Shown here: piece after piece, positions 1 to 64,000 of the stretch
How the letters are laid out: each line of letters begins with the position of its first letter
Numbering within the stretch: position 1 is the first letter of the stretch
NCBI GenBank assembly: GCA_017467815.1
Contig: JAFUKI010000077.1
Location: forward strand, 4,797 to 68,796
DNA length: 64,000 nt
Direction: 5' to 3'
Origin: Clostridia bacterium
Lineage (GTDB): Bacteria; Bacillota; Clostridia; Oscillospirales; CAG-272
Program-made: the position numbers and the translations under genes
The notes under the pieces: generated by a model
The model's database searches: none
The model's input: the letters and a program-made list of their open reading frames with translations, nothing else
Told to the model about the DNA's origin: nothing

Positions 1-72
1 GGGGGATACCGTGTAAGAAATACGGCACAGGGACAAAACCGACAGCAGCAGTATTATGATGATTATCGCTGA
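1..72 (+). CDS. 3' end of an unidentified CDS entering from upstream (partial)
   Basis: Frame is open from base 1 to TGA at 70-72 (..QGQNRQQQYYDDYR*). A hairpin plus T-run follows at 97-127. No function can be assigned. Confidence 0.3.
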   Translation, partial: GGYRVRNTAQGQNRQQQYYDDYR

Positions 73-96
73 TCCAGCGGAAACTGTATCCGAAAG

Positions 97-127
97 GGGA
101 GAGCTGCCCGAAGCGCTCTCCCTTTTT
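97..127 (+). terminator. Rho-independent terminator
   Basis: GGGAGAGC (97-104) pairs with GCTCTCCC (115-122), followed by TTTTT (123-127). Confidence 0.7.
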
Positions 128-166
128 ACAGCGTGAGATAGATTTATACAGAGTGCGGGGTATACC

Positions 167-341
167 ATGGAAAACAGAGTAAAAAGATTTGCTGTACTGA
201 ATCTGGGGATACTGCTTATGGCGGCGGGGGAAAGCGATCAGACTGCGGAAAAAGGTATATGAGATCGATCCCCATGCTTTTATGATCATCACAAAGACCA
301 GCGAGATCATGGGCAAGGGATTCAGAGACAATACAAACTGA
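167..341 (+). pseudogene. Internally deleted, frameshifted remnant of a YitT-family (DUF2179) membrane protein
   Basis: ATG at 167 gives MENRVKRFAVLNLGILLMAAG.., a YitT-like N-terminus, stopping at 260-262. A different frame from ~250 reads KKVYEIDPHAFMIITKTSEIMGKGFRDNTN* (stop 339-341), which looks like a DUF2179 C-terminus. About 250 codons of the middle are missing. Confidence 0.5.
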
Positions 342-376
342 AAACGCGTATATATTATATATAAAGGAAAAGAATT

Positions 377-2347
377 ATGATATCCATCAGTGCAAGCGGG
401 CTTTCCTACCATATCGGAACCCGTACGATTTTAGAAGATATAACATTCTCCCTGGAAGAAGGGGACAGACTGGGGATTGTCGGCGTCAACGGAAGCGGCA
501 AGTCCACGCTTCTGAAGCTTCTGGCAGATGAATATACACCGGATGAAGGAACGATCACCATCGGCAAGAACAAGATTGTGGGGATGCTGCATCAGGACGA
601 TGCCTTCCGGATCCTGCGTACCGGAGACGACAGTCCGCTGGACGAGACGGTACTGGGGCAGATGTACGCCATATTCCCGGAATTGTGCCGTGCGGAGGAA
701 AGACTGGCTGTTTTGCAGAAAGCGCTGGAAGAAGCGGCAAGCGGAGGGGATCAGGCGTATCTGGATCAGCTTTCCACGGAATTCACGAATCTGAACAACC
801 GCTTCATCGCAGACGGCGGTCTGTACTACAAATCCCGGTGCCAGAGCATCCTTACCAAACTGGGCTTCGGAGAAGAATACCGGAACCTGCCCGTATCTTC
901 TCTCAGCGGAGGGCAGAGAACCCGACTGGCACTGGCGCGTCTGCTGTCAAGAGAGCCGGACATTCTGCTGCTGGACGAGCCCACCAACCATCTGGACACG
1001 GAAACCATGCTGTGGCTGGAAGACCATCTGGCGAATTACAGGAAAACCGTGCTGGTCATCAGCCATGACCGACTGTTTTTGGACCGCGTGACCAACAAAA
1101 CCTTTGAAATCGAGCATACCCGGGGACGGCTGTACAAGTGCAGTTATACGGGATTTGTGGAAGAGAAGGAAAAGTGGAGACGGGAGCAGGAAAAACGCTA
1201 TCAGAACCAGCAGAAGGAGATCGCCCGTCTGGAAGCCTATATTGCCCAGCAGCGGGCATGGAACAGCGAACGGAACATCATCGCCGCGGAAAGCCGTGAG
1301 AAAGCGATTGCCCGTATGGAGAAGGTGGAAAAGCCGAAGAATCTGCCGAAATCCATCCGATTCTCCCTGCAAAGTTCCGGCGAAAGCGGAAACGACGTAC
1401 TGGAAGTCAAGAACCTGACCATGGGATTCGGGCAGAATATGCTGTTCAGGAATCTGTCCTTCCTTGTGAAAAAGCACGACCGTCTGTTTATCAGCGGTCC
1501 CAACGGATGCGGAAAATCCACATTGATCAAGCTGCTCCTCGGTCAGCTGGAAGCCATGGCAGGGGAGATCGAATTCGGCTATAATGTAACGATCGGTTAT
1601 TACGATCAGGAGAACCAGAACCTGTCGGAAGACAACACGGTACTGGACGAGCTGTGGGACGCCTATCCCAACCTGACCCAGACGGAGATCCGGAATACCC
1701 TGGCGCTGTTCCGTTTCCAGGGGGAAGATATTGAGAAGGAAGTGCGGGTACTGTCCGGCGGCGAGAGGGCGCGGCTGACGCTGGCGAAGCTGATTCTGTC
1801 CAAGATGAATCTGCTGATACTGGACGAGCCCACCAACCACCTGGACATCGGCTCCAGAGAAGCGCTGGAAAACGCCCTGGCATCCTTCGACGGCACGATC
1901 ATCGCCGTATCCCACGACCGGTATTTCACCCGCAAGCTGGCGAACCGGTTCATCGATCTGGCGGCATCCCCCGGCAGACCGGCAGACTTCCACGGCACCT
2001 ATGACGAATACGTACAGCTCGGCGGACAGCCCGGCGAAGAAAGCACCGCGGCAAAGGAAGCGAAAGAGGAAGAAAAACTCTCCCAAAAAGACGCCTACCT
2101 CCAGCGTAAGCAGGAAACCGCCCGCATCCGCCAGATGGAACGCCGCAGAGCCGCCGTAGATAAGGAGATCGAAAAACTGGAAGCCGAACTCATCGACATC
2201 GAAGACGCCCTCTACGGCGAAGCCGCCACCGACTACCACAAAGCCGCCGAACTCTCCGACCGCAAAATCACCGTCGAAGACCGCCTCATGCAGCTCTACG
2301 AAGAACAAGAAGAACTGGACAGCGCGTTAGCAGCTGTGGGGGAATGA
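377..2347 (+). CDS. ABC-F family ATPase (tandem ABC domains, coiled-coil C-terminal extension)
   Basis: 656 aa with two Walker A motifs (GVNGSGKST, GPNGCGKST), two LSGGQ/LSGGE signatures, no TM segments, and a charged linker and tail. Confidence 0.9.
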   Translation: MISISASGLSYHIGTRTILEDITFSLEEGDRLGIVGVNGSGKSTLLKLLADEYTPDEGTITIGKNKIVGMLHQDDAFRILRTGDDSPLDETVLGQMYAIFPELCRAEERLAVLQKALEEAASGGDQAYLDQLSTEFTNLNNRFIADGGLYYKSRCQSILTKLGFGEEYRNLPVSSLSGGQRTRLALARLLSREPDILLLDEPTNHLDTETMLWLEDHLANYRKTVLVISHDRLFLDRVTNKTFEIEHTRGRLYKCSYTGFVEEKEKWRREQEKRYQNQQKEIARLEAYIAQQRAWNSERNIIAAESREKAIARMEKVEKPKNLPKSIRFSLQSSGESGNDVLEVKNLTMGFGQNMLFRNLSFLVKKHDRLFISGPNGCGKSTLIKLLLGQLEAMAGEIEFGYNVTIGYYDQENQNLSEDNTVLDELWDAYPNLTQTEIRNTLALFRFQGEDIEKEVRVLSGGERARLTLAKLILSKMNLLILDEPTNHLDIGSREALENALASFDGTIIAVSHDRYFTRKLANRFIDLAASPGRPADFHGTYDEYVQLGGQPGEESTAAKEAKEEEKLSQKDAYLQRKQETARIRQMERRRAAVDKEIEKLEAELIDIEDALYGEAATDYHKAAELSDRKITVEDRLMQLYEEQEELDSALAAVGE

Positions 2348-2356
2348 TGAGTGTTC

Positions 2357-2440
2357 TTGGGGAAGGGAGGAAAACTTTTTGCGAAAAAGCTTTCCTCCCT
2401 TCCCCAAACCCCTTCCCACCTTTCAAAAAACTTTGAAAAA
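2357..2440 (+). repeat. Dispersed hairpin repeat, copy 1
   Basis: TTGGGGAAGGGAGGAAA-ACTTTTTGCGAAAAAG-CTTTCCTCCCTTCCCCAA hairpin, then a C-rich linker and TTTCAAAAAACTTTGAAAAA. It starts 10 nt after the ABC-F stop. Confidence 0.9.
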
Positions 2441-2505
2441 TGGGACTGGATTCAGTTTGGTATTATTTATTGACCCAACAATAGTATCTGAACTTCCCTA
2501 CGATA

Positions 2506-2601
2506 CAAGCCCAAACTGTGTAGCCTTCCCCAGCGAGGCAGGTATGCCTCAGGGGAAGGTGGCAGCCTTAAGGCTGACGGATGAGGTGTAACGAACGATT
2601 T
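2506..2601 (+). ncRNA. Conserved ~95-nt structured element, copy 1 (unknown class)
   Basis: Near-identical to 36846-36940. It has nested stems CCTTCCCC/GGGGAAGG around GAGGCA-GGTA-TGCCTC, then CAGCC-TTAA-GGCTG. One stem pair covaries between the two copies. Confidence 0.45.
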
Positions 2602-2653
2602 AATATATTCTGACTGGGCAACTGACCATATCCCCAAAAAAGGAGCAGCAAAC

Positions 2654-3364
2654 ATGAAACGCAAAGCCTTAAAAGCCGCATTTCCCCATACAATACCCAT
2701 ATTTGCCGGATTCTGGTTCCTTGGAATGGCATACGGCATCTACATGAACGTATCCGGCTTTTCCTTCTGGTACCCGCTTGCGATGAGTATCGTAATATTC
2801 GGCGGTTCACTGGAATTTGTAACCGTGTCCATGCTTCTCTCGCCTTTCGCGCCGGTACAGACCTTGCTGGCAGCACTGATGATACAGGCAAGGCACATCT
2901 TTTACGGAATTGCCATGCTGGAAAAATACAAAGGACTCGGCTGGAAACGGTTTTATCTGATTTTCGGAATGTGTGACGAATCCTTTTCCATCAACTGCTC
3001 CGCGGAAATTCCGGAAGGTGTGGACAGAGGATGGTTCTACTTCTTCGTCACCCTGCTGAATCAGCTGTACTGGGTTACCGGTTCCACCATGGGCGGATTT
3101 CTCGGCTCGGTACTGGACTTCAATACGGAAGGACTGGAATTTGTCATGACCGCCATGTTCGTGGTTATCTTCCTGGAACAGCTGCTGAAAGAGAAAAACC
3201 ACAGCACCGCCGTGATCGGTCTTGCCGCATCCGTGGTCTGCCTGGTGATCTTCGGTGCGGATTCCTTCCTGCTGCCCACCATGGCATGCACCCTGCTTCT
3301 GCTGACCGCCTTCCGCAAACCGCTGGAAAAAGCCGGCTTTAAAGGAGAGGAGGATGCCGTATGA
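2654..3364 (+). CDS. azlC: AzlC-family branched-chain amino-acid exporter subunit
   Basis: 236-aa polytopic membrane protein with an AzlC-like sequence. A small AzlD-like partner follows directly. Confidence 0.8.
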   Translation: MKRKALKAAFPHTIPIFAGFWFLGMAYGIYMNVSGFSFWYPLAMSIVIFGGSLEFVTVSMLLSPFAPVQTLLAALMIQARHIFYGIAMLEKYKGLGWKRFYLIFGMCDESFSINCSAEIPEGVDRGWFYFFVTLLNQLYWVTGSTMGGFLGSVLDFNTEGLEFVMTAMFVVIFLEQLLKEKNHSTAVIGLAASVVCLVIFGADSFLLPTMACTLLLLTAFRKPLEKAGFKGEEDAV

Positions 3365-3393
3365 CCCTGACCGAGTAGATTCTGACCATCGCC

Positions 3394-3687
3394 ATGTGCG
3401 TGCTGGGGACGATGGCGACCCGTTTTCTTCCCTTCCTGATATTCGGTGAGAATCGTCCGACACCCCGATACATATCCTTCCTCGGCAAAGCCCTGCCGGC
3501 AGCCGTATTTGCCATGCTGGTGGTCTACTGCCTGAAAGATGTATCCGTCCTGACCGGCAGCCGCGGCATTCCCGAAGCCATCGCCATCGCCGCAACCGTA
3601 CTGATCCACCTGTGGCGGCGGCAGATGCTCCTTTCCGTGGCAGGGGGAACCGTCGTGTATATGCTGCTTGTACAGCTGATTTTCTGA
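3394..3687 (+). CDS. azlD: AzlD-family small membrane protein
   Basis: 97-aa hydrophobic protein. An in-frame ATG at 3361 overlaps the azlC stop (ATGA) but is followed by TAG at 3376-3378 (see findings). Confidence 0.7.
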
Positions 3688-3842
3688 GATTTTGACCAAA
3701 GATCCCGCAAATATGGCAGATCATCCCGGATTTTCTTGCCGCAAACCTCGTAAAATCCATAATATTTGTCATAATTACCAAAAACAAAGCGAAAAGTTCG
3801 TGTAATTTCTCATAAATAAAAGAAAAAAACGAGCCAAAGACC

Positions 3843-3871
3843 TTGATTTCTTTTCGGAAATATGGTAAAAT
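3843..3871 (+). promoter_or_regulatory. Sigma-A type promoter of the S10 operon
   Basis: TTGATT (3843-3848), 17 nt spacer, TAAAAT (3866-3871) with a TGg extended -10. Confidence 0.7.
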
Positions 3872-4180
3872 AGTATCACTTGATGTGCGATGAGGTGGGA
3901 GGTTGCCACGGGTTCCATACTGTCAGGACCGCGTGGGGAATTTCCACTGAGTATGTCCGAGTAAATCGGGCGGAATGAATACGACGGTGACCGTGACGAA
4001 GATCGTCCTGCAAAGGGGGATCTTTGCGTTCCGAGTACCGGAGTTTAGGCTTGGGAGGGCAACAGTCTTCCCTAAGGCGAGCCGAAATTCCGGATTCATT
4101 CAGGAGACCCACGACACACCCGGAAGCGTGTTCATCGCCTCAACTTCCATTTTTTATAAATGCTCAAGGAGGCATAACCA
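3872..4180 (+). promoter_or_regulatory. ~310-nt untranslated leader of the S10 operon
   Basis: No credible ORF. The 75-78 aa track ORFs here lack an SD and overlap on both strands. The region is GC-rich and hairpin-dense, and GGAAG..CTTCC plus ATTTTTTAT sits at ~4119-4150 just before the rpsJ SD. Confidence 0.5.
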
Positions 4181-4492
4181 ATGGCAGCAAGCGAAAAAAT
4201 CAGAGTAAGACTCAAGAGCTACGAACACTCTCTTATCGACCAGGCGGCTGAAAAGATCGTTGACATCGCTAAGAGAAACGGCGCAGAAGTTTCCGGTCCC
4301 GTACCGCTGCCCACCGAGAAGGAAATCATCACCATTCTCCGTGCGGTACACAAGTACAAGGACAGCCGTGAACAGTTTGAACAGAGAACCCACAAGAGAC
4401 TGATCGAGATCCGCAAGCCTTCCCAGAAGGTTGTAGAAGCTCTGATGTCCGTGGAACTCCCCGCCGGCGTAGACATCGACCTGAAGCTGTAA
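4181..4492 (+). CDS. rpsJ: 30S ribosomal protein S10
   Basis: 103 aa with the canonical uS10 sequence ([17 protein letters not shown]..) and an AAGGAGG SD. Confidence 0.98.
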
Positions 4493-4722
4493 TTACAGAA
4501 AAAGGTCACGCAAATTTCAATCATACCCCTTAACAGGGAGATGAAAATGCACTGATGACGCGAAATCGCGGGCAGGTGCAAAACTCTCCAATGCGTAACA
4601 GAGCGTAAAGGCGAGAACGGTGCTTCCGACCGCTTGAGCCGGCAGTTGCACGCTTGATGTGCGGAGAGGTCATGTTGATGCGGAAGTGTCAACCAATAAC
4701 CTTATTTCAAGGAGGAAAAACG

Positions 4723-5355
4723 ATGAAAAAAGGAATCATCGGAAAGAAGCTGGGTATGACCCAGATCTTCACAGAAAACGGTCAGGTGATCCCGGTTACC
4801 GTAATCGAAGCCGGCCCCTGCAGCATCACCCAGAAGAAGACCGTTGAAACAGACGGCTACAATGCCGTACAGCTCGCTTTCGAAGACATCCGTGAAAAGC
4901 TGGTGAATAAGCCCGCTGCCGGACACTTCAAGAAGGCAGGCGTAAGCTTCAAGAGACATCTGAAGGAATTCCGTCTGGACGACATCGAAAACCTGAATCC
5001 CGGTGACGTGATAGCCGCCGATACCTTCGCCGCTGGCGACAAGGTCGACATTACCGGTATCACAAAGGGTCACGGTTACTCCGGCGTTGTAAAGAGATGG
5101 AATTTCGCGATCAAGAGAATGACACACGGTGGTGGACCTGTTCACCGTCATGGCGGTTCTCTGGGTCAGAACTCTACCCCGTCCAGAATCTACAAGAACA
5201 AGAAAATGGCAGGTCAGTACGGTAACGAACAGGTAACCGTTCTGAATCTCGAAGTTGTCAAGGTTGATACCGAAAAGAACCTGATCGCAGTTAAGGGTGC
5301 AGTACCCGGCGCTAAGGGCTCCATCGTGTTCCTCCGTGACAGCGTGAAAGCATAA
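4723..5355 (+). CDS. rplC: 50S ribosomal protein L3
   Basis: ATG at 4723 is preceded by GGAGGA (4711-4716). [16 protein letters not shown] is the canonical N-terminus. The track start at 4654 lies in the spacer. Confidence 0.97.
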
Positions 5356-5375
5356 GTCGGAAGGAGGATATAGAA

Positions 5376-5999
5376 ATGGCCGAAATGAAAGTAGTAAACA
5401 TGGCAGGTGCTGAAGTTGGTACCATTACACTGGCTGACAGCGTTTTCGCATGTGAAATCAACGGTGCTGTCCTCCATGCGGCAGTAAAGTCCTACCTGGG
5501 CAACCAGAGACAGGGCACACAGTCCACCCTGACCCGTACCGAAGTATCCGGCGGCGGTAAGAAGCCCTGGAGACAGAAGGGTACAGGCCGTGCAAGACAG
5601 GGTTCCACCAGAGCGCCCCAGTGGACACACGGCGGCGTAGCACTCGGTCCCAAGCCCCGTCTGTACAAGACCAAGGTGAACAAGAAGGTTCGCCGCATCG
5701 CTATGACCAGCGCCCTTTCTTCTAAGGTTGCTGCAAGCGAAATGATCGTTGTAGACAGCATCGCTGCTACCGAATACAAGACCAAGACCATGGTCAAGAT
5801 GCTCTCCGATATCGGAGCAGGCAAGAAGGTTCTCGTTGTTCTTCCCGCAGTAGATGCAATGGTTCAGGGCAGCCTGAACAACATCGAAGGCGTAAAGGTT
5901 GTTACCGCGGGTACCCTCTGCGTATACGACATCCTGAACTGCAATTCCTTCGTAATTGCAAAGGATGCTGTACAGAAACTTGAGGAGGTGTACGCATAA
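5376..5999 (+). CDS. rplD: 50S ribosomal protein L4
   Basis: 207 aa with uL4 motifs (GGGKKPWRQKGTGRARQGS). Confidence 0.97.
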   Translation: MAEMKVVNMAGAEVGTITLADSVFACEINGAVLHAAVKSYLGNQRQGTQSTLTRTEVSGGGKKPWRQKGTGRARQGSTRAPQWTHGGVALGPKPRLYKTKVNKKVRRIAMTSALSSKVAASEMIVVDSIAATEYKTKTMVKMLSDIGAGKKVLVVLPAVDAMVQGSLNNIEGVKVVTAGTLCVYDILNCNSFVIAKDAVQKLEEVYA

Positions 6000-6295
6000 T
6001 GAAATTCGTACAGGATATCATCATCAGACCCCTCATTACCGAACGTTCCATGGACGGCATCGCTGAAAAGAAGTACACCTTCGAAGTTGCCAAGTCCGCT
6101 ACCAAGCCGGAAATCGCCGCTGCTGTGGAAGCAATGTTCAAGGGCACCAAGGTAAAGAGCGTAAATACCATCAACATGAAGTCCAAGCCGAAGAGAGTTC
6201 GTATGGTTCCCGGTAAGACCGCTTCCTGGAAGAAAGCGATCGTAACCCTCGCAGAGGATTCCGCTACCATCGAGTTCTTTGAAGGTATGAACTAA
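5999..6295 (+). CDS. rplW: 50S ribosomal protein L23
   Basis: 98 aa. Its ATG overlaps the rplD stop (TAATG). Confidence 0.96.
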   Translation: MKFVQDIIIRPLITERSMDGIAEKKYTFEVAKSATKPEIAAAVEAMFKGTKVKSVNTINMKSKPKRVRMVPGKTASWKKAIVTLAEDSATIEFFEGMN

Positions 6296-6315
6296 TCAGA
6301 AGGAGGAAGTAAGAA

Positions 6316-7146
6316 ATGCCTACAATCAAGTATAAGCCGACTACACCGGCGAGAAGACATATGTCTGTTCCTTCCTTCGAGGAAATCACCAAGTTTACCC
6401 CCGAAAAGACCCTTCTCGCTAAGAAGAAGAAGAACTCCGGTCGTAACAGCTACGGTCGCATCACTGTTCGCCATAAGGGCGGCGGAAACCGTCAGAAGTA
6501 CCGTCTGATCGACTTCAAGCGTCAGAACGAACTGGCTCAGACCGTAATCGGCGTTGAATACGACCCCAACCGTACCGCTTATATCGCTCTGCTGCAGGAT
6601 ACCGAAGGCAAGAAGAGCTATATCGTAGCTCCCGTTGGCGTTACCGATGGTCAGGTTCTGCACTCCGGTGCCGATTCCGACATCGTTCCCGGTAACACCC
6701 TGCCTCTGAAGAACATTCCCGACGGTACCTTCATCCACAACATCGAGCTCTCTCCCGGAAAGGGCGGCCAGATGGTTCGTTCCGCCGGTACGCAGGCTCA
6801 GCTGATGGGTAAGGAAAACGGCATGGTAATGGTTCGTCTCCCCTCCGGCGAAATGCGTTACGTTCGCGAAGACTGCAAGGCGACTATCGGTCAGGTAGGT
6901 AACATCGAACATGATACCGTTAAGATCGGTAAGGCTGGTAAGAAGCGTCACATGGGCATCCGTCCCACAGTTCGCGGTTCCGTAATGAACCCCTGCGATC
7001 ACCCCCATGGTGGTGGTGAAGGTCGTTCTCCCATCGGTCGTCCCGGCCCGGTTACTCCCTGGGGTAAGCCTGCTCTGGGTTATAAGACCAGAAACAAGAA
7101 GGCCCGCACCGATAAGATGATCGTGAAGCGCAGAAACAGCAAATAA
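6316..7146 (+). CDS. rplB: 50S ribosomal protein L2
   Basis: 276 aa with uL2 motifs ([27 protein letters not shown]). Confidence 0.98.
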
Positions 7147-7165
7147 GGAAGGAGGCAACACATAA

Positions 7166-7447
7166 ATGAGCAGAAGTTTGAAAAAAGCACCGTTTATCGA
7201 AGAAAAGCTCTATGAAAGAGTTTGCCAGATGAACGAAAAAGGCGAAAAGAAGGTGCTGAAGACCTGGTCCAGAGCCTCCACCATCTTCCCGGAATTCGTT
7301 GGTCACACCATTGCTGTTCACGACGGCAAGAAGCACGTTCCGGTTTATGTTACTGAGGATATGGTAGGCCATAAGTTCGGTGAGTTCGCTCCCACCAGAA
7401 CCTTCAAAGGTCATGCCGGTTCCAAGACTTCCAACAACGGTAAATAA
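7166..7447 (+). CDS. rpsS: 30S ribosomal protein S19
   Basis: 93 aa ([11 protein letters not shown].., [23 protein letters not shown]). Confidence 0.98.
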
Positions 7448-7473
7448 TGCGAAAGGGAGGACAAGAAGTTATA

Positions 7474-7809
7474 ATGGAATCCAAATCTACCCAGAAACAC
7501 ATCCGCATCTCCCCTCGCAAGGTTAAGATCGTTCTCGATCTGATCCGTGGGAAGGATTATGCGACCGCATGTGGTATTCTGAAGAATACCCCCAAGTCCG
7601 CCAGCCCCTATGTTCTCAAGCTCCTCAACAAGGTTGCAGCAGATGCTGAGAACAACTTCAATATGGATCCCGAAAAGCTCTACGTGTCTGAGTGCTTCGT
7701 ATGCCCCGGCATGACTCTGAAGCGCATCATGCCCCGTGGTAAGGGTTCCGCTGACCGGATTTTGAAGAGAACCAGCCATATCACTGTGGCAGTGAAGGAA
7801 AAAGAGTAA
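7474..7809 (+). CDS. rplV: 50S ribosomal protein L22
   Basis: ATG at 7474 follows a GGGAGG SD. The track start at 7447 overlaps the rpsS stop and precedes the SD. Confidence 0.95.
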   Translation: MESKSTQKHIRISPRKVKIVLDLIRGKDYATACGILKNTPKSASPYVLKLLNKVAADAENNFNMDPEKLYVSECFVCPGMTLKRIMPRGKGSADRILKRTSHITVAVKEKE

Positions 7810-7824
7810 GGAGGCAGTCGAAAT

Positions 7825-8667
7825 ATGGGACAGAAAGTGAATCCGCACGGCCTTCGTGTCGGCGTCATCAAAAACTGGGACTCCAGATGGTATGCCTCCG
7901 ATGAAAAATTCGGCGATACCCTGGTCCAGGACTACAAAGTAAGAGAATTCCTGAAGGAAAAGCTGTTCCTTGCAGGCGTTCCGAAGATTGAAATCGAAAG
8001 AACCAACACCGGCAGAGTAAGAGTGTTCATCCACTGTGCTAAGCCCGGTATGGTTATCGGCCGCGGCGGCAGCGAGATCGATACCCTCAAGCGGGACATC
8101 GAAAAGATCGTTAAGGTTCCCGTGGACGTAAACGTTATCGAAGAAAAGCCCATCGATATGAACGCACAGCTGGTTGCTGAATCCATCGCGTCCTCTCTGG
8201 AACGCCGTGTTTCCTTCCGCCGTGCCATGAAGCAGGCTATCCAGCGCACCATGCGTCTGGGTGCCAAGGGTATCAAGGTTTGCCTGTCCGGTCGTCTTGC
8301 CGGTGCTGAAATCGCAAGAACCGAACACTACCATGAAGGTACCATTCCGCTGCAGACCATCCGTGCTGACATCGACTACGGTTTCTGGGAAGCAAACACC
8401 ACCTACGGTAAGATCGGCGTAAAGGTATGGATCTACAAGGGCGAAGTTCTGTCCGAAGTAGTTCGCACCGGCGCTAACGCGGAAGATAAGAAGCCCCAGA
8501 GACGTGACCGCAGAGATGGCCAGAGACGTGACCGCAGAGACGGTGACCGCCGTGGCTTCCAGAAGAGAGACGGTCAGCAGAACAGAGCTCCCCGCGGTGA
8601 CAACAGACCCCCCAGAGCTCCCCGTGCTGCAGCTCCCGCAAAAGAACAGGAAGGAGGCGCTAACTGA
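7825..8667 (+). CDS. rpsC: 30S ribosomal protein S3 with an Arg/Asp-rich C-terminal extension
   Basis: 280 aa. A canonical uS3 core ([13 protein letters not shown]..) is followed by a ~60-aa low-complexity tail. Confidence 0.97.
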
Positions 8668-9098
8668 TGCTGAGACCTAAGAGAGAAAAATACAGACGTA
8701 TTCAGAGAGGCCGCCTCACCGGTAAGGCACTCCGCGGTAACAAGATCACCAACGGCGAATTCGGTCTCGTAGCTACCGAACCCGCATGGATCACCGCAAA
8801 CCAGATCGAAGCAGCCCGTATTGCTATGACCCGTTACGTAAAGCGTGGCGGTCAGGTCTGGATCAAGATTTTCCCGGACAAGCCCATCACCGAAAAGCCT
8901 GCTGAAACCCGAATGGGTTCCGGTAAGGGTTCTCCCGAATATTGGGTAGCCGTAGTTAAGCCGGGCAGAGTAATGTTTGAAATGGCCGGTATTCCGGAAG
9001 AAGCTGCAAGAGAAGCTATGCGTCTCGCTATGCATAAGCTCCCCATCAAGTGCCGCTTCGCTACCAAGGAACAACTGGAAAATGAAGTGGAGGGATAA
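8667..9098 (+). CDS. rplP: 50S ribosomal protein L16
   Basis: 143 aa ([16 protein letters not shown]..). Confidence 0.98.
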
Positions 9099-9101
9099 GC
9101 T

Positions 9102-9290
9102 GTGAAGGCAACAGAACTCAGAAACAAATCCGGCGAAGAGCTCGAATCTATGCTCGAGTCTCTTAAGTCCGAGCTCTTTAATCTCCGTTTTCAGCTCGCT
9201 ATCAACCAGCTTGAAAACCCCCACAAGATTAAGGAAACCAAAAAGGAAATCGCTCGTGTGATGACCGTCATCGCAGAGAAGAAGGCATAA
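9102..9290 (+). CDS. rpmC: 50S ribosomal protein L29
   Basis: 62 aa with a GTG start. The sequence is typical of uL29. Confidence 0.95.
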
Positions 9291-9303
9291 GGGGGATATA
9301 AAA

Positions 9304-9561
9304 ATGGCAGAACGCGCACTCAGAAAGACCAGAGTGGGTAAGGTCGTCAGCAATAAGATGGACAAGACCATCGTTGTAGCTATCGCAGACCACGTTAAGC
9401 ACCCCACTTATGGCAAGATCATCAAGCGCACCACCAAGATCCATGCTCATGACGAAAACAACGTCTGCGGCATCGGTGACACCGTTGAAGTAATGGAAAC
9501 CAGACCGCTGTCCAAGTCCAAGAGATGGAGACTGGTTGAAATTATCGAAAAGGCTAAGTAA
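9304..9561 (+). CDS. rpsQ: 30S ribosomal protein S17
   Basis: 85 aa (..[16 protein letters not shown]..). Confidence 0.97.
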
Positions 9562-9774
9562 TTTAAATTTCGTAATACATGATTTCCGGGGAGGCAGGGT
9601 TCGTCCCATCGCCTCTCTGCGGAAAACGTGTCAGTAAAAAAATGCTGGGAAACCGCAGGACAAGCGTGCGGAGCAGGGGTCAGCCGGCAGGGGTAACACC
9701 CTTCTTTGACACCCTTTGGTCGTACGAACTCTCCTACGGTGTAGCCTCATTTTAAAATCCAAGGAGGATACAAC

Positions 9775-10143
9775 ATGATTCAGCAGCAGTCCTTAATGAA
9801 GGTTGCCGACAACACCGGTGCAAAAGAACTTATGTGCATCCGTGTTCTGGGCGGCACCGGCAGACGCTACGCAAACATCGGTGATGTTGTTGTATGCGCT
9901 GTAAAGAAGGCAGCACCCGGCGGCGTTGTTAAAAAAGGCGACGTTGTCAAGGCCGTAGTAGTCAGAAGCAGAAAGGGTCTCCGCAGAAATGACGGTTCCT
10001 ATATCAAGTTTGACGAAAACGCAGCCGTAATTATCAATGAAGACAAGAACCCCAAGGGTACCCGTATCTTCGGGCCTGTAGCTCGTGAACTCCGTGAACA
10101 CGAATACACCAAGATCCTGTCCCTTGCACCCGAAGTTCTTTAA
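9775..10143 (+). CDS. rplN: 50S ribosomal protein L14
   Basis: 122 aa ([18 protein letters not shown]..) with an AAGGAGG SD. Confidence 0.98.
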
Positions 10144-10158
10144 TGGAGGTACGATAAA

Positions 10159-10476
10159 ATGATGAAAAAGCTTCATGTAAAGACGGGCGATATGGTCATC
10201 GTAGTTTCCGGTGACGACAAGGGAAAGACCGGTAAGGTTGTAGAAGTTTCTCCCAAGGAAGGTAAAGTAATCGTAAGCGGCGTGAATCTGGTAAAGAAGC
10301 ACGTTAAGCCGAGACCTCCCCAGGAAAACGGCGGTATTCTGGAAGTAGAAGGCGCTATGTACGCTTCTAAGGTTCAGCTGTACTGCGAAAAGTGCAAGAA
10401 GCCCACAAGAGCTGCCCACAAGATGGACGGCGAAAAGAAAGTTCGCGTTTGCACCAAGTGCGGCGCTGAACTGTAA
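10159..10476 (+). CDS. rplX: 50S ribosomal protein L24
   Basis: 105 aa with a KOW motif. GGAGG lies 9 nt upstream. Confidence 0.96.
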
Positions 10477-10490
10477 TTCGGAGGTGTACG

Positions 10491-11033
10491 ATGGCTGCAA
10501 GAATGAAAGAATTATACACTTCTGAAGTTGCTCCCGCTCTGATGAAGAAATTCGAATACAAGAGCGTAATGCAGATTCCGAAGTTGGATAAGATCGTTAT
10601 CAACGTTGGCGCCGGCGATGCTAAGGAAAACTCCAAGGTGATCGACGCTATCATGGCAGACCTGGCCGCTATCACCGGTCAGAAGCCTGTACCTACCTAC
10701 GCTAAGAAATCCGTTGCGAACTTCAAGCTGCGTGAAGGCATGAAGATCGGTGTAAAGGTTACTCTCCGCGGCGAAAAGATGTACGAATTCATGGACAGAC
10801 TGTTCAACTTCGCACTGCCCCGCGTACGTGACTTCAAGGGTATCAACCCCGACGCTTTCGATGGCCGCGGTAACTATGCACTGGGTCTGAAAGAACAGCT
10901 GATCTTCCCCGAAATCGAATACGATAAGGTTGAGAAGATCCGTGGTATGGACATCTGCTTCGTTACCACTGCTCAGACAGACGCAGAAGCCAAGGAACTG
11001 CTCACTCTCATGGGCGCTCCCTTTGCTAAGTAA
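10491..11033 (+). CDS. rplE: 50S ribosomal protein L5
   Basis: 180 aa, typical uL5. Confidence 0.98.
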
Positions 11034-11051
11034 TTCAGGAGGTAGGAATAA

Positions 11052-11237
11052 ATGGCTAAAACATCTATGATTCTCAAGCAGCAGAAGAAGCAGAAGTTCT
11101 CCACTCGTGAGTACAACCGCTGCAAGATCTGCGGCCGCCCCCACGCTTACCTCCGCAAGTACGGTATCTGCCGTATCTGCTTCCGTGAGCTGGCTTACAA
11201 GGGCGAAATCCCGGGCGTGCGCAAGGCATCCTGGTAA
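11052..11237 (+). CDS. rpsN: 30S ribosomal protein S14, short zinc-ribbon (type Z) form
   Basis: 61 aa with CKICGRP..CRICF cysteine pairs. Confidence 0.97.
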
Positions 11238-11477
11238 ACCAATTTCCCGATTGACTGGGGAACTATAACGAAAATACAGTTCCCCTTCAATACCCCTCTT
11301 TTGGGAGAAATCCCGAAGGAGGCAATATACGTTCCCCACAGATAGGAAAACTTGCAGAACAGTAAGTTTTAACCCTCTGTGTGCGGCCCCTCAAAGCTGA
11401 TCGGAAAGGTAAAAATTCTTGTCAGAACTGTGGGGCAGCAAGAAAAAATTATACTTGCATGACAGGAGGACACAATT

Positions 11478-11876
11478 ATGCAGATTTCTGACGTTATCGC
11501 CGATATGCTCACTCGTATCAGAAATGCGAATAACGCAAAGCACGAAACCGTTGATATCCCCGCTTCCAACATGAAGAAGGCTATTGCCGATATTCTTCTG
11601 AGCGAAGGTTATATCAAGGGCGTGCAGGTCATCGAAGATGGCAAGCAGGGCATCATCCGTATCACTCTGAAGTATGAAGCCGGTAAGCAGAAGGTTATTC
11701 ACGGTCTCCGCCGTGTTTCCAAGCCCGGTCTTCGTATCTACTCCAACTGCGAAGATATGCCCAAGGTTATGAACGGCCTCGGTATCGCGATCGTTTCCAC
11801 TTCCAAGGGTATCATGACCGACAAAAAAGCAAGACGTGAAAATGTAGGCGGCGAGATCCTCGCTTTTGTCTGGTAA
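11478..11876 (+). CDS. rpsH: 30S ribosomal protein S8
   Basis: 132 aa ([17 protein letters not shown]..) with an AGGAGG SD. Confidence 0.98.
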
Positions 11877-11894
11877 GAGAAAGGGAGGCACATT

Positions 11895-12434
11895 ATGTCA
11901 AGAATCGGTAGAGCTCCTATTACGGTTCCCGCTGGTGTAACCGTAACTGTGGGCGATGAAAATCTCATCACTGTTAAGGGTCCCAAGGGTACTCTGACCT
12001 ATACCGCACCTGCTGCTATGACAGTTAAGGTTGACGGCGCTGTTGTTACTGTTGCCCGTCCTAACGACGAAGCAGAAAACCGCGCTCTCCATGGTCTGAC
12101 CCGCACCCTGATCAATAACATGGTTGTTGGTGTTTCCAACGGCTATGAAAAGAAGCTGGAAATCGTTGGCGTTGGTTACAGAGTAGCTAAGGAAGGCAAG
12201 CGTATCGTTCTGAACGTTGGTCATTCCCATCCCATCTACTTCAACGAAGATGACAAAGTAACCTTCGACGTTCCGGATGCAAATACCATTATCGTTAAGA
12301 GCTTTGATAAGCAGTACTGCGGTCACGTTGCAGCGAACATCCGCTCCAAGAGACCTCCGGAACCTTATCACGGTAAGGGTATCAAGTACAGCGACGAACA
12401 TGTACGTCGTAAGGCCGGAAAGACCGGTAAATAA
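11895..12434 (+). CDS. rplF: 50S ribosomal protein L6
   Basis: 179 aa (MSRIGRAPITVPAGV..). Confidence 0.98.
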   Translation: MSRIGRAPITVPAGVTVTVGDENLITVKGPKGTLTYTAPAAMTVKVDGAVVTVARPNDEAENRALHGLTRTLINNMVVGVSNGYEKKLEIVGVGYRVAKEGKRIVLNVGHSHPIYFNEDDKVTFDVPDANTIIVKSFDKQYCGHVAANIRSKRPPEPYHGKGIKYSDEHVRRKAGKTGK

Positions 12435-12452
12435 TGAAAGGAGACGTTACAA

Positions 12453-12812
12453 ATGGTTAGCAAGAAGGATAAAAATGCGCAGCGTCTTAAGAGACATAAG
12501 AGAGTACGTGCGAAAGTGTCCGGTACCGCTGAACGTCCCCGTCTCGCTGTTTACCGCTCTAACGCACACATCTACGCACAGATCATTGATGATGTCAATG
12601 GTGTAACCCTGTGCGCCGCTTCTTCCACCGAAAAGGCTTTTGAAGGCATCGGCAGCAACAAGGAAGCTGCTAAGAAGGTCGGCATGGCTATCGCTGAAAG
12701 AGCAAAGGCAAAGGGTATCGACGCTGTAGTCTTTGACCGCGGCGGTTATATCTATCACGGACGTGTATCGGAACTTGCTGCAGGTGCAAGAGAAGGCGGT
12801 CTGAACTTCTGA
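12453..12812 (+). CDS. rplR: 50S ribosomal protein L18
   Basis: 119 aa, typical uL18. Confidence 0.97.
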
Positions 12813-12984
12813 GTTCATCCCCCGATCTGCTCACGCAAGCCCCCGGTTTGTACACCCGGTGAAACGGCGGTTTACCGTGTGCCGGCTTCCTATGACAAGG
12901 TCACACAGATTCCGAGCCTGTGTGGAAGCTGCTTCCCGTTTCCCCGGCAGATTATCATTTCAATATTAAATTTGGAGAGACGAA

Positions 12985-13488
12985 ATGGCTAAGAGATTTA
13001 ATCCCGAAGAACTCGACCTGCAGGAAAAGCAGGTTGTCATCCGCCGTGTATCCAAAACAGTAAAGGGTGGTCGTATCGCCCGCTTTGCTGCTGTTATGGT
13101 TGTAGGCGATGAAAACGGTCACGTTGGCTACGGTATCGGTAAGGCTGCCGAAGTTCCGGAAGCTGTTCGTAAGGCTGTTGAAGATGCAAAGAAGAATATG
13201 ATCGAAGTTTCCCTCAACGAAACCACCATTCCCCACGAAGTTCTGGGTGAATTCGGTGCAGGTAAGGTTCTGCTGAAGCCGGCTCCCAAAGGTACCGGTA
13301 TCATCGCAGGTAAGACCGTACGTGTTGTAATGGAAATGGCAGGTATCAAGAATATCCGTTCCAAGTGCCTCCGTTCCAACAACCCCGTAAACGTAGTTAA
13401 GGCTACCTTTGAGGGTCTGAAGATGCTCCGCACTGCTGAACAGGTTGCTAAGACCCGTGGCATCAGCGTGGAACAGGTAACTGAATAA
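12985..13488 (+). CDS. rpsE: 30S ribosomal protein S5
   Basis: 167 aa (..[18 protein letters not shown]..). Confidence 0.98.
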
Positions 13489-13501
13489 GGAGGTTATGAG
13501 A

Positions 13502-13681
13502 ATGGAAAACGTAAAAATCACTCTGAAGAAGAGTCTCATAGCCGCAAAGCCCAACCAGAAGGCAACTGCCGCCTCCCTCGGCCTGCGTAAGATCGGTGAT
13601 TCCATCGTTCACGCAGCAGGTCCGGTGCTTGACGGTAAAGTTAAGGTACTCGCTCACCTGGTATCCGTGGAGAAGGCGTAA
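13502..13681 (+). CDS. rpmD: 50S ribosomal protein L30
   Basis: ATG at 13502 is 8 nt after AAGGAGG. The track ATG at 13496 is only 2 nt after the SD. Confidence 0.93.
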   Translation: MENVKITLKKSLIAAKPNQKATAASLGLRKIGDSIVHAAGPVLDGKVKVLAHLVSVEKA

Positions 13682-13734
13682 GCCCTCCGAAAGAAATTTT
13701 ATAGAAGGATTTTTAGTAAGGAGGAAAAACACGT

Positions 13735-14178
13735 ATGAAGCTCCATGAACTTTCTCCGGCACCCGGTTCCGTTAAGGAAGGTTTCCGGAAGGGTAGAGGT
13801 CCTGGATCCGGTAACGGCAAAACTGCCGGTAAGGGTCACAAGGGTCAGAACGCTCGTTCCGGCGGCGGTGTTCGTATTGGTTTCGAAGGCGGTCAGCTCC
13901 CTCTGTACAGAAAGCTGCCCAAGAGAGGTTTCAAGAACCATTTTGCAAAGGAATATGCCATTGTAAATGTTGAAACCCTGAATAAGTATTTTAATGACGG
14001 TGATACCGTTAATCTGGAAGCCCTGATGGCTGCCGGCATTATTAAGAAGTCTTTAGACGGTCTGAAGGTCCTCGGCAACGGCGAAATCACTAAAAAATTA
14101 ACCGTTGAAGCTACCATCTTTTCAGCAAGCGCAAAGGAAAAGATAGAAGCGGTTGGTGGAAAGACCGAGGTGGTATAA
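13735..14178 (+). CDS. rplO: 50S ribosomal protein L15
   Basis: 147 aa ([12 protein letters not shown]..). Confidence 0.97.
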
Positions 14179-14179
14179 A

Positions 14180-15511
14180 GTGTTTGAGACAATCAAAAAT
14201 GCGTGGAAAGTAGCGGATCTGAAAAAGAAACTGCTGTTTACTTTGTTCATCATTGTGCTGTACCGCGTAGGTACCGCAATCCCGATCCCTTATGTGGATT
14301 CCAACATGCTCAGTCTGTATATGTCTGCAACTGGCGGATCCATTTTCCAGTACCTCAATCTTATCACTGGTAACGCATTTGCGAATGCAACGCTTTTTGC
14401 TCTTGGTATCAACCCCTATATCACAGCATCCATCGTAATGCAGCTTCTCTGCATCGCTATCCCTTATCTGGAAAGACTTTCCAAAGAAGGGGAAGAAGGC
14501 AAGAAGAAGATCAATCAGATCACCCGTTATGTAACCGTAGCGCTGGGTCTGATCACCGCTTTTGGTTATTACCAGCTGCTGAAGGCGAACAGTGTTATTG
14601 TTGACACTTCCGTGTTCGCTGCATTTGTTATCATCCTCAGCTACTGTGCCGGTTCTTCTCTGGTTATGTGGCTTGCTGAAAAAATCAATGAAGACGGTAT
14701 CGGCAACGGTATCTCCATGATCCTGTTCGCCAATATCATCTCCCGTCTGCCTGCCGGTGTCAGCACCCTCTGGACGCTCGTTACCGGTCAGGGTACCTAC
14801 CTGAAGGCAGACGACACCACCGGTACCATCCCCATGTGGCTTGGTATCATCCTCGCTGTAGTGATCGTAGTCTTTGCGATTGCAATGGTTGCATTCATCG
14901 TATGGATGACACACAGTGAACGTCGTATTCCGGTACAGTACGCAAAGAAAGTTGTCGGCAGAAAAGTATATGGCGGCCAGTCCTCCAATCTGCCCATCAA
15001 GGTCAACATGACCGGCGTTATGCCCATCATCTTCGCGAACTCTATCATTACGATTCCCCAGACCATCGCTATGTTCCTGCCCACACCCGCGGAAGGCTCC
15101 TTCTGGGCTGGCTTCCTCGGCCTGTTCGCAGCCGATAGCGTGTTCTATGCGATCCTGACCTTTGTTCTGATCGTTGCATTTGCATACTTCTACATCTCCA
15201 TTTCTTTCAACCCCGTAGAAGTTTCCAACAACATGAAGGCAAACGGCGGATTCATTCCCGGTATTCGTCCCGGTCGTCCGACTGCGGAGTTTATCACCAA
15301 GATTTTGTCCCGTGTAACCTTTATCGGCGCTCTGTGCCTTGGCATTATTGCAGTTGTTCCGCTGCTGGCTAACATCGTTACCCGCGGCGCAATGTCCGGT
15401 CTCGCATTCGGTGGTTCTTCCGTTATCATCCTCTGCGGTGTAATTCTGGAAACCATCCGCGAAATCGAAGCACAGATGACCATGCGTCATTATAAAGGAT
15501 TCCTTGAATAA
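14180..15511 (+). CDS. secY: Preprotein translocase subunit SecY
   Basis: Polytopic membrane protein with a canonical SecY sequence. GTG at 14180 is 6 nt after GAGGTGG. The track start at 14153 (TTG) lies inside rplO. Confidence 0.96.
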   Translation: MFETIKNAWKVADLKKKLLFTLFIIVLYRVGTAIPIPYVDSNMLSLYMSATGGSIFQYLNLITGNAFANATLFALGINPYITASIVMQLLCIAIPYLERLSKEGEEGKKKINQITRYVTVALGLITAFGYYQLLKANSVIVDTSVFAAFVIILSYCAGSSLVMWLAEKINEDGIGNGISMILFANIISRLPAGVSTLWTLVTGQGTYLKADDTTGTIPMWLGIILAVVIVVFAIAMVAFIVWMTHSERRIPVQYAKKVVGRKVYGGQSSNLPIKVNMTGVMPIIFANSIITIPQTIAMFLPTPAEGSFWAGFLGLFAADSVFYAILTFVLIVAFAYFYISISFNPVEVSNNMKANGGFIPGIRPGRPTAEFITKILSRVTFIGALCLGIIAVVPLLANIVTRGAMSGLAFGGSSVIILCGVILETIREIEAQMTMRHYKGFLE

Positions 15512-15628
15512 TACCGACGGTATTGTTTTTGAAACAGCGGGAAACGGCGGCGGAGAACTTAATTGTCTTCCCTGCCGTTTTCCTGCCTGTTTGGGTTTTT
15601 ATCAATCAAACGCTGATTAGGAGTTATA

Positions 15629-16264
15629 ATGAGAAAAATTAACCTCATTCTTCTGGGCGCGCCCGGTGCCGGCAAAGGTACCCAGGCAGAAATCATTTCT
15701 GAAAAATTCGCAATTCCCTCCATTTCCACCGGCGCTATGATCCGTGAAGCGATCGCAGCAGGAAGTGAACTGGGTCTGCGGGTCAAGAGTTATATTGACA
15801 AGGGCGAGCTGGTTCCCGATGCAGTCGTAATCGACATCATCAAGGAACGGCTGGCAAAACCCGACTGTGCCAACGGCTTCATTCTGGACGGTTTCCCGCG
15901 TACCGTTCCCCAGGCAGCAGCTCTGGACGAAATGGGCGTGGAAATCACCGATGTCATTTCCATCGAAGTGGCTGACGAGTCCATCATGGAACGTATGGGC
16001 GGCAGACGGGTATGTAAGAAGTGCGGTGCAACCTACCACACCAAGTACAATCCTTCCCCCAAGGGCGAGCTTTGCGCTTGCGGCGAACCTCTGACCATCC
16101 GTTCCGATGACGATCCGGAAGTGGTTAAGAGCCGCCTTGTGGTATACCACGAACAGACCGAACCCCTGAAGGATTTCTATCAGGAAAAGGGTCTGCTGAA
16201 ACTGGTTTACGGTCAGGAAAAGCTGGACGATACCACTTCCCTGACACTGGAAGCACTGGCATAA
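15629..16264 (+). CDS. adk: Adenylate kinase (zinc-lid type)
   Basis: 211 aa with a GAPGAGKGTQ P-loop and a CKKCG..CACG lid. Confidence 0.97.
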   Translation: MRKINLILLGAPGAGKGTQAEIISEKFAIPSISTGAMIREAIAAGSELGLRVKSYIDKGELVPDAVVIDIIKERLAKPDCANGFILDGFPRTVPQAAALDEMGVEITDVISIEVADESIMERMGGRRVCKKCGATYHTKYNPSPKGELCACGEPLTIRSDDDPEVVKSRLVVYHEQTEPLKDFYQEKGLLKLVYGQEKLDDTTSLTLEALA

Positions 16265-16295
16265 CAGTTGGCAAAGATAGAAGGCATATAGTTTT

Positions 16296-17051
16296 ATGAT
16301 TATTGTGAAAACCGCTGACCAGATCCGTCGGATGAAGCTGGCAGGCAGAATTACCGGTGAAGCCCTTTACCTGGCCCGCGAAATGGTCAAGGAAGGCGTA
16401 ACTACAAAACAGATCGACGACAAGATCCGGCAGCATATCGAAAAATGCGGTGCCAAACCCTCTTTCCTGGGTTACGGCGGATTTCCCGCCAGTGCCTGCA
16501 TTTCCATCAACAATGAAGTCATCCACGGGATCCCTTCACCGAATCGTGTTCTGAAGGAAGGCGACATTGTGAAAATTGACGTGGGTGCGTTCATCGGCGG
16601 CTTCCACGGAGACAGCGCCAATACCTTCGGGGTTGGAAAGATCGCTCCGGAAGCACAGAGACTGATCGACGTCACCAAACACAGTTTTGAACTGGGTGTA
16701 GCTGCCATCAATGTGGAAGCCGGACGTATCGGTGATATCGGCAATGCCATTGATACCTACGTCAGAGAAAACGGTTTCTCCACGGTCAAAAAGTACGTCG
16801 GTCACGGTGTCGGCGCAGACCTTCATGAAGATCCCAATGTTCCCAACTTCGGAACAGCCGGACGTGGTGCGAGATTGTGCCGCGGCATGACCATTGCCAT
16901 TGAGCCGATGGTAAATATGGGCGGCCCGGAAGTGATCGAGCGCCCGGATCACTGGACTGTGGTTACCAAGGACGGTTCCCTGTCTGCCCACTATGAGCAC
17001 TCTGTGGCGCTCACTGCAGACGGTGTGATCCTGCTGACCAAGGTGGATTGA
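16296..17051 (+). CDS. map: Type I methionine aminopeptidase
   Basis: 251 aa with a typical MetAP-I sequence and metal ligands. Confidence 0.96.
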   Translation: MIIVKTADQIRRMKLAGRITGEALYLAREMVKEGVTTKQIDDKIRQHIEKCGAKPSFLGYGGFPASACISINNEVIHGIPSPNRVLKEGDIVKIDVGAFIGGFHGDSANTFGVGKIAPEAQRLIDVTKHSFELGVAAINVEAGRIGDIGNAIDTYVRENGFSTVKKYVGHGVGADLHEDPNVPNFGTAGRGARLCRGMTIAIEPMVNMGGPEVIERPDHWTVVTKDGSLSAHYEHSVALTADGVILLTKVD

Positions 17052-17052
17052 T

Positions 17053-17382
17053 ATGCCACGGGATGGTACAGCCGCATTTGGCACAGTAGTGCAGTCCGTT
17101 GCCGGCAGAGACAGATTCCGCGTGTTCCTCGTTATCGGGGAAGGCATGGAACGGGGGTATCCCACCGTAAAAGTGGTGAACGGAACCCTCCACCGGCTGG
17201 AAAAACCGAAAATCAAGCATCTGTCCCATGTACGGGTCATCGCACATCTGACAGAGAGCGAAATAGCGGAATTCCGGATTGACTATTCTGACAAAAAAGC
17301 AGCAGAATTGGTTGCCAAATATGACTATAACAGAGAAAATGCTGGTTTGATGCATAAAAAAATCAAATCTGTATTGACATAA
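17053..17382 (+). CDS. KOW-domain RNA-binding protein
   Basis: 109 aa with a GTVVQSVAGRDRFRVFLVI KOW-like motif. It sits in the conserved Firmicute position between map and infA. Confidence 0.7.
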   Translation: MPRDGTAAFGTVVQSVAGRDRFRVFLVIGEGMERGYPTVKVVNGTLHRLEKPKIKHLSHVRVIAHLTESEIAEFRIDYSDKKAAELVAKYDYNRENAGLMHKKIKSVLT

Positions 17383-17477
17383 TGAAGGTTTTCACGTATA
17401 ATATTAAGACGGTGTGCTATGGCATTTTTTGAAAATGCTAAAGCAAAAAAATTGCACACAATGGGGAGGAGACGCTT

Positions 17478-17699
17478 TTGCCTAAGGATGACGTAATTGA
17501 ATTCGAAGGTACGATCGTGGAAGCACTGCCGAATGCAACATTCAAAGTAAAGCTTCCCAATGATATGATCGTGACGGCTCATATTTCCGGTAAACTCAGG
17601 ATGAATTATATCAGAATTCTTCCCGGTGATAAGGTTACGGTGGAAGTATCCATCTATGACCCCACCAAGGGCAGAATCACATGGAGAACAAAGGGTTAA
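17478..17699 (+). CDS. infA: Translation initiation factor IF-1
   Basis: 73 aa with a TTG start and a canonical IF-1 sequence. Confidence 0.97.
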
Positions 17700-17980
17700 T
17701 CCGGCACACGTGGCTGCGTGTAACGGCTGCACAGTTCTGAATCCGAAAGGGTTTCCGAAACGCGGAAAACTTGCATTCCGCCGGAGGGTTATCCGGAGCA
17801 TACCTTATATAAGAGGTAGATGACCGGGTGGACAGAGCGAGCAGACAGGTGTGACAGAAAGACTCTTTTATCCGAAGAACAGGGAGCTGAGCCTTGTTCT
17901 GTTTCCGGTGTCGGGATTTCGCATTTCACCGGCACGGGGGATCAATACTCAGATGAACAAGAGAAAGGTGGAAAAATACT

Positions 17981-18094
17981 GTGAAAGTTAAGCCTTCCGT
18001 AAAAAAGATCTGCGAAAAGTGCAAAGTTATCAAGCGTCACGGTCGCATTATGGTGATCTGTGAGAACCCCAAGCACAAGCAGAGACAGGGTTAA
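17981..18094 (+). CDS. rpmJ: 50S ribosomal protein L36
   Basis: Not in the ORF track (37 aa). GTG at 17981 gives [47 protein letters not shown]. Confidence 0.95.
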
Positions 18095-18118
18095 TTTCGA
18101 GAAAGGTGGAAGAAGCAT

Positions 18119-18487
18119 ATGGCTCGTATATCCGGTGTTGATATTCCGAATTCCAAGCGTGTCGAGATCGCTCTTACCTATATTTACGGTATCGGTCTGA
18201 AGAGCTCCAAGGATATCCTGGCAAAGACAGGCATCAATCCTGACATCAGAGCAAAGGATCTTACCGAAGACGACATCGCAAAGCTGCGTGACGAAATTGA
18301 AAACAACTACACTGTAGAAGGTGAACTTCGTCGTGAAGTTGCCATGAACATCAAGCGTCTCGTAGAAATCAACTGCTACCGCGGCATTCGTCACAGAAAA
18401 GGCCTGCCGGTTCGTGGTCAGAGAACCAAGACCAACGCAAGAACCAGAAAAGGTCCCGCTAAGACGATTGCTAACAAGAAGAAGTAA
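18119..18487 (+). CDS. rpsM: 30S ribosomal protein S13
   Basis: 122 aa ([10 protein letters not shown]..). Confidence 0.98.
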
Positions 18488-18507
18488 TAAAGGAGTGAGA
18501 GAACGAA

Positions 18508-18903
18508 ATGGCTAAAGTCGCTAAGAAAGTCATCAAGAAGCGTCGTGACCGGAAGAATATTGAAAAAGGTCATGCACATATCCGTTCTACCTTCAACAAT
18601 ACCATCGTAACCATCACTGATGTTATGGGTAACACCGTAGCATGGGCATCCTCCGGCGGCATGGGCTTTAAGGGTTCCAAGAAGAACACTCCCTTCGCTG
18701 CACAGACCGCTGCTGAAGCTGCTGCAAAGGGCGCTATGGAACATGGTATGAAGACTGTTGAAGTTTACGTTAAGGGCCCCGGTAACGGACGTGAAGCCGC
18801 TATTCGTGCGCTGCAGACTGCCGGTCTGGACATCACCCTGATCAAGGACGTTACCCCCATCCCCCACAACGGATGCCGTCCGCCCAAGCGTAGAAGAGTA
18901 TAA
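18508..18903 (+). CDS. rpsK: 30S ribosomal protein S11
   Basis: 131 aa, typical uS11. Confidence 0.98.
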
Positions 18904-18925
18904 GGAAATTTAGGAGGAAAATAAT

Positions 18926-19552
18926 ATGGCAAGATATACAGGTCCTTCCTGCAAGCTCTGCCGCAGAGAAGGCAAGAAGCTTTTCCTCAAGGGAGATCGC
19001 TGCTTATCTGATAAGTGTGCCGTTGCCCGCCGTACGACCGTTCCCGGTCAGCATGGTGCAGGCCGCAAGCAGATCAAGGAATATGGCCTCCAGCACAGAG
19101 AAAAGATGACTGCACGCCGCTACTATGGTGTACAGGAAAAGCAGTTCAAGTCCTACTATGTAAAGGCTGATAAGACCGCTGGTGTTACCGGTGAAAACCT
19201 GCTGACAATTCTGGAATGCCGTCTGGACAACCTGGTATACAGAATGGGTCTGGCATCCAGCCGTAAGGAAGCTCGTCAGCTGATCCGTCACGCACACTTC
19301 ACCCTCAACGGCAAGAAGGTAGACATTCCGTCCATCATCTGCAAGGTTGGCGATGTAGTTGCTGTAAAGGAAAAGAGCAAGGGTTCTGAAAAGTTCAAGG
19401 CTCTGATCGAAGCATCCGAAACCGCAGTTACCCCGAAGTGGCTGGAAGTAGATCAGGCAAACGCATCTGCAAAGATGATCGCTATGCCTAAGAGAGACGA
19501 TGTAGATTTCCCGTTCGAAGAACAGCTTATCGTCGAACTTTACTCCAAGTAA
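18926..19552 (+). CDS. rpsD: 30S ribosomal protein S4
   Basis: 208 aa ([16 protein letters not shown]..). Confidence 0.98.
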
Positions 19553-19722
19553 TAACCTACCCAAAGCGCTGCTCTGCGGGACAGTTTTCCCCATCCATAT
19601 GGCAGAAACGGTTTGGAGTGAAGTTCAGCTGACGCAGAGCACAGGCATGTATTTTGCAAGAATCGTAGTATTCCCCAAAAATATGTGGATTCGCAAAAAT
19701 TAGAAACGGAGGGTTATTATTA

Positions 19723-20694
19723 ATGATTGAGATAGAAAAGCCGAATATTGCGACAATCAATTTAAGCGAAGACGGTACAAATGGGAAGTTCATCATCGAA
19801 CCCCTGGAAAGAGGTTACGGCATTACGCTTGGTAACTCTCTTCGTCGCGTACTGCTCAGTTCCCTTCCCGGCGTTGCGGTAACCAGCATCAAGATCGACG
19901 GCGTACTTCATGAAATTTCCACCATTCCCGGTGTAAAGGAAGACGTTACCGAGATCGTACTGAATGTTAAGGGCATTACCGCCAAGCTGCATACTGATGA
20001 ACCCAAGATGGTTGTCATCGAAAGCACAGGTGCTTGTGACATCACGGCGGGCGATATCAAGCAGGATGCAGATATTGAGATCCTGAATCCGGATCATCAC
20101 ATTGCGACAGTTGGTGAAAACGTACGTTTCCGTATGGAACTGACCTTCGACCACGGCCGCGGTTATGTATCCCAGGAAAAGAACAAGCAGCTGTACCAGA
20201 CGATCAGTCAGGGTGCATCCGCTCCCATCGGCACCATTTTCACAGACTCGATTTACACTCCGGTTTATAACGTAAACTATACCGTCGAAAACACCCGCGT
20301 AGGCAGCAACACAGACTACGACAGACTGACTCTGGAAGTGCTGACCAACGGTGTGATTTTGGCGAAAGAAGCGATTTCTCTCGGCGCCAAGATACTCAAC
20401 GAGCATCTCAATTTGTTCGTCGATCTCTCCGACGAGGCAAAGAATGCGGAAATCATGGTTGAACGCGAAGAAACCATCAAAGAAAAGGTTCTTGAGATGA
20501 CCATTGAGGAGCTTGATATGTCCGTACGTAGTTTCAACTGCCTGAAGCGTGCCGGCATAGACACCGTAGAAGACCTGATCAACAGAACTGAGGACGACAT
20601 GATGAAGGTTCGTAACCTCGGTAAGAAGTCGCTGGAAGAAGTTATCCAGAAGCTGCACTCTCTCGGTCTCGACCTCAAGAAAGAGGAAGAATGA
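19723..20694 (+). CDS. rpoA: DNA-directed RNA polymerase subunit alpha
   Basis: 323 aa with canonical NTD and CTD sequence. Confidence 0.98.
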
Positions 20695-20850
20695 TCAAGC
20701 CGGTTAGGATACCGAAAACTACGGTATACCCCGGTTTGCGCTGAAATGGCAGTGCAGATATAAGAAGATTGAGTAAAGCCCTGATTGTTGGGCGATTTTC
20801 CGACGGTGAAAACCGGACGGATATAAGTAAGCAAAAGGAGGACATGGAAA

Positions 20851-21195
20851 ATGCCCGGTACCAGAAAACTCGGCAGACCCACGGCTCACAGAAACGCTAT
20901 GCTGCGTGGTATGGTAACCTACCTCATCGAGAACGGTTCCATCGAAACCACCCTGACTCGCGCTAAGGAAGTTCGTGCCATTGCTGAAAAGATGATTACC
21001 CTTGGCAAGAAGAACACCCTTGCAAGCCGTCGTGCTGCTCTCGCATACATCACCAAAGAAGATGTTGTAAAGAAGCTCTTCGACGAAACTGCGCCCAAGT
21101 ACGCAGACCGCACTGGTGGTTATACACAGATCTATAAGCTCGGTCCCCGCCGCGGTGATGCAGCCGAAATGGCTCTCATCAAGCTCGTAGACTAA
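20851..21195 (+). CDS. rplQ: 50S ribosomal protein L17
   Basis: 114 aa. AAGGAGG lies 9 nt upstream. Confidence 0.97.
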
Positions 21196-21208
21196 TCTTC
21201 ACCAACCT

Positions 21209-21250
21209 ACACCGGATTCATCAGAGTCCGGTGTTTTTGTTTTCTTTTTT
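21209..21250 (+). terminator. Rho-independent terminator of the ribosomal superoperon
   Basis: ACACCGGA (21209-21216) pairs with TCCGGTGT (21227-21234), followed by a long T-rich tract. Confidence 0.85.
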
Positions 21251-21270
21251 TGCAGAGGCTGTTGCATTAA

Positions 21271-21353
21271 GCAGGGGAGGGGGAAACACTTTTTGCGAAA
21301 AAGTATTTCCCCCTCCCCTGCACCCCTCCCTCTTTTCAAAAAACTTCAAAAAA
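21271..21353 (+). repeat. Dispersed hairpin repeat, copy 2
   Basis: GCAGGGGAGGGGGAAA..TTTTTGCGAAAAA..TTTCCCCCTCCCCTGC plus a TTTTCAAAAAACTTCAAAAAA tail. Confidence 0.9.
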
Positions 21354-21509
21354 GGGATTAGCAACAGAAATATTAGATTGATTTAAGGGATGCAGGTTTA
21401 CAAATAACAGTTTTGTGCTCTTTTTCTTAGTTTTTAAAAGTTTTCCTTCCCCCAAAAATTATACTTGCAACAACTCTGCACCCACCCTCTTTAAAAACGA
21501 TGAATATGG

Positions 21510-21538
21510 TTGACATGGGGTGGGGTTTGGAGTATAAT
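21510..21538 (+). promoter_or_regulatory. Consensus sigma-A promoter (GNAT gene)
   Basis: TTGACA (21510-21515), 17 nt spacer, TATAAT (21533-21538). Confidence 0.75.
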
Positions 21539-21569
21539 GTATTTATGTTAGATTTGTGGGGGATTTTTT

Positions 21570-22046
21570 ATGATTGTGCGGTTTTATCGGAGTGAAGATG
21601 TGCCGGCGATGCGGGAGATCTGGAATCAGGTTGTGGAAGATGGAATTGCTTTTCCGCAGCTGGATTGTCTGTCGGTTGAGGAAGCGGAGGTTTTCTTCGG
21701 GGAACAGACCTGCTGCGCGGTGGCTGAGCAGGATGGGCAGGTTGTTGGACTTTATATTCTCCATCCCAACAATATTGGACGCTGCGGGCATATTGGTAAT
21801 GCCAGTTATGCGGTGAAGCGGAATTGCCGCGGACTTGGTGCTGGCGAAGCATTGGTACGGCATTGTCTGGCAGCGGCAAAAGAGAAAGGTTTCCGTCTGC
21901 TGCAGTTCAATGCGGTGGTCAAGACCAATGAAGCAGCGCGGCATATTTATGAAAAGCTGGGTTTTGTAACCCTCGGCACGATCCCCGGCGGCTTCCGTAT
22001 GGATGACCGATATGAGGATATTGTACTGTATTATTATGCTCTGTAA
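21570..22046 (+). CDS. GNAT-family N-acetyltransferase
   Basis: 158 aa with a GNAT acetyl-CoA motif region (RGLGAGEALVRHCLAAAKEKGF). Confidence 0.85.
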   Translation: MIVRFYRSEDVPAMREIWNQVVEDGIAFPQLDCLSVEEAEVFFGEQTCCAVAEQDGQVVGLYILHPNNIGRCGHIGNASYAVKRNCRGLGAGEALVRHCLAAAKEKGFRLLQFNAVVKTNEAARHIYEKLGFVTLGTIPGGFRMDDRYEDIVLYYYAL

Positions 22047-22067
22047 ATAATGATCACCAAATAGAAA

Positions 22068-22091
22068 GGAGACCCGCCGGTCTCCCTTTTT
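22068..22091. terminator. Bidirectional terminator between convergent genes
   Basis: GGAGACC-CGCC-GGTCTCC hairpin with T-runs on both strands. Confidence 0.7.
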
Positions 22092-22094
22092 GTT

Positions 22095-23345
22095 TCAGTT
22101 CACTTTGTTGAGCCTGGTATCTCTGTCTATATACCAGCCAGCAGAAGCACGATCGTTGAAGGAAATACAATACATGAGATCATACCCTTCGATCGTTTCT
22201 GACAGAGGAATACAGAAATATTTGTCATCCTGGGAATAATTGCTTACAATTTCAGCAAAGCTGCAGTGCTGTTTGTTTTCTGCACCGTTGATCTCGTATG
22301 CAATATCGATCCCGTCCATATCCGCATTGCTTGTCGTGAATTTTATGGAAACATCCTCATCATTGTATTCCCATGTACCCTCCATTATGTAGAGGTTCTT
22401 GATATCGACAATATCGTAAGAAGAACTGTATCCAAGGTTGACCGCTGTACAAACCAAAGAATACGTCACTTCAAGAGGGGCATGAGCAGTTGTGGTGGCA
22501 TGAATGCAAACTTCGTGATAACCGTTTGGCAGATCACGGTCATATTGCAGTTCGATATGCTCAAAAGACAGCGACATAAATTTGTAATACGACAGAATTT
22601 GGTCGATCGCCAGCTGTGCGCGTTCGCTCAAAATGATCTCCTCACTTGGACGCACCATTTCATAAGAGTTGTCAATACACCAGTAAGCACTATCGGGAGA
22701 AGCGGCTTCCGAGAAGAAAAATAACTGTTCACACGCAGCAGGACTGATCAGAATCAGCTTTACACCGTTATATCCGCCTGCTCTGCCATCTATCGAAAGG
22801 GCGTACAATGAAGTAGCGGTACCGCTGACACCGTCTATACAGTAATCATAAGTAACCTCTTTGTCGGAGATATCTTTGATATTCAGAGAATAATCTTCTT
22901 CATAAAACCATTCACCGAGCAGATAATCCATGTTTTCAATATCCCCAAGAGATAGTCCATAATGATCATATGTCCATTCACCTGTTGCACTGTCAAGAGT
23001 ATAGACCATCTTGACATTCATCGAAGTGACAAGGGGGGCATAAGTAACACTGTCAGAATACGTAAAATCAAAAGTAAAAAAGGTATCGGAAAATTCTGTA
23101 TACGCCATATTGGTAATTGTAAGGCGGTTGGCATCTATAGCCAGTCTTTCTGCCAGAAGTGCCTGTGCCGTTTCCACATCCACTGGAGGTTCTGTTTCTT
23201 CCACAGGCGGTTCGGTTTCTGCCGGTTTGGTTTCAACGATCGTCGGCTTGGTTTCAAGGGTCTCCTCCGGAACATCGCTGGAACAACCATACAGTCCGGC
23301 AGACAATAAAACCATAAAAAGGAACATCGCAATGCATTTTTTCAT
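22095..23345 (-). CDS. Lipoprotein of unknown function
   Basis: MKKCIAMFLFMVLLSAGLYGCSS is a signal peptide plus lipobox. A Pro/Glu/Thr-rich linker follows, and the protein has internally repeated modules. Confidence 0.7.
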   Translation of the reverse strand: MKKCIAMFLFMVLLSAGLYGCSSDVPEETLETKPTIVETKPAETEPPVEETEPPVDVETAQALLAERLAIDANRLTITNMAYTEFSDTFFTFDFTYSDSVTYAPLVTSMNVKMVYTLDSATGEWTYDHYGLSLGDIENMDYLLGEWFYEEDYSLNIKDISDKEVTYDYCIDGVSGTATSLYALSIDGRAGGYNGVKLILISPAACEQLFFFSEAASPDSAYWCIDNSYEMVRPSEEIILSERAQLAIDQILSYYKFMSLSFEHIELQYDRDLPNGYHEVCIHATTTAHAPLEVTYSLVCTAVNLGYSSSYDIVDIKNLYIMEGTWEYNDEDVSIKFTTSNADMDGIDIAYEINGAENKQHCSFAEIVSNYSQDDKYFCIPLSETIEGYDLMYCISFNDRASAGWYIDRDTRLNKVN

Positions 23346-23580
23346 AATGTAACTCCTTAAATTGATCATTCGCTGATAAACCCACTCTCATAACGGGTAA
23401 CCGGGAAAAAAGACAAAAGAATACAATACAGAGTCATCAGCTCATACTAATTATAGCACAATAATGCCGTTTTGAAAAGTTCTTTTCTGTACACTCTCTG
23501 ACTTTTCTATAAACTCCCCAAAATTATGTGCAAGAATATTACGCATGGTGAGGACATACACATAAAAACCATTTCAGATC

Positions 23581-23651
23581 TTTTCAAAGTTTTTGAAAAG
23601 ATAGGGGTTTGGGGGAAGAAAAACTTTTTTCAAAAAGTTTTTCTTCCCCCA
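23581..23651 (-). repeat. Dispersed hairpin repeat, copy 3 (inverted)
   Basis: TGGGGGAAGAAAAACTTTTTTCAAAAAGTTTTTCTTCCCCCA with a TTTTCAAAGTTTTTGAAAAG module. It starts 17 nt after the aroF stop, in gene sense. Confidence 0.9.
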
Positions 23652-23667
23652 AAAAATTAACGATCCC

Positions 23668-24696
23668 TCAAACCAATTCAGCAATGTCGTAAATCAGGCG
23701 TTCTGTCTTTTCCCAGCCGAGGCAGGGGTCGGTGATGGACTTACCATAGATGCATTCGCCGATTTTCTGGGCGCCGTCTTCGATGTAGCTTTCAATCATG
23801 AAGCCTTTGACCATTTTTTTGATATCGGCACTGTGGCGGCAGCTGTACAGAACTTCCTTCACGATACGGGGCTGTTCCAGATACTTTTTACCGGAGTTTG
23901 CGTGGTTGGTGTCAATGATGGCGGCAGGATTGGCAAGACCGCTGGCTGCGTAGATCTCGCACAGATTCAGCAGATCTTCAAAATGATAGTTGGGCATGGA
24001 ATGACCCTGCTTGTTCACATAGCCGCGCATGATGGCATGGCTCAGGGGGTTACCCTGGGAATGTACCTCCCAGCCGCGGTAGATGAACGTGTGGGCGTGC
24101 TGCGCGGCTGTGATGGCGTTCATCATAACGGACAGATCGCCGCCGGTGGGGTTCTTCATACCAACCGGAATGGACAAACCGCTGGCGGTCAGACGGTGCT
24201 GCTGATTTTCCACAGAACGGGCGCCGATGGCTACATACGCCAGAATATCGTTCAGATACCGGTAATTTTCCGGGTACAGCATTTCGTCCGCACAGGTGAA
24301 TCCCGTTTCCTTCAAGGCACGGATGTGCAGTTCGCGGATGGTAACGATACCCTTGTACATATCCGGTTTTTCGTTGGGGTCGGGCTGGTGCAGCATACCC
24401 TTGTAGCCATCCCCTGTGGTTCTGGGCTTATTTGTGTAGATACGGGGAATAATGTATACCTTATCCTTAACCTTCTCCTGGATCTCTGCCAGACGACTGA
24501 TGTAATCCAGTACACTGTCTTCATTGTCCGCAGAGCAGGGACCGATGATCAGAAGGAACTTGTCGGACGCACCGGTGAAAATATCCGCGATCTCCTTTTC
24601 TCTCCGGGTAACGACCTGCTGCTGTTCGGCGGTCAGAGGGTACATCTTCTTCACATCCATGGGGATGGGCAGTTTTCTTTCAAAAATCATATTCAT
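23668..24696 (-). CDS. aroF: 3-deoxy-7-phosphoheptulonate (DAHP) synthase, class I
   Basis: 342 aa with family-typical sequence (GPCSADNEDS.., IYTNKPRTT..GYKGMLHQPDP). Confidence 0.9.
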   Translation of the reverse strand: MNMIFERKLPIPMDVKKMYPLTAEQQQVVTRREKEIADIFTGASDKFLLIIGPCSADNEDSVLDYISRLAEIQEKVKDKVYIIPRIYTNKPRTTGDGYKGMLHQPDPNEKPDMYKGIVTIRELHIRALKETGFTCADEMLYPENYRYLNDILAYVAIGARSVENQQHRLTASGLSIPVGMKNPTGGDLSVMMNAITAAQHAHTFIYRGWEVHSQGNPLSHAIMRGYVNKQGHSMPNYHFEDLLNLCEIYAASGLANPAAIIDTNHANSGKKYLEQPRIVKEVLYSCRHSADIKKMVKGFMIESYIEDGAQKIGECIYGKSITDPCLGWEKTERLIYDIAELV

Positions 24697-24716
24697 AACA
24701 CAAAATCTCCGTTTCT

Positions 24717-25574
24717 TTACTTTTTATCAAACAACGCCCGTCTTGCTGTAGACTGACGCATCATTTCCTGCATATCTTCCATATTTCCGTCGGCAATCAT
24801 GTCACGCAGGGAAACAAACTGCTTCAGGAATAAATCCATCTGGTCGAGAAGTGCATCTCTGTTTTCCATAAACAGCTCGCTCCACATATACTCGTTGATC
24901 CGCGCAATTCGCGTCAGATCCCGGAAAGAGTCACCGGTGAACTTCTCCATGTTTTCCTTGTCATTACAGGTCATCAGGGCAACGGCAATACAGTGGGTCA
25001 GCTGGGAGAGGAAACCGATCATTTCGTCATGTTCTTCCGGCGAAAGCTCCGCTACATTGGTGAACCCCAGCAGAAGACCCAATTCCTTACAGGTGGCAAT
25101 CGCTTCGGGGGTGTTCTTTTCGGTGGGGGTGACAATGTAGTTCGCACCGATGAAAATCCGCGACGTACTGTTTTCCACCCCGGAAACTTCCCGTCCTGCC
25201 ATGGGGTGCGCGGCAATGAATTCCACATCTTCCCGAAGCATATCCTGAATCTTGTATACAATACTGCCTTTGACACCGGTTACGTCCGTGATCAGCGCGC
25301 CGGGCTTGAAGTATTTCTGATTTTCCCGGATCCATTCCACAAATACGTGGGGATACAACGCGAAGATCAGCAGATCCGCTTCCCCGATCATCCGGGGATT
25401 AATTGCCGTAGTCCCTTCGTCGATCAGTCCTTTTTCCAGGGCATAATCGATGGAACTCTGGGACTTCGTAATGGCGGAAATGTGAAAACCGAACCGTTTC
25501 AGAGCTTCGGCATAACTTCCGCCCAGAAGCCCAAGTCCCACAATCATCACTTTTTTGTTTACATCAATAATCAT
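24717..25574 (-). CDS. tyrA: Prephenate dehydrogenase
   Basis: 285 aa with a GLGLLGGS Rossmann motif, sitting within the aro operon. Confidence 0.88.
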   Translation of the reverse strand: MIIDVNKKVMIVGLGLLGGSYAEALKRFGFHISAITKSQSSIDYALEKGLIDEGTTAINPRMIGEADLLIFALYPHVFVEWIRENQKYFKPGALITDVTGVKGSIVYKIQDMLREDVEFIAAHPMAGREVSGVENSTSRIFIGANYIVTPTEKNTPEAIATCKELGLLLGFTNVAELSPEEHDEMIGFLSQLTHCIAVALMTCNDKENMEKFTGDSFRDLTRIARINEYMWSELFMENRDALLDQMDLFLKQFVSLRDMIADGNMEDMQEMMRQSTARRALFDKK

Positions 25575-26779
25575 AGTATCTCAACCTTTCCGCTCAGACA
25601 TTCCATATCTTCAAAAAATCCTGGATAACTTTTGCGAACTGCTTCCGCACCGGCGATTTCACCGCCCACAGCACTGAGCACCACTGCCATCGCCATGACA
25701 ATCCGATGATCGTTGTGTCCGTCGATGATGGTTTCGGGCGCATGAAGTACCTGTCCGCCGGGGACTGTGATCCGGTTCTCCTCACAAACCAGAGTGATAC
25801 CCACCTTGGCAAGCTCCTCTGCCATCGCCGCACCACGGTCGCTTTCCTTAACCGCCAGTCTTGCTGTACCGGTGAAAACGCCGCCGTTTTTCAGAGCAGC
25901 CACCGCCAGCAGAACCGGACCAAGATCGGGACAGTCGGAAATATCAATCACAGGCGCGCCGGCACATAATGCAGGATAATGTTCCTTATATACCCGATCC
26001 CCCTGCAGACTGTCCGCCGCCAGACCGCCGACCCGTACATCGCACCCGATACAGTTGAAGGCATCCAGAAAAGCCGCATTGGAAAAATCCCCTTCCACAT
26101 CCCCGGAAAACGGCGCAAACTGCAGTCCGCCGGGAATATAAATGTGATATTCATCCGTGAAGCGAACCGGAATCCCGGCTTTTTCCAGTGCAGAAATGGT
26201 CAGAAGCACGTAGGAACGGCTTTCAAAGGGGGGGAGTATTCCGATATGGCTGTCACCGGAACGGGTCGCCAGAGCGAGAATCATGCCGCTTATGAACTGG
26301 CTGCTGATATCTCCCCGGATCCTGTATTCCCCATGGGTCAGATTGCCGCATACCGTGATTTCCCCCGGTGCGCGTGTGAAGGAAAATCCCTTCTCCCGGC
26401 ACAGGTCTTCGTAAATATCCATGGGCCGTTCCATCAGCCGCCCTTTGCCCCGGAATGTCATGGGTCTGCCGCAGCATAAAGCCATGGGCAGGAGAAACCG
26501 CAGGGTACTTCCGCTTTCCCGGCAGTTCAGAATTGCGCCGTCTCCGCGGAACATTCCCCTGCCGTCCACGGTTACGGTACTGCCGTCCGTGGTGAATTTG
26601 GCGCCGAAGGCTGTCATACAGTCCATGGTGGCGAGAATATCCTCGGAATAGTCCACACCGCCCACAACGCTGATTCCGTCCGCCAGAGCCGCGCAGATCA
26701 GATGTCTGTGTGCCATACTTTTGGAAGGAGGCGCCTGGACCGTACCGTGCAGAAGGGAGGGAGTAATACGGACGTTCAT
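25571..26779 (-). CDS. aroA: 3-phosphoshikimate 1-carboxyvinyltransferase (EPSP synthase)
   Basis: 402 aa with a PPSKSMAHR motif. Confidence 0.93.
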   Translation of the reverse strand: MNVRITPSLLHGTVQAPPSKSMAHRHLICAALADGISVVGGVDYSEDILATMDCMTAFGAKFTTDGSTVTVDGRGMFRGDGAILNCRESGSTLRFLLPMALCCGRPMTFRGKGRLMERPMDIYEDLCREKGFSFTRAPGEITVCGNLTHGEYRIRGDISSQFISGMILALATRSGDSHIGILPPFESRSYVLLTISALEKAGIPVRFTDEYHIYIPGGLQFAPFSGDVEGDFSNAAFLDAFNCIGCDVRVGGLAADSLQGDRVYKEHYPALCAGAPVIDISDCPDLGPVLLAVAALKNGGVFTGTARLAVKESDRGAAMAEELAKVGITLVCEENRITVPGGQVLHAPETIIDGHNDHRIVMAMAVVLSAVGGEIAGAEAVRKSYPGFFEDMECLSGKVEIL

Positions 26780-27216
26780 TTTCCATCCCCCACAGTCTGC
26801 GCCAGATAATCAATGGCTTCCAGATACCCGTCCGTGCCCTTGCCGGTGATGGTCTTCACGCAGGCGTAGCGTACATAGCTGATCTGCCGGAAAGGTTCGC
26901 GCTCGTCCACTTTGGAGATGTGTACCTCAACCGTCGGAATGGATACAGCCTTCAGTGCATCCAGAAGGGCGACACTGGTATGGGTATAGGCGCCGGGGTT
27001 GATGACGATGCCGTCGATGTTCCCGTAAGCCGCCTGGATCCGATCCACCAGATCCCCTTCGTGATTGGACTGGTAGGTTTCCACCGCAATGCCGTTGTCC
27101 GCGCAGTGCTTCTCGATCTTGGCGATCAGGGAAGCGAAATTTTCTTTTCCGTATATAGCAGGTTCACGGATACCCAACATATTGATATTGGGACCGTTGA
27201 TAACCAGAATTTTCAT
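26776..27216 (-). CDS. aroQ: Type II 3-dehydroquinate dehydratase
   Basis: 146 aa (MKILVINGPNINMLGIREP..). Confidence 0.95.
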   Translation of the reverse strand: MKILVINGPNINMLGIREPAIYGKENFASLIAKIEKHCADNGIAVETYQSNHEGDLVDRIQAAYGNIDGIVINPGAYTHTSVALLDALKAVSIPTVEVHISKVDEREPFRQISYVRYACVKTITGKGTDGYLEAIDYLAQTVGDGK

Positions 27217-27226
27217 GATGGTTCTC

Positions 27227-28477
27227 CTATCTGTGTAAACTCAAAATCTTCTCCGCGTTGATCTCCGGGTCCTCATTCATCGGCACAATCACATCCGCCG
27301 TACCGCAGTACCGCCCGTAACGCTCCGCATACCGCCTGCGTATCGCATCAGCAGAATTGGCAGTAGGTCTGTCCGCCGTAGGAAGCAGCTTGTCCAAAGG
27401 CCGATCCAAAAAGTAGATCTTCCCGTTCTGCCGCAGTGCATCCATGTTGTCATCCCGAAGAATCGCACCGCCGCCGGTAGCGATCACCAAAGCACTGTTC
27501 TTCCCCACCTCGGCAACCACATCCCGTTCCCGTTCTCTGAAACCGGCTTCACCGAATTTCTCGAAAATCTCCGGAATTTCCATGCCGTACTTCTTCACGA
27601 TTTCCACATCCGTGTCCACAAAAGTACGTCCGGTCTCTTCCGCCAGCAGCCTGCCCACCGTGGTTTTCCCGGACGCCGGCATACCGGTCAGAACAATATT
27701 CTGCTTGGAAAGGAAGATCTCTCTGTAGGTTTCTTCAATAATCTCCGGCTCATAGGTCTTGCCTGTGAACTTTTCCGCCGCAAATACCGCCTGGGCAACC
27801 AGCATATATAACCCGCCTTCCGCCGGAATGCCCTTTTCCCTGGCATCCATAATCAGACGGGAAGCGAGAGGGTTGTAAATCGCATCAAACACGCCGGACA
27901 GATTGGGGAAGCAGTTTATATCCACCGGAGATACACCGGGATTCGGATACATTCCCACAGGAGTGGTGTTCAGGATCACACCGGCGTCCCAGTGCTGACG
28001 GGAAGCCTGTTCGTAGGTGATCACACCGGGCTTTTCTGTGCGGCTGACCACGATAATCTCCCCGGCATCCATGGCTTCGGCAACAGCACGTGCCGTACGG
28101 GAAGTACCGCCGGTGCCGAGGATGAGTACCTTTTTCCCGGCAAGGGAGATCCCGGCACGGGTGATACAGCTTTTCATCCCGAAAAAGTCCGTGTTGTAAC
28201 CGTACAGTTTGCCGTCCCGGTTCACAATGGTGTTGACTGCCCCGATGGAACGGGCGATATCGCTGATCTCGTGCAGATATGGGATTACATCCTGCTTGTA
28301 GGGGATGGTGACGTTGATGGCGGTGAATTCTCTCGCCGTCATAAAGGCATCCAGTTCCTCCTTGGGGACTTCTCTGATGGTATACTCATAGGTTTCGATT
28401 CTGTTGTGTATTTCTTTTGAAAAACTGTGGGAAAGATGTTCCCCGATACAGCCGTAGGTCATACTTTTCACCTTCAT
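27227..28477 (-). CDS. aroE: Bifunctional shikimate dehydrogenase / shikimate kinase fusion
   Basis: 416 aa. The N-terminal ~270 aa are AroE-like (YGCIGEHLSHSFSKEIHN). The C-terminal ~150 aa carry the GMPASGKTTVGRLLA P-loop of AroK. Stop codon is TAG. Confidence 0.88.
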   Translation of the reverse strand: MKVKSMTYGCIGEHLSHSFSKEIHNRIETYEYTIREVPKEELDAFMTAREFTAINVTIPYKQDVIPYLHEISDIARSIGAVNTIVNRDGKLYGYNTDFFGMKSCITRAGISLAGKKVLILGTGGTSRTARAVAEAMDAGEIIVVSRTEKPGVITYEQASRQHWDAGVILNTTPVGMYPNPGVSPVDINCFPNLSGVFDAIYNPLASRLIMDAREKGIPAEGGLYMLVAQAVFAAEKFTGKTYEPEIIEETYREIFLSKQNIVLTGMPASGKTTVGRLLAEETGRTFVDTDVEIVKKYGMEIPEIFEKFGEAGFRERERDVVAEVGKNSALVIATGGGAILRDDNMDALRQNGKIYFLDRPLDKLLPTADRPTANSADAIRRRYAERYGRYCGTADVIVPMNEDPEINAEKILSLHR

Positions 28478-28518
28478 TTATTGTATAATCGTGTGATACA
28501 GCAATCAGGCGCCGTGCT

Positions 28519-29607
28519 TCACACAAGATAATCCGTTCCGTATCTCTGCGCCAGCATATCACAAAGCGCCAACGCCGTTACACTGTCCACGACCACTCTT
28601 GCCCGATGGATAATGGCAGGATCGTGCCGTCCATGAATAAGCAGAGGGGCATTTTCCATTCTGGCAAAATCCACCGTTTCCTGTTCCTTGTAGATGGAAG
28701 GCGTGGGTTTGACGACACAGGAGAAGAGAAGAGGCATACCGTTGGTAATACCGCCGTTGATGCCGCCGTTGTTGTTGGTGGCGGTAACGATTTTCTCACC
28801 GTCCATGCGGAAGTTGTCGTTGACTTCACTGCCGAAGCGGTCCGCCATGTCAAATCCCATTCCGAACTGCACACCCTTCACACCGGGGATGCTGAACAGA
28901 ATATGGGACAGAACGCTTTCCACCGAATCAAACCACGGCTCGCCCACACCGGCAGGCATACCGATGACGGCAGTTTCCAGAATACCGCCCACGCTGTCGC
29001 CCATTTCCGCCGCCTGGGTGATCTTCATTTCCATTTCCTTCGCCCGGATTTCGTCCAGTACGGCAAATTCCAGTTCGTTCACCGCCGCCAGATCCGCTGG
29101 CAGATCGCCGAATGCCCGATCTTCCACACCGGCACAGCGGCGGATATGGGTACCGATCACAATCCCCTTGTTCCGGAGGATCTGAATGGCAATGGCACCT
29201 GCCGCCACCAGTCCGGCTGTGACCCGACCGCTGAAATGACCGCCGCCCCTGTAATCCTCGAAACCGTGGTATTTGCAGTTGGCGGTGTAATCGGCATGAC
29301 CCGGACGGGCGAGAAACCGCGTGGCGCTGTAATCCTTGCTTTTGGTGTTCTGATTGGGGATGGAGATCATAATGGGCGTACCGGTGGTCTTTCCATCAAA
29401 TACACCGCTGGCAATCACAAAAGGATCTTCCTCCTGACGGGCAGTGGAAATTCTGCCTTTGGGACGGCGCAGGGTAAGCTGATGGGCGATAAATGCCTCA
29501 TCCACGGGAATACCGGGTGCCAGACCGTCCAGTACCGCACCGATCTGTCCGCCGTGGCTTTCACCGAATAGGGTAAGCGCAACACTCTGACCAAAGGTAT
29601 TTTTCAT
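28519..29607 (-). CDS. aroC: Chorismate synthase
   Basis: 362 aa (FGESHGGQIG.., GRHDPAI). Confidence 0.95.
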   Translation of the reverse strand: MKNTFGQSVALTLFGESHGGQIGAVLDGLAPGIPVDEAFIAHQLTLRRPKGRISTARQEEDPFVIASGVFDGKTTGTPIMISIPNQNTKSKDYSATRFLARPGHADYTANCKYHGFEDYRGGGHFSGRVTAGLVAAGAIAIQILRNKGIVIGTHIRRCAGVEDRAFGDLPADLAAVNELEFAVLDEIRAKEMEMKITQAAEMGDSVGGILETAVIGMPAGVGEPWFDSVESVLSHILFSIPGVKGVQFGMGFDMADRFGSEVNDNFRMDGEKIVTATNNNGGINGGITNGMPLLFSCVVKPTPSIYKEQETVDFARMENAPLLIHGRHDPAIIHRARVVVDSVTALALCDMLAQRYGTDYLV

Positions 29608-30626
29608 GCTTCCTTTCCTCCCACATACACCTTCAGGCGGTTTTCCAGTTCCTCATAGGTGATTTTCGTCAAATGGAATGTTCCCGGTTCTTCCACAGTG
29701 GTAACGGCAATGGTGTCCCCTTCGGATTTTTTGTCGTGTACCATGGCCTCTGTTATCTTTTCCAGAGAAAAATGATATTCCACAGGCAGACCCAGCTTCT
29801 GCAGAACCGGAATCAGCCGTTCTCTCACCGCCGGCGCACACATGGGAATCATGCCCAGCGCAACGCATTCCCCGTGATAATACCCGTGTAGTCCTTCTTC
29901 ACTCTCGATACCATGTCCGATGGTGTGCCCGAAGTTGAGAATCTTGCGCAGACCCATCTCTCTTTCGTCCTGTTCCACCACATATTTCTTGATCATCAGG
30001 GAACGGACGATCACCGTGTCGATAGCGGCAATGGGATCTTCTTTTTCAAACAGGGCAAACAGCTCCGCATCCGACGTAAGCGCCATTTTCACTGCTTCCG
30101 CCAGTCCGTTGACCACCTGCCGACGGGGCAGAGTAGCCAGCACATCCGGGTCAATGACCACTTTCTTCGGCTGATGGAAGGCACCTACGATATTCTTGAT
30201 GCCGCCCAGATTTACAGCAACTTTGCCGCCGATGGAGGAATCGATCTGGGACAGGGTGGTTGTGGGAATGTTGTAAAAATCCACACCGCGCATATAGGAC
30301 GCCGCCACAAATCCGGCAAGATCCCCCACCACGCCGCCGCCGACCGCGACCACGCAGTCCTTACGGGTGAATCCCTTGTCCAGCATCACCTTCAGCAGTG
30401 CTTCCCACTGTGCCGGGGATTTGCTGTCCTCACCCTGGGGTACGGTAACGATTACGGGATTTCTGCACTGTGCCGCAACGGTTTTCGCATACTCTGCCGG
30501 TACACCCTCGTCGGTAACGATCAGAACATTCCGGCGGAGAGGGAGCAGCTCGCCGACTTTCTGCAGGGAAGCTCTTTCAATGACAATGTCATAACTGCGT
30601 TCCCCCAACTGAACGGATAAAATCAT
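29604..30626 (-). CDS. aroB: 3-dehydroquinate synthase
   Basis: 340 aa with family motifs (GGGVVGDLAGFVAASYMRG). Confidence 0.93.
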   Translation of the reverse strand: MILSVQLGERSYDIVIERASLQKVGELLPLRRNVLIVTDEGVPAEYAKTVAAQCRNPVIVTVPQGEDSKSPAQWEALLKVMLDKGFTRKDCVVAVGGGVVGDLAGFVAASYMRGVDFYNIPTTTLSQIDSSIGGKVAVNLGGIKNIVGAFHQPKKVVIDPDVLATLPRRQVVNGLAEAVKMALTSDAELFALFEKEDPIAAIDTVIVRSLMIKKYVVEQDEREMGLRKILNFGHTIGHGIESEEGLHGYYHGECVALGMIPMCAPAVRERLIPVLQKLGLPVEYHFSLEKITEAMVHDKKSEGDTIAVTTVEEPGTFHLTKITYEELENRLKVYVGGKEA

Positions 30627-31738
30627 TCTTCTTCTCCTCTCTTTTTCTGCAGGCTGACTTCCATAGTATATCCGCCCACAACCTTCAGCATATCACAATA
30701 ATCGGACAAAGCGGCAAGCATTTCCTTACCGGCATCGCTGTTTTCGTCCCCTTCGGCTTCCACGTAGAAGTAATACTGCCATGCCAGCTCTTTCAGCGGA
30801 CGGCTGCGGAGGGCACGCATATTGAACCCGTGTTCCCCGATGACGCTGATGGCTTTTGCAAGAGCACCGGCGACGTTGTTTACCGTGAACAGCAGCAGGA
30901 ATTTCTTGTCCCTGCCCTTCGCCGATTGGTTGGGCACTCTGGAAAATACGGCAAAACGGGTGGTGTTCACACTGCTTTCGTTGATGTCGTGATCCAGTAC
31001 CCTCAGATCGTACAGCTCCGCCGTTTCCGCACTGGCAATGGCGGCTGCGTGAATATCGCCTTTTTCCGCAACGGTCTGGGCGGCAATGGCGGTATTGGTC
31101 GCCTGGATGACTTCATAGCCTTTTGCCTTGATGTATTCCCCGCACTGCTTGAGCGCCTGGGGATGGCTGATGACTGTGGTAATGGTATCCGGAGAAGAAC
31201 CGGGTACACCCAGCAGATTGTGTGTCACAGGCAGATCGTATACACCGTTGACATACAGAGAACCGTTGAACATCAGATCCATCACCTGACCCACCTCGCC
31301 GGCATAGCTGTTCTCAATGGGCAGTACCGCGCATTCACACTCACCGTCCACTACCGACTGATACGCCGCCTGGAAATCCTCATAGGGAACCGTCTGTCCG
31401 TCGGGGAAGATCCGACCGGCTGCAATGTGGGCAAAAGCCCCTTCCACACCGCTGTATGCAATCTTGACCCCTTCGATCAGCCGTCTCTGGTAGGTCTTGG
31501 ATACTTCCATGGTGTGTTTCTGGAAGCTCACATAATAGGATCTCAGCTCATCGTCGGCAATATACTCCGCATTTCTGGCAAGGAGAACGGCTTCTCTGCC
31601 GGCATCGAAAATGGGCAGTCCCCGTTCCTTTTTGTATTCCGCTACCATCCGCACCGCATCCATGCGCTTGCAGAACAGGGACGCAATTTCTTTGTCCACC
31701 GTACTGATGATTTCTCTTGCCATTTCCAGCTTATCCAT
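30623..31738 (-). CDS. pheA: Bifunctional chorismate mutase / prephenate dehydratase
   Basis: 371 aa with an N-terminal CM helix bundle, a PDT domain and a C-terminal ACT-like region. Confidence 0.88.
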   Translation of the reverse strand: MDKLEMAREIISTVDKEIASLFCKRMDAVRMVAEYKKERGLPIFDAGREAVLLARNAEYIADDELRSYYVSFQKHTMEVSKTYQRRLIEGVKIAYSGVEGAFAHIAAGRIFPDGQTVPYEDFQAAYQSVVDGECECAVLPIENSYAGEVGQVMDLMFNGSLYVNGVYDLPVTHNLLGVPGSSPDTITTVISHPQALKQCGEYIKAKGYEVIQATNTAIAAQTVAEKGDIHAAAIASAETAELYDLRVLDHDINESSVNTTRFAVFSRVPNQSAKGRDKKFLLLFTVNNVAGALAKAISVIGEHGFNMRALRSRPLKELAWQYYFYVEAEGDENSDAGKEMLAALSDYCDMLKVVGGYTMEVSLQKKRGEEE

Positions 31739-31770
31739 ACCGAATCCATCCTTTATATCTTATAGAATCC

Positions 31771-31821
31771 AAACAAAAAACCTCCACACGCACATTCATG
31801 CAACACGAAAGGCGGTGGAGG
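31771..31821 (-). terminator. Intrinsic terminator inside the aro-operon leader (candidate attenuator)
   Basis: Minus strand reads CCTCCACCGC..GCGTGTGGAGG followed by TTTTTTGTTT. It ends ~33 nt before the pheA ATG and lies ~130 nt downstream of the promoter. Confidence 0.65.
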
Positions 31822-31960
31822 TTACCATACACGAAGTCCTGTCATTTGGCCAGGCCCGGTACAATGCAACGATCCATCGCGCTCATAAAGTAATAAAAAT
31901 ACGCATACTGCTTAAACATTATACAGCCTGTCCTTTCTTCCGGAATTCAAACATATATAT

Positions 31961-31989
31961 ATTATATACCCAAAAAACGCATATGTCAA
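31961..31989 (-). promoter_or_regulatory. Consensus sigma-A promoter of the aro operon
   Basis: Minus strand reads TTGACA (31989-31984), 17 nt spacer, TATAAT (31966-31961). Confidence 0.8.
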
Positions 31990-32186
31990 GGGGGATTGTG
32001 TGTTTTTATTAGTATTATGACGAAAAATTCCCCGAAATAAGCAGAAATAGCTGTGATGGAATAGAAAAAATGCAGGATTGGCGTATATTCATCCAGGCTG
32101 ACCTATTCCTGCAGCATCCGACCACAATATATATCCCTCCACGAAAATTAGTTTCACAAGATATGCCAAAAAATGCTAAAATACTA

Positions 32187-32215
32187 TTGACAAAGCACAA
32201 TATGTCGTGTATAAT
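32187..32215 (+). promoter_or_regulatory. Consensus sigma-A promoter (lipoprotein gene)
   Basis: TTGACA (32187-32192), 17 nt spacer, TATAAT (32210-32215). Confidence 0.75.
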
Positions 32216-32362
32216 AGAGAAGAAAAGAATCTTCCTCTTCCCGTGCAGCCTGCCGTTCATCGACAGCTGCACGATTTTTCTTTTCAACCATATACCAAAC
32301 CGGGAACATTTTCCCCTTTATATTCGTCCAATAGATAATAAAATCACCAGGGGGACGCCATC

Positions 32363-34060
32363 ATGAAACAAAAAACAGCCGTATTCAACCGAAAATATAC
32401 ATTATTTATTGTACCGATCCTTCTGTTCTGCCTGACCGCTGTATTTCTGTCATCCTGTCAGAATCCCCACGTAATTCCCCGGGATACAGAATCCCGGGAA
32501 ACCACTACCCCGGTCACTGGGGAAACGACAGCCAATCCTGAAACTGAAGCCGAAACCCCATCTCTGTATATCGGACCGGATGGGGAGGAATACTTCGGGG
32601 AATTCCACGGCGGTCTGTTTGGACTCGGCACAGAACTGACAAACCTTGTCTCCGAAGAAGAATACCTGCAGTATACAGATAAAACCTTCGCCGGTACTTT
32701 CGACTTCAACCAGCGCTCTTTCTGCCGCTATTTTGGGGTCACGGAAGAAGCCTACAGAGAAGCCGTATCCGTCTATAACTGGTACGATATATACGGAGAA
32801 GCCGGCAGATACAAAGCGGAACAGTACCCCGTGGGCATATTCGGCGATTATGAGGATTTTATCGACATATTCGTAAGAGAGGAATCCCGTATCGGCTGCC
32901 GCACGGAAGAATGGCTTCCCGATGAAAACTGCGTGCATACCTATACTTTCCACACCATAACGGACGAACTGATCGACTGCGTGGGAGAAGAAGCCTACAA
33001 AACCTTCCGTCAGACCTACGCCGGTACGGAAGAATTCAATATTCTGAACTTTATATCCTATTTTTATCTGGATGAAAAAACGGTAAGCGATATACTGGAG
33101 CAAAGTACCGACCCGATCCCGGCGTATAATGTACAGTATCTGTTCGGGGACGAGGAGATGCAGAGAGAATATTTCCTCATCCGGGAATACCAGTCGGACG
33201 AACAGACAAAGCTGTACTACGGCCTGCCCACCCAAGCGGAATTCATGGAAATCACGGACTGGTACATATACGACTCCGGTATGCACCGAATGATCTGTGC
33301 CTTTCTGCGGAATGACTGGGAAACTTTTGCCCGGTACTGCGGTGTAGAACCCGAAGTGTATTCCCATATGCGGAACATGAAAATCGGTGAATACGAACTG
33401 AAAAACGAAATGATCCCGGCATCCGATGACCCCGCATCCGTCAATCCCTTTCTTGTACTCTCCTTTGAGGTGCTGGAAAGTACAAGTGAGGTTTTCCCCG
33501 TGGGAGAGCACGAACTTGTCTGGAAAAGCGGGTTGAACGTGACCTTTAAACCCAGAGAAACCTTCCGGTATACCGTATCTTCACCGTGGGAAATGTCCCG
33601 GGCGGAACGGTATCTGTTGGATTTAGGTTCCGACAGGGATTTTGCGCCGGTGACAGCTGAAAACAAGCGGCAGTTTGGATTGTGCGACTTTATTGTAGGC
33701 AGACTGGATGTCTTATACGGCAACGATGAACCGAGAACAAAGGAAGAAATCGGGGATTATGCGGAAAAGTATCTGGGGGTAGACCGAGACACATTGCAGT
33801 ATGATAAAACCCTTGAGAAAACCGAAAATGGCTACAGACGAATCGGCAGAGGCGGCGGCTCCTATATTTACACCGTTCTATCCGAAGAAGTACGGGACGG
33901 TATCACGGTAATAACAGTACAATTCTGGGCGGACGAATCGAAAACCGTACCGTCACGGAAAGTGGAATTCTATACGGAACTGCTGGACGGTGAATACAAA
34001 CCGCTGTACTCGGTAATCGTGGAAGACAGCAAATTCCGGACCATGTATTTGTCAACATAA
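32363..34060 (+). CDS. Large lipoprotein of unknown function
   Basis: 565 aa. The signal peptide has a lipobox (VFLSSCQN), followed by a Thr/Glu/Pro-rich linker. Confidence 0.7.
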   Translation: MKQKTAVFNRKYTLFIVPILLFCLTAVFLSSCQNPHVIPRDTESRETTTPVTGETTANPETEAETPSLYIGPDGEEYFGEFHGGLFGLGTELTNLVSEEEYLQYTDKTFAGTFDFNQRSFCRYFGVTEEAYREAVSVYNWYDIYGEAGRYKAEQYPVGIFGDYEDFIDIFVREESRIGCRTEEWLPDENCVHTYTFHTITDELIDCVGEEAYKTFRQTYAGTEEFNILNFISYFYLDEKTVSDILEQSTDPIPAYNVQYLFGDEEMQREYFLIREYQSDEQTKLYYGLPTQAEFMEITDWYIYDSGMHRMICAFLRNDWETFARYCGVEPEVYSHMRNMKIGEYELKNEMIPASDDPASVNPFLVLSFEVLESTSEVFPVGEHELVWKSGLNVTFKPRETFRYTVSSPWEMSRAERYLLDLGSDRDFAPVTAENKRQFGLCDFIVGRLDVLYGNDEPRTKEEIGDYAEKYLGVDRDTLQYDKTLEKTENGYRRIGRGGGSYIYTVLSEEVRDGITVITVQFWADESKTVPSRKVEFYTELLDGEYKPLYSVIVEDSKFRTMYLST

Positions 34061-34068
34061 GCGAATTC

Positions 34069-34112
34069 TTTCCCCTCTTTCCTTATCCGTAAGGGAGAGG
34101 GGAAAATTTATC
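34069..34112 (+). terminator. Terminator hairpin
   Basis: TTTCCCCTCT..CCTTA-TCCG-TAAGG..AGAGGGGAAA extended hairpin with a weak T tract. Confidence 0.6.
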
Positions 34113-34133
34113 TTCAGAAAAACCAAAAACATA

Positions 34134-34162
34134 TTGACAAATACGGGAAGATGTGCTATCAT
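34134..34162 (+). promoter_or_regulatory. Sigma-A promoter of the amino-acid ABC transporter operon
   Basis: TTGACA (34134-34139), 17 nt spacer, TATCAT (34157-34162) with a TGc extended -10. Confidence 0.7.
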
Positions 34163-34229
34163 ATTACTACTTTAGTGTGATAAAGCACTGATCATTATCA
34201 AAAGAACATTTTTAAGGAGAAATCAAAAA

Positions 34230-35033
34230 ATGAAAAAGATTCTTGCACTTGTACTTTCCATGCTGATGCTGTCCGCATGTCTGTTTTCCTGCGGCAGTAC
34301 CGGCGACCTGGCTGCCATCAAGGAAAATGGCAAAATGGTGATCGGTATCACCCTGTACGAACCCATGAACTACTACGCTGAAGACGGCGAGACCCTGATC
34401 GGCTTTGACACCGAATTTGCAGAAGCGCTCTGCGCAGAACTGGGCGTAAAGGCAGAATTCCAGATCATCGACTGGAAAATGAAGGAAACCGAACTGAAGT
34501 CCGGCAACATCGACGCCATCTGGAACGGTCTGACCGTAACCGAAGAACGTAAGGAAAACATGGGCTTCACCACTCCCTACCTGACCAACGAACAGTGCAT
34601 CGTTATCAAGGCTGACAAGGCGGATGTTTATGTAGATACCGCAAGCCTGGCAGGTGCCCTGATTGCCGCTGAAGCAGGTTCCGCCGGTGAATCCGCTGTT
34701 GCCGCTGACGAAAATCTGTCCAAGGCAACCTACGTTGGCGCTGATACCCAGGCAGCTGCTCTGCTGGAACTGAAGGCCGGCAACGTAGACGCAATCGTTG
34801 TTGACCACTCCATGGCAACTGCATCCGTTGGTTCCGGTGACTACGCCGACATGGTTATCGTAGACAGCATCGACCTGACCGACGAACTGTATGCCATTGG
34901 CTTCCGCGTAGGTTCCGACCTGATCGAAGAAGCAAACGACATCATTGCCAAGTTCATCGAAGACGGTACTCTGGAAGCCATTGCTGAAAAGTACGGCCGT
35001 CTGGAACAGTACAAAGCAGCTGTAAACGGCTGA
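34230..35033 (+). CDS. Amino-acid ABC transporter substrate-binding lipoprotein
   Basis: 267 aa with signal peptide/lipobox LSACLFSCGS and a type-3 SBP sequence (DIDAIWNGLT.., GFRVGSD). Confidence 0.88.
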   Translation: MKKILALVLSMLMLSACLFSCGSTGDLAAIKENGKMVIGITLYEPMNYYAEDGETLIGFDTEFAEALCAELGVKAEFQIIDWKMKETELKSGNIDAIWNGLTVTEERKENMGFTTPYLTNEQCIVIKADKADVYVDTASLAGALIAAEAGSAGESAVAADENLSKATYVGADTQAAALLELKAGNVDAIVVDHSMATASVGSGDYADMVIVDSIDLTDELYAIGFRVGSDLIEEANDIIAKFIEDGTLEAIAEKYGRLEQYKAAVNG

Positions 35034-35117
35034 GTATCCATCCGAACATAAACCGTTGTCTGCCGTGTCCCCCTTTCTGGTGCGGATGCGGCAGACTGAT
35101 TTCATTCTACTACATTT

Positions 35118-35855
35118 ATGACGAATTTAATGCTTAGGATCTCATTCATGAGCTGGCTGTATGATATTGACTGGGCGGAGGTTTGGTATGTAACGGTTCA
35201 GCTGCTGAATGGTTTCAAGATGACGCTTGGTCTGTTTTTCCTGACCCTGATCTTCTCCCTGCCTCTGGGACTTGTGTTTTCCTTCGGCACCATGAGCAAG
35301 ATCAAACCTCTGCGGTATCTTGTCAAAGGTTTTGTCTACATCATCCGCGGCACGCCCCTTCTGCTGCAGCTGATGATCATTGTATATCTGCCGGGTATTG
35401 CGTTTGGCATGCCCCTGACCCGCTGGGCGATATTCGGCGGAAATGTATCGGCGGCGTACTTTTTCGGAGCGCTTGCGGCGTTTATCATCAATTATGCCTG
35501 TTATTTCAGCGAGATCTACCGCGGCGGTATTGAATCCATTGCGAAGGGTCAGTATGAAGCCGGGCAGGTGTTGGGTATGACCAAGTCCCAGATCTTCTTC
35601 AAGGTGATTCTGATGCAGGTCATCAAGAACATCCTGCCGCCCATCGCCAATGAGACCATTACACTGGTAAAGGACACAGCCCTTGCCAGAACGGTTTCCG
35701 TAATGGAAATTCTGTTCATGGCAAACGAAATTCTGATGCTGAAGCAGCTGATCTGGCCGTTGTTTTACACAGGGGTATTCTACCTGTTGTTCAACGCGCT
35801 GGTTACCTGGATTTTCGGGAAACTGGAAGCCAAGCTGTCGTATTATAAAGTATAA
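35118..35855 (+). CDS. Amino-acid ABC transporter permease
   Basis: 245-aa polytopic protein with HisM/GlnP-type motifs. The start is uncertain (35118 or 35148). Confidence 0.85.
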   Translation: MTNLMLRISFMSWLYDIDWAEVWYVTVQLLNGFKMTLGLFFLTLIFSLPLGLVFSFGTMSKIKPLRYLVKGFVYIIRGTPLLLQLMIIVYLPGIAFGMPLTRWAIFGGNVSAAYFFGALAAFIINYACYFSEIYRGGIESIAKGQYEAGQVLGMTKSQIFFKVILMQVIKNILPPIANETITLVKDTALARTVSVMEILFMANEILMLKQLIWPLFYTGVFYLLFNALVTWIFGKLEAKLSYYKV

Positions 35856-35867
35856 GGGGGGATTTGT

Positions 35868-36671
35868 ATGCCGATTCTGGAAGTGGAAAACTTTACAAAA
35901 AGCTTCGGGGATGTCAATGTACTGAAGGGCATCGATTTCACCCTGGAAAAAGGCGAAGTGCTGGCTATCATCGGTTCTTCAGGAAGCGGGAAGACCACGC
36001 TGCTGCGCTGTCTGAATTTTCTGGAAACACCCGATGGGGGAAGAATGCGTGTAAACGGCGAAACTCTGTTTGACGCAGAGGAGCACAAAAAGCTGTCGGA
36101 CAAAGAGATCCGTATGCGGAGACTGCATTTCGGACTTGTGTTCCAGTCCTTCAATCTGTTCCCCCAGTATACCGTACTGAAAAACATTACCCTCGCCTCC
36201 GAGCTGCTGGAAAATGAACGTCTGAAAGGGGAAAATGCCGGCAGAGAAAAGAGAAACCGTGTCATGGAAGGCATCCGCGATCATGCCATGGAACTTCTTG
36301 CCACTGTAGGTCTGACGGAAAAGGCGGAAAGCTATCCCTGCCAGTTGTCCGGCGGTCAGTGCCAGCGTGTAGCCATAGCCCGCGCCCTCGCCCTGTCACC
36401 GGATATCCTCTGCTTCGATGAACCCACCTCCGCCCTGGACCCCGAACTCACCGGCGAAGTCCTCCGTGTCATCCGCGGTCTCAAATCCAGCGACCGCACC
36501 ATGATCGTCGTGACCCACGAAATGGCATTCGCCAAAGGTGTCGCAGACAAAGTGATCTATATGGCCGACGGCGTCATCGAAGAAATAGGCACCCCCGACC
36601 AAGTCTTCAACCACCCCCAAAGCGAAAAAACCAGATCCTTCCTCAACGCAGGCCAGCAGTTCCAGTTTTGA
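35868..36671 (+). CDS. Amino-acid ABC transporter ATP-binding protein
   Basis: 267 aa with Walker A GSSGSGKTT, LSGGQCQRVAIARAL and Walker B. It has a ~25-aa insertion relative to typical GlnQ-type proteins. Confidence 0.9.
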   Translation: MPILEVENFTKSFGDVNVLKGIDFTLEKGEVLAIIGSSGSGKTTLLRCLNFLETPDGGRMRVNGETLFDAEEHKKLSDKEIRMRRLHFGLVFQSFNLFPQYTVLKNITLASELLENERLKGENAGREKRNRVMEGIRDHAMELLATVGLTEKAESYPCQLSGGQCQRVAIARALALSPDILCFDEPTSALDPELTGEVLRVIRGLKSSDRTMIVVTHEMAFAKGVADKVIYMADGVIEEIGTPDQVFNHPQSEKTRSFLNAGQQFQF

Positions 36672-36690
36672 AATTGTTATTTGTTTTTTT

Positions 36691-36775
36691 TGCAGGGGGA
36701 GAGGAAAAACTTTTTGCGAAAAAGTCTTTCCTCTCCCCCTGCACCCCCTCTTCTTTTCAAAAAACTTTGAAAAAA
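36691..36775 (+). repeat. Dispersed hairpin repeat, copy 4
   Basis: TGCAGGGGGAGAGGAAAAACTTTTTGCGAAAAAGTCTTTCCTCTCCCCCTGCA plus a TTTTCAAAAAACTTTGAAAAAA tail. It starts 20 nt after the stop. Confidence 0.9.
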
Positions 36776-36845
36776 GGGGGATTTTTTGTTTTTTGCATAA
36801 ATCAAAATCTATCTGACTTCACTGGTGAAAACTGTACTCCCGCCG

Positions 36846-36940
36846 CAAGCCCAACTGTGTAGCCTTCTCCACCGAGGCATACTTGCCTCAGGAGAAGGTG
36901 GCAGCCTCAAGGCTGATGGATGAGGTGTAACGTACGCTTT
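36846..36940 (+). ncRNA. Conserved ~95-nt structured element, copy 2 (unknown class)
   Basis: Aligns with 2506-2601. The stems are CCTTCTCC/GGAGAAGG (covarying), GAGGCA-TACT-TGCCTC and CAGCC-TCAA-GGCTG. Confidence 0.45.
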
Positions 36941-37016
36941 GAACCTACTAAATTGGTATAAATCCCTCCCCCAACCAACTCTACATCTGTAAGAAAAAAC
37001 CGCCACCGTCCCCCAA

Positions 37017-37069
37017 AAAACAAAACAAAGACCCCGCAAAAAACCTCTCATACAGAAAGTTTTTTGCGG
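37017..37069 (-). terminator. Rho-independent terminator (DUF1934 operon)
   Basis: CCGCAAAAAAC pairs with GTTTTTTGCGG (11 bp), followed on the minus strand by a T-rich tract. Confidence 0.75.
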
Positions 37070-37111
37070 AGTCATACATAACCAGATCCAATTCAAATTC
37101 CCGAAAAAGCC

Positions 37112-37768
37112 TTACATCCGTACCACATTGATCCGCATCGTAGTCCGCTGAATATCCGCCCCCCTGAGTTCAACCAGATAATCCAGCAGAATAACACCGC
37201 CGGATTCAGTGAGTGTGGAGTCAAATTTGCGGGTGTAAATGCAGACGGAGAAAGGCATGGGCATCATGGGAGAGGAATAATCGGAAATGTGACGTTTCCC
37301 TTTTTCACAGCAGAGCGTACTCATAAGCGTACCGCTGCGTTCAATCACAATGGTAGGCGAAGACTTGGAGATGTGCAGGACAGTGAGCGCATCACCGAAA
37401 CCGTTGTCGGGATTTTCGATGTATTTCAGACGGTATTCATTCTCGTCCGATTCCATGGTCCCTTCGGTGGTGAGAATGTAGCGGTTGCTGTTTTCCTCGT
37501 CGGGTTCGGCGGATTCAAACAGGGCGCGGAACATATCCTCGATCTGTTCGACCATATCCTGTTCAATTTCCGCATCCTCGTCCAGTTCCTCGTCCAGCGA
37601 TTCCATCAGATCCTGCAGCTGTGCGGCGGTATTCACCTCAGGCTGGGGATTTTTTTCCTGTCCGCCTGAAAACATGGAATACGCATTGCTGCCCATCTGA
37701 GGGAGAATGTGCCTGGAATTGATCGTGAGCTTTACGGGAAATGCAGTTACGGGAGAATTCTGTTCCAT
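37112..37768 (-). CDS. DUF1934 (YwiB-like) domain protein with an acidic N-terminal extension
   Basis: 218 aa. From memory, the C-terminal ~130 aa match the DUF1934 pattern (..VIERSGTLMSTLCCEKGKRHISDYSSP..). Confidence 0.55.
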   Translation of the reverse strand: MEQNSPVTAFPVKLTINSRHILPQMGSNAYSMFSGGQEKNPQPEVNTAAQLQDLMESLDEELDEDAEIEQDMVEQIEDMFRALFESAEPDEENSNRYILTTEGTMESDENEYRLKYIENPDNGFGDALTVLHISKSSPTIVIERSGTLMSTLCCEKGKRHISDYSSPMMPMPFSVCIYTRKFDSTLTESGGVILLDYLVELRGADIQRTTMRINVVRM

Positions 37769-37773
37769 ATTTT

Positions 37774-38661
37774 TCAGGATTCCTTATTTGATAATGTTTT
37801 TTGTTTTTCCATATGGTCTTTTATGAGATTATAGCATAAGACCGAACCGATAACCACCACAGAACCGATCAGAGAGAACATACCGATCTTTTCATCCAGC
37901 ATAAATGCGGTAAGCAGAGGATTCAGAATGGGTTCAATGGTACTGATCAGGGATGCGGCAAAGGCAGGAGTGTGATCCAGACCTTCCGCCATGAATATGT
38001 AGGAAGAAGCGTACTGTACAGCACCCAGTAAGAACATCATAACCAGAATTTCCACCGTACAGTTGCCCGGAGTGGTAACTTCCGTGATAAGGGCGGGGAA
38101 ACCGATGACGGCACTGATCACACACCCCACAAAGATGGACGACAGATTGTCACTGCCCGGTATCATTTTCATCATAAATACCACAGCATACGTCATACCG
38201 GCGCCAAGCCCGAAAATATTACCGAGCAGAGGATTGGGCGCAGTGGCGGGACCGACCAGACTGTCGTAGAAGAAACAGAGGATACCGCAGATAACGATGG
38301 GCATGATGATAAGATCCAGCTTGGTGGGCTTTTTGCGGAAGAACACCAGGGAGAACAGAATAATAAAGACCGGTGCTGTAAATTCCAGAATAATAGCAGC
38401 CGCGGCAGTGGTCATCTTGGCGGAGAGCACATAGAAATATCCGGAAGCGGCAATGGCTGCACCGCAGAGGAAGACGGACTTGTTGAAAACGAGCTTATGC
38501 TTCCGCAATTTGAGGTACAGGAAAATGACACAGGCAGCCACAAGGGTTCTGCCGCCGCCGATGGCGAAGGATCCCCACGGAATGGCTTTTACGAAGAAAC
38601 CGCTGCTGGAAAAACAGATAGCTGCGCACAGGATAAGAAAAGGAGAAATTTTTTTCTTCAT
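37774..38661 (-). CDS. EamA/DMT-family transporter
   Basis: 295 aa with ~10 TM segments in two EamA-like halves. Confidence 0.8.
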   Translation of the reverse strand: MKKKISPFLILCAAICFSSSGFFVKAIPWGSFAIGGGRTLVAACVIFLYLKLRKHKLVFNKSVFLCGAAIAASGYFYVLSAKMTTAAAAIILEFTAPVFIILFSLVFFRKKPTKLDLIIMPIVICGILCFFYDSLVGPATAPNPLLGNIFGLGAGMTYAVVFMMKMIPGSDNLSSIFVGCVISAVIGFPALITEVTTPGNCTVEILVMMFLLGAVQYASSYIFMAEGLDHTPAFAASLISTIEPILNPLLTAFMLDEKIGMFSLIGSVVVIGSVLCYNLIKDHMEKQKTLSNKES

Positions 38662-38676
38662 AACCGTAACCCCCTC

Positions 38677-39450
38677 TTATTTCGTATGCAGAGGCCGCAG
38701 AACCGGCTCAGTGTAAATCAGGTTGTAATCGTCAATGATTCTCTGCGCTTCTTCAAACACACCGGTCAGCGTGAACGCATACTGATCGTGGGCGTCAAGA
38801 CCCACAACCACAGGCGCACTCATTTCCCCTACCAGCTTCCAGAAGGGTCTGTAGGGATAATTCCGGCTGCCGTGAATGCCCAGACAGTTGATTTCCAGGG
38901 GAACCTTGGTCTCCATGGAGCAGGCGATCAGCTTTTCCATCGCCTTGAAGTATTCCGGAGAATAATCGTCACACCAGGGCAGATCCGGGTGCGCCAGATA
39001 GGTGAAATACCCGGTACGCATGGCTTCGCATACCTGATCCACATAGGCGTAAATATACTCCACAGAACCGCGGGCAGGGGTTTGGGGATGATCGTATTCG
39101 TTATTCAGAAAATGCTGTCCGAGAATCATATAATCACAGGGGTAAGGCTCTAAGAAATTGAGCAGATCCCGGAAAATAGCGGGGTAGTATTCTGCTTCAA
39201 ACCCGATCTTGATATCGATTCTGTCCTTGAATTCTTCCTTCAGCGCCAGCAGGGAGGAGAAATAGCCTTCTGTTTCTTCACGCAGCATCCGGAAATTGGA
39301 ATAGTAATCTCCGGGGAAGCACTGGGGGGAATGGTCGGCAAAGCCAAGGGTCTTGAACCCGTGATCAGCGGCAAACTGGACATAATCCCTGTCCGTTCCG
39401 CTGGCGTGTTTACATCGCGCGGTATGGGTATGGTAATTTACGGTAAACAT
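38677..39450 (-). CDS. PHP-domain histidinol-phosphatase (HisJ) family protein
   Basis: 257 aa with an N-terminal YHTHTARCKHA metal-binding motif and GFADHSP. Confidence 0.8.
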   Translation of the reverse strand: MFTVNYHTHTARCKHASGTDRDYVQFAADHGFKTLGFADHSPQCFPGDYYSNFRMLREETEGYFSSLLALKEEFKDRIDIKIGFEAEYYPAIFRDLLNFLEPYPCDYMILGQHFLNNEYDHPQTPARGSVEYIYAYVDQVCEAMRTGYFTYLAHPDLPWCDDYSPEYFKAMEKLIACSMETKVPLEINCLGIHGSRNYPYRPFWKLVGEMSAPVVVGLDAHDQYAFTLTGVFEEAQRIIDDYNLIYTEPVLRPLHTK

Positions 39451-39600
39451 AGTGGTTCCTCATGAAAAATAAATGAAAAATAAGCGTACTGAAGTATTAT
39501 ACCACAGTTCGGGGAAGAATGAAAGGTTTTCGGAAAAATAAATCAAAAAACAGACCGCTTTTCACGAAAAAACGATCTGTATTCTGTATATTGGATTTCC

Positions 39601-39761
39601 TTATTCTGCCGCAGATCGGACAGGCCGCAGAACCGGTTCCGTAAGGGTAAGACCGCATTCTTCGATCCACTTCCGCGCTTCGGCAAACAACTCCGCATAT
39701 TCCCGGTCAGAACCGCGGGCGTGTTTGCAGCGTAGGGTGTGTGATAATCGGCAGTAAACAT
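39601..39761 (-). pseudogene. Collapsed paralog of the adjacent PHP phosphatase
   Basis: MFTADYH, then a 1-nt frameshift, then HTLRCKHARGSDREY fused directly to AELFAEARKWIEECGLTLTEPVLRPV. The intact gene's termini are MFTVNYHTHTARCKHASGTDRDY and ..FEEAQRIIDDYNLIYTEPVLRPL. Confidence 0.75.
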
Positions 39762-39771
39762 AACGTATCCA

Positions 39772-40638
39772 TCAGGTAAATTTTAATTGCATGGTGCCCG
39801 TTTCTTCCGGTTCGGGAGAGGGAGCGGGGGACTTTCTGCTGCCGCCGTATCGGAAAACCGGTACGGTAATGCCGTCTTCGTCCGGATAGGACAGGAAGGA
39901 GAGGATGCAGAGGGGGTTGAACTGGGGCAGGTGTTCCATCAGACGCACCAGCTCGGCACTGTCACGGGAAATGGTGATCACCACAGGATACCCGGCAGAC
40001 AGCAGGGAAAGGGGGGAATAATCGGAAAACGCCGCATAGGGACGACGGAACAGATTGATTTCCTTATCAAAATTTTCCCGGTTGATCAGCAGAATATGCC
40101 CCGATTCCGAACAGACAAAACGGCGTATATCTTCTCTGTAATCGCTGTTGTATACAGTAATGGCAGGTGCTTCCACCCCGTATACATTGGCGAAATAGGC
40201 GGAAAGAGCGGTCAGCGAATGGCGGATGGATTCCCGTTCCATGGCATTTTTTACGGTAATGATGTATTTTCTGACCTGCCTCTGATCCATAAGGGCAAAG
40301 ATCACCTGCAGAACCGTGGCAACCAGATCTCCTCTGCCGCAGGCGAAGGAAAAACGACCGGCAGCCAACGCTTCCTCAGGCATCTCCTGTTTGGGCGAGG
40401 CAGTCCGATGAAGGGTTTCTGCGGCGGAAAACAGTTCGGGACGGGGCGCACAGTGACCGTACCCCATTTCCTCCCCGTCGATTTTCAGCTGCAGGGAATC
40501 CGATGTGGGATAGGGTGTGCCGGCAAAGGAAACGGGAGCATCCAGTCTGCCGCCGAACAGCTCCAGTGCCGCCTGAACAGCCTGAGCCGCCATTGTACCT
40601 GAATGCAGTTTGCCGGATCCGGAATATTGAGTATGCAT
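39772..40638 (-). CDS. Hypothetical protein
   Basis: ATG at 40638 is preceded by GGGGGAGG. 288 aa with no recognisable motifs. The track start at 40749 lies upstream of the SD. Confidence 0.6.
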   Translation of the reverse strand: MHTQYSGSGKLHSGTMAAQAVQAALELFGGRLDAPVSFAGTPYPTSDSLQLKIDGEEMGYGHCAPRPELFSAAETLHRTASPKQEMPEEALAAGRFSFACGRGDLVATVLQVIFALMDQRQVRKYIITVKNAMERESIRHSLTALSAYFANVYGVEAPAITVYNSDYREDIRRFVCSESGHILLINRENFDKEINLFRRPYAAFSDYSPLSLLSAGYPVVITISRDSAELVRLMEHLPQFNPLCILSFLSYPDEDGITVPVFRYGGSRKSPAPSPEPEETGTMQLKFT

Positions 40639-40844
40639 AATCCTCCCCCTTATACCGCCAGTGCCGCCCGGAATCACGGGTCTGTCACTGTTTTTTGTAT
40701 TCGCCGCATCGACAGCAGTCCTGTACTGCCGCTTGTGGCGTATTTTCATATTTATCAGGTATCATATACCAAGTATAGTATATCATATTTTGCGGATTTT
40801 GTCCATGCAAAAATTTCGTTTCCAGGGTGTATCGGGTGAAAAAT

Positions 40845-41432
40845 TCAGGACTGCAGATGGGTCAGATAATACTGCATATCCTCCCCGGCTTCGATGAGAA
40901 TCCCCACATATCTCTCCCCGTCTAAGAATACAAGCAGCAGCGCTTCCCTGCGGAACAGCGTGATGGTGTAATCGTACAGAGCCATACCGGGATATTTTTT
41001 TCTCGCATCCTTCAGGGACACAGTGCCGTCAGCGGATTTTTCCGACACGGGAATCGCCCGTACAAGCTGTTCCAGTCCCAGCAGACACTCCAGAACCCCG
41101 TTTTTCCGTCCCTGCCCCCTGACCACGGCAAAATCCAGCATATCCTTGGGCAGATGGGTGATGTGCATGGGCATATCTTCCGTCAGAACCGTGCCGATAC
41201 CGGGTACGGTCTTGTCACTTTTGGTGCGGATGGAGTATACAAACCAGGTCATATGGTACCGCACCAGCAGATACAGCATGGCAACGATTCCGCCGATACA
41301 GATCAGCTGAAACAGCCAGGTAAACCGATCCGCCATATTTCCGGCAATATAGCCCACAGCGGCGATCAGCCCGGTGAGGATCATCAGTACCGTAAGGGAG
41401 GAGGTGTTCTTCTGTGTTGGTCTCCACTGCAT
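40845..41432 (-). CDS. Hypothetical membrane protein (two N-terminal TM helices)
   Basis: 195 aa with two hydrophobic helices followed by a soluble domain. Confidence 0.6.
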   Translation of the reverse strand: MQWRPTQKNTSSLTVLMILTGLIAAVGYIAGNMADRFTWLFQLICIGGIVAMLYLLVRYHMTWFVYSIRTKSDKTVPGIGTVLTEDMPMHITHLPKDMLDFAVVRGQGRKNGVLECLLGLEQLVRAIPVSEKSADGTVSLKDARKKYPGMALYDYTITLFRREALLLVFLDGERYVGILIEAGEDMQYYLTHLQS

Positions 41433-41443
41433 AAAAATACCCC

Positions 41444-42016
41444 TTACGCCTCACCGTTCAGTATGCTGATTTCCTCTTTGGTGAGTTCCCGTTCCACCAG
41501 AGGCTGCATCGCGTGATGAACAGGGTTTTCGCTTTCGTAATTTTCCGTAATCTGCATGAAGCAGTACAGCGCCGTATCTTCGCTGACGGTTACATTGTCA
41601 AACACCAGCCGGCGGTACCGGTAAATCCCCTTTTCGTAGGAATCCACGGAAGTGGGAGAAACCCGGTCATTGCCGTTTTCGTCTCCCAGAGTGTAGGAAA
41701 ATTCCGTGCCTTCCGGAAGATCCGCATAGGTGTACAGACTCTTGTTGTAACGGATCGTGATCTGTACCTGACTGATCTCAGGGAAATACACAAACCCGTA
41801 CACGGAGTAATAGCCATCCTCAGCAATTTCCGCCGCAGGATCCTCGGTGGTGATGACGGTCAGCGCACCGCTGTCATAAGCCTGCCGGAGTGCATCACCG
41901 GGGACAATATCCGTCATAACACTGCGGTCAGCGGATACACAGCAGCGCAGGATGATCAGCACGCACAGAATGAGTACAATAACCGTAACGGTGGTGGATA
42001 TAATTTTTTTGAACAT
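41444..42016 (-). CDS. Hypothetical membrane-anchored protein
   Basis: Probable start is MFKKIISTTVTVIVLILCVLIIL (single N-terminal TM). The track start at 42094 adds an AT-rich extension. Confidence 0.55.
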   Translation of the reverse strand: MFKKIISTTVTVIVLILCVLIILRCCVSADRSVMTDIVPGDALRQAYDSGALTVITTEDPAAEIAEDGYYSVYGFVYFPEISQVQITIRYNKSLYTYADLPEGTEFSYTLGDENGNDRVSPTSVDSYEKGIYRYRRLVFDNVTVSEDTALYCFMQITENYESENPVHHAMQPLVERELTKEEISILNGEA

Positions 42017-42101
42017 AATCAGACTCCAGTCGGTAAAATACCGATATACACATAAATATACATATATTGTATCATGTAAAAATGAATAATTCAAGATAAG
42101 T

Positions 42102-42139
42102 ATAACAGAATAACCGGCTCAGGAGAGAAAACTTTCTCC
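42102..42139. terminator. Strong hairpin downstream of the radical SAM gene
   Basis: AACCGGCT..GGAGA-GAAAACTT-TCTCC..AGCCGGTT. TTTTT follows on the + strand and a T-rich tract follows on the - strand. Confidence 0.6.
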
Positions 42140-42225
42140 GAAGCCGGTTTTTGGTGAAAAATGTATTTTTGGAAGCGTTGTGTGAAGTGGAATCAGGTTG
42201 AAGATTGCAGACGGACGACCGATGA

Positions 42226-43221
42226 TCAATCCAGCTTCATTCCATCCGACACCAGATCCCCCTGTGCCCATTTTCGGGCGTACATTTCTTTGTCGATGGC
42301 GTTGGCGATCTCGGTCTTGCGGCGGCTCCACTGGGGGGCGAGAAGATCGTCTGCCATGCCGTCGCCGGTGATTCTGCCAATGATGGTTTCCGGGGGGAGG
42401 AGACGGAGCTGGCGGCATACCAGATGGGTGTAGGCTTCCTTCTCCATGGGGGTATAGGCACCGGATCCGTACCATCCGGCAAGGGCGGTATCCCGTAGTA
42501 CGTGAAGCAGATGGATCTTTACCATATCCGGACGGAGGGAAGCGGTGACGGATGCGCTTGCCAGCATATCCTCCTCCGTTTCGCCGGGCAGACCGTTGAT
42601 CAGATGGATACCCACGGACAGCTTCCCGTATCCCGGTTTTGCATCGGGAGAAAGCTGACGGGCAAGATGGTAAAGCCGGTCGTACCCGTCCAGAAAATCC
42701 ACAAAACTGTGTCCTCTGTTGATCCTCTCCGCCGTGCGGTCATGTACGGACTGCAGACCCAATTCCACCATAACGGGAATCTTTTCCGCCGTTTCTGCCA
42801 GAAGTTCCAGAATCTCCTCCCCCAGACAGTCGGCACGGGTCCCGATCCCCAGCATTACGGCACCGGGCAGCCCTGCGGCTGTGAAAAATGCCTGCCGAAG
42901 TGCGGAGATATCCCCATAGGTATTGGTGCCGGACTGGAAATAGGGAATATACCCGACCACTTTCCACTTCCGTCCTGCCACCGCAATGCCGTTTTCATAC
43001 TGTACCCCGATGCCTTCCCCGATGGCACTTCTGCTGCCGTCCTTGCAGTATATACAGCCGCCCTTTCCACGGGTTCCATCCTTGTTGGGACAGGTGCAGC
43101 CGATGTCCAGCGTAACCTTGGCGCATTTGCCCCCGAAACGCTGTCTTGTATAATAATCAAAGGTCTGATATCGCTTGTTCGTATCGGAATACGGATACGG
43201 ATTTTCCTTTTGCTGTGACAT
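42226..43221 (-). CDS. TIGR01212-family radical SAM protein
   Basis: CPNKDGTRGKGGCIYC cluster motif and family-typical N-terminus (YQTFDYYTRQRFGGKCAKVTLD). ATG at 43221 follows a GGAG SD. Confidence 0.85.
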   Translation of the reverse strand: MSQQKENPYPYSDTNKRYQTFDYYTRQRFGGKCAKVTLDIGCTCPNKDGTRGKGGCIYCKDGSRSAIGEGIGVQYENGIAVAGRKWKVVGYIPYFQSGTNTYGDISALRQAFFTAAGLPGAVMLGIGTRADCLGEEILELLAETAEKIPVMVELGLQSVHDRTAERINRGHSFVDFLDGYDRLYHLARQLSPDAKPGYGKLSVGIHLINGLPGETEEDMLASASVTASLRPDMVKIHLLHVLRDTALAGWYGSGAYTPMEKEAYTHLVCRQLRLLPPETIIGRITGDGMADDLLAPQWSRRKTEIANAIDKEMYARKWAQGDLVSDGMKLD

Positions 43222-43252
43222 AATATACTCCATTCTTCCGTTTGGTATCTCT

Positions 43253-43280
43253 ATTATAACACAGTTTTCACCGTTTGCAA
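43253..43280 (-). promoter_or_regulatory. Sigma-A promoter of the radical SAM gene
   Basis: Minus strand reads TTGCAA (43280-43275), 16 nt spacer, TGtTATAAT (-10 at 43258-43253). Confidence 0.65.
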
Positions 43281-43314
43281 AGCCGGATGGGGATTTTTGT
43301 ACATCGAACCTGTT

Positions 43315-44400
43315 TTATCCCACGATCGCAAGGGGGGATGCCGTATGGCTGCCGATATGCACCGCAGATACAAGCCGTATGCCGTCCGCCGTACCGATGT
43401 ATATGTTGGACTTCACCACGGACAGAGCATCGGTGGTGTACCAGCTGGAAGAAGCACCGTTTTCTCCATTGGTGCGCAGTCGGTACCATACAGAATTCGC
43501 ACCTGCCGGAACTGTGTCGGGATACTGCAGGGCTGTGCCGGTGTACAGAGTGATGAAATCCGTACCGTTGACGGAACGCTCCAGGGTATAGCTGACTACG
43601 GGAACCAGATCGCTCTGCACAGCTTCCCAGGATATATTAACTTTGCTTCCCGCAAGGAGCATTCCCGCAGAGAGGGCGGAGGGAGCAGTGGGACGGGAAG
43701 CACTTTGACCAATGGTCTGCACCGGTGTCTCGATTTGGGTAATGGAAACATATTGGGAATAGGAATTTGACCACTCCGCCTCGTCATAGGTGCAGTACTG
43801 CAGAACCATGTACCACTCGTACCCGAGAACATCCCCCAGCGTGCAGGTACATTCCGTTTCTCTGGATGCAGAGAGTAGAACGGTCCCCGTAAATTCCGTT
43901 TCCCCCGGCGCACGCATATAAAGGGTCAGTTTGTTCACCGCCCCGAAATGTCCTTCATCCAGCTCGGACTGGGTGACCGTCAGCGTGTTGACATGATCGG
44001 CGTACAGTTCCGGTGTAAAGGAGATGTACGGCGGAATGTCACAGTTTGAGAAATACTGGAGAAAATAGGCGGCGGAAGAGCCGGATGCCTGGAAGGTGTT
44101 CTGCACACCGGTTTTGGATTCCAAACGTACCCTCTGGGATGCATCGGGCTGATAGGGAATCATGCATACCATGGTCTCCCATCCTTCCCGCGACTCAAAC
44201 TGGTAGGTTTCGCTGTTGTAGGAACACTGGAGTCTTTCACCGGGATCCCCGACGGACGGATCATCGTATTCCGAAATCACACACAGGTACTCCCCCCAGC
44301 GCAGTACGGCATAGTTCAGATAATTGCCGTTAAGAGCATATTTCTGACTGGCTGAGTAACCCAGACAGTGCCGCTCACCGTTTGTATAGTCTAAAATCAT
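43315..44400 (-). CDS. Phage tail fibre / host-recognition protein with an FN3-like C-terminal domain
   Basis: 361 aa, last gene of the tail module. The C-terminal ..VNISWEAV..VVSYTLERSVNGTDFITLYTG.. segment is FN3-like. Confidence 0.5.
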   Translation of the reverse strand: MILDYTNGERHCLGYSASQKYALNGNYLNYAVLRWGEYLCVISEYDDPSVGDPGERLQCSYNSETYQFESREGWETMVCMIPYQPDASQRVRLESKTGVQNTFQASGSSAAYFLQYFSNCDIPPYISFTPELYADHVNTLTVTQSELDEGHFGAVNKLTLYMRAPGETEFTGTVLLSASRETECTCTLGDVLGYEWYMVLQYCTYDEAEWSNSYSQYVSITQIETPVQTIGQSASRPTAPSALSAGMLLAGSKVNISWEAVQSDLVPVVSYTLERSVNGTDFITLYTGTALQYPDTVPAGANSVWYRLRTNGENGASSSWYTTDALSVVKSNIYIGTADGIRLVSAVHIGSHTASPLAIVG

Positions 44401-44415
44401 GGATATCCCCCCTTA

Positions 44416-45129
44416 TTATTCGGAAATCAGCAGGAAAATTTCCCCTTCCGGAAGGGAATCGGGCAGGGTGTAGCCATAGCGGATGTTGCGTACCGCAGAA
44501 GCACCGGTACTGTCGCTTGCCGCCTGCAGTATCCCAGTCATCACACCGCCGGATTTCGGCAGCAGCGCTTCCGCTGTCAGTCCCCCTACCGCACCGCTGT
44601 TTTTCGCATAGGCGACATTGTCCAGACTGTCCCCCGCACCGGTAACAGGACCGCAGACCGTTTCGTCCGAGCGTCTGTCGTTGATCATATCCGCCGTCAC
44701 GATACCGCTGTTCGCCGGAACGGTAACCTCCGCCAGCAGCAGATCCCATACCTCATCATTGCGCATGGGAAGTCCCGCAGCATCTTCCGCAGCTTCCAGG
44801 GTGAAATAGCCGGATGTACGGTGCAGGCGGAGACAGATGCCGTAGGTGTGACCGGATGCAGCCGGCAGAGTGACCGTTTCCTTCAGCCATGCCATATGCC
44901 CGAAGATCCAGGCGCATCCGGGGGATACGGACAGGGTGAGCCCTTCCCCGGGGATAACGGCAAAACTGCCGTCCGCCGGTCTGATAACGCCGTCCGCATA
45001 GAAACAGCGCATCATCTGTGCGAAAAACGCAGCATCCACCGCTTTGTTGCCGCGGGGGAATCCGTCCACGGTTTCCACAATAGAAGTGGAGTCAAACATT
45101 CCTCCGTCAATTTGAATGGTCGTATTCAT
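44416..45129 (-). CDS. Phage tail fibre / baseplate upper-protein-like
   Basis: 237 aa, positioned after the Tal-like gene. The N-terminus resembles siphovirus BppU-type fibre anchors (from memory). Confidence 0.45.
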   Translation of the reverse strand: MNTTIQIDGGMFDSTSIVETVDGFPRGNKAVDAAFFAQMMRCFYADGVIRPADGSFAVIPGEGLTLSVSPGCAWIFGHMAWLKETVTLPAASGHTYGICLRLHRTSGYFTLEAAEDAAGLPMRNDEVWDLLLAEVTVPANSGIVTADMINDRRSDETVCGPVTGAGDSLDNVAYAKNSGAVGGLTAEALLPKSGGVMTGILQAASDSTGASAVRNIRYGYTLPDSLPEGEIFLLISE

Positions 45130-45144
45130 GGTAAAACCTCCGTT

Positions 45145-46185
45145 TTATTTGTTCAGTTTGCTTATCAGATGGCGTATGTCTGTGATTTCATCCCCGAAAT
45201 AGGGGTACAGCTGTTCCACGCCGTTTTCGTATACAATATCCAGTCCCGTCAGCTGTGTGCGGATGCTGATGCCCAGAGGATGGGACTGAATCTCACAGAC
45301 ATCCCCCAGATCGAATCCGCTGCCGTACCGGGGCTGGGCGTTTCCCTCGGCGGTGCAGTCCAGACGGATACGGGACGTGCATTCTCCCAGTACCTGCTGA
45401 CCTCTGGCGGTAAGGGCGGCAATATAGGTTTCTCTGTCGGGAAAATCCGCTTCCTTCAGATCTGCCGCCTTTTTGTGGATTTCCCGTATGTCTTCCTTCC
45501 CGGTGTTTCTTTCCACCGTAACAATCACACCGTCGCCGCCCTCCATGTATACCCGATTGCGGACATCTTCTGTTTGTTTTTCAAAGGTAAGGCTGGCGAT
45601 GTTGCCGAATTCTTCCGAAAAAATCGCCATTTCCGCCCTGCTGTCCCCGTCATAGGAACGGTCGGTGCCGGTGTGAAGGCGAAAGATGCCCCGGTCTGCC
45701 GTGTAGTCGTAGTCCACGGTGAAGGAGATGCCGTAAGGCTGCAGATTGCTGTACAACCAGTCCCCAAGAGGTTCCCAGCTGCCGGAGAAGGTGACTTCGG
45801 TATCAATCACCGGCTGATCCGCCCCGATTTCCACCGGCAGAGAGTCCAGCGTGTCCTGCAGTACCGCAAGAACCACATCGGTAACGGTACCCGAATAGGT
45901 AACATTTCCGCGAAGGAGCCGGTCGGACAGCAGACACTCCAGCATCCTGCCCCTCAGTTCGATCCCATCTTCCTTTACGGAAACATATTCGATCCTGCCG
46001 CAGTGTTTCCTGTCGCAGAGATAAACCGCCGCAGAAGCAATGGCAGCGATGGTACTGTCACATCCGGGGAAAACCACCGTAAACGTGCCGCAGGAATAAT
46101 ACCGCAGGGACCAGACAACGGATGTCATGTTGTCCAGAGGCGTGTTCAGCACCGCAAAATTTTTATCCAGAAAATATAGTTCCAT
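45145..46185 (-). CDS. Siphovirus Gp37-like / tail-associated (Tal-like) protein
   Basis: 346 aa. The N-terminus MELYFLDKNFAVL..SVVWSLRYYSCGTFTVVF is typical of the ReqiPepy6 Gp37-like family. It follows Dit. Confidence 0.6.
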   Translation of the reverse strand: MELYFLDKNFAVLNTPLDNMTSVVWSLRYYSCGTFTVVFPGCDSTIAAIASAAVYLCDRKHCGRIEYVSVKEDGIELRGRMLECLLSDRLLRGNVTYSGTVTDVVLAVLQDTLDSLPVEIGADQPVIDTEVTFSGSWEPLGDWLYSNLQPYGISFTVDYDYTADRGIFRLHTGTDRSYDGDSRAEMAIFSEEFGNIASLTFEKQTEDVRNRVYMEGGDGVIVTVERNTGKEDIREIHKKAADLKEADFPDRETYIAALTARGQQVLGECTSRIRLDCTAEGNAQPRYGSGFDLGDVCEIQSHPLGISIRTQLTGLDIVYENGVEQLYPYFGDEITDIRHLISKLNK

Positions 46186-46194
46186 ACATCCTCC

Positions 46195-47070
46195 TTACAG
46201 CCCGAAATACAGGGGCGTGCAGAACAGACGGACGGAAAGATAGTCCGAACCGCTGTCTGCGGAGACACTGATCCGGTTTTCGCCGGGGGAGAGTAAGAAG
46301 AAATCGCTGGTACGGTCAAAGAGGAATTTTCTTTCCCCGTTGAGCAGTACGTTTTTCTTCCCCGGACGGGTATCAATTTCCGCCGTATCCCCATCCTGCA
46401 GTGTGGTCAGCAGACGGATGTATTTGTCCCCGCAGGTCAGACAGGGATTTTCCACAATCCCGCCGGAAGCTGTCAGCACCGCCGTCATACCGCATTCCGC
46501 ATCCCCCGGATTGATCATGGTCACACTGTCCGCAGTACGGGTATAGCCGGTGGTCATGCCGGTGTTTTCCATAAAGTTCAGCGGGAAGGTCATCAGGGGA
46601 ACGGTTTGCCGGAAAGCACTTTCCACAGGTTCGGCACTCCGGTAGAAGGGTTCGGGGGCGATAAAGGTTAAGGTCACCTGCAGGGGAGAAAAGAATGTAT
46701 CCTTGGTGAGCAGGGGGACACCGTCGGGGATCACGGTGATCAGTCGGGATACGCCGTGCATCCGGATCTGCATTTCGATCTCAGAGAGGGGATTCATAAG
46801 CCGGATGATCCTGCGCCGTATCGCCCATTCTTCCGTATCGGAACCGGCATTCAACTCCGCGTGCATGGTCATATGTCTCTCCCCGAAACGTCTGCTGATG
46901 GGATGACCGCCGGGCAGACCTGCGTAGGGTTTGGTTTCCACCGCAAGGGGCGTGATGCCGAATCCCTCCAGTCCTTCCTCCAGTATGTGCATATCCGCAT
47001 CTTCGGAGGATGAGGCTGTCAGCGTAACATCCTTCCCGGATAAACGGATTTCGTAATATGTATTTGTCAA
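46195..47070 (-). CDS. Distal tail protein (Dit, phage tail family)
   Basis: 291 aa with a TTG start 6 nt after AAAGGAGG, immediately after the tape-measure gene. Confidence 0.65.
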   Translation of the reverse strand: MTNTYYEIRLSGKDVTLTASSSEDADMHILEEGLEGFGITPLAVETKPYAGLPGGHPISRRFGERHMTMHAELNAGSDTEEWAIRRRIIRLMNPLSEIEMQIRMHGVSRLITVIPDGVPLLTKDTFFSPLQVTLTFIAPEPFYRSAEPVESAFRQTVPLMTFPLNFMENTGMTTGYTRTADSVTMINPGDAECGMTAVLTASGGIVENPCLTCGDKYIRLLTTLQDGDTAEIDTRPGKKNVLLNGERKFLFDRTSDFFLLSPGENRISVSADSGSDYLSVRLFCTPLYFGL

Positions 47071-47082
47071 AATGTACCTCCT

Positions 47083-47865
47083 TTACACACGCAGCATGGC
47101 TTCGCTTTCCCGGCGTATGGCACGGGCGGTGGCATAGGGGGAGGTGTCGCTGTCTCTGAGATAGATGTTCTGAACAACATGACCGATACCGCTTTGGCTG
47201 TCTGCGGAACCGGACAGAGCGGTACGCTGACCTGCCTGCGCCAGAGAAGCCTGAATATAGCGGCTGCCGTCCAGAATTCCTTCGGCAATCCCTCTGGAAA
47301 GCATAACACCCACTTCCTCTTTCATCATTTTCGAGGGAGAAGCGATGTCGTATACTTTTTTGGCTGTTGTCATGGTCTGGTCGGAAACTGTGCGTATGGC
47401 TGCCGTAACCGCACCGGCAGAAGCAGTGATCCCGGCGGCAATTCCTTCACTGATGGACGAGCCGACGGAATACCAGTTCCCGTCAAAAGCGTTTCTGATC
47501 CGGTCTGCCGCGACCTGGGCAGCGTACACCAGAGCATTGATCCGTTCCGTGAATCCGGTGGTGATGCCGGCTGCTCCGTTTGCACCTGCGCCGCGCCAGT
47601 CTGCACTGCCGAATGCAAGGACAGCCCCTCCGGCGGCAGAAGCACTCTGTTCGTACACCTTTGCCGCCATCCCTTCCATAGCGGACATAACGGCGGAGAT
47701 GATAAGCAGCATACCCGTATCCACACCGGAAGAAGCAACTGCTGTCTGTACGCTTGCCCGGAGTCTGCCGGACAATGCGGCAAGCTGCGTTTCCAATGCG
47801 CCGATCTGTGCTGTAAACTGTTCTGTATCCAATTCGGCTGCGATGATTACCGATCCGTCTGCCAT
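47083..47865 (-). CDS. Tape-measure-like protein, unusually short (260 aa)
   Basis: Ala/Gly/Ser-rich helical protein in the canonical position between the chaperone genes and Dit. Confidence 0.6.
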   Translation of the reverse strand: MADGSVIIAAELDTEQFTAQIGALETQLAALSGRLRASVQTAVASSGVDTGMLLIISAVMSAMEGMAAKVYEQSASAAGGAVLAFGSADWRGAGANGAAGITTGFTERINALVYAAQVAADRIRNAFDGNWYSVGSSISEGIAAGITASAGAVTAAIRTVSDQTMTTAKKVYDIASPSKMMKEEVGVMLSRGIAEGILDGSRYIQASLAQAGQRTALSGSADSQSGIGHVVQNIYLRDSDTSPYATARAIRRESEAMLRV

Positions 47866-48443
47866 AATGATTCCTCCGTTTCTTTCTTGGATTTATGTGA
47901 ATGTCTGATGCGTACCATGGCTTTGGCACGTCTTAATTTTCTGCGCAGTTCTTCATCCTTAACCTCACTCAGATCCATACAGCGCAGTGCCGCGGTTCTC
48001 ATAAAAGCGCAGTCCGGCGGAAGGGCGGTAAGCAGGGCGAGAAACTTCCACCAGTGCAGGGTACATTCCGTCAGGTCGATACGGTATACCTGCAGAAACG
48101 CGCCGTAGATCTGATCCCCGTCCCAGACGAAATCGAATACCCCGCCTGCCGGCAGATTTTTGGAAACTGTCGGTTGTTCCGTACCTGCGCTGTCGGCGGC
48201 ATCTCCCCTGTAAAAAGCCAGAATGGCGGCAAATAATCTGTGGGGATCCACGGCTGGCAGATCATCACCGCAGTACAGCCACAGCCCCAGCTTCATCCGG
48301 GAAAGATTGTCAAGGGTGTCGTCCTTGGCAAGTTCACCGAAAAGGATCCCTGTCTGATAGTCCGTGCGGATGGGGACACACACGCCGTCAACCGTGACCG
48401 AGTAAGGCAGGGGGTGGGTCAGGACGGATGTGTGACGACTCAT
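47847..48443 (-). CDS. Phage Gp15-family protein
   Basis: 198 aa. The sequence resembles the Phage_Gp15 family (from memory). It has an ATGA overlap with the upstream gene. Confidence 0.55.
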   Translation of the reverse strand: MSRHTSVLTHPLPYSVTVDGVCVPIRTDYQTGILFGELAKDDTLDNLSRMKLGLWLYCGDDLPAVDPHRLFAAILAFYRGDAADSAGTEQPTVSKNLPAGGVFDFVWDGDQIYGAFLQVYRIDLTECTLHWWKFLALLTALPPDCAFMRTAALRCMDLSEVKDEELRRKLRRAKAMVRIRHSHKSKKETEESLWQTDR

Positions 48444-48832
48444 GCGCCGGCTCCGTCCATACCCACGGGCGTTCTGCTGAGATGAATGGCAAGGGCACGT
48501 TCACGGAAACGCTGTTCCGCTTCCATACGGATGTCCACCATCGCCTGCATCTGGGCTTCCACAAAGGTGACGAAGGATACGAAAGCCCTGGTATGACTTT
48601 CCGCACTTTTCATCAGTCCGCAGATCTCCCCGGCGGATTCTTCGTCAAAGAGAATATTGAAAAAACGGCGGATATCATTGCACTGTGCGGCGATCTTCTG
48701 GGCAGGAGAAACATCCCCTTCCGCCGGTTTCTGCTCCATACTGAGCAGTGCTTCGGTCAGCCGGTACATACAGCCTTCCTCACTGACATCGAACCAGTAA
48801 TCCGTGTCATTGTAATTCCAGTTTTTGTTCAT
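48440..48832 (-). CDS. Putative tail assembly chaperone
   Basis: ATG at 48832 follows AGAAAGGA (MNKNWNYNDTDYWF..). The track start at 48934 runs into repeat copy 5. Confidence 0.5.
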   Translation of the reverse strand: MNKNWNYNDTDYWFDVSEEGCMYRLTEALLSMEQKPAEGDVSPAQKIAAQCNDIRRFFNILFDEESAGEICGLMKSAESHTRAFVSFVTFVEAQMQAMVDIRMEAEQRFRERALAIHLSRTPVGMDGAGA

Positions 48833-48863
48833 AGATAGTCCTTTCTGAGTGTTGTTGCATTTA

Positions 48864-48948
48864 GCAGGGGGATGGAGAAAAACTTTTTGAAAAAAGTCTT
48901 TCTCCATCCCCCTGCACCCCCTTCCTCTTTTCAAAAAACTTTGAAAAA
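48864..48948 (+). repeat. Dispersed hairpin repeat, copy 5 (inside the tail module, antisense to the genes)
   Basis: GCAGGGGGATGGAGAAAAACTTTTTGAAAAAAGTCTTTCTCCATCCCCCTGC plus a TTTTCAAAAAACTTTGAAAAA tail. Confidence 0.9.
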
Positions 48949-48965
48949 GGTTACTGTATAAAGTT

Positions 48966-49172
48966 TTATGAAACGGGGGAGGCTTTGCGATTCTGAATGT
49001 GTGTTTCCCATTTTTCCAGCCACAGGAAGATTTTCGTCAGGAGGGATTTCAGGAGCTTGCACAGCTGCAGGAGAAATTCCATCCAGTTCATGATTTTTCT
49101 GACTGTGGGGTTGGAATACTGGGGATCATTGGTCTGTTCGGGGGTGAAGCCGGTATCTGTCTGTTCCGTCAT
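48966..49172 (-). CDS. Small ORF after the major tail gene (68 aa, unknown)
   Basis: ATG lies 3 nt after the major tail stop. The ORF ends at the edge of repeat copy 5, so it may be a truncated remnant. Confidence 0.35.
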   Translation of the reverse strand: MTEQTDTGFTPEQTNDPQYSNPTVRKIMNWMEFLLQLCKLLKSLLTKIFLWLEKWETHIQNRKASPVS

Positions 49173-49175
49173 GGC

Positions 49176-49667
49176 TTATACCCCTTCTGTGAATACGGCG
49201 GTGGAGAGAACGAATGTGCCGGATACGCCGTCGGATACGGATTTCAGGGTTCCGGTGTACAGAAGTGTATCCGTACCGGAGCCGCATTCATCGGGAATAA
49301 CGGAATAGACACGGCGGCGTGCGCGGCAGATGCCGGATGTGCCCGTTTCGTCGAACAGATCCACGGTGCAGATCTCCACCTGTGCTTCTTCGCCGGTACG
49401 TTCATAATCGGTGATGCTGCGCAGTTTTTCGATCACCGGATTGCCCTTGTATACTTCAAATTCGTATTCAATGGTGGGGGCATAGCCGGTTACATCGGTG
49501 CGCTTGGAGGCTTCGTGGATGTATCGTCTCTGATAACTTACCGCATTTTTGGATTCGGTAAAGTCCGTGAACCCTTCCCCGATCAGACTCCATTCCGGCG
49601 CATCGGCGGTTGCGATATTCATATAATGCCGTCTGGCGGCACGATTGACAATGGATGTTGCTGCCAT
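49176..49667 (-). CDS. Major tail protein
   Basis: 163 aa with an AAAGGA SD. Position and size fit siphovirus major tail proteins. Confidence 0.65.
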   Translation of the reverse strand: MAATSIVNRAARRHYMNIATADAPEWSLIGEGFTDFTESKNAVSYQRRYIHEASKRTDVTGYAPTIEYEFEVYKGNPVIEKLRSITDYERTGEEAQVEICTVDLFDETGTSGICRARRRVYSVIPDECGSGTDTLLYTGTLKSVSDGVSGTFVLSTAVFTEGV

Positions 49668-49691
49668 AATGATTCCTTTCTGTGTGTGGTT

Positions 49692-50099
49692 TTATTGAGA
49701 TACATGGTATTCCAGTACAAAAGCCGCCCTGTATTCTTCCGTTCCGTCCTGCCATACCGATGCTTTTGCCGGAAGGGTGGTCTGGCGGATTTTGGTGAAT
49801 ACCTTTCCGTTTTCATCCGGGGGCAGATGGGCGGAGAGCCAGTCGGTCAGGCTTTCAAACTGCCCCAGAACCGCTAATTTCCCAGCAGGGGATGCGCCGT
49901 CCGTGTACAGGGATACCCCAAAAGGGAACTGTCCGGTGTAGGAACCGTCGATGTATCTTTTGATCTGGCGGCTGGCGGAGAGGGCAGTGATCACCCCGCC
50001 CGGAACCTTTCCTTCCGTTTCCGGGAGAAAATCCCACGGACGGTCCTCCCAGGTGTTGAGTAAAGTGCATAAAGCGTTGAGGATGCTTTTTTCTTCCAT
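49692..50099 (-). CDS. Tail-completion / minor capsid-family protein
   Basis: 135 aa with an AAAGGAG SD, in the head-tail joining block. Confidence 0.5.
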   Translation of the reverse strand: MEEKSILNALCTLLNTWEDRPWDFLPETEGKVPGGVITALSASRQIKRYIDGSYTGQFPFGVSLYTDGASPAGKLAVLGQFESLTDWLSAHLPPDENGKVFTKIRQTTLPAKASVWQDGTEEYRAAFVLEYHVSQ

Positions 50100-50103
50100 A
50101 TCG

Positions 50104-50442
50104 TTAAAACTCCTTTCCCGTCAGTGCTTTTGCCGCTGTCTGCCGCCACAATTCCAGATCCACAGCTTTGGCGGCTTCAAACCATCCTGCCTGGGCAAGG
50201 GGGTGTTTTTCTCTGGAAAAAGGTCTTTTGGCATAGTAGCATTTCTGTGCATGATCGGCAGTCCATGCTACCCCTTCCTCCGTAATGCTGCCGGATGCGG
50301 CAAGAGCGCCTGTGCGGTAGGGGACGTAGGGCGTGCTGGAATCCAGAACTGCCTGACGCATGGCTTGTGCGGCGGCTTTTGCACGGCTGGTGATGGCGTT
50401 CATAACCGAACCGGTGCTGAACTGCATGGTAAAATGAACCAT
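50104..50442 (-). CDS. Head-tail joining protein (HK97 gp10-like / minor capsid family)
   Basis: ATG at 50442 follows AGGAGG (MVHFTMQFSTGS..). Confidence 0.5.
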   Translation of the reverse strand: MVHFTMQFSTGSVMNAITSRAKAAAQAMRQAVLDSSTPYVPYRTGALAASGSITEEGVAWTADHAQKCYYAKRPFSREKHPLAQAGWFEAAKAVDLELWRQTAAKALTGKEF

Positions 50443-50450
50443 AGTACCTC

Positions 50451-50795
50451 CTATGCCATGCATTCCAGCCGATAATGCTCCACTCTGTCACTGCCGGTCA
50501 GATAGGGCGTGATTTTCATGACCGTCCAGCCTGTCTTATCATCGGGACCGAAGTACAGCTTGTCTCCGGGGGCAAATCCGACGGCGGAAAAAGGAAGACT
50601 GCCGCCCGACTGATCGGTAAGTCTGCTGAAACGGGGGAAGAAATACACTACGGCACTGCATTTGTGATGTCCCTTTTCCGTCATGGCGGCGCTGCGGAAG
50701 ACCACGGTTTTATGGGCTGTATATTCTTTGTATACCGGTATAAAGCGGCTGTCGTAGCCCAGAAGATGCCTGAGTACAATCTGATCTGTACGCAT
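50451..50795 (-). CDS. Head closure / minor capsid-family protein
   Basis: 114 aa with a GAGGAGG SD. Confidence 0.5.
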   Translation of the reverse strand: MRTDQIVLRHLLGYDSRFIPVYKEYTAHKTVVFRSAAMTEKGHHKCSAVVYFFPRFSRLTDQSGGSLPFSAVGFAPGDKLYFGPDDKTGWTVMKITPYLTGSDRVEHYRLECMA

Positions 50796-50804
50796 ATTTC
50801 CTCC

Positions 50805-51143
50805 TCAAATCCACTGATTCAGCAGACCGGCGTGGGACAGGGTGAGTATGGCATAGGGACATACCTTCACACCGTACACGGAAAGCGCCGGCATACGGTA
50901 TTCCACCCGGTAATCCCCCAGACTTTCGGCGGCAAGACCTGCACTGTCCCCGTTTCCGGCGATCTGATCCGTCTGCAGACAGACAGCACAGCGGATGGCG
51001 TCTTCCTTTTCCGGATAATCCGCCGGGTGACGGGGCAGCAGAAGATGTGCGATCACCGCTTCCGCCGCCTTGGAGTGCTGTAAGAATTCTTCTTCCGTCA
51101 GCCCACCGCCGTATTCATTTTTGTAATACGTATAATCCGTCAC
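50805..51143 (-). CDS. Head-tail connector-like protein
   Basis: GTG at 51143 lies 7 nt after AAAGGAG (VTDYTYYKNEYGGGLTEEEF..). The track ORF extends into the capsid gene. Confidence 0.5.
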   Translation of the reverse strand: MTDYTYYKNEYGGGLTEEEFLQHSKAAEAVIAHLLLPRHPADYPEKEDAIRCAVCLQTDQIAGNGDSAGLAAESLGDYRVEYRMPALSVYGVKVCPYAILTLSHAGLLNQWI

Positions 51144-51156
51144 GGCAAATCTCCTT

Positions 51157-52278
51157 TTAACCCATGTAGCGTACAGCCAGCTCAGGATAGAGGGGCATGA
51201 AGCTGTAGAGCACATCCATGGAAAGAATGTCCTTCTTACGGTTGATGTCATAACCGCGTACCACACGGAGGGAGATACCGTTGTGGGTGGTTACATAGGA
51301 TTCCACGCCGGCAGGTGCAGCCAGAGGACGGGAAACGAAGGCGAAGGCATTGGGATGGAAAATCAGGTTGGCTTCGTGGGTAGGCAGGACCTCAACGGTA
51401 CCGTTCAGAATGCCGCTTACGGAAGTGGGCATGATCGGGAAGGTAACGGAGGTGCTTGTAAATTCCACATTGTCGGCGGCGATGACATAAACCACGGAAC
51501 CGTCCTTCTTGGTGATCTTGAGAATATCGCCGAGGTTGATGGTTTTGTCGGGGGCGGAGGAACAGGTCAGGGTCAGGGAAGTACCGGCAAGGGTGGTGAC
51601 GATGATGTTGGCGGAAGAACCGGCGAGGGTACCGGAAACATGGGTGGGTACAGCCTGGCTCATGTAGTTTTCCAGACCGAATACCTTACCGATGGAACCG
51701 GTGCGCAGAGCCTTGGAGGAACCGCACTGATCCGCATTGATAAGCGCCGGAATCTGCTTCAGCTGGCAGGCGGTACGGGGACTCCAGAGAGCGCATCGGT
51801 TGTCGGTGGGAACCCCTGCCTTGTCCAGCGCATAAACGGCTTCGGCGAAATCGCTCAGATCGGACGGAGGTGTACCGGGCGTACCGACCACGGTAGAGGC
51901 AGTGCAGTAAAGCATCATACCGTCTCTGTTGATTTTCTCTGCCAGAGCAGCGGCGGCAGGTTCCAGAAACAGTCTGGTCATGTCATCAAAGCTGCAGGCA
52001 CTTTCGAGGGCGGAAACTTCCACATCCACAGTGGCGATGTTGGCAAGGGGTACCTCTACGGTTTCCTCAACGATGGACTGGGGGCTGATGGTGTCGCCGT
52101 TGAAGAAATCATTGGCGGTCAGCTTTACGGGACGGCGGATCACAACGGTATCCCCCTTCTTGGCGCTCTGGTGGTCCCCCAGATCCTTGTAGACCAGATT
52201 GGGGAATACCAGATTGTCCATCAGTCTGGGCAGGGTTTCTCTTGCGATCTGCTTGGCGGAATATAAACTGTTGTACAT
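51157..52278 (-). CDS. Major capsid protein (P22 gp5-like coat family)
   Basis: 373 aa following the scaffold gene. The N-terminal region is typical of P22-type coat proteins (from memory). Confidence 0.75.
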   Translation of the reverse strand: MYNSLYSAKQIARETLPRLMDNLVFPNLVYKDLGDHQSAKKGDTVVIRRPVKLTANDFFNGDTISPQSIVEETVEVPLANIATVDVEVSALESACSFDDMTRLFLEPAAAALAEKINRDGMMLYCTASTVVGTPGTPPSDLSDFAEAVYALDKAGVPTDNRCALWSPRTACQLKQIPALINADQCGSSKALRTGSIGKVFGLENYMSQAVPTHVSGTLAGSSANIIVTTLAGTSLTLTCSSAPDKTINLGDILKITKKDGSVVYVIAADNVEFTSTSVTFPIMPTSVSGILNGTVEVLPTHEANLIFHPNAFAFVSRPLAAPAGVESYVTTHNGISLRVVRGYDINRKKDILSMDVLYSFMPLYPELAVRYMG

Positions 52279-52317
52279 AAATAATCTCCTTTGTCAGTCA
52301 AGTGTATTGTGTTTGTC

Positions 52318-52740
52318 TCAGAAACGGCGGACGAAGCGGTAGTACTCCGCATCGGTCATGCTTTCCGGGTCGGCAAAGGGAGTGCCGTGGGAAGTGCCGG
52401 TGGCGATCTTCTCCTTATCCCCGGTGTTGTGGAATAAATAGGGATCGCTGACACGGAGCTTGTCCAGCTGTTCGTTCAGACCGTGAATACCGTCGTTGTC
52501 CATGGTAATGGCGGACATATCCAGTACCTTGGCGGCAAGCGACGGATTTTTGGCGCCCATTCTGGTCAGGGCGTACTTGGTTTCGTGTTCGATCTGCATT
52601 TTCTGCAGGTCGGCGGTGTGGTTTTTCTCCATGAGACGGATCTGTTCCTGCAAAGCTGCCACTTCGGGGGAAACATTTTCCTCTGCTTCGGATACCGCAC
52701 CGGTTTCTTCGGCGGCGCCTGTCATGTTGTTTTCTTCCAT
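52318..52740 (-). CDS. Scaffolding protein
   Basis: 140-aa acidic helical protein between portal and capsid. ATG at 52740 lies 10 nt after AAAGGAG. Confidence 0.65.
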   Translation of the reverse strand: MEENNMTGAAEETGAVSEAEENVSPEVAALQEQIRLMEKNHTADLQKMQIEHETKYALTRMGAKNPSLAAKVLDMSAITMDNDGIHGLNEQLDKLRVSDPYLFHNTGDKEKIATGTSHGTPFADPESMTDAEYYRFVRRF

Positions 52741-52778
52741 GTGCAAAAATCTCCTTTCTGATCGGCATATTATCCGGC

Positions 52779-54152
52779 TCAGATACCGTTATGCCATTTT
52801 CTTTTGAATTCTTCCGCGGACAGAAGTCCGGCTTCCACTTCGCGCAGATCCCGGCTTCTTTCGGATTCCGTATCCACGAAATAGCTGTCGTCATACCGTA
52901 CAGCCACAGGGGTCGTGCTGTCCATGGGCAGGCGGAGTATGTATTCCCCCAGCCACAGAACCGGTCTTACGATGCCGTACAGAAATGCGGTCATGTTCTG
53001 CTGATGCTTGCTCAGATTCTGCCGCATATCCTGCCGTTCTCCCATGTACTGGGTGGCGGTAAGCTGTGCTTTGCCCTGTACGCCGGAGAACAGATAATGC
53101 CTTGTCCCCAGACCGCACCGGAAGGACAGATAATCCAGCTGTGCCTGCAGGGCATCACGGTTTTCCTCGGAACGGAGACTGGGATTGTGTTCGGTGATCA
53201 TGGGCGTTTCCGCCAGATCCCCGTCGCCGATGGTTACAAACAGCTGCTGCGCCACATCGTCCGGGGTGTACAGATTCCCTTCGCTGTCCCGGTTGACCAA
53301 GGACTGGTTGATGAATACCTTCTTGCCGCCCAGTTTCAGGTCACGGCAGAAATTGTTGAATGCCAGATCCACACCCTTCAGACAGTCGATGGCATCGGCA
53401 AAAATGGACTGTCCCAGACCGCATCCCTCGTCCACGGCGTTGTGGATGTTGGGGGTCAGAATGCTGAAGAAGGGGTACGGACAGCCGGTGCGGATCTCTC
53501 TCGGCGGCATTTTGGGGTATTTGACCTCCGTCAGCCTGCCGCCGTTTTCTTCCGCGTAATAATGGTTGCGGATCACATACCCGTCGTCTTCTCTGGTGTG
53601 GATCTCCACATAGAGTGCCTTTTCTCCGCGGGTACGGATTTCGGAAATGAATGCCGCCTCCGTGATCCTGCCTTCCTCCACGGAAATGGGCAGAATATGT
53701 CCCGCATCCACAAAGTCGAAGGAGAGGGAGAGGGGCATCTCAGCCGCTTCGGTCAGATTGCCGCACCCGACGGGCAGACCGTGGACACGCAGCAGACAGG
53801 CACCGCTTCCCAGAGCAAAAGCCTTTTCCACCATATGGTTGCATCTCCGCCAGAAATCGGTCTGGGAGAGAAGGATCTGCAGCCATTTTTCCGCGGCAGG
53901 ATCGGCAACCTGAAGATAGGTCTTGTCGTTGAACAGCAGGGAAGCCCAGTCTTCGCATACCTTTTTCGCCATGTGCAGACGGTACATTTCCCGCTTGACC
54001 GGACGTCCGAAGGAAGCGTTTTCCCAGTATTCGTGGAAGGTATGCTCCTTCCCCTGCCACCAGCTCTGCCAGATGTCGATCATGCGGTAGATCCCCGTGC
54101 CCGCTGTGCAGCCGTACTGCTGACCGATCAGGTCTAAAATTTCGTTTCGCAT
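52779..54152 (-). CDS. Portal protein
   Basis: 457 aa, immediately after the large terminase. Confidence 0.8.
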   Translation of the reverse strand: MRNEILDLIGQQYGCTAGTGIYRMIDIWQSWWQGKEHTFHEYWENASFGRPVKREMYRLHMAKKVCEDWASLLFNDKTYLQVADPAAEKWLQILLSQTDFWRRCNHMVEKAFALGSGACLLRVHGLPVGCGNLTEAAEMPLSLSFDFVDAGHILPISVEEGRITEAAFISEIRTRGEKALYVEIHTREDDGYVIRNHYYAEENGGRLTEVKYPKMPPREIRTGCPYPFFSILTPNIHNAVDEGCGLGQSIFADAIDCLKGVDLAFNNFCRDLKLGGKKVFINQSLVNRDSEGNLYTPDDVAQQLFVTIGDGDLAETPMITEHNPSLRSEENRDALQAQLDYLSFRCGLGTRHYLFSGVQGKAQLTATQYMGERQDMRQNLSKHQQNMTAFLYGIVRPVLWLGEYILRLPMDSTTPVAVRYDDSYFVDTESERSRDLREVEAGLLSAEEFKRKWHNGI

Positions 54153-54178
54153 AAATTGTTCCTTTCTGGTAAAATTGA

Positions 54179-55492
54179 TCAGACTTTCCCCATATACCGT
54201 TCAATGGCATATTCCATAGCATCCAGAATGTCTATGTCCGAGGTAAAGTCGTCTTTCCGCCTGTCCGCGCCTTCCGTGTCCTCCCAGACCGCCTCCGCAA
54301 GTCCGGCAGCCAGCTTCGGACAATCCGGAGTGAGATGAAAACGACCTGCACTCATCAGTCCGTTCACGAAAGCGATACGATCGGTGATGGGACGCTTGGC
54401 ACAGTCGGATACAATGAGTCCCTCACTCCCGGGGATGGACCGGCGGAGACCGTTGATCAGATACTGTGCTTCGCTGTCGCAGAAAACATAACGGATGGGC
54501 AGTCCGGGGTATTTCTCATGCAATGCGGCGAGAAAGGCGAGGAATTCTCTGTTGATGCGCCCCGGATCAATATCCCCTTTGTTCCCCTGTACTGCCTTTT
54601 CACCAATGGCGATCACACCGCCGGAGAGGGGAAATCCCACAGCGGCAAACACGGTTTTGGAACGGTTTCCGCCGAAGTCCACGCCGATGTTGCAGAATTT
54701 CATGGGCGGCAGATCCGCTGTCTGCAGCAGGAATTTCTCCGGTGCATCGGCAAAACTGCGGTAGATCAGCCCTTCAGCCGCACAGCGCTGTCCCAGTATA
54801 TCCCGACGGTACCATACGGATGCTTTGTCGTACTGCGCCTCGATTTCCGCAAGACGCTCTTTCGTGATCACGGGATTGTCCCGGATGGTGAAATGGGCGT
54901 AATTGCAGAAACCGGGGGAAGTGTCGGCAGTGTAGGGATCAATGTACTGCCGGTAAATGAGGGCGGAGGGGGAAGTGGGGTTCAGATCCCAGAAGATCTT
55001 CCGTCGGCGGGCGGCAAGGGTTCGGTTGAAGGCCTCTTGAATAAAGCTGTCGTGGTGGTGGTTGATCTCCGTTGCGAGCCACATTCCATACGAGTTTCCG
55101 CGGATCCGCTTGTAGGCATCCGCATTTTTTCCGCCGGCGAACAGAACCACCTTCTCACCGTTTTTCGTCTGAATACGCAGACATTCGTTATCCTTATACC
55201 GACCCCAGGTACACCTGCCTCTGAAAATCCTTTCCAGACCCAGACCGTTGCAGTCCCCCAGATTGAGTTTGGCATTGCCGATGGTGGAACCGGATGCCAG
55301 ATGAATCCGATCCGGCGTTTCCTCCAGTGCGGCGGCAAAGACAAATACATTGTCCACCGTCTTCCCGGCACGTACCGCCCCTTCGGCAATATTTATGGTG
55401 CAGTCCAGAGCACGCCGCATATACCTGCGATGCTTTTCCCCGAAACAATACCGGGGATCTTCATATTGCCCGGACTTTTCCGCATCCGTCAT
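54179..55492 (-). CDS. Terminase large subunit (PBSX family)
   Basis: 437 aa with a Walker A-like AVRAGKT and a family-typical sequence including the C-terminal nuclease region. Confidence 0.9.
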   Translation of the reverse strand: MTDAEKSGQYEDPRYCFGEKHRRYMRRALDCTINIAEGAVRAGKTVDNVFVFAAALEETPDRIHLASGSTIGNAKLNLGDCNGLGLERIFRGRCTWGRYKDNECLRIQTKNGEKVVLFAGGKNADAYKRIRGNSYGMWLATEINHHHDSFIQEAFNRTLAARRRKIFWDLNPTSPSALIYRQYIDPYTADTSPGFCNYAHFTIRDNPVITKERLAEIEAQYDKASVWYRRDILGQRCAAEGLIYRSFADAPEKFLLQTADLPPMKFCNIGVDFGGNRSKTVFAAVGFPLSGGVIAIGEKAVQGNKGDIDPGRINREFLAFLAALHEKYPGLPIRYVFCDSEAQYLINGLRRSIPGSEGLIVSDCAKRPITDRIAFVNGLMSAGRFHLTPDCPKLAAGLAEAVWEDTEGADRRKDDFTSDIDILDAMEYAIERYMGKV

Positions 55493-55527
55493 ATTTCCGC
55501 TTCCTTTCCGTTTGCTTCATTCTCCCA

Positions 55528-55908
55528 TCATTCTTCCTGACGGAATACCTCCTCCCGCAGTGCCGCAATTTCCGTACTGGTTTCCGCCGCCGCAAATCCC
55601 TGAGCCGGATTCAGACGTACATCCTTCCACAGCTCAAAATACAGCTTGATTGCCGGAATGCTGCCGTCGCGTGCCAGAGAGAGCAGATGCTCCCAGACTT
55701 CCGCGGCGTACATCCCGGCATATTCTCTCGCCAGCTGCACCACAGCCGAACCGAATGCCGCATCCCTGAGCCATGCCAACATATCCGCTTCGGGCACATC
55801 CGTACGGGACAGGGCTTTCTCGATCTGTTCCCCGGCTGTCTGTCCTCTGAAGCTGTTTTCGATGACCGCATTGGCAGTGTCAATTTGTTTTTCCGTCGTA
55901 TCGCTCAC
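55528..55908 (-). CDS. Putative terminase small subunit / HTH packaging protein
   Basis: 126 aa directly upstream of terL. The start is uncertain because GTG at 55908 abuts the AAAGGAGG SD. Confidence 0.45.
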   Translation of the reverse strand: MSDTTEKQIDTANAVIENSFRGQTAGEQIEKALSRTDVPEADMLAWLRDAAFGSAVVQLAREYAGMYAAEVWEHLLSLARDGSIPAIKLYFELWKDVRLNPAQGFAAAETSTEIAALREEVFRQEE

Positions 55909-55924
55909 CTCCTTTCGTGCCTAT

Positions 55925-55953
55925 AGTATAACATCCCGAACATTTGTTTGTCA
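55925..55953 (-). promoter_or_regulatory. Candidate late-operon promoter
   Basis: Minus strand reads TGACAA (55953-55948), 17 nt spacer, TGtTATACT (-10 at 55930-55925). Confidence 0.5.
55938..55949. promoter_or_regulatory. LexA-like box (GAAC-N4-GTTT variant) in the late-promoter spacer
   Basis: + strand reads GAACATTTGTTT, one mismatch from GAAC-N4-GTTC. Confidence 0.4.
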
Positions 55954-56092
55954 TCCCACAAAAATACCGGCAGCGTGCAGGAAAAAGTAGCAGAAAAGTA
56001 TCAAAAAAGTGGTATCCCCCTCAAAAAATGCATAAAAAAAGACCGCCTGACATACAAGCAGCCTAAATAAATCCATATTCCTATTCCATATA

Positions 56093-56158
56093 CCCCTTTT
56101 GAAGTTTTTTGAAAAGAGGGAGGGGGGAGAATCGCTTCGCAAATCTCCCTCCCCCTTC
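56093..56158 (-). repeat. Dispersed hairpin repeat, copy 6 (degenerate)
   Basis: CCCTTTTGAAGTTTTTTGAAAAG module plus a GAGGGAGGGGGGAGA..TCTCCCTCCCCC hairpin with a divergent loop. It starts 5 nt after the regulator stop. Confidence 0.7.
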
Positions 56159-56162
56159 TAAA

Positions 56163-56552
56163 TCAAACCGTCCGACCAAATAAAGCCAAAGTAAACCGGC
56201 TGTATGCTCTGCGTCGGATTCTGTAGAAGGAACTGCGTTCTACGTGCAGTTCTTCGCATATATCCTCAATGCTCGCACGGGAGGATTTGGTGGCATAGGC
56301 AGTGAGAATGGCTTTCTCATCCGGTTCCAGGGTAGCCAGAGCAAACTCCAGTGCCCGTACCTTTTTTGCCAGCCGACGGCGGTTGTCCTCACATTCCGGC
56401 GATCCGTCATCCCACATATTCTGCAGTGCATTTCTCAGATATGGCAGTTCCTGCAGCAGAGAAATCGCCTGTTTCTGTAATGTCAACGCCTGATCCGTTT
56501 TTCTTGTTTTCATCGTTTCTTTGGTTGCGTTTGTCTTAATGGTAGTGCTCAT
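56163..56552 (-). CDS. ArpU/RinA-like phage late transcriptional activator (sigma-70 region-4-like HTH)
   Basis: 129 aa. The C-terminal ..SIEDICEELHVERSSFYRIRRRAYSRFTLAL is typical of ArpU/RinA/DUF1492-type regulators. It is the first gene of the cluster. Confidence 0.6.
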   Translation of the reverse strand: MSTTIKTNATKETMKTRKTDQALTLQKQAISLLQELPYLRNALQNMWDDGSPECEDNRRRLAKKVRALEFALATLEPDEKAILTAYATKSSRASIEDICEELHVERSSFYRIRRRAYSRFTLALFGRTV

Positions 56553-56593
56553 CTGCCATCATCCTTTCTATGGTATTGTTTGTACGTTGAAAA

Positions 56594-56607
56594 AGAACAT
56601 CCGTTCT
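56594..56607. promoter_or_regulatory. LexA (DinR/Cheo) box 1
   Basis: AGAACATCCGTTCT, 9 nt downstream of the -10 and over the expected transcription start. Confidence 0.75.
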
Positions 56608-56616
56608 GCTTTGATT

Positions 56617-56645
56617 AGTATACCACAAGGGGATGCGTTTGTCAA
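56617..56645 (-). promoter_or_regulatory. Sigma-A promoter of the regulator gene
   Basis: Minus strand reads TTGACA (56645-56640), 17 nt spacer, TATACT (56622-56617). Confidence 0.75.
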
Positions 56646-56653
56646 TACCAAAA

Positions 56654-56667
56654 AGAACATATGTTCT
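56654..56667. promoter_or_regulatory. LexA (DinR/Cheo) box 2
   Basis: AGAACATATGTTCT, a perfect palindrome 8 nt upstream of the -35. Confidence 0.8.
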
Positions 56668-56765
56668 ATCATTCTTCCCCGGATTTTGTCCTGCAGGGGG
56701 ATTCTCATAGCCAAATCCGGCTTTTATTCCCCGAAAAACATCTCTGTCCTGTCTCAAAAACAGCA

Positions 56766-56794
56766 TTGCAATCCTACAGTGATTATGTTATAAT
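56766..56794 (+). promoter_or_regulatory. Sigma-A promoter of kdgK
   Basis: TTGCAA (56766-56771), 17 nt spacer, TGtTATAAT (-10 at 56789-56794). Confidence 0.7.
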
Positions 56795-56822
56795 AAAAAT
56801 AAAAACACAGGAGTTTTATCAT

Positions 56823-57854
56823 ATGGTAGTATGTTTTGGGGAACTGCTGCTGCGGTTGTCGCCGGCGGGGAGAGAACGGCTGGTGCAGGCAGATACATTT
56901 GAAGTAAGATACGGCGGTGCAGAGGCGAATGTGGCTGCGGCTGTGGTGATGTTCGGCGGAAAGAGCCGGTATGTTACCAAGGTGCCGGACTCCGTGATCG
57001 GGGAAGCGGCTGTACAGAGCGTCAGACGGTACGGCGTGGATACGGACGGGGTCGTGCGCGGCGGAGAACGGCTGGGGGCATATTACCTGGAAAAAGGCGC
57101 TTCCTACCGTCCCTCCAAAGTCCAGTATGACCGGAAACATTCTGCCATCGCAGAAGCCGGACGGGAAGATTTCGATTGGCAAAAGCTCCTCGACAGCGCC
57201 GATTCCTTCTTCTTTACCGGCATCACTCCGGCTGTGTCCGACCCGGAAATTCTCATGGATGCGCTGAAACTCTGCAAAGAACGGAATATCCGCGTGTACT
57301 GTGACCTGAATTACCGTGCGGCACTCTGGTCTGCGGAAGACGCCGGACGGATCCTCGGAAAGATGATGCCCTACGTGAATGTGTGCGTCGCCAATGAGGA
57401 ACACGTCCGCCTGCTGTTCGGCATCACACCGGACGAAGATCTCACCGATGAAGAAGACCGTCTCGGGGATATCGGTAGGAAAATGACGGAAACCTTCGGA
57501 TTTGCCAAAGTGGTTCTGACTCTGCGGGAGAGCATTTCTTCCGACGATAACGAAGTTGCGGCTGTCCTGTACGAAAACGGCGCGCTGTATAAATCCTCCC
57601 GGTATAAAGTACATATCGTTGACCGGGTAGGCGGCGGAGATGCTTTGTCTGCTGCCCTGATTTACAGCGAATCCCCGGATGTGAAGGACAAAGTGATCGA
57701 CCCGGCGGACAGAGAAGTGCAGATCGACTTCGCCTGTGCTGCCAATGCACTGAAACACTCCATCGAAGGGGATATCTGTATCGCAGATGCCGGAGAAGTA
57801 AAGAAAACCATGGAAATCGCAAGAAGCGGCGGACGCGTACGGCTGGTCCGCTGA
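56823..57854 (+). CDS. kdgK: 2-dehydro-3-deoxygluconokinase (PfkB-family sugar kinase)
   Basis: ATG at 56823 follows CAGGAG. MVVCFGELLLRLSP..RYGGAEANVA and a C-terminal DRVGGGDA motif. Confidence 0.85.
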   Translation: MVVCFGELLLRLSPAGRERLVQADTFEVRYGGAEANVAAAVVMFGGKSRYVTKVPDSVIGEAAVQSVRRYGVDTDGVVRGGERLGAYYLEKGASYRPSKVQYDRKHSAIAEAGREDFDWQKLLDSADSFFFTGITPAVSDPEILMDALKLCKERNIRVYCDLNYRAALWSAEDAGRILGKMMPYVNVCVANEEHVRLLFGITPDEDLTDEEDRLGDIGRKMTETFGFAKVVLTLRESISSDDNEVAAVLYENGALYKSSRYKVHIVDRVGGGDALSAALIYSESPDVKDKVIDPADREVQIDFACAANALKHSIEGDICIADAGEVKKTMEIARSGGRVRLVR

Positions 57855-57881
57855 ATACACCGAATAAGAAAGGATTTCAAG

Positions 57882-60815
57882 ATGGATATTATCAAGACGA
57901 TCAAAGATAATGCCTACGCCTATGCCAGTATGCCTTTTTGGAGCTGGAACGATAAGCTGGAGGAAGAAGAACTGCGCCGCCAGATCCGGGATATGAAACG
58001 GCTGGGCATGAGCGGATTCTTCATGCACGCAAGATGCGGTCTGGAAACGGAATATATGTCCGACGAATGGTTCGATTGTATCAAAATCTGTATCGACGAA
58101 GCAAAAAAGCAGGGGATGGAAGCATGGGCATATGATGAAAACGGCTGGCCCAGCGGATTTGCCGGCGGAAAACTGCTGCAGGATAAGAGGAAACAGGCGG
58201 TAGGTCTCCACTGCGAAGTTGTGAACGCATTCCCGGCAGAGGAAGATACCCTTGCCGTATACACCAGAAATCCCGACGGAACCTTCAACCGGGTGACAGA
58301 GGACTGCGGCGCGGCAGAATATTACCACATCTACCGCCGGTATTCCAACAGCTACGTGGACACACTGGATGGGAATATCACCAGGGAGTTTCTGGAATTG
58401 ACCCACGAAGAATACAAAAAGCGCATCCCGGCAGAGGATTTCGGCAAGGCCATGCCCGGATTCTTCACCGACGAACCCAACTACTGGCGCGAGGGAAAAA
58501 CGTATTCCAATACCATGCCGGAAATTTTTAAGAAAACTTACGGCTATGATATGTTCCCCCACCTGCCGGCACTGTTCTACGAATACGAAGGTGCGGAGAA
58601 GTTCCTGTTCGATTACAACAAACTGGCACACGATCTGTTTATCGCCAACTGGATCAAACCGGTCTATGAGTGGTGCGAAAACAACGGCGTACAGCTGACC
58701 GGACACGGCTGGGAAGAAGCCAACCTGCGAGAACAGATGATGAGTGTCGGCGGTATCATGGAATTCTACGAATACGAACATATTCCGGGAATGGATTACC
58801 TGTGCCGCAGACTGACCAACGATATCGGTCCGAAGCAGATTGGCTCCGCGTGCGCACAGCTGGGCAAAAAGATGGTACTGTCGGAAATGTTTGCCTGCTG
58901 CGGCTGGGACGTATCCCCCAGAGAACTGAAGCGTATTGCGGACATCCAGTATGTGGGCGGTGTAAACCGTACCTGCCAGCATCTGTACCCCTACAGTGAA
59001 CGCGGTCAGCGGAAACGTGACTATCCCCTTCATTACTCCGAACACAGTCCGTGGCAGGACAGCATGGTGGATTTCAATACCCACTACGATCATTTGGGCG
59101 CGGCACTGGCGCAGGGGGAAGAATATGTCTCCGTACTGGTGATCCACCCCATCCACGGCGCATATATGAAGTACCGCAGAGAACTTGATGATATTCTGGA
59201 GATCGACGGTCAGATGGACAAATTGTCCGACCTGCTGGGTGAACACCAGATCCCCTACCATTACGGGGACGAAAACCTGATGAAGCGCTACGCTTCCGTA
59301 GAAGGAAACCGCATCCGTGTGGGAAAATGCGTGTACGATTATGTGGTGATTCCCTTCACCTATTCTCTGGACAGCGAAACCTGCGCGATGCTGCGGGAAT
59401 ATATGGCAGCCGGCGGTAAGGTATGGCTGTTTGCCGATACACCGGCGCATATTGACGGGGCAAAAGCGGATATGAGCTGGCTGAAGGCAAATATTTCCTT
59501 TGAGGAACTGCTGGAATCCAGAGATATACCCATTGCCGGTGCGGACGGAAAGAACGTGCCTGCCCTGCGGAAGATGACCCGTGTGCTGGAAGACGGCAGC
59601 AAGCTGATGCTTGTGACCAATCTGACCGCGGATGAACAGGACGGCGTTGCCATTTTCTTCCCCGGTGCCGGAACGGTTGCCGAAATTGATATTGATACAC
59701 TGGAAGTCCGTCCGGTATACGGCGAAAAGACAGCGGAAGGCATAACCGTGTATGCGAATTTTGACGACACACAAAGCCATATGTACAGTATAGACGGTGA
59801 AGCGGCGGAGATCCTGCCCGGCAAACCCACCCGTCCGGCGGCATACATTCCCATTCCTGCCAGAGCCGTATTTGCCGAAAAACCGGAGAATATGATGACG
59901 CTGGATATGGTATCCCTTGCCAAAGGTGACGGGGAATACGACGAGCCCCTGTCCCTGTACGGCGTAAAGGACGGTCTGCTGCGGGAGCAGTACGAAGGGG
60001 ATATCCGGCTGAAATATACCTTTACGGCGGCGGAAGGATTCGATCCGGAGAAGCTGGATCTGGTACTGGAACCCATGGGACAGAAGTCCGTGACCATCAA
60101 CGGGACAGAAGTGCAGGCTCTGCCCGGTGCCTGTTGGTTTGACCGCAGCTTCCTTGTATATCCCATTGGGGAATATGTGAAGGCTGGGGAGAATGAAGTG
60201 GTGGTCACCATGCACTACTACCAGAGACCGTATGTGTACTATGTTCTGTATAATGCAGACGGCGGGGCACTGCGGAACAGCCTGACCTTTGATACGGAAA
60301 TTGAATGTGCCTATCTGGTGGGCGACTTCTCCGTGATCACGGATGCACCCTTTACACCGGATATCCGGAACAGTCTGGTCTACAACGGTACCTTCGTTCT
60401 GGACAGCCAGAAGCCGGATGTACGCACGGACGATGTGGTACAGGACGGATATACCTTCTTCGGCGGCAAACTGAAGCTGGATATTCCCTATACATGGACG
60501 CCCGGCGCACCCACCGTACTGAACCTGAACGGACGCTTTGCAACCTGTCAGATATTCGTAAACGGTACATACGCAGGAGAAATGATGTTCTCACGCACCA
60601 TGGATCTGTCCGCGTACCTGAAAGAAGGGGAAAACACCATCCGCTTCGTTATGTGCAACGCATGGCGCAACCTGATGGGTCCCCACCACAACCTCGACCC
60701 CGAATGCACTGTACTTGGCCCCTATGAATTCACCTCCGAAAATAACTGGAACGGTCGCGAATGCCCCGACTTCCTTGACCGCTACTCCTTTGTGCGGTAT
60801 GGATTGGTTATGTGA
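57882..60815 (+). CDS. Large glycoside hydrolase-like protein (family not assigned)
   Basis: 977 aa with no signal peptide. The N-terminal PFWSWNDKL..GFFMHARCGL..WAYDENGWPSGF region is typical of a TIM-barrel glycosidase group with jelly-roll C-terminal domains (from memory). Confidence 0.6.
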   Translation: MDIIKTIKDNAYAYASMPFWSWNDKLEEEELRRQIRDMKRLGMSGFFMHARCGLETEYMSDEWFDCIKICIDEAKKQGMEAWAYDENGWPSGFAGGKLLQDKRKQAVGLHCEVVNAFPAEEDTLAVYTRNPDGTFNRVTEDCGAAEYYHIYRRYSNSYVDTLDGNITREFLELTHEEYKKRIPAEDFGKAMPGFFTDEPNYWREGKTYSNTMPEIFKKTYGYDMFPHLPALFYEYEGAEKFLFDYNKLAHDLFIANWIKPVYEWCENNGVQLTGHGWEEANLREQMMSVGGIMEFYEYEHIPGMDYLCRRLTNDIGPKQIGSACAQLGKKMVLSEMFACCGWDVSPRELKRIADIQYVGGVNRTCQHLYPYSERGQRKRDYPLHYSEHSPWQDSMVDFNTHYDHLGAALAQGEEYVSVLVIHPIHGAYMKYRRELDDILEIDGQMDKLSDLLGEHQIPYHYGDENLMKRYASVEGNRIRVGKCVYDYVVIPFTYSLDSETCAMLREYMAAGGKVWLFADTPAHIDGAKADMSWLKANISFEELLESRDIPIAGADGKNVPALRKMTRVLEDGSKLMLVTNLTADEQDGVAIFFPGAGTVAEIDIDTLEVRPVYGEKTAEGITVYANFDDTQSHMYSIDGEAAEILPGKPTRPAAYIPIPARAVFAEKPENMMTLDMVSLAKGDGEYDEPLSLYGVKDGLLREQYEGDIRLKYTFTAAEGFDPEKLDLVLEPMGQKSVTINGTEVQALPGACWFDRSFLVYPIGEYVKAGENEVVVTMHYYQRPYVYYVLYNADGGALRNSLTFDTEIECAYLVGDFSVITDAPFTPDIRNSLVYNGTFVLDSQKPDVRTDDVVQDGYTFFGGKLKLDIPYTWTPGAPTVLNLNGRFATCQIFVNGTYAGEMMFSRTMDLSAYLKEGENTIRFVMCNAWRNLMGPHHNLDPECTVLGPYEFTSENNWNGRECPDFLDRYSFVRYGLVM

Positions 60816-60828
60816 TTTGGATTGTTTT

Positions 60829-60893
60829 GCGGGGGAGAACTTTTTTGGAAAAAAGTTCTCCCCCGCACCCCCTTTCAAAAAACTTTGAAAAAA
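60829..60893 (+). repeat. Dispersed hairpin repeat, copy 7
   Basis: GCGGGGGAGAACTTTTTTGGAAAAAAGTTCTCCCCCGC plus a TTTCAAAAAACTTTGAAAAAA tail. It starts 14 nt after the stop. Confidence 0.9.
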
Positions 60894-60950
60894 TTGGGAA
60901 GGGATTTTTGGGCAGAGTGTTTTTGATGTGATAGGATATGTGCAATAGAA

Positions 60951-60993
60951 AAAGGAACTGTCTTTCCGGAATGATGCCGGGGACAGTTCCTTT
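60951..60993. terminator. Bidirectional Rho-independent terminator
   Basis: AAAGGAACTGTC pairs with GACAGTTCCTTT (12 bp), with T-runs on both strands, between convergent genes. Confidence 0.8.
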
Positions 60994-61013
60994 TGGGTGT
61001 TGCCGATCTATAC

Positions 61014-61181
61014 TTAATCCTCGTCGGGATCCTTTTCAAAATCTTCTTTGCTCATGCCGCAGTCCGGGCAGGTAAAGTCATCGGGGAGATCTTCAAAAAG
61101 TGTACCCGGATCAATACCATTGTCGGGATCGCCGGCTTTTTCATCGTAAACCCATCCGCAGATCATGCAAACATACTTCAT
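61014..61181 (-). CDS. Rubredoxin
   Basis: [19 protein letters not shown] with two CxxC pairs (55 aa). The track start at 61232 lies upstream. Confidence 0.92.
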
Positions 61182-61414
61182 AGTGATAAGTCCTTTCTTG
61201 ATTTGAATTGTTATGCTGTTTTTTTCACACACCTTTGTGTGTTCAATAGTATATCAAAAGCATCGCGGAAATGCAAGAAGAATAATACCGAATTTTACAG
61301 CAGGTTATTGTACGTATTGCACAATTTTAATAAGACGAATGTCGTATGAGGAGGGGATTATGCGCGCTTTGTTGTTTTTGTGAGTGAAATCACCCATTGT
61401 TCCGGGAACAAGAT

Positions 61415-61480
61415 CCCCTTCTTTCAAAGTTTTTGAAAAGGGGTGTGGGGAGAAACTTTTTTCAAAAAGTTTCTCCCCAC
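61415..61480 (-). repeat. Dispersed hairpin repeat, copy 8 (inverted)
   Basis: TTTCAAAGTTTTTGAAAAG module plus GTGGGGAGAAACTTTTTTCAAAAAGTTTCTCCCCAC. It starts 22 nt after the flippase stop, in gene sense. Confidence 0.9.
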
Positions 61481-61501
61481 AATATTGTTATATAAACCAA
61501 C

Positions 61502-62908
61502 TCACCCCCGCCGAAGTACCTTTTTGGCTGCGCGGATGAGGTTTTCGATGTTGAGGATTGTGATGATGGCTGTCAGTGCTGCAGAGATGGGGAGCCAGTA
61601 GGGGATTTCGAGGATCATGACGATGCAGAGGGCGGTTACCAGAACGGCACTGAGGATGAAGCGGGGGATGTCCCAGCGGATGGCTACGGAAGTACGGCTG
61701 TGGAAGAAGCGGATGGTGAACATGATGACATAGCTGAGACAGGTGGAGACAGCGGCACCCATGGAACCCATGACGGGGATCAGCAGGATGTTGCCGATGA
61801 TGTTGCATACCGCACCGATGAGGATGGTCACAAAGGTTGCCATGCTCCGTTTGTCCACCAGATAGGCGGATGTCAGGAAGTTGGCGAGACAGCAGAACGT
61901 GGTCGCCAGTACCAGCATGGGTACAAACTGCCACGCTTCGTAATATTCGGGCGCTGCCAGCAGCTTGGTGGAAATTTTCGCCGTGACGATCAGCCATGCT
62001 GCGCCGCCGAATGCCACCGCCTGATATACTCTGGCTACATTGGAGAATAACCCCTCCCGTTCCTCTTTCGGCTGGTCCGCAAAGGCGGAAAGCTGCCAGG
62101 CATAAGTGAATATGTTGGACACAATAATCAGAATCGTGGGAATCTTGTTGGCAATGGAGTAGATCCCGTTGGCGGATTCCCCTAAAATGGACGTAATGAT
62201 GAACCGGTCGGAGATATTGATGATCCAGCTGCAGATCGTCGTGGGAATCAGGGGCAGACTGTACCGCAGCATGGCAAGATCCGCCTTTTTCTCAAGACTT
62301 CCCCCCAGGATGGACCGCAGATCAAAAGACCGCCACTGCTTGTCCTTCAGGATGCAGAACAGCGCACAGGTGCAGTCCGCGAGAATGCTGGACAATACGT
62401 ATCCGGCAACACCCATGTCCCATACGGCAAGAAACAGAATGTTCAGTCCGATGGCAACCGCCGTACACAGAATCCCGTCCTCCGCATACAAGCGCACATT
62501 TCCGCCGGAGCGTGCAAACTGACTGCAGGCGGCATGGAAGTTGGAGGCGATCACGTAGAAACATACCAGCAGCGTGTAACCGCCCGTATACGGGATCAGA
62601 TCCAGAAGGGGATACGCCAGCAGCAGGACTGCCGACCCGATGGCGGTGACCGTGATCCCGAAAGTGTAAACCGTCTTCCGGTCCGTTGTATCATCCATCC
62701 CGAACCGGATCACCGCATTGGCGATCCCGGCGGATGCAATGGGGATCAGCAGATTGGACAGCTGTACCACATTGTCCATGATGCCGTACTCCCGTGTGTT
62801 GAGCATGGCTGTGTAAAACGGTGTCAGAAAAAATACCAGCAGCTTGGAGCCGAAGGTACTCAGCGCGATCAGCAGTGTATTGGATAAAAGTTTTTTATAG
62901 ACATTCAT
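61502..62908 (-). CDS. Oligosaccharide/polysaccharide flippase (Wzx/MurJ-like MOP superfamily)
   Basis: 468 aa with ~12-14 TM segments and a family-typical N-terminus (LLSNTLLIALSTFGSKLLVFFLTPFYT). Confidence 0.8.
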   Translation of the reverse strand: MNVYKKLLSNTLLIALSTFGSKLLVFFLTPFYTAMLNTREYGIMDNVVQLSNLLIPIASAGIANAVIRFGMDDTTDRKTVYTFGITVTAIGSAVLLLAYPLLDLIPYTGGYTLLVCFYVIASNFHAACSQFARSGGNVRLYAEDGILCTAVAIGLNILFLAVWDMGVAGYVLSSILADCTCALFCILKDKQWRSFDLRSILGGSLEKKADLAMLRYSLPLIPTTICSWIINISDRFIITSILGESANGIYSIANKIPTILIIVSNIFTYAWQLSAFADQPKEEREGLFSNVARVYQAVAFGGAAWLIVTAKISTKLLAAPEYYEAWQFVPMLVLATTFCCLANFLTSAYLVDKRSMATFVTILIGAVCNIIGNILLIPVMGSMGAAVSTCLSYVIMFTIRFFHSRTSVAIRWDIPRFILSAVLVTALCIVMILEIPYWLPISAALTAIITILNIENLIRAAKKVLRRG

Positions 62909-63239
62909 AAGAAAGCATCCTCACAGTGTTTTGCCGGAAGATCCGGCTTCCTATAGTATACCACAGTTTTCTCGGACAGGAAAGGGTATTGTATGAATTT
63001 TTGTGAAAGAAAATATTATCCGCCCCTTTTGATCGGGATGTGGAAAATTATGGAAGGGAAGGGACGCGCGGCGAAAAAAGAATATAAATTTATTGTAAAT
63101 AATCCATTTTCTCTTTACCAAACGGAAAATCTATGGTATAATATATATATTATACGCAAAAATGCGGTTTTGTTGTTATTTTGTCAGTACGGAACCGGAA
63201 AGGAACGCGCACGGCAGGAAAGGGTTGGCGGGAAAGCGG

Positions 63240-64000
63240 ATGTTTGATAAATATTACCTGAAACTGACCCTGATTACTTTTCTGACAGTGCTTCTGACGG
63301 TGGGGATCATCATCTACATCGCCTACCATATTGCCGGCAGCTTCGGCGCTTCTCTGGAACTGTCCGACGCAGTGTACGAATCCGTCACCAGAGTGCTGAA
63401 CGCCGACGGGTATGTCATGCGCCACGAAACGGTGCTGTATGCCTCCCACGCCCAGACGGGCAGCGTTACGCCGGCGGTGCAGGACGGTACCAGACTGGGT
63501 ATCTACGACAAGGCAGCCGATATCTACGATAACACCATGCCCGATGTACAGGCGCGTATAAGAGAAATTGATGAACAGATTGCTTTGCTGGAAGACAGCC
63601 AGTCCGAAAAGGTTTCCGTGGTGAATACTTCGGGTCTGGAGTCCGCGATCTTCAATAACGTACAGGATATCCGCCTGATGGTGGAAAACCGCAGTTACGG
63701 AGACGCCACCACCATGCGAAGCACCCTCCTTGTCAATATCCTGAAACGGGATATTCTCAAGGGAACCATGACCGATCACAATGACCAGCTGACGGCACTG
63801 AAGGAAGAAAAGCGGATGCTGACAAACCAGCTCGGCGCCTGCCTGGAAACGGTGTATGCCCCGGTCAGCGGCTATTTTTACGCCGATACGGACGGCTATG
63901 AGTCCCTGTTCAGCGCGGACGGGATCGACACCATGTCCTACGAGAGCTTTATGGAGCTGACCCGGAACGATCCGGGCGAAAGTATGCGCAGTACGGTCAG
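63240..64000 (+). CDS. Membrane-anchored coiled-coil protein, HlyD/membrane-fusion-like (5' partial, runs off the window)
   Basis: Not in the track. ATG at 63240 opens a frame with no stop through 64000 (MFDKYYLKLTLITFLTVLLTVGIII.. TM, then coiled coil, ..VYAPVSGYFY..). The 63150-63779 minus ORF is its antisense shadow. Confidence 0.6.
   Translation, partial: MFDKYYLKLTLITFLTVLLTVGIIIYIAYHIAGSFGASLELSDAVYESVTRVLNADGYVMRHETVLYASHAQTGSVTPAVQDGTRLGIYDKAADIYDNTMPDVQARIREIDEQIALLEDSQSEKVSVVNTSGLESAIFNNVQDIRLMVENRSYGDATTMRSTLLVNILKRDILKGTMTDHNDQLTALKEEKRMLTNQLGACLETVYAPVSGYFYADTDGYESLFSADGIDTMSYESFMELTRNDPGESMRSTV

What the first reader, a model, noticed from the sequence alone, without database searches (positions are those of the whole stretch)
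2357..61480. Family of eight dispersed hairpin repeats with covarying arms, mostly placed just after stop codons
The copies lie at 2357-2440, 21271-21353, 23581-23651, 36691-36775, 48864-48948, 56093-56158 (degenerate), 60829-60893 and 61415-61480. They share one architecture. A G-rich arm is followed by an A/T core (AAACTTTTTGCGAAAAAGT or ..TTTTTGAAAAAA..) and then the complementary C-rich arm. Next comes a short C-rich linker and a second small palindrome, TTTCAAAAAACTTTGAAAAA. Arm sequences differ between copies (GGAAGGGAGG, GGGGAGGGGG, GGGGGAAG, GGGGGAGAGG, GGGGGATGGAG, GGGGGAG, GGGGAG). Within each well-preserved copy the two arms stay perfectly complementary, so the hairpin itself is conserved. 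Six copies begin 5-22 nt after a stop codon in the sense of the upstream gene. One follows the canonical rplQ terminator, and one is antisense inside the phage-like cluster. None has a clear U-tract right after the long hairpin. Possibilities include REP/BIME-like elements, 3' mRNA stabilisers, atypical terminators, or MITE-like DNA mobilised by a REP-associated transposase. Spurious ORFs in the track pick up peptides such as ..FQKTLKKG.. from them.
Basis: seen in the sequence. Interest (0 to 1): 0.6.

Follow-up and report, generated by a model that had tools for sequence, protein, structure and literature searches.

The report
Hairpin-plus-mirror-tail repeats after stop codons
The eight repeats are real members of a large, apparently undescribed repeat family of uncultured gut-type Clostridia: a long hairpin followed by a tail that mirrors one arm (the layout of a three-stranded fold), placed about 12 bases after stop codons in the direction of the gene, which gives a testable natural case for whether such folds do anything in bacteria.

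Summary
A covariance model finds exactly the eight reported copies in the window and nothing else. The hairpin arms co-vary: 98% of cells are paired in 83 distinct copies, with 123 compensatory cells against 33 expected.

The family is widespread in Clostridia MAGs, metagenomes and one related phage. Its 5' end lies a median of 11.5 nt after the stop codon of a same-strand gene (54 same strand vs 16 opposite; 23 convergent vs 1 divergent spacers).

This purine arm - pyrimidine arm - mirror tail order is the architecture of a potential intrastrand triplex: class III on the sense strand, class I on the other. The closest precedent is E. coli BoxC/PIT/TM-ECO, but class, clade, size and orientation rule all differ.

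My best guess is a boundary element at the 3' end of transcription units. Whether it acts in RNA or DNA is open, and chemistry and mismatch patterns lean towards DNA.

No transposase, empty site or target duplication was found. I rate it a new variant of a known kind.

The parts
2357..2449 (+). Copy 1, sense, 10 nt after the stop of the ABC-F ATPase gene (377-2347)
   Evidence: Hairpin 1 is 2357-2407, with 5' arm GGGGAAGGGAGGAAAAC. The mirror tail is 2409-2424 (CCCCTTCCCACCTTTC), with 14/16 canonical triplet positions. The small palindrome is 2421-2439 and hairpin 2 runs to 2449. (59.4 bits). No other terminator-like site lies before azlC at 2654.
21271..21357 (+). Copy 2, sense, directly after the canonical rplQ terminator
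   Evidence: Hairpin 1 is 21271-21321 (GCAGGGGAGGGGGAAAC...). The tail is 21323-21337 (CCCCTCCCTCTTTTC), with 12/13 triplet positions. Hairpin 2 runs to 21357. (58.6 bits). The orthologous site in other strains holds the element with different, still paired arms and a matching tail.
21209..21244 (+). Canonical intrinsic terminator of the rplQ operon. This is context, not part of the repeat.
   Evidence: 11-bp stem followed by TTTTTGTTTTC.
21470..21538 (+). Remnant of a second element (3' arm and tail only) running into the 12/12 consensus promoter of the GNAT gene (21510-21538)
   Evidence: aaaagttttccttccccc ... gcacccaccctctttaaaaac, then TTGACA-17-TATAAT.
23578..23653 (-). Copy 3, sense, 15 nt after the stop of the DAHP synthase gene (23668-24696, - strand)
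   Evidence: Hairpin 1 is 23653-23608. The tail is 23607-23595 (CCCCTATCTTTTC), with 11/13 triplet positions. Hairpin 2 runs to 23578. (58.3 bits). The site is polymorphic between strains: full element, tail only, or nothing.
36691..36794 (+). Copy 4, sense, 19 nt after the stop of an ABC ATPase gene (35868-36671), in a convergent spacer
   Evidence: Hairpin 1 is 36691-36743. The tail is 36744-36758 (CCCCCTCTTCTTTTC), with 13/15 triplet positions. Hairpin 2 is 36746-36780, followed by the T-run ATTTTTTGTTTTTTG, which is terminator-like. (55.6 bits).
48864..48950 (+). Copy 5, antisense, between prophage genes on the - strand (48966-49172 and 48440-48832)
   Evidence: Hairpin 1 is 48864-48915 (GCAGGGGGATGGAGAAAAAC...). 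The tail is 48917-32 (CCCCCTTCCTCTTTTC), with 14/16 triplet positions. (65.3 bits). A related phage has only a short degenerate hairpin at this site.
56093..56155 (-). Copy 6, degenerate, sense, 8 nt after the stop of a prophage gene (56163-56552, - strand)
   Evidence: The 5' arm is GGGGGAGGGAGA. The A/T core is replaced and most of the 3' arm is lost, but the tail CCCCCTCCCTCTTTTC is kept, with 12/12 triplet positions. Searches (z -2.3; 41.4 bits). L359 and L362 show the same kind of decay at the rplQ site.
60828..60905 (+). Copy 7, sense, 13 nt after the stop of the GH106-like gene (57882-60815), in a convergent spacer
   Evidence: Hairpin 1 is 60828-60867. The tail is 60868-60876 (CCCCCTTTC), with 8/9 triplet positions. 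(82.1 bits). A separate hairpin, the terminator of the rubredoxin gene, lies about 45 nt further on.
61415..61481 (-). Copy 8, sense, 21 nt after the stop of the polysaccharide flippase gene (61502-62908, - strand) and upstream of the rubredoxin gene
   Evidence: Hairpin 1 is 61481-61444. The tail is 61443-61435 (CCCCTTTTC), with 8/9 triplet positions. Hairpin 2 runs to 61415. (70.6 bits). Metagenome assemblies break inside this hairpin.

Best explanation
WHAT IT IS (confidence about 0.85). The eight copies belong to a family of structured intergenic repeats found in uncultured Clostridia. The unit has four parts, in this order:
1. A 15-26 bp hairpin. Its 5' arm is a purine block (a G-run, then an A-run, sometimes more complex). 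Its 3' arm is the matching pyrimidine block. The top is an A/T palindrome (CTTTTTT-G-AAAAAAG).
2. A turn of 1-3 nt.
3. A pyrimidine tail that mirrors the 3' arm, so it is parallel-complementary to the purine arm (CCCC..TTTC).
4. AAAAAAC and the rest of a small A/T palindrome.

Purine arm, pyrimidine arm, mirror tail is the architecture of a potential intrastrand triplex: class III on the sense strand and class I on the complementary strand. All three strands change together.

HOW IT WORKS (confidence about 0.4, inferred). It marks the 3' end of transcription units. It lies about 12 nt after the stop codon, which is just outside the footprint of a terminating ribosome. It points the same way as the gene and is usually ahead of, or fused to, the real terminator.

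I propose it folds when the region is transcribed. The hairpin would form in the 3' UTR, and the hairpin plus third strand would form in the transiently unwound or negatively supercoiled DNA. In that state it would act as a barrier that defines and protects the 3' end: a block to 3'->5' exonucleases as REP hairpins are, and/or a brake on read-through into the next unit.

Shown: the anatomy, the three-way co-variation, the placement and orientation, and the spread of the family. Inferred: that the third strand really docks, in which molecule, and what the effect is on transcripts. The confidence value given for this field (0.45) refers to the whole statement, identity and function together.
For: Census and reality of the copies.

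Hairpin co-variation: 98.1% of cells are paired against 86.5% in shuffles. 9 of 12 model pairs carry changes on both sides. There are 123 compensatory cells against 32.7 expected, and 0 of 500 shuffles reach this.

Mirror tail:
- Tail length tracks arm length (rho 0.89).
- The G-run tracks the C-run (rho 0.59, p 1.6e-6), and the A-run tracks the T-run (rho 0.53).
- The alignment score of each tail to the parallel complement of its own arm is 8.7, against 5.2 for other copies' arms (14 complex arms, permutation p 2e-5).
- A direct-repeat model fails.
- Window copies have 8-14 canonical triplet positions each.
- The mirror continues into the A/T core: every A5 tail goes with a T5 core.
- At one orthologous site (after rplQ) two strain groups carry different arms, each with its own matching tail.

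Placement, from 85 non-redundant copies:
- The upstream gene is on the same strand in 54 cases and opposite in 16 (p 6e-6).
- Convergent spacers 23, divergent 1 (p 3e-6).
- Stop codon to element is a median of 11.5 nt, while element to next feature is about 145 nt.
- Orientation follows the local gene rather than the replication direction. Copies 2(+) and 3(-) lie 2.3 kb apart, and copies 7(+) and 8(-) lie 0.5 kb apart.

Many copies are followed within 10-60 nt by a separate canonical terminator. For copies 1, 3 and 8 no other terminator-like site exists between the co-directional genes.

Precedents: intrastrand triplex repeats exist in bacteria and fold in vitro (PMC4666352). REP-bearing mRNAs are substrates that need RNase R together with PNPase (PMC12320835).
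Against: 3' ends, read-through and stability are therefore untested.

An RNA triplex is chemically doubtful. Natural RNA triple helices are destabilised in cells by two or more consecutive C+.G-C triples (PMC7583470), and this family has runs of 4-6. The A-run part of the tail would need purine-motif triples, which do not form in RNA (PMC4666352).

Stem mismatches on the sense strand are A.C 26 against G.U 12. The antisense strand folds better in 79 of 85 copies. This is the opposite of what selection on the sense transcript alone would give. Both counts have caveats: copies share descent, and G-rich strands pair more easily.

Copy 2 lies after a good terminator, so it is rarely part of the rplQ mRNA. 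Copy 5 and about a third of the copies in tandem spacers are antisense (19 sense against 10 antisense, p 0.14).

In the window's species the tail is also Watson-Crick paired in hairpin 2, which competes with third-strand docking.

The E. coli precedent showed neither promoter nor terminator activity.
Confidence: 0.45

Rival explanations
1. It is a purely DNA-level non-B-DNA element of the BoxC/PIT type. Under negative supercoiling, or when a strand is single-stranded, the palindrome extrudes and the G-rich 5' flank of the complementary strand docks on its own hairpin. The lower stem would use purine-motif triples (G.G-C and A.A-T) and the A/T core would use T.A-T triples, giving an alternate-strand triplex that needs no protonation. 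It would affect supercoiling, polymerase progress or recombination, and it would make its surroundings hypervariable. The transcript would play no role.
For: The chemistry favours the complementary DNA strand, because no C+ is needed (reasoned from the triplet rules in PMC4666352). The A.C mismatches on the sense strand are G.T wobbles on the complementary strand, and the complementary strand folds better in 79 of 85 copies.

Spacers that hold the element are highly variable between close strains. The DAHP site has a full element, a tail only, or nothing. Beside it, a 424-aa gene, an AraC-type gene or nothing is inserted. This matches the instability reported around TM-ECO. Copy 2 lies outside the rplQ transcript.
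Against: A DNA structure with no link to transcription does not predict the strong orientation rule or the 12-nt spacing to the stop codon. TM-ECO shows no strand bias.

No in vivo triplex could be shown even for TM-ECO. In duplex DNA the tail is paired to its complement, so docking costs extra unwinding.
Confidence: 0.3
2. It is a selfish, non-autonomous mobile element that survives where insertions are harmless, namely gene 3' ends. It could be REP-like and moved by a RAYT/IS200-type single-strand transposase that recognises the hairpin plus flank, or it could be a MITE. Structure is kept because the transposase needs it, and the host gets no function from it.
For: There are many copies per genome: 8 in 64 kb here, and 3-4 per 5-10 kb on some contigs. 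Copies sit at unrelated loci in many species, inside a prophage and in a related phage contig. Some sites are polymorphic between strains. Copies 2 and 5 and the L376 copy share the flank TGTTGCATTWA but have different arms. In other genomes the unit sits inside mosaics with other short repeats, as BIMEs do.
Against: No transposase, RAYT or integrase was found among the annotated window genes. No empty site, target-site duplication or terminal inverted repeat was seen. There is no conserved GTAG-like tetranucleotide at the hairpin foot, and no REPIN-like pairs.

Every window copy has different arms, which does not fit recent copying of a master element. A mirror tail cannot be made by any polymerase-based copying, so something must select for it.
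Confidence: 0.15
3. It is an atypical factor-assisted or bipartite intrinsic terminator. The first hairpin pauses RNA polymerase. The second hairpin (tail + small palindrome + G-run), with whatever T-rich stretch follows, releases the transcript. The mirror relation would be a by-product.
For: The position is right after stop codons, in sense orientation and almost never in divergent spacers. Copy 4 has hairpin 2 followed by ATTTTTTGTTTTTTG. Copies 1, 3 and 8 have no other terminator-like site before the next gene, and the next gene after copy 3 has its own promoter-like site.
Against: Hairpin 1 is followed by ACCCC..., not by a U-tract, in all copies. Hairpin 2 is not conserved outside the window's lineage, where the sequence after ...AAAAAACTT is variable. 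Many copies are followed by a separate canonical terminator, and copy 2 is preceded by one, which makes a terminator role redundant there. This reading does not explain the arm-tail co-variation.
Confidence: 0.15
4. There is no triplex. The conserved single-stranded C-rich tail (ACCCCUUUC, similar to the anti-Shine-Dalgarno sequence) and the A-run are a binding site for a protein or an RNA, for example Hfq-type A-rich binding or pairing with G-rich ribosome-binding sites. The hairpin only presents this site.
For: The tail is the most conserved part of the family, with invariant TTTC-AAAAA(A)C-TT, and it has no pairing partner in most genomes. On its own, the A/T palindrome resembles a promoter-upstream motif that sits 4-5 nt before TTGACA in many Firmicutes.
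Against: A fixed binding site would be constant. Here the C/T pattern of the tail changes in step with the purine arm of the same copy. A symmetric protein would read direct or inverted repeats, not mirror repeats (inference).
Confidence: 0.1

Closest known systems
BoxC / PIT (potential intrastrand triplex) elements = TM-ECO of E. coli and other Proteobacteria (Hoyne/Maher 2000; Holder et al. 2015, PMC4666352)
   Same: Both are dispersed, strictly intergenic, G/C-rich repeats in which three consecutive blocks on one strand can form a hairpin plus a third strand. A triplex class on one strand implies the partner class on the other. The surrounding spacers are unusually variable between close strains (searches compared).
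   Different: The sequences are unrelated, and the TM-ECO consensus has 0 matches in the window. TM-ECO is class II (Y-R-R'), 37 nt long, with 9-nt stems and 3-6 nt loops. This family is class III/I. Its purine and pyrimidine blocks are separated by a base-paired A/T palindrome that the tail also mirrors, so the potential triplex has 14-24 positions and switches strand.

TM-ECO shows no orientation bias and was found in Proteobacteria. This family is tied to stop codons in the sense orientation and occurs in Clostridia. The paper never mentions Clostridia or Firmicutes. With its 1-6 nt loop limit, the ITxF search would probably not have detected this family.
REP / BIME elements (repetitive extragenic palindromes) and their RAYT transposases
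   Same: Both are abundant intergenic hairpins at gene 3' ends, often between convergent genes. Both sit in 3' UTRs, where such hairpins block 3' exonucleases. In some genomes they form mosaics with other short motifs. From my own recollection, not checked here: REPs within about 15 nt of a stop codon can also interfere with translation termination in E. coli (Liang, Rudd and Deutscher 2015).
   Different: The stems here are longer (40-53 nt hairpins). There is no conserved foot tetranucleotide, and the copies are single rather than paired or clustered. The arms differ in every copy. There is an added mirror tail. No RAYT was seen in the window.
H-DNA (mirror-repeat homopurine/homopyrimidine tracts)
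   Same: The 3' arm plus the tail is a pyrimidine mirror repeat around a 1-3 nt centre, which is the sequence requirement for H-DNA.
   Different: H-DNA does not need the upstream purine arm on the same strand. Here the purine partner is supplied in cis as a hairpin arm, which points to folding of a single strand.
Triple-helical RNA stability elements (ENE of PAN/MALAT1 type)
   Same: It is a structure at the 3' end of a transcript in which a third strand could lie in the major groove and hinder 3'->5' decay.
   Different: ENEs clamp an A-rich 3' tail with U-rich loops (U.A-U triples). This element would need long C+.G-C runs, which are disfavoured at neutral pH. No bacterial mRNA example is known to me.
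Intrinsic (Rho-independent) terminators
   Same: Both have a GC-clamped hairpin just after a gene. Hairpin 2 of copy 4 has a T-run.
   Different: Hairpin 1 has no U-tract in any copy. Many copies are followed by a separate canonical terminator, and copy 2 is preceded by one.

Membership tests
Potential intrastrand triplex motif, class III/I (definition of Hoyne 2000 / ITxF, PMC4666352) | Three consecutive blocks on one strand, in the order purine - pyrimidine (Watson-Crick) - pyrimidine (Hoogsteen) | tested here: met
   The order R-Y-Y' is seen in all 8 window copies and in 56 unique family members.
Potential intrastrand triplex motif, class III/I (definition of Hoyne 2000 / ITxF, PMC4666352) | The third block is a mirror of the pyrimidine block (parallel to the purine block) and gives canonical C.G-C / T.A-T triplets over at least 6-8 positions with at most one mismatch | tested here: met
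   Window copies have 8-14 canonical positions, which is 85-100% of the purine block. The relation is specific to each copy (permutation p 2e-5). Copies 1, 3, 4 and 5 have two irregularities (a mismatch or indel), so they exceed the strict one-mismatch rule.
Potential intrastrand triplex motif, class III/I (definition of Hoyne 2000 / ITxF, PMC4666352) | Short loops (1-6 nt in ITxF, 0-10 nt in Hoyne) between the blocks | tested here: inconclusive
   The turn between the 3' arm and the tail is 1-3 nt, which meets the rule. The purine and pyrimidine blocks are separated by a 15-27 nt A/T palindrome. That palindrome is itself paired and closes with a 1-4 nt loop. So the rule is met for the whole stem but not for the homopurine part alone.
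Potential intrastrand triplex motif, class III/I (definition of Hoyne 2000 / ITxF, PMC4666352) | The isolated strand actually folds into a triplex (CD, melting, NMR) | not testable with these tools
   The folding tools model Watson-Crick and wobble pairs only.
BoxC / PIT / TM-ECO | Consensus 5'-CCCTCNCCC N3-6 GGGNGAGGG N3 GGGNGAGGG-3' | tested here: not met
   0 matches in the window on either strand.
BoxC / PIT / TM-ECO | Intergenic with no bias in strand orientation | tested here: not met
   The elements are intergenic (78 of 85 copies), but they are strongly oriented with the upstream gene (54 against 16, p 6e-6).
REP / BIME with RAYT | An imperfect palindrome of 20-40 nt with a conserved tetranucleotide (GTAG-like) at its foot | tested here: not met
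   The hairpins are 40-53 nt. The bases at the foot vary and co-vary as pairs (tc/ga, tt/aa, gc/gc, cc/gg, ct/ag), and no conserved flank tetranucleotide is seen.
REP / BIME with RAYT | Copies occur in inverted pairs or clusters (REPIN/BIME) | tested here: not met
   All eight window copies are single. The nearest two, copies 7 and 8, lie 520 nt apart with a gene between them. Mosaics with other motifs do exist in other genomes.
REP / BIME with RAYT | A RAYT (IS200/IS605-like Y1 transposase) gene is present in the genome | not testable with these tools
   Only 64 kb of the genome is in hand, and none was found among the window genes scanned.
MITE | Terminal inverted repeats and a target-site duplication | tested here: not met
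   The inverted repeat is internal and the tail is on one side only, so the two ends are unrelated. No duplication was seen at the sites compared. However, no clean empty site was found, so the duplication test is weak.
Intrinsic terminator | A GC-rich hairpin followed at once by a U-tract | tested here: not met
   Hairpin 1 is followed by (A)CCCC in every copy. The scan calls none of the sense-strand elements a terminator. Only hairpin 2 of copy 4 has a T-run.
Intrinsic terminator | Transcripts end there | not testable with these tools
Any Rfam family | A match at the family's gathering score | tested here: not met
   0 matches in the whole window.

The most novel reading that the evidence does not exclude
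The element may be a natural, selected, alternate-strand intramolecular triplex of 14-24 base triads. The lower stem would be read in one triplex motif and the A/T core in the other. It would form on one strand during transcription and act as an orientation-specific boundary of transcription units in Clostridia. That would be the first intrastrand triplex repeat with a demonstrable cellular role. In the RNA version it would be the first triple-helical 3'-end element of bacterial mRNAs.
Probability: 0.2. Interest if true: 0.85.

Novelty: new variant of a known kind. Interest (0 to 1): 0.62.

Why it matters
Potential intrastrand triplex repeats have been known in E. coli since the 1990s. They fold in vitro, yet no function, orientation rule or in vivo structure has been shown for them (PMC4666352).

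This family has three-way co-variation, including at one fixed orthologous site. That is the kind of evolutionary evidence normally taken as proof that a fold is under selection. It also follows a strict positional rule: about 12 nt after stop codons, in the gene's direction.

Together these features make the question of whether bacterial triplex motifs do anything directly testable, using reporters, compensatory three-strand mutants and 3'-end mapping.

There are practical consequences too. The family is frequent in gut and anaerobe Clostridia MAGs. It breaks assemblies, seeds spurious ORFs, and marks gene ends, so a model of it is useful for annotation.

Tried and rejected
It returned mostly chance hits. 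It did yield four family members, and it showed that the palindrome alone precedes TTGACA boxes in many Firmicutes.

2. The viral scan with an A/T-only pattern returned only chance hits in AT-rich giant-virus contigs.

3. I suspected that a specific gene follows the element, because of a conserved '...tgtgcagattt...'. This was rejected. The downstream ORFs are unrelated, and the motif belongs to various downstream hairpins.

4. I suspected that contigs sharing the flanks AGTCGCTGACGCTCGAG / CGCTTCG were one orthologous locus. This was rejected because the upstream genes differ, so it is a mosaic repeat.

5. An apparent 66-nt empty site for copy 8 turned out to be a scaffold N-gap.

6. Look-ups of AzlC, the ABC ATPase, the flippase and rubredoxin returned only near-identical strains, so they gave no further filled/empty comparisons.

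7. Related phages gave no clean empty site.

8. A small-peptide reading of the unit was rejected. The apparent TTG-initiated ORF in copy 4 is not in a conserved frame in copy 1 (read directly).

9. A direct-repeat or alternative Watson-Crick pairing explanation for the tail was rejected.

10. G-quadruplex and i-motif readings were rejected because there are too few tracts on either strand (read from the sequence).

11. A first crude ORF-based context count was noisy because of antisense shadow ORFs. It was replaced by codon-usage-scored gene calls.

Full report
OBSERVATION. Reading the eight stated places shows the same unit each time. The small palindrome TTTCAAAAAACTTTGAAAA occurs 8 times with up to 3 mismatches, against 0.02 expected. 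Five copies are on the + strand and three on the - strand. A covariance model (R1) was built from 56 non-identical family members (alignment A1) and run over the window with filters off. It returns exactly these eight at 41-82 bits (E <= 2.5e-8), together with their weaker reverse-strand shadows. The next hit has 16.5 bits. Rfam has no match in the window.

SURROUNDINGS. The window is about 51% G+C. It carries an ABC-F gene, azlCD, the S10-spc-alpha ribosomal operon ending in rplQ, a GNAT gene, shikimate-pathway genes, an amino-acid ABC transporter, DUF1934, a prophage (Gp15-like protein, terminase and others), a GH106-like gene, rubredoxin and a polysaccharide flippase. It is nearly identical to an ENA metagenome contig. 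Family members from named genomes are all uncultured Clostridia/Eubacteriales from animal guts, and metagenome hits include human gut and sediment. No transposase, RAYT or integrase was found among the genes scanned.

ANATOMY. In the sense orientation the unit is built as follows.
- Hairpin 1 comes first. A foot of 1-3 variable pairs is followed by a purine block on the 5' arm (a G-run then an A-run, more complex in the window) paired to the matching pyrimidine block. The top is an A/T palindrome, C-T5-7 / A5-8-G, with a 1-4 nt loop.
- After a turn of 1-3 nt comes a pyrimidine tail, CCCC(..)TTTC.
- Then comes AAAAA(A)C-TT(T).
- In the window's lineage a GAAAA..GGG stretch follows. It pairs back with the tail to give hairpin 2.

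ViennaRNA folds each window copy as two adjacent hairpins. MFE is -39 to -56 kcal/mol and z is -4.6 to -8.8. Degenerate copy 6 gives -30 kcal/mol and z -2.3. After hairpin 2, copy 4 has ATTTTTTGTTTTTTG, which is a terminator-like end.

THE FAMILY ELSEWHERE. A metagenome scan used a pattern that fixed only the right half of the core, one CCCC and the start of the palindrome. The consensus is nnGGGG(G)AAAACTTTTTTGAAAAAAAGTTTTCCCC(C)nn-A-CCCC(C)TTTCAAAAAACTT. Some contigs carry 3-4 copies in 5-10 kb. Across 71 sources the model finds 84 copies at E <= 1e-9. One related phage contig also carries a full copy. None of four diagnostic strings of the repeat occurs in the searchable literature.

HAIRPIN CO-VARIATION. 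On the model-based alignment of 83 distinct copies, 98.1% of cells form standard pairs (shuffles 86.5%). 9 of 12 pairs have changes on both sides. There are 123 compensatory cells (shuffles 32.7), and the covariation score is 0.36 against 0.147. No shuffle out of 500 reaches these values, and all slid-partner controls are worse. Full stems average 17.6 bp. One caveat applies. In palindromes, template-switch ('quasipalindrome') mutation can also copy a change from one arm to the other, so this result alone does not prove selection. That caveat is my inference from general knowledge.

THE TAIL MIRRORS THE ARM. The 'linker' is not a spacer. Written 5'->3', it is the reverse of the 3' arm, which means it is the parallel complement of the purine arm.

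| Source | Purine arm | Tail |
|---|---|---|
| Copy 1 | GGGGAAGGGAGGAAAA | CCCCTTCCCACC-TTT |
| Copy 5 | GGGGGATGGAGAAAAA | CCCCCTTCCTC-TTTT |
| Copy 4 | GGGGGAGAGGAAAAA | CCCCCTCTTC-TTTT |
| L332 | GGGGAGGAAGGAGAA | CCCCACCAACCTTT |

Over 56 unique copies, arm and tail lengths correlate (rho 0.89). G-run against C-run gives rho 0.59 (p 1.6e-6), and A-run against T-run gives rho 0.53. I aligned each tail to the parallel complement of each arm. A tail's own arm scores 7.5, against 4.25 for other copies' arms (31 unique pairs, permutation p 5e-5). For the 14 complex arms the scores are 8.7 against 5.2 (p 2e-5). A direct-repeat (antiparallel) model scores below zero and shows no own-versus-other difference (p 0.11).

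Window copies have 14/16, 12/13, 11/13, 13/15, 14/16, 12/12, 8/9 and 8/9 canonical triplet positions. The mirror continues past the purine block. The tail's C-A(5-6)-C mirrors the G-A(6-7) of the core, and all five A5 tails go with T5 cores. No polymerase-based process makes mirror repeats, so this relation needs selection on a fold or on something that reads it (inference).

The same relation is seen evolving at a fixed locus. After the rplQ terminator, the window and L356 have GCAGGGGAGGGGGAAAC... with tail CCCCTCCCTCTTTTC. The L354 strain group has CCGGGGGAGGGAGAGAAAC... with tail CCCCCTCCTTCTTTTC. L359 and L362 have a decayed copy that lost the 3' arm but kept the tail, as window copy 6 did.

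PLACEMENT. Gene calls were scored by codon usage and applied to 85 non-redundant model hits.
- The gene on the 5' side is on the same strand in 54 cases and on the other strand in 16 (p 6e-6).
- Convergent spacers hold 23 copies and divergent spacers hold 1 (p 3e-6).
- Tandem spacers hold 19 sense and 10 antisense copies (p 0.14).
- Seven copies fall inside called ORFs.
- The stop codon lies a median of 11.5 nt before the element, while the next feature lies about 145 nt after it.

So in convergent spacers the element hugs the gene it is co-oriented with. The 16 'opposite' cases lie only 5-31 nt from a supposed gene start, which suggests shadow-ORF miscalls, so the real bias may be stronger.

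In the window, orientation flips with the local gene within 0.5-2.3 kb (copies 2 and 3, copies 7 and 8). It therefore follows transcription, not replication. Many copies are followed within 10-60 nt by a separate GC-rich hairpin, often with a T-run. A strict filter finds this in 13 of 66 copies, and more are visible by eye. Copy 2 is preceded by the rplQ terminator and followed by a 12/12 promoter. Copies 1, 3 and 8 have no other terminator-like site before the next co-directional gene.

MOBILITY. The 3' end of the DAHP synthase gene holds a full element in the window and L356. In the L354 group it holds only the tail module plus a canonical terminator. In L355 and L359 it holds nothing. The flanks do not align, so there are no boundaries or duplications to read. 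The neighbouring spacer holds a 424-aa ORF, an AraC-type gene or nothing, depending on the strain. An apparent empty site for copy 8 was an assembly gap, and contigs end inside the hairpin. Related phages give no clean empty site either. Window copies 2 and 5 and the phage copy in L376 share the flank TGTTGCATTWA while their arms differ. In other genomes the unit is embedded in mosaics with other short repeats. The family has clearly spread, but the mechanism is not visible here.

WHICH MOLECULE FOLDS? Purine arm, pyrimidine arm and mirror pyrimidine tail make a class III potential intrastrand triplex. The complementary strand is then class I (classes as defined in PMC4666352).

Pyrimidine-motif triplexes can form in RNA, and the orientation rule puts this version in the mRNA. 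Three observations count against an RNA triplex:
- Runs of 4-6 C+.G-C triples are disfavoured at neutral pH. Two or more consecutive ones destabilise natural RNA triple helices in cells (PMC7583470). The A-run would also need purine-motif triples, which RNA does not form.
- Stem mismatches on the sense strand are A.C 26 against G.U 12.
- The antisense strand folds better in 79 of 85 copies, by a mean of 3.45 kcal/mol.

On the complementary DNA strand, all triads would be G.G-C, A.A-T and T.A-T, which are pH-independent. The third strand would switch from the purine motif on the lower stem to the pyrimidine motif on the A/T core without changing direction. That is an alternate-strand triplex, which I infer from the textbook triplet rules. 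I therefore regard DNA as at least as likely as RNA for any third-strand docking. The hairpin itself would form in both molecules.

MECHANISM. The best-supported reading is a structured element at the 3' end of transcription units. It is placed just beyond the reach of the terminating ribosome, usually before or merged with the terminator. It would act as a barrier for 3' exonucleases, as REP hairpins do (REP mRNAs need RNase R together with PNPase, PMC12320835), and/or for read-through transcription. The third strand would reinforce or regulate the fold. I put about 0.85 on the identity of the element and about 0.4 on this function. The rivals are a purely DNA-level non-B element of the BoxC/PIT type (0.3), a selfish mobile repeat (0.15), an atypical terminator (0.15) and a protein/RNA-binding tail without a triplex (0.1). 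They are not mutually exclusive.

COMPARISON WITH WHAT IS KNOWN. The closest known kind is BoxC/PIT/TM-ECO. It shares the concept of a dispersed intergenic triplex-capable repeat and the hypervariable surroundings. It differs in sequence, class, size, clade and, above all, in having no orientation bias. REP/BIME elements share the niche but not the defining features. This is not a canonical terminator, a MITE, an ENE or any Rfam family. I rate it a new variant of a known kind.

LIMITS. There are no transcript data. Only 64 kb of the genome is in hand. Copies are related by descent, so the p-values are indicative only. Triplex formation cannot be computed with the tools available.

Noticed in passing
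Loci L015, L018, L019, L026, L027, L040, L046, L049, L054, L062, L088, L093, L094, L101: The bare motif TTTCAAAAAACTTTAAAAA, without any hairpin, sits 4-5 nt upstream of a TTGACA box in many Firmicutes. It therefore looks like a common UP-element-like promoter-upstream sequence. The tail of the repeat shares it, but in the window copies a G-run stands where the -35 box would be.
   Followed up: partly
window 22095-23369 (- strand), and the spacer between the GNAT gene (21570-22046) and the DAHP synthase gene (23668-24696): This is a hypervariable spot between close strains. The window and L356 have a 424/416-aa ORF with no Pfam match. L355 has an AraC-type gene there instead. The L354 group has neither.
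   Followed up: partly
window 21470-21538: A remnant of a second element (3' arm and tail only) runs into the perfect TTGACA-17-TATAAT promoter of the GNAT gene. In the L354 strains the full element ends 30 nt before an equally good promoter.
   Followed up: partly
L235, L254, L262, L269, L295, L323, L341, L350 (and L315, L326, L353): In other genomes the element is embedded in a larger mosaic at unrelated loci. One to three tandem units of AGTCGCTGACGCTCGAG-like sequence lie upstream, and a CGCTTCG / CGCGCTTCGCG mini-hairpin lies downstream. A canonical terminator often follows.
   Followed up: partly
L376:80-260, and window 21258-21270 and 48851-48863: Next to its copy of the element, a related phage contig has 4-5 repeats of TAA(C/A)TGCAAC ahead of a promoter-like site, which looks operator-like. 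The same motif (TGTTGCATTWA) directly precedes window copies 2 and 5.
   Followed up: no
Stems of window copies 1, 2, 4 and 5, and of L244, L253, L314, L329 and L354: An A.C mismatch recurs at nearly the same stem position (..AAAAC / GTCTT..) in several subfamilies. It would be a G.T wobble on the other strand, or a protonated A+.C wobble on this one.
   Followed up: partly
L369 (N-run) and L371 (contig end), at window 61444-61481: Metagenome assemblies break or are gapped exactly inside hairpin 1 of copy 8. These repeats limit contig length in such genomes.
   Followed up: no
window about 43300-56550: A prophage-like block on the - strand holds a Gp15-like protein, a large terminase, a portal-size ORF and a DUF1492 sigma-like gene. 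It contains two family copies: copy 5 (antisense) and copy 6 (decayed). Its boundaries and integrase were not determined.
   Followed up: partly
window 61014-61181 (- strand): A 55-aa rubredoxin gene lies between copies 8 and 7. Its terminator (about 60950-60995) serves the convergent spacer. The 118-aa + strand ORF listed there (60993-61349) is spurious.
   Followed up: yes

Follow-up and report, generated by a model that had tools for sequence, protein, structure and literature searches.

A phage head-tail module with LexA-like boxes, inherited with the chromosome in uncultured Clostridia, as a candidate gene-transfer-agent-like system

A 13-kb block of phage morphogenesis genes lies between host genes in an uncultured Oscillospiraceae/Ruminococcaceae-type Clostridia bacterium from the gut. 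Is it a decaying prophage, a mobile element, or a particle-forming system in the service of its carrier? The preliminary description, made from sequence alone, favored a long-resident, structure-only, host-controlled system of the gene transfer agent (GTA) or PBSX type. Analysis of the window (the whole 64-kb stretch of DNA) and of related genomes supports this reading; random packaging and transfer of host DNA are untested.

The module consists of 19 intact, co-directional ORFs, all on the minus strand (43315-56552), with gaps of -19 to 39 nt, excepting two intergenic regions of 133 and 254 nt. Profile matches from PHROGs, Pfam and NCBIfam agree with almost all of the gene labels proposed previously, and the claim of a 19-gene minus-strand head-tail cluster between host genes held; no lysis or integration genes surfaced among its unknowns in the profile searches. 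From right to left, the genes, and the two copies of a host repeat that lie among them, are:
56163..56552, minus: ArpU/RinA/DUF1492-like, sigma-region-4-like protein, inferred activator of late genes, 129 aa (phrog_36, E = 2.6e-11)
56096..56157, minus: partial copy of the host dispersed hairpin repeat, forming a terminator-like hairpin 3' of the regulator gene
55528..55908, minus: small terminase-like HTH protein, 126 aa (HTH_Tnp_1_2, E = 4e-7; weak match to phrog_24579, terS)
54179..55492, minus: large terminase, PBSX family, 437 aa (phrog_2, E = 2e-27)
52779..54152, minus: portal, 457 aa (phrog_533, E = 2e-81)
52318..52746, minus: short scaffolding protein, ~140 aa, covering only positions 66-162 of a 170-position Pfam model
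51157..52278, minus: P22-type major capsid (coat) protein, 373 aa (phrog_283, E = 2e-74; PF11651, E = 1e-37)
50805..51143, minus: head-tail adaptor, 112 aa (phrog_541, E = 9e-16)
50451..50795, minus: 114-aa protein, conserved but of unknown function, placed as a connector would be
50104..50442, minus: Minor_capsid_2/head-closure-type protein, 112 aa (PF11114, phrog_556)
49692..50099, minus: tail-completion protein, 135 aa (phrog_3266, E = 7e-6)
49176..49667, minus: major tail (tube) protein, 163 aa (phrog_3099, E = 2e-48; weak match to NF047353, tube_lmo2291)
48966..49172, minus: 68-aa ORF of uncertain status, poorly conserved (50-53% identity)
48867..48966, no strand assigned: full ~100-nt copy of the host dispersed hairpin repeat within the operon
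48440..48832, minus: tail assembly chaperone-like protein (DUF6673), ~130 aa, its stop overlapping the Gp15 start (ATGA)
47847..48443, minus: Phage_Gp15 protein, 198 aa (PF06854, E = 2e-29)
47083..47865, minus: miniature tape measure protein, 260 aa
46195..47070, minus: distal tail protein Dit, 291 aa (phrog_33, PF22768)
45145..46185, minus: Sipho_Gp37/Tal-like tail tip protein, 346 aa (PF14594, E = 5e-33; phrog_538)
44416..45129, minus: receptor-binding-protein-like baseplate protein, 237 aa (fold match)
43315..44400, minus: distal protein of 361 aa, its residues 235-332 forming an FN3/Hoc-like Ig domain (phrog_10993, E = 4e-16)

Some further matches fall short of the curated cut-offs: the weak ones of the regulator to DUF1492 and TIGR01637, and that of TerL to TIGR01547 (E = 3e-22). 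TerL is 50% identical to the TerL of Clostridioides difficile phages phiCD38-2 and phiCD111, and the coat protein matches 'Gene 5 protein' coat chains in PDB (7sp4, 5l35). Matches of the tape measure protein (phrog_1204, phrog_1686) are confined to the C-terminal parts of tape measures of more than 1000 aa; it keeps the N-terminal motif and the SPS motif. Two fibre proteins had been claimed at the distal end, and this held only in part: the product of 44416-45129 folds like the shoulder domain found in receptor-binding proteins of siphoviruses. Foldseek searches with its AlphaFold2 model (pLDDT 85-95 at about residues 50-160) gave matches at E 6e-4 to 1e-3 to the receptor-binding proteins of lactococcal phages p2 and 1358 and to a tail fibre of a cyanophage; BFVD entries named 'Receptor Binding Protein' matched at E = 2.5e-12. 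By sequence, just 68 homologues turned up, 228-242 aa long in nearly every case. That such a fold is present shows the module to have kept an adsorption device.

The functions required for an autonomous temperate lifestyle were not detected. No integrase, lysis or replication genes were identified among the ORFs searched (the module, its flanks, the aromatic-amino-acid operon, ABC transporters and several unknowns); the ribosomal-protein region (~4-21 kb) was identified by gene order and lengths, without a family search. Neither holin nor endolysin was found in the window ORFs searched or recurrently in the flanks of the family, and PHROGs, Pfam and NCBIfam searches yielded no repressor gene in the module. 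The 64-kb window contains no tRNA, and no att-like repeat joins the two edges of the module, the longest common word being 9 nt where shuffled sequences reach 13. Host-gene promoters are present beyond both edges, at 43280-43253 (minus) and 56766-56794 (plus). Copies of the host dispersed repeat lie at 2359, 21273, 36693 and 48867, the last one inside the module; the partial copy after the regulator gene, with repeat sequence at 56096-56121, lies near a second, T-tailed hairpin (56040-56064). Codon usage is indistinguishable from that of the host (RSCU r = 0.972, compared with 0.966 between two halves of the host genes), and antisense ORFs of 401-452 aa extend over tal, portal and terL, a feature common to host genes as well. 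Thus, within the ORFs searched, the preliminary description was correct on the missing integrase, repressor, replication and lysis genes; it was also correct on the lack of a tRNA or direct repeat at the edges, the host promoters there, the two repeat copies (one full, one partial) and the shared codon habit, whereas the long antisense frames exist but are found over host genes too.

Comparison with related genomes indicates that the module has long been in place. Two relatives (L001 and L004) carry orthologous modules at the same site, in the order PfkB-GH106/module/MnmL radical-SAM, with coat proteins 71% and 77% identical, respectively, to the one described here, and with all 19 gene lengths unchanged; the radical-SAM gene at the right-hand edge is kept in both, and the PfkB side is visible in L001 only. 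The dN/dS ratio is 0.06-0.30 in 18 of the 19 genes, the 68-aa ORF being the one for which no value could be obtained. The tail tube is the most conserved gene (89-92% identity, dN/dS 0.06-0.08) and the distal 361-aa protein evolves the fastest (55-56%, 0.26-0.27); other values are those of the small terminase-like gene (0.09-0.14), the regulator (0.10 against L004), the tape measure (0.13-0.18) and the 114-aa protein (0.22-0.28), the last one of unchanged length in both relatives. The dS values, mostly 0.54-1.7 with a single outlier of 2.3, match those of the flanking host genes (dS 0.88-1.16, dN/dS 0.06-0.21), so that both selection and divergence are as in host genes.

Related modules were detected in about 50 GTDB species representatives, all of them uncultured Oscillospiraceae, Ruminococcaceae or Clostridia MAGs; there is no cultured carrier among the family loci listed. 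Many of these modules adjoin genes for PHP, EamA and DUF1934, which in the window, too, are within 6 kb of the module, and module divergence tracks that of neighbouring host genes (Mantel r = 0.81, p = 0.004). In the relatives, the module occupies the same place on the chromosome, or the same neighbourhood, and does not lie within mobile prophages; the 121 flanking ORFs within 10 kb at 16 loci include no recurring integrase, recombinase or lysis family. Where a tape-measure homologue is present, it is usually ~236-289 aa, across dozens of species; the short tape measure is conserved family-wide. Several sublineages lack the tail tube and still keep heads, and in one relative (L009), terS, terL and portal are apparently apart from the remaining module genes. 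Intactness, same-site orthology, purifying selection and co-divergence with host genes are shown by these data: the module is not a recent remnant and is inherited with the chromosome across dozens of species.

The coat proteins of true phages are only 45-50% identical to that of the module. No IMG/VR record whose coat is 52% identical or more exceeds 14.2 kb, and long records (28-61 kb) appear only among coat hits of 50% identity or less. What the low-identity loci have in common with the module is the coat, at times also terL, portal, tube or Gp15, or a complete short-tape-measure module. The only low-identity phage locus examined closely, L164, encodes RusA, a C5 methylase, a Phage_min_cap2 minor capsid protein, a tape measure of 1267 aa, compared with 260 aa in the module, and a 248-aa scaffold that covers positions 1-167 of the Pfam model of which the ~140-aa module protein covers only a part. 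As a caveat to the GTA-like reading, the module coat has the length seen in phages of 31-54 kb; should the head have stayed T=7, it could hold all 13 kb of the module, capsid capacity being unknown.

Host control had been proposed, and this is supported and made concrete by conserved operators that resemble the LexA consensus, GAACN4GTT[C/T] (PMC4234289), although binding is inferred. The regulatory region comprises:
56655..56666, no strand assigned: LexA (Cheo) box 1, GAACATATGTTC, ~10 nt upstream of the regulator-promoter -35
56617..56645, minus: regulator promoter, TTGACA, 17 nt, TG-extended TATACT, matching the consensus at 11 positions out of 12
56595..56606, no strand assigned: LexA box 2, GAACGGATGTTC as read on the coding strand, immediately past the -10 at about +5 to +16
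55981..56010, minus: ACTTTT(T/C)T as a direct repeat in three copies with a period of 11 nt, preceding the late promoter
55938-55949: LexA-like box AAACAAATGTTC, in the spacer of the late promoter
55925..55954, minus: late promoter, ATGACA, 18 nt, TG-extended TATACT

Only four perfect GAACN4GTTC sites occur in the 64-kb window, and two of them flank the regulator promoter. Both are conserved as footprints in L001 and L004, box 1 inside a spacer that otherwise cannot be aligned, and so is the promoter itself; the third operator is one base off consensus (AAAC instead of GAAC). The repeat block (CTTTTCTGC twice) is likewise conserved in these two relatives, TGGAAAA repeats occupy the same position in distant ones, and we infer that the direct repeats are putative activator-binding sites. 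Across 40 loci, the 1.5 kb preceding terL show a 24-fold enrichment of perfect boxes (p = 7e-24). A composite promoter (GACA, box and extended -10) was found in 33 of 46 family loci, with 36 occurrences, each upstream of terS or the regulator gene, and none elsewhere in 1.5 Mb; under the strict pattern, the other 13 loci lack it. Thus, LexA-box promoters are conserved family-wide, and what is new here is the Firmicute LexA boxes around the regulator promoter and in the late-promoter spacer. The module is seemingly switched on by LexA, the host DNA-damage repressor, LexA binding and the function of the activator being inferred; a different regulator reading the same palindrome remains a possibility.

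The best explanation, and a likely one, is domestication: a siphovirus module for morphogenesis and packaging has become a GTA-like 'viriform', chromosomally fixed and vertically inherited. In undamaged cells, LexA would occupy the two operators flanking the activator-gene promoter and the third one in the late-promoter spacer; upon DNA damage, RecA-stimulated LexA cleavage would derepress both promoters, and the ArpU/RinA-type activator, probably bound to the 11-nt-period repeats, would drive the 18-gene operon. Procapsids would be built from portal, shortened scaffold and P22-type coat, and loaded with DNA by TerS and the PBSX-family TerL, by inference in a headful manner. The connectors, tube protein, chaperones and 260-aa tape measure would form a short non-contractile tail, ~40 nm long at 0.15 nm per residue, tipped by Dit, Tal and the receptor-binding protein. 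Particle release would require lysis genes unlinked to the module, and the element would by itself be incapable of integration, excision or replication. Particle formation, capsid capacity, the identity of the packaged DNA and delivery to recipients are all inferred, without data for any family member.

Among the alternatives, the most serious, if unlikely, is a PBSX-like or bacteriocin-like killer, whereby the same SOS-induced, DNA-filled particles would adsorb to and damage competitors without delivering DNA. As inferred, the SOS wiring is like that of PBSX and of the bacteriocins that Clostridia make under SOS induction, TerL is of the PBSX family, the receptor-binding-protein-like product and the fast-evolving distal gene suit strain-specific targeting, and the same alternative has been raised for the Faecalibacterium FpGTA by its authors (PMC12946183). 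However, the tail is non-contractile and very short, with no sheath or baseplate-spike genes found in the module, and several sublineages dropped the tail tube altogether while keeping heads. Purifying selection acts on the head, portal, terminase and scaffold genes just as strongly as on the tail genes, which is hard to reconcile with a role limited to adsorption or killing. Other exaptations, such as an SOS-induced anti-phage defence structure, a satellite helper or biofilm DNA release, appear very unlikely: selection indicates usefulness without saying for what, and there are no functional data, but ten proteins searched against PADLOC showed no defence-system signature, and a full packaging motor with an adsorption apparatus is most simply read as a DNA-containing, cell-binding particle.

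Two further possibilities are all but excluded. A functionless prophage remnant with ORFs not yet broken would account for the absence of integrase, repressor, replication and lysis modules and for the host repeats in two intergenic spots, but is already contradicted by 19 of 19 ORFs remaining intact, at unchanged lengths, between lineages separated by dS of about 0.6-1.4 at dN/dS of 0.06-0.30, by conservation in about 50 species, and by the regulatory footprints. A still-mobile element, either a complete prophage with modules elsewhere or a capsid-forming, cf-PICI-like satellite, could be suggested by the listing of family members as viral contigs in IMG/VR and by the seemingly separated genes of L009. 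This is largely contradicted by the conserved host genes at both edges, the lack of an att repeat, tRNA or recurrent integrase or recombinase (within 10 kb, 16 loci), and the 14.2-kb ceiling on those IMG/VR records whose coat reaches 52% identity. Tail genes, present here, are missing from satellites of the cf-PICI type, which have int, rep and alpA genes.

Returning to the domesticated, GTA-like reading, the earlier view that a characterised equivalent was not known from such Clostridia-like genomes is out of date: GTA-like packaging in Ruminococcaceae/Oscillospiraceae and the FpGTA loci of Faecalibacterium were published in 2024 and 2026 (PMC12946183). FpGTA, whose capsid is of the N4-gp56 type, is not homologous to the module; because the published system uses another capsid family, the module appears to have been domesticated independently. 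One point against the GTA-like reading is that the module TerS retains an HTH domain, whereas that of both RcGTA and FpGTA reportedly has no obvious DNA-binding domain (PMC12946183); packaging here could therefore be sequence-directed. Although particle formation, random packaging of host DNA and DNA transfer are untested, the module makes a strong candidate for a gene-transfer-agent-like particle system of a new lineage.

The module consists of 19 ORFs, all intact and all in one direction on the minus strand, from 56552 down to 43315. Neighbouring genes are separated by -19 to +39 nt, except at two places, where the intergenic regions measure 133 and 254 nt. The preliminary description had proposed a gene list and profile-HMM annotation to check it; searches with PHROGs, Pfam and NCBIfam profiles upheld the list almost entirely.

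Genes of the module (43315-56552) and, where noted, the basis of their assignment
Module, minus strand: ArpU/RinA/DUF1492-like regulator (profile search)
Module, minus strand: small terminase subunit (TerS) with a helix-turn-helix (HTH) domain; large terminase subunit (TerL) closest to the PBSX family (profile searches)
Module, minus strand: portal; scaffold; P22-type coat (profile searches; the coat is PF11651, P22_CoatProtein)
Module, minus strand: adaptor; conserved 114-aa protein; Minor_capsid_2; tail-completion protein
Module, minus strand: tube protein; 68-aa ORF
Module, minus strand: DUF6673 chaperone-like protein; Phage_Gp15 (profile searches)
Module, minus strand: tape measure, 260 aa
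Module, minus strand: distal tail protein (Dit); Sipho_Gp37 (Tal-like, tail-tip) protein (profile searches)
Module, minus strand: two distal proteins, one of 237 aa (the last two genes)

The best family match of TerL is TIGR01547 (E = 3e-22), which at 79.6 bits falls short of the family cut-off of 105 bits; a C. difficile phage TerL with a PBSX-family annotation shares 50% identity with it. The last two genes, both previously taken for fibre proteins, have no significant PDB match by sequence search, so that structure prediction was needed to see that the 237-aa protein instead has a fold like that of receptor-binding proteins (RBPs). The confident core of its AlphaFold2 model resembles the shoulder domain seen in the RBPs of lactococcal phages p2 and 1358 and also matches many predicted viral 'Receptor Binding Proteins'.

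On one side, the module abuts an MnmL/YtqA tRNA-modification radical-SAM gene and, on the other side, a PfkB kinase and GH106 pair. Several further claims of the preliminary description held, namely, that these host genes carry their own promoters (both are present), that there is no tRNA or direct repeat at the edges, that two copies of a dispersed hairpin repeat lie within the module, and that the module shares the host codon habit. Indeed, no tRNA and no Rfam match were detected in the window, and no att-like repeat is common to both edges. Codon usage is host-like (RSCU r = 0.972 for the module, vs 0.966 between two halves of the host genes), and the GC content of the module is 54.7%, slightly above 50.5%. 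The open antisense frames of more than 400 codons that had been noted over the module are real (400-450 codons; 44821-46179, 52791-54137 and 54335-55540, all plus strand), but the same are found over host genes (947-2308, minus strand; 14153-15511, plus strand). These frames are a codon-bias artefact, not evidence of genes, and mislead longest-ORF gene calling; in the related loci, greedy longest-ORF calling gave antisense artefacts where the sequence is GC-rich, and ORFs were called by anchoring on tblastn matches.

The hairpin repeats belong to a family of ~100-nt intergenic, REP- or MITE-like elements (2359-2458, 21273-21372, 36693-36792 and 48867-48966, with partial copies at 23611, 56096, 60862 and 61443) that has no match in Rfam. 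Each copy consists of a G/A-rich stem followed by TTTCAAAAAACTTTGAAAAA. A second, 91-nt repeat (2511-2601 and 36850-36940, copies 87% identical) adjoins two of the hairpin copies, forming a composite unit of ~250 nt.

No integrase or recombinase, immunity repressor, replication, holin or endolysin genes and no att sites were found in the ORFs searched, and the description of an intact temperate prophage is not met; the earlier claim that such genes are lacking held to the same extent. The other window ORFs that were searched, including an aromatic-amino-acid operon, ABC transporters and unknowns, contain no integrase or lysis gene; the block of ribosomal-protein genes and rpoA at ~4-21 kb was recognised by gene order and lengths, not by family search. 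In the search for lysis genes, three ORFs downstream of the module (39772-42094) matched nothing in Pfam or NCBIfam; two of these have N-terminal membrane segments. In a 325-aa ORF without a Pfam match (39772-40749, minus strand), a 140-residue stretch aligns to the PADLOC 'REase_III' model (E = 1.6e-11). In five relatives, the module is followed by a ~555-aa gene; it was rejected as a lysis gene, being a conserved host gene without a homologue in the window, as were Amidase_2 and Peptidase_M23 genes near two relatives, which are not recurrent.

The preliminary description had also called for a comparison of synteny and dN/dS across related genomes. This comparison revealed the same site and purifying selection in two relatives' loci, L001 and L004 (coats 71% and 77% identical to that of the window), both of which have the same 19 genes of the same lengths, including a 261-aa tape measure, immediately upstream of the same radical-SAM gene; in L001, the PfkB-GH106 pair is found on the opposite side. 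Pairwise Nei-Gojobori dN/dS is 0.06-0.30 for 18 of the 19 module genes (none could be computed for the 68-aa ORF), with dS mostly between 0.54 and 1.7 and one outlier at 2.3; for the flanking host genes, dN/dS is 0.06-0.21 and dS 0.88-1.16. The dN/dS values are approximate because dS is high. Given that both measures are similar to those of the flanks, the module has diverged for as long as its neighbours and under comparable constraint, and is not a recent remnant.

The coat has 1505 database homologues, nearly all of the listed ones being unnamed proteins from metagenome-assembled genomes (MAGs). Among GTDB species representatives, 108 coat relatives were detected, the highest identity to the window coat being 57%; about 50 of these are at least 50% identical and have the whole gene order in common. 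The MAGs that contain these ~50 loci are of rumen, horse, mouse and human-gut origin and bear the labels Oscillospiraceae, Ruminococcus sp., Eubacteriales or Clostridia, and no cultured carrier is found among the listed family members. Many family loci adjoin PHP, EamA and DUF1934 genes, which in the window lie 4-6 kb from the module, and others adjoin a Polysacc_synt gene, which the window contains as well. Over 12 taxa, terL, portal and coat diverge in step with the PHP and DUF1934 genes beside them (Mantel r = 0.81, p = 0.004). The flanks of 16 loci (121 ORFs, Pfam) recurrently encode DUF1934, PHP, beta-lactamase, ABC transporters, MatE, EamA and UvrA and no recurrent integrase, recombinase, holin or lysin. 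The family is very likely fixed in chromosomes. With the shared site, dS equal to that of the flanks, low dN/dS, co-divergence with host genes and host-like RSCU, the module meets the criterion of vertical inheritance under purifying selection that is applied to gene transfer agents (GTAs).

The linkage of PHP, (EamA) and DUF1934 (37112-39450 in the window) to the module extends to very divergent species (loci L007, L012, L024, L034, L044, L045, L050 and L056), and in several loci these genes are placed between a divergently placed regulator gene and terS. In L012 and L044, the nucleotide-excision-repair gene uvrA is found downstream of the module, within a few kb. A sister clade (L070, L075, L078, L082, L083, L086 and L089), with coats 46-48% identical, carries a compact ~12-kb module on long chromosomal contigs, with a short tape measure (269-359 aa) where one was detected; domestication might be older or broader than the core family. 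In one locus, L009, the sequence is 99.85% identical to that of L010 from 94 nt past the portal stop onward, and ComM, Polysacc_synt and ribosomal genes occupy the upstream region where L010 has terS, terL and portal. The junction, as judged by comparison with L010 and L011, falls at a copy of the dispersed repeat; either the locus is split in this variant or the L009 assembly is chimeric.

Some sublineages have no Gp15 or tape-measure homologue (L016, L017, L019, L022, L026, L027, L031-L033, L051 and L087; L007, L012 and L056; L044, L055 and L110). Most of these also lack a tube-protein homologue, leaving a gap of just 1.1-2.1 kb between coat and Dit, and they retain Dit and Tal and, in most cases, the RBP-like gene. 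Such loci occupy at least three separate positions on a neighbour-joining tree. This tree, which has no support values, suggests that a siphovirus-like form was reduced more than once to one that is almost without a tail.

True phages are found only at a greater distance. All IMG/VR records with a coat at least 52% identical are no longer than 14.2 kb and consist of the module alone; records of 28-61 kb occur only among coat matches of 50% identity or less. The low-identity loci share the coat and, in some cases, terL, portal, tube or Gp15, and a few carry a whole module with a short tape measure. None of the deposited phages has a coat more than 38% identical, so that there is no cultured phage relative, and TerL shares 50% identity with its counterparts in the C. 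difficile siphophages phiCD38-2 and phiCD111. In true siphophages with coats 45-50% identical, the coat, portal, tube and Gp15 are homologous to those of the module. The one phage relative studied in detail, L164 (a 37.8-kb IMG/VR record, UViG_3300014535_000004), has the same gene order from the tube on: tube, chaperone, Gp15, tape measure, Dit and Tal. Unlike the module, L164 encodes RusA, a C5 methylase, a gp3-type TerS and a 614-aa Phage_min_cap2 protein, as well as a 248-aa scaffold that matches the Pfam model over its full length and a tape measure of 1267 aa with a PhageMin_Tail domain; all these are missing or shortened in the module, where the scaffold matches only positions 66-162 of 170 and the tape measure, at 260 aa, retains just the N-terminal motif and the SPS-motif region. 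This conserved reduction is directly apparent from the comparison. Because the tape measure is usually ~236-289 aa in the family loci that possess one, its shortness is a selected trait rather than an accident. At 0.15 nm of tail per tape-measure residue, a tail of ~40 nm is predicted for a 260-aa protein.

The module carries conserved LexA-type operators at its promoters. The regulator gene is preceded by a near-consensus promoter (TTGACA, 17 nt, TG-extended TATACT) that is flanked by two perfect Firmicute LexA operators, GAACATATGTTC and GAACGGATGTTC; the consensus in Bacillus and Clostridia is GAACN4GTT[C/T] (PMC4234289). In the alignment of the window with L001 and L004, this otherwise unalignable spacer is conserved precisely at both boxes, the -35, the extended -10 and the Shine-Dalgarno site. 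A second, late promoter, before terS, contains AAACAAATGTTC in its spacer and is preceded by direct repeats with an 11-nt period, and the promoter, the box and the repeats are all kept in L001 and L004. In the 64-kb window, four perfect sites are observed vs 1.2 expected by chance. Family-wide, the 1.5-kb region upstream of terL shows a 24-fold enrichment of perfect boxes (32 in 60 kb vs 14 in 632 kb elsewhere, p = 7e-24). The composite of GACA, box and TGnTAnAMT occurs 36 times in 46 non-redundant loci, at least once in 33 of them and always upstream of terS or the regulator gene; no other occurrence was found in 1.5 Mb on both strands. An operator within a promoter spacer is a classical geometry of repression. 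The simplest reading, and a likely one, is that LexA directly represses the activator gene and the late operon; LexA binding and the activator role are inferred from the sequence, without binding or induction data. With the same caveat, the conserved LexA-consensus operators on both promoters would fit the expression under host control that is expected of a GTA. The inferred LexA circuit of this module is new.

The closest published parallel is FpGTA, the GTA of Faecalibacterium prausnitzii. Borodovich et al. (bioRxiv 2024; Nat Commun 2026, PMC12946183) reported that gut Ruminococcaceae, Oscillospiraceae and Christensenellaceae package 4-10 kb of host DNA in a GTA-like manner and identified FpGTA, with ~40-nm particles holding ~9 kb of host DNA. 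Only in Faecalibacterium are the genes behind this packaging known: no gene cluster was reported for the other packaging taxa (CAG-115, Onthomonas, R. callidus, UBA11524, QANA01 and others, with orphan packaging also in UBA1829, UBA1206, HGM11616 and UMGS856), and FpGTA-homologous operons were explicitly not found in Gemmiger (PMC12946183). The preliminary description had known of no characterised equivalent in this kind of genome, which fails in part, since FpGTA is published, though not homologous. Like the module, FpGTA, which is near-ubiquitous in its host clade, is a phage-derived, structure-only cluster of gut Oscillospirales without replication or integration genes. However, its capsid is of the N4-gp56 family, in contrast to the P22-type coat (PF11651) of the module, and it is podovirus-like, with baseplate, fibre and lysis genes at a second locus ~125 kb away, whereas the module is a single locus with tube, tape measure, Dit, Tal and RBP in which no lysis genes were found. 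Homology was rejected on the annotated capsid family, without direct sequence alignment, and on the absence of Faecalibacterium from the best 80 GTDB coat matches; the two systems are thus independent domestications. LexA control is not known to have been described for FpGTA (PMC12946183). A 2026 murine transductomics preprint proposes a 14-kb core cluster in Coprocola, with none found in an Oscillospiraceae genus, and the full-text literature searched yielded no description of the present family.

Other systems resemble the module in part. RcGTA of Alphaproteobacteria (Rhodogtaviriformidae) is likewise a vertically inherited ~14-kb head-tail cluster under purifying selection with a small tape measure. 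It has a short tail, its lysis genes are unlinked and the host controls its expression, three features that are inferred for the module; the sequences are unrelated. RcGTA has an HK97-type capsid with a protease, in contrast to the P22-type coat with a scaffold, and is regulated via CtrA, GafA and quorum sensing with an indirect role of LexA, whereas in the module the LexA operators are directly on the promoters. PBSX of Bacillus subtilis is an SOS-inducible defective phage of a Gram-positive host that packages host DNA; its sigma-like late activator has a putative counterpart in the module, and its TerL family is the one to which the TerL of the module comes closest, below the cut-off. The phage GIL01 of Bacillus thuringiensis (PMC6182141) provides a precedent for host LexA boxes directly on phage-derived promoters without a CI-type repressor; it is a replicating linear plasmid-prophage, unrelated to the module in sequence. 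Capsid-forming satellites of the cf-PICI type carry integrase, alpA and replication genes and have head but no tail genes; the module does not fit, as it contains no int or rep genes and has a full set of tail genes.

Among the rival explanations, a PBSX-like killer particle cannot be excluded but fits poorly and seems unlikely. PBSX kills cells without DNA transfer. Its tail is contractile, it encodes an Xre repressor of its own and its lysis genes are linked, and profile searches found none of these genes in the module; there is no match to sheath or baseplate-wedge families, and the siphovirus set of Dit, Tal and Gp15 is present. Furthermore, the head and packaging genes are strongly constrained, and sublineages dropped the tail tube yet kept the heads. 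That the module is a decaying remnant is hardly credible in view of the same-site relatives with all 19 genes under purifying selection, the large chromosomal family and the contrast with phages. A mobile prophage or satellite is equally hard to sustain against the same-site relatives, the chromosomal family and the IMG/VR records that contain the module only.

Accordingly, the module is likely to be a GTA-like viriform candidate that was domesticated independently and is distinguished by a direct circuit through LexA. It also satisfies the GTA criterion of phage-derived structure and packaging genes in a cellular genome without genes for autonomous replication, integration or excision. The particle itself is inferred: the PBSX-type terminase would package by a headful mechanism, lysis would be supplied from elsewhere in the genome, and the morphology, cargo and fate of the particles are likewise inferences. 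The shortened scaffold and tape measure are merely suggestive of small packaged pieces of random host DNA, there being no packaging data and the capsid capacity being unknown; TerS keeps its HTH domain, and packaging might not be random. The RBP-like protein is retained, without functional data on delivery to recipients.

A bolder reading, toward which we lean slightly less than we lean away, is that the module is the founding example of a GTA lineage, family-wide and not described before, in Oscillospirales of the gut and rumen, independent of FpGTA, SOS-wired via the LexA operator in the late promoter, with several losses of the tail tube and tape measure, and a possible source of orphan 4-10 kb host-DNA packaging signals. 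If so, the family could explain the 'GTA-like' packaging in CAG-115, Onthomonas, Ruminococcus_C callidus and Gemmiger. Any MAG in which host DNA is packaged can be screened for the signatures of the family, namely, the P22-type coat, the ~260-aa tape measure, the 238-aa RBP and a LexA box embedded in the late promoter.

The module defines a second candidate family that is unrelated to FpGTA and has a far wider distribution, with members in MAGs from rumen, horse, mouse and human gut. This family provides a natural series for the passage from a phage to a host-owned device, in which early genes were lost, the scaffold and tape measure were shortened, and the tube was lost, apparently repeatedly. 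The inferred LexA wiring predicts that DNA-damaging drugs turn on particle production and, should the bolder reading prove correct, antibiotics that damage DNA would set off generalised gene transfer among abundant anaerobes of the gut.

Follow-up and report, generated by a model that had tools for sequence, protein, structure and literature searches.

Putative LexA operators at the promoter of an activator-like gene heading a 13-kb GTA-like particle cluster

What controls a phage-like gene cluster that carries no phage repressor of its own? The question is raised by a 74-bp region (56594-56667) of the 64-kb stretch of DNA analyzed herein (the window), which comes from an Oscillospiraceae bacterium of gut or rumen, and in which two palindromes bracket the promoter of the first gene of such a cluster. 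An earlier note had proposed that the palindromes are LexA boxes and that the host SOS repressor directly gates a late-gene activator. Every part of that interpretation that could be tested on the sequence held up. The best reading, to which a probability of about 0.7 is assigned, is that a GTA-like particle cluster is under the direct control of host LexA, with the 74-bp region acting as the SOS operator-promoter. The elements of the region are as follows.

56654-56667, strandless, predicted LexA (Cheo/DinR-type) box 1, AGAACATATGTTCT; top PWM match in the window
56640-56645, minus strand, -35 element TTGACA of the regulator promoter P_reg; conserved in loci L005, L008 and L012
56617-56622, minus strand, -10 element TATACT of P_reg; 17-nt spacer with TG just upstream
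56594-56607, strandless, predicted LexA box 2, AGAACATCCGTTCT; second-best PWM match in the window

Box 1 lies 8 nt upstream of the -35 element, and box 2 lies 9 nt downstream of the -10 element; the coordinates and spacings given earlier for the boxes and the promoter were all reproduced to the base. P_reg has 11 of 12 matches to the consensus promoter hexamers. Relative to the predicted start site, box 1 would lie at about -57 to -44, and box 2 would span about +4 to +17, over the start site itself. In the 64-kb window there are two copies of the perfect palindrome AGAACN4GTTCT, which are the two boxes at P_reg; 0.04 occurrences are expected, and none of 100 dinucleotide-preserving shuffles of the window contained at least two. 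The core GAACN4GTTC occurs four times, and the two sites beyond P_reg are both coding, one in rplO (13848) and the other in a minus-strand ORF (30824). An ORF called in L001 at 56536-56766 (76 aa), which covers both boxes and the promoter, was rejected as spurious; it is uncalled in L005 and L008 and has no family match. An Rfam scan of 55300-56900 gave sub-threshold microRNA noise on a terminator hairpin and nothing else, and no known RNA element is therefore recognized in the leader.

The likeness of the boxes to LexA operators was measured with a PWM trained on the boxes that precede 74 lexA genes of metagenomic Firmicutes. These genes came from a metagenome scan with B. subtilis LexA, which returned Bacilli-like loci alone (59-100% identity), none from Oscillospiraceae, and they served as positive-control operators. 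GAACn4GTTY-type boxes were present in 72 of the 74 training promoters, and 47 of the promoters had at least two. The earlier assignment of both window boxes to the GAAC-N4-GTTC Cheo/DinR type was confirmed. Both are perfect AGAAC-N4-GTTCT, and their scores of 21.4 bits (box 1) and 19.1 bits (box 2) compare with a training median of 19.9 (range 12.8-24.2) on this matrix of Bacilli-like lexA promoters. The third-best match in the window scores 13.4 bits and is coding. The logo of the boxes across the cluster family, A-GAAC-R-n-r-Y-GTTC-[G/T], has the RNRY spacer pattern of the Cheo box. The host presumably possesses LexA, as is assumed from phylum-level knowledge. A tblastn search of the window and of about 2.2 Mb of the relatives' loci found no homologue of B. 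subtilis LexA or of E. coli RecA, UvrB, DinB or RuvB, and a literature search on LexA with Faecalibacterium or Oscillospiraceae found nothing useful. Across Firmicutes, the LexA motif is clearly defined (PMC3998124). Clostridial LexA operators are GAACn4GTTC or GAACn4GTTT, and operators of the latter type are those of lexA, recA and ruvC in C. difficile (PMC4234289).

The gene read from P_reg encodes the following protein.

56163-56552, minus strand, 129-aa regulator with a putative C-terminal sigma-70 region-4-type HTH, of the Ltr (RinA/ArpU/LtrA/LtrB) kind; sub-threshold HMM matches

This protein had been called ArpU/RinA-like. The name is appropriate at the superfamily level, but every curated family cut-off was missed: ArpU TIGR01637 scored 25.7 bits (cut-off 43.1), RinA TIGR01636 scored 18.6 bits (cut-off 31.9), and DUF1492 scored 20.2 bits (cut-off 21.5). 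Further sub-threshold matches were to sigma70-ECF and to phrog_36 and phrog_248. A related regulator at L092:2271-2630 clears the Sigma70_r4_2 cut-off (26.8 vs 25.7). The AlphaFold2 model, from a seven-sequence alignment, has a pLDDT of 82 and five helices. The C-terminal ~60 residues of the model align with region 4 of SigD, SigE and SigH at ~2 Angstrom rmsd with E > 0.2; the TM values of 0.66-0.77 are normalised to target length, and the E-values are non-significant. The best viral structure matches are ~130-aa proteins named 'ECF sigma', 'transcriptional activator' and 'DUF1492', at E = 2e-3 or weaker. The regulator-family profile had no significant match among PDB sequences. Taken at the superfamily level, these data are compatible with a small sigma-region-4-type protein of the Ltr/RinA/ArpU kind.

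The Ltr superfamily comprises RinA, ArpU, LtrA (Sigma70_r4), LtrB (DUF1492) and LtrC (PMC3753634). The likeness lies in the length of ~110-140 aa, in the position of the gene just upstream of terS and, putatively, in a sigma-region-4-type HTH. The order here is regulator, terminators, P_terS and terS, with the regulator directly upstream of terS. Ltr-family proteins activate terS promoters, and in phages the terS late promoter requires no factor other than the Ltr protein (PMC3753634). The phage activator is expressed from the early/replication transcript after loss of the phage repressor, whereas here the promoter of the activator-like gene is a predicted LexA operator. The regulator also differs in scoring below the curated cut-offs of all named families.

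Four elements were found between the regulator gene and terS.

56113-56159, minus strand, GC-rich hairpin directly 3' of the regulator stop codon; -27.6 kcal/mol, z-score -3.3
56033-56064, minus strand, intrinsic terminator, 10-bp stem followed by U7; -13.7 kcal/mol, z-score -4.5
55925-55954, minus strand, late-operon promoter P_terS: ATGACA, 18-nt spacer, TATACT, TG extension; conserved in L012 and L005
55938-55949, strandless, LexA-type box 3 with one arm mismatch, GAACATTTGTTT (+ strand) / AAACAAATGTTC (transcribed strand); fills the P_terS spacer

The two terminators after the regulator gene indicate that it is a separate transcription unit. A hairpin with a T-run is found at the equivalent place in L012 and L005, in an alignment read by eye. 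Box 3 is identical in these two loci, and the P_terS architecture is also present in L026, L033, L037 and L094. The earlier account of the region, which consisted of the two boxes and the promoter, is correct in these elements and is to be extended by the third box in the terS promoter and the two terminators, which it had overlooked. An ORF at 55951-56142 (63 aa) was discarded, as it overlaps the terminators and is not conserved. The three boxes are all placed at core promoter elements, box 1 before the -35 of P_reg, box 2 past its -10 and box 3 filling the spacer of P_terS. This placement fits a repressor that would block RNA polymerase. The motif, the placement and the conservation of the arms described below support the assignment of the boxes as LexA operators, at which LexA would be expected to bind.

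The remaining genes of the cluster (43315-56552) are as follows.

55528-55908, minus strand, small-terminase-like protein, 126 aa; HTH_Tnp_1_2 at 30.5 bits; directly upstream of TerL
54179-55492, minus strand, large terminase; Terminase_3, phrog_2
52779-54152, minus strand, portal protein; phrog_533, E = 2e-81
52318-52746, minus strand, scaffold protein; phrog_194
51157-52278, minus strand, major capsid protein; P22_CoatProtein, phrog_283
47847-51266, minus strand, genes for head-tail adaptor, minor capsid, tail completion, probable tail tube and Gp15-type tail chaperone; phrog_541, phrog_556, phrog_3266, phrog_3099, Phage_Gp15
47083-47865, minus strand, tape measure protein, 260 aa, unusually short; matches only the C-terminal parts of 1100-1680-position profiles
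43315-47070, minus strand, Dit, Gp37-type tail protein, 237-aa virion protein and 361-aa Ig-like-domain protein; SPP1_Dit, Sipho_Gp37, phrog_9534, phrog_10993

The cluster is 13 kb in size, consists of packaging, head and tail genes only, and all of its 19 genes are intact. It ends at 43315 and is followed by a host gene for a radical SAM enzyme (42226-43233), and on the opposite flank lies a host pfkB sugar kinase (56823-57854). No integrase, CI/Cro-type repressor, replication or lysis gene was found between pfkB and the radical SAM gene or in the adjacent ORFs, and tblastn found no LexA/S24-like protein. The earlier statement that no phage repressor gene is present thus agrees with the content between the flanking host genes. 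An intact temperate prophage was rejected on the same grounds, as the integrase, the CI/Cro-type repressor, the replication module and the lysis cassette are all missing.

The boxes were then compared across relatives. In the sister species L005, L008 and L012, in which the regulator is 77-91% identical, the order box / -35 / -10 / box is retained and the GAAC and GTTC arms are invariant. Within this clade the N4 spacers vary (ATAT/GGAT, GAAT/AGAT, AAGT/AACC, ATTT/ATAT) and the flanks diverge. The center-to-center distances of the boxes in the four species of the window clade are 60, 60, 56 and 57 bp, and elsewhere in the family the boxes are 32-37 bp apart. With so variable a distance, no particular geometry of cooperative binding or looping is supported. 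A DNA loop joining box 1 to box 2 was rejected as unsupported, since the spacing of 56-60 bp in the window clade does not conserve helical phase. Box positions in relatives are within the -35/-10 spacer, over +1, or both. Of 42 collinear clusters, 20 have perfect boxes in their 1.3-kb head region; the head regions together hold 33 sites over 52.9 kb, compared with 12 perfect sites in the remaining 766 kb of those loci, 7 of which are at a detached regulator operon. Clostridial-type boxes are found at the head of 29 of 40 compact clusters versus 4 of 63 related full-size phages. The other 11 of the 40 have no recognizable head-region box, which counts against the main reading.

The collinear cluster was found in about 45 Oscillospiraceae-type species (species-level genomes). 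In L092, L094 and L095, the same 17-18 genes are flanked by housekeeping genes, integration, replication and lysogeny genes are absent from the precomputed Pfam annotation, and the tape measure counterpart is 259-263 aa. The flanks of L012 are those of the window, and a PHP/EamA/DUF1934 host neighborhood is common to 12 distant loci. The dN/dS values of the cluster genes are 0.06-0.30 at a dS of 0.6-1.5, a level close to the dS found for the host genes on the flanks. The conserved chromosomal neighborhood and the host-like dS indicate vertical descent, not mobility. IMG/VR relatives with at least 51% portal identity are all on contigs of at most 14.2 kb, and those with 39-46% portal identity are on contigs of up to 30-45 kb. 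The cluster is under purifying selection and vertically inherited across the host lineage. Judged from these comparisons, it is not a prophage but a selectively maintained 13-kb GTA-like particle module passed on by vertical descent.

The proposed mechanism is as follows. In the undamaged cell, LexA dimers would sit on the two high-affinity Cheo-type boxes and silence the late-activator gene, with LexA at box 1 abutting the upstream edge of the near-consensus sigma-A promoter and LexA at box 2 covering the start site. The activator gene would form its own transcription unit, closed by the two terminator hairpins. The packaging/head/tail operon would be read from its own promoter, with a weak -35 (ATGACA) and the weaker third LexA-type box in the spacer. 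Upon DNA damage, RecA-stimulated self-cleavage of LexA would free both promoters. The activator would accumulate and turn on the terS operon, provided that the regulator activates P_terS as is predicted here. The outcome would be a coherent feed-forward circuit with an AND-type gate, in which the host repressor would occupy the place of the phage repressor and the early cascade. Since this wiring is found again in dozens of related species, DNA damage is the probable trigger for making phage-like particles, which may transfer genes. Both the production of particles and their cargo are what we infer from this reading.

A wider proposal, held tentatively and at somewhat less than even odds, is that the region is the switch of a widespread, still uncharacterised family of siphovirus-derived GTAs in gut and rumen Oscillospiraceae and their relatives. 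LexA would have replaced the phage repressor and early cascade during domestication, and DNA damage, antibiotic-induced damage included, would directly allow part of the population to produce particles carrying host DNA. To our knowledge, GTA-like packaging in gut Ruminococcaceae/Oscillospiraceae has no known regulator or inducing signal. If the proposal is true, this would be the first regulatory mechanism for GTA-like packaging in gut anaerobes, as well as the first case of a GTA under direct control from LexA operators. It would also illustrate the takeover by the host of the control of a domesticated phage, given the boxes in 29/40 compact clusters and 4/63 phage relatives. The testable hypothesis is that SOS-inducing drugs and gut stresses switch on particles, and possibly gene transfer, in dominant commensals.

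A related case is the defective prophage PBSX of B. subtilis, which is SOS-inducible and forms non-infectious phage-like particles filled with host DNA; its late genes need the sigma-like positive factor Xpf. Unlike the cluster here, PBSX is ~28 kb, has a contractile tail, and encodes a repressor of its own, Xre, as well as lysis genes.

Other explanations for the same features were weighed. The LexA boxes may be real while the cluster is an inert prophage remnant, its regulation vestigial and no particles made. Such a remnant would account for the missing lysis, replication and integration genes, for the short tape measure, which is readable as a truncation, and for the lack of direct evidence of particles. 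However, all 19 of 19 genes are intact at a dN/dS of 0.06-0.30 with a dS near that of the flanking host genes, the gene set and the 259-263-aa tape measure are maintained in about 45 species-level genomes, the boxes and promoters are conserved, and Ruminococcaceae and Oscillospiraceae have been seen to carry out GTA-like packaging (PMC12946183). An inert remnant is thus considered unlikely. It is also quite unlikely that the palindromes are operators of another protein, either the own regulator of the cluster, through autoregulation and late-promoter recognition, or a host factor. The boxes are at both the regulator and the terS promoters, where an element-encoded regulator would also act, and no LexA was found in the window or the relatives' loci. 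An element-encoded protein is expected to co-vary with its operator, but clusters with regulators of only 23-34% identity share one and the same motif, which also occurs without an adjacent regulator gene in L094, L026 and L037. Further, the promoter-spacer and +1 positions are those of repressor sites, whereas Ltr-type proteins are activators, and by PWM the boxes are indistinguishable from operators upstream of lexA genes.

That the boxes are chance palindromes, or serve the divergent pfkB, is hardly credible, even though they lie in a 270-bp region shared with pfkB, whose promoter is TTGCAA-17-TATAAT at 56766-56794. Only 0.04 such sites are expected by chance, the boxes are ~100 bp upstream of the pfkB -35, and they stay with the cluster in L005, which has no pfkB, and in dozens of loci with other neighbors. 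A helper-dependent satellite (PICI or capsid-forming PICI) with a LexA-controlled packaging operon is a very improbable explanation as well. The model for it is SaPI operon I of S. aureus, for which passages of PMC3152322 (on Ubeda et al. 2007) describe a LexA box through which a morphogenesis operon that includes terS is directly repressed, within a phage-derived element of the chromosome and with RinA not required; the size of about 13 kb is also similar. SaPIs are mobile satellites that encode an integrase, replication functions and the Stl repressor, and they borrow helper-phage virions. In contrast, the cluster here has no integrase, primase/replicase, Stl-like repressor or att-type boundary. 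It has housekeeping flanks in several different contexts, a conserved neighborhood and a host-like dS. It also has its own complete capsid module and a full tail module, the latter absent from capsid-forming PICIs. LexA is here proposed to act first on an intermediate activator.

The preferred reading, direct gating of a GTA-like cluster by host LexA, was compared with other known systems. Virus-like particles of Ruminococcaceae and Oscillospiraceae package 4.6-8.9-kb host DNA fragments, and according to a 2026 report, capsid-mediated DNA mobilization in human gut Ruminococcaceae/Oscillospiraceae most often takes the form of GTA-like packaging (PMC12946183). FpGTA of Faecalibacterium has a compact terS-terL-portal-capsid operon without mobility genes and belongs to the same general group of gut anaerobes as the cluster here (PMC12946183). 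FpGTA I differs in having a podovirus-like operon of ten ORFs and 10.5 kb, with the baseplate and lysis genes in a second operon, whereas the present cluster is siphovirus-like (Dit, Gp15, tape measure). The HTH-type match of the TerS-like protein is unlike the reported GTA small terminases (PMC12946183) and counts against the main reading. So does the lack of lysis genes in the cluster, as these would be expected to serve the release of particles. No regulation is described for FpGTA, and LexA is unmentioned (PMC12946183).

In tectivirus GIL01 of Bacillus thuringiensis, host LexA and not a CI-type repressor silences the element via promoter SOS boxes (PMC4551915). GIL01 is a replicating linear-plasmid prophage and needs the small co-repressor gp7 to stabilize LexA; the cluster here is non-replicating and has no identified gp7 equivalent. 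The alphaproteobacterial RcGTA (GafA) and Caulobacter GTA (RogA, GafYZ) are likewise vertically inherited, ~13-15-kb short-tail clusters without replication or integration genes (PMC9632790). They share the order of repressor, dedicated activator and structural operon, and RogA is LexA-like in fold (PMC9632790). Their phage ancestry and host phylum are unrelated. RogA has no catalytic residues and is not an SOS repressor, whereas the cluster here uses a genuine SOS operator motif.

The promoter predicted for the regulator gene (P_reg) is bracketed by two candidate LexA boxes. The coordinates assigned to the boxes and the promoter in the earlier note were rechecked on the window sequence and are exact. 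The elements are as follows.

56667-56654, read on the minus strand: box 1, AGAACATATGTTCT, predicted LexA box
56645-56640, minus strand: -35 element TTGACA, 8 nt from box 1
56622-56617, minus strand: -10 element TATACT, 17-nt spacer to the -35 with TG as its last bases
56607-56594, read on the minus strand: box 2, AGAACGGATGTTCT, predicted LexA box, 9 nt past the -10
between box 2 and the ATG at 56552, minus strand: 41-nt leader with the ribosome-binding site GAAAGGA
56163-56552, minus strand: regulator ORF, 129 aa, predicted to be driven by P_reg

P_reg scores 11/12 in the promoter scan. The perfect AGAACN4GTTCT motif was found only at box 1 and box 2 (two sites per 64 kb, 0.04 expected), and none of 100 shuffles yielded two such sites. 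The remaining two GAACN4GTTC cores of the window are both intragenic, one in the ribosomal protein L15 gene (rplO) and one in a minus-strand ORF. The rplO core, a perfect GAACGCTCGTTC at 13848-13859, was rejected as an operator and regarded as a chance or coding-driven match within coding sequence. If transcription starts 7 nt past the -10, box 2 would cover +4 to +17 and box 1 would cover -57 to -44. A T5 run follows both boxes on the transcribed strand (GTTCTTTTT; 56590-56594 and 56650-56654), likewise in the related loci L008 and L012, and may be an operator extension or a bendable flank.

A few metagenome assemblies and a single GTDB genome, Oscillospiraceae MAG SIG697 (locus L012; portal 86% identical to that of the window), are the only places where exact or near relatives of the regulator were found; all close relatives are MAGs. 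Four promoters were compared. One is that of the window, and the others come from L008, L005, and L012, whose regulators share 91%, 80%, and 77% identity, respectively, with that of the window. The order of box, -35, 17 nt, -10, and box is kept in 4/4, and all GAAC and GTTC arms are intact. The N4 spacers differ throughout, and the neighbouring DNA is full of substitutions and indels. This pattern is characteristic of selection for a protein that binds GAAC-N4-GTTC.

Homologues of LexA, RecA, UvrB, DinB, and RuvB were not found in the window or in about 2.2 Mb of related loci, so the identity of the binding protein was judged from three indirect lines. The LexA target motif is well defined across Firmicutes (PMC3998124), and clostridial LexA operators are GAACn4GTTC or GAACn4GTTT (PMC4234289). 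In a positive-control set of 74 Firmicutes lexA loci from metagenomes, the 200 bp upstream of lexA contain GAACn4GTTY-type boxes in 72 loci, with two or more boxes in 47. A matrix was built from the perfect boxes of these loci (consensus AGAAC-A-n-n-T-GTTCT) and represents Firmicutes operators, not the host's own. The two window boxes score 21.4 and 19.1 bits on this matrix of operators from outside the host (training median 19.9) and are its top two matches in the window, in agreement with the earlier claim that they match the Gram-positive LexA motif. The binding protein could be encoded by the element or by the host. The box motif is constant among clusters whose regulators share just 23-34% identity, and it is also present in clusters without an adjacent regulator, which favours a conserved host protein over one carried by the element.

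The regulator had been described as ArpU/RinA-like, and this was retained at the level of the Ltr (late activator) superfamily only. No HMM match reaches its curated threshold: ArpU (TIGR01637) gives 25.7 bits (cut-off 43.1), RinA (TIGR01636) 18.6 (31.9), sigma70-ECF (TIGR02937) 19.1 (42.9), and DUF1492 (PF07374) 20.2 (21.5). The protein matches phrog_36 and phrog_248, labelled "transcriptional regulator" or "transcriptional activator", and a distant homologue in locus L092 passes Sigma70_r4_2. The AlphaFold2 model (pLDDT 82) is all-helical, and the ~60 residues at its C-terminal end align structurally with sigma region 4 (~2 Angstrom), with weak E-values. The closest viral models, also with weak E-values, are ~130-aa "ECF sigma", "transcriptional activator", and "DUF1492" proteins. 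These features and the position directly 5' of terS fit the Ltr late activators at superfamily level (PMC3753634).

The region between the regulator and terS contains the following elements.

56159-56113, minus strand: hairpin 1, after the regulator stop codon, -27.6 kcal/mol, z-score -3.3
56064-56040 (with tail to 56033), minus strand: hairpin 2, canonical terminator with a U7 tail, -13.7 kcal/mol, z-score -4.5
55954-55949 and 55930-55925, minus strand: P_terS from the promoter scan, ATGACA and TATACT with an 18-nt spacer, directly 5' of the terS-like gene
55938-55949: box 3, AAACAAATGTTC (plus strand GAACATTTGTTT), LexA-type with one arm mismatch, filling the P_terS spacer

The terminator hairpins and the distinct terS promoter indicate that the regulator is a separate, monocistronic transcription unit. 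The structural operon has its own predicted promoter, which is built differently from P_reg. Box 3, absent from the earlier note, is of the GTTT type, like the C. difficile lexA, recA, and ruvC operators validated by surface plasmon resonance (PMC4234289). P_terS and box 3 are identical in L012 and L005, both sister species in which the region is available, and a hairpin followed by a T-run likewise lies between regulator and terS in both. Two gene calls of the public assembly were rejected: 56536-56766(-), 76 aa, overlaps the operator-promoter region, and 55951-56142(-), 63 aa, overlaps the terminators. Both are probably annotation artefacts because they are unconserved in relatives and have no family matches.

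By profile searches, the minus-strand gene run from 55908 to 43315 starts with a small-terminase-like protein, followed by TerL, portal, scaffold, and a P22-coat-type major capsid protein; then by adaptor, minor capsid protein, tail-completion protein, probable tail tube protein, and a Gp15-type chaperone; and then by the tape measure, Dit, a Gp37-type tail protein, and two more virion proteins. Integrase, repressor, replication, and lysis genes were looked for in the cluster and its neighbours and none was found, which bears out the earlier statement that a phage repressor gene is lacking. The small-terminase-like protein has an HTH-type match, unlike what is reported for the small terminases of GTAs (PMC12946183). 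Host genes flank the cluster, a PfkB kinase and a GH106 glycosidase on one side and a radical SAM enzyme followed by PHP, EamA, and DUF1934 genes on the other. The ribosomal-protein operon in the same window indicates that this DNA is chromosomal. The tape measure (47083-47865) has just 260 aa, and 259-263 aa across distant relatives. By the rule of thumb of about 1.5 Angstrom of tail per tape measure residue, the tail would be fixed in length and very short, at roughly 40 nm.

More than 1,400 portal relatives were found, in MAGs of Clostridia and Oscillospiraceae. A scan limited to one genome for each species gave 80 loci; in about 45 of them the cluster is complete, with gene order and compact size conserved. 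The precomputed Pfam annotation of L092, L094, and L095 shows the same 17-18 genes with tape measures of 259-263 aa, located between housekeeping genes (e.g. pyruvate kinase, nusA/rimP, MatE); no mobility, lysogeny, or lysis genes are present in these three loci. The 1.3-kb head regions of the clusters contain 33 perfect GAACN4GTTC sites in 52.9 kb scanned, with at least one box in 20/42 loci, and the remainder of the same loci contains 12 in 766 kb, 7 of which fall at a detached regulator operon. Among 40 compact clusters, 19 have a perfect box and 29 a GAACn4GTTY-type box, whereas among 63 full-size phage relatives (portal <51% identity, contigs up to 45 kb) the numbers are 1 and 4. This contrast in box frequency is the decisive one. 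Recognisable boxes are missing in 11/40 compact clusters. The predicted box architectures vary across relatives yet are always repressor-like, in four forms.

Window clade: one box 5' of the -35 and one over +1
TTGACA-GAACn4GTTC-..TATAAT..GAACn4GTTC, then a small zinc-ribbon protein, the regulator, and terS
Lone box in the terS promoter spacer, of the form ggATGACA-box-TGnTAnAAT
Separate LexA-boxed operon (zinc-ribbon protein and regulator), several kb from terS

The dN/dS is 0.06-0.30 for every cluster gene (window vs L012 or L005). The cluster dS of 0.57-2.3, with two short genes saturated in the L012 comparison, is mostly similar to that of the flanking pfkB and GH106 (0.94-1.19), and L012 and the window share their flanks. 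PHP, EamA, and DUF1934 adjoin the cluster in 12 distant loci and lie 4-6 kb from it in the window (37112-39450); in some of these 12 loci they separate the LexA-boxed regulator operon from the terS operon. IMG/VR relatives with at least 51% portal identity are all on contigs of 14.2 kb or less. Selection, flanks, neighbourhood, and contig sizes together indicate an incomplete, GTA-like phage that is inherited vertically and maintained by selection. In Ruminococcaceae/Oscillospiraceae, host fragments of 4.6-8.9 kb are reported to be packaged in GTA fashion, with no regulator identified (PMC12946183). The FpGTA of that study is podovirus-like and looks like a lineage other than the window cluster.

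With anatomy, operator quality, conservation, gene content, and selection observed, we infer LexA occupancy, the transcription start, the regulator's activating role, and particle production with its cargo. In the proposed switch, LexA would repress P_reg strongly via two consensus boxes, and more weakly P_terS, which has a poor -35 and a single GTTT-type box in its spacer. When RecA stimulates LexA cleavage, P_reg would be released; the sigma-4-type activator would build up and fire P_terS once LexA is gone, and the full packaging-head-tail operon would then be transcribed. Such a circuit would act as an AND gate of the feed-forward type, which suits a programme that is costly and probably lethal. 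The components have all been described before: SaPI operon I is under LexA control (PMC3152322), LexA serves as the prophage repressor of GIL01 (PMC4551915), and both Ltr late activators (PMC3753634) and repressor-activator control of GTAs (PMC9632790) are known. The literature search returned no description of a GTA-like cluster with LexA operators directly at its head, or of any regulation of gut Clostridia GTAs. The real interest of a cluster headed by LexA-type boxes is that GTA induction in dominant gut anaerobes becomes directly testable.

Several further features were observed in relatives. In L092 (2271-8664), and also in L035, L030, and L033, PHP, (beta-lactamase), EamA, (MatE), and DUF1934 separate the LexA-boxed regulator operon from the terS operon, a split multi-locus layout that resembles known GTAs. 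A Cys-rich zinc-ribbon protein of ~70-90 aa is the first gene past the LexA-boxed promoter in most relatives, ahead of the regulator (e.g. L092:2688-2912(-), L040:1693-1965, and L042:6989-7336; homologues in about 20 loci), and could be a co-regulator; the window clade is without this gene. A perfect GAACGnATGTTC, encoding KEHSFF, lies inside the detached regulator coding sequence in three species (L092:2370, L035:2413, L030:3975) and may be an internal operator or the result of coding constraint alone. A recurring tcGAACgaatnatGAACnnnnnGTTGGa lies ~20-60 nt 5' of the box in the terS promoter (L094:8190-8250, L037:8175-8235, L092:8195-8222, L013, and L018) and could be an activator binding site or additional LexA-like half-sites. 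The window clade conserves CTTTTyTGmyACTTTTCTGCwAC at ~55975-56000 instead.
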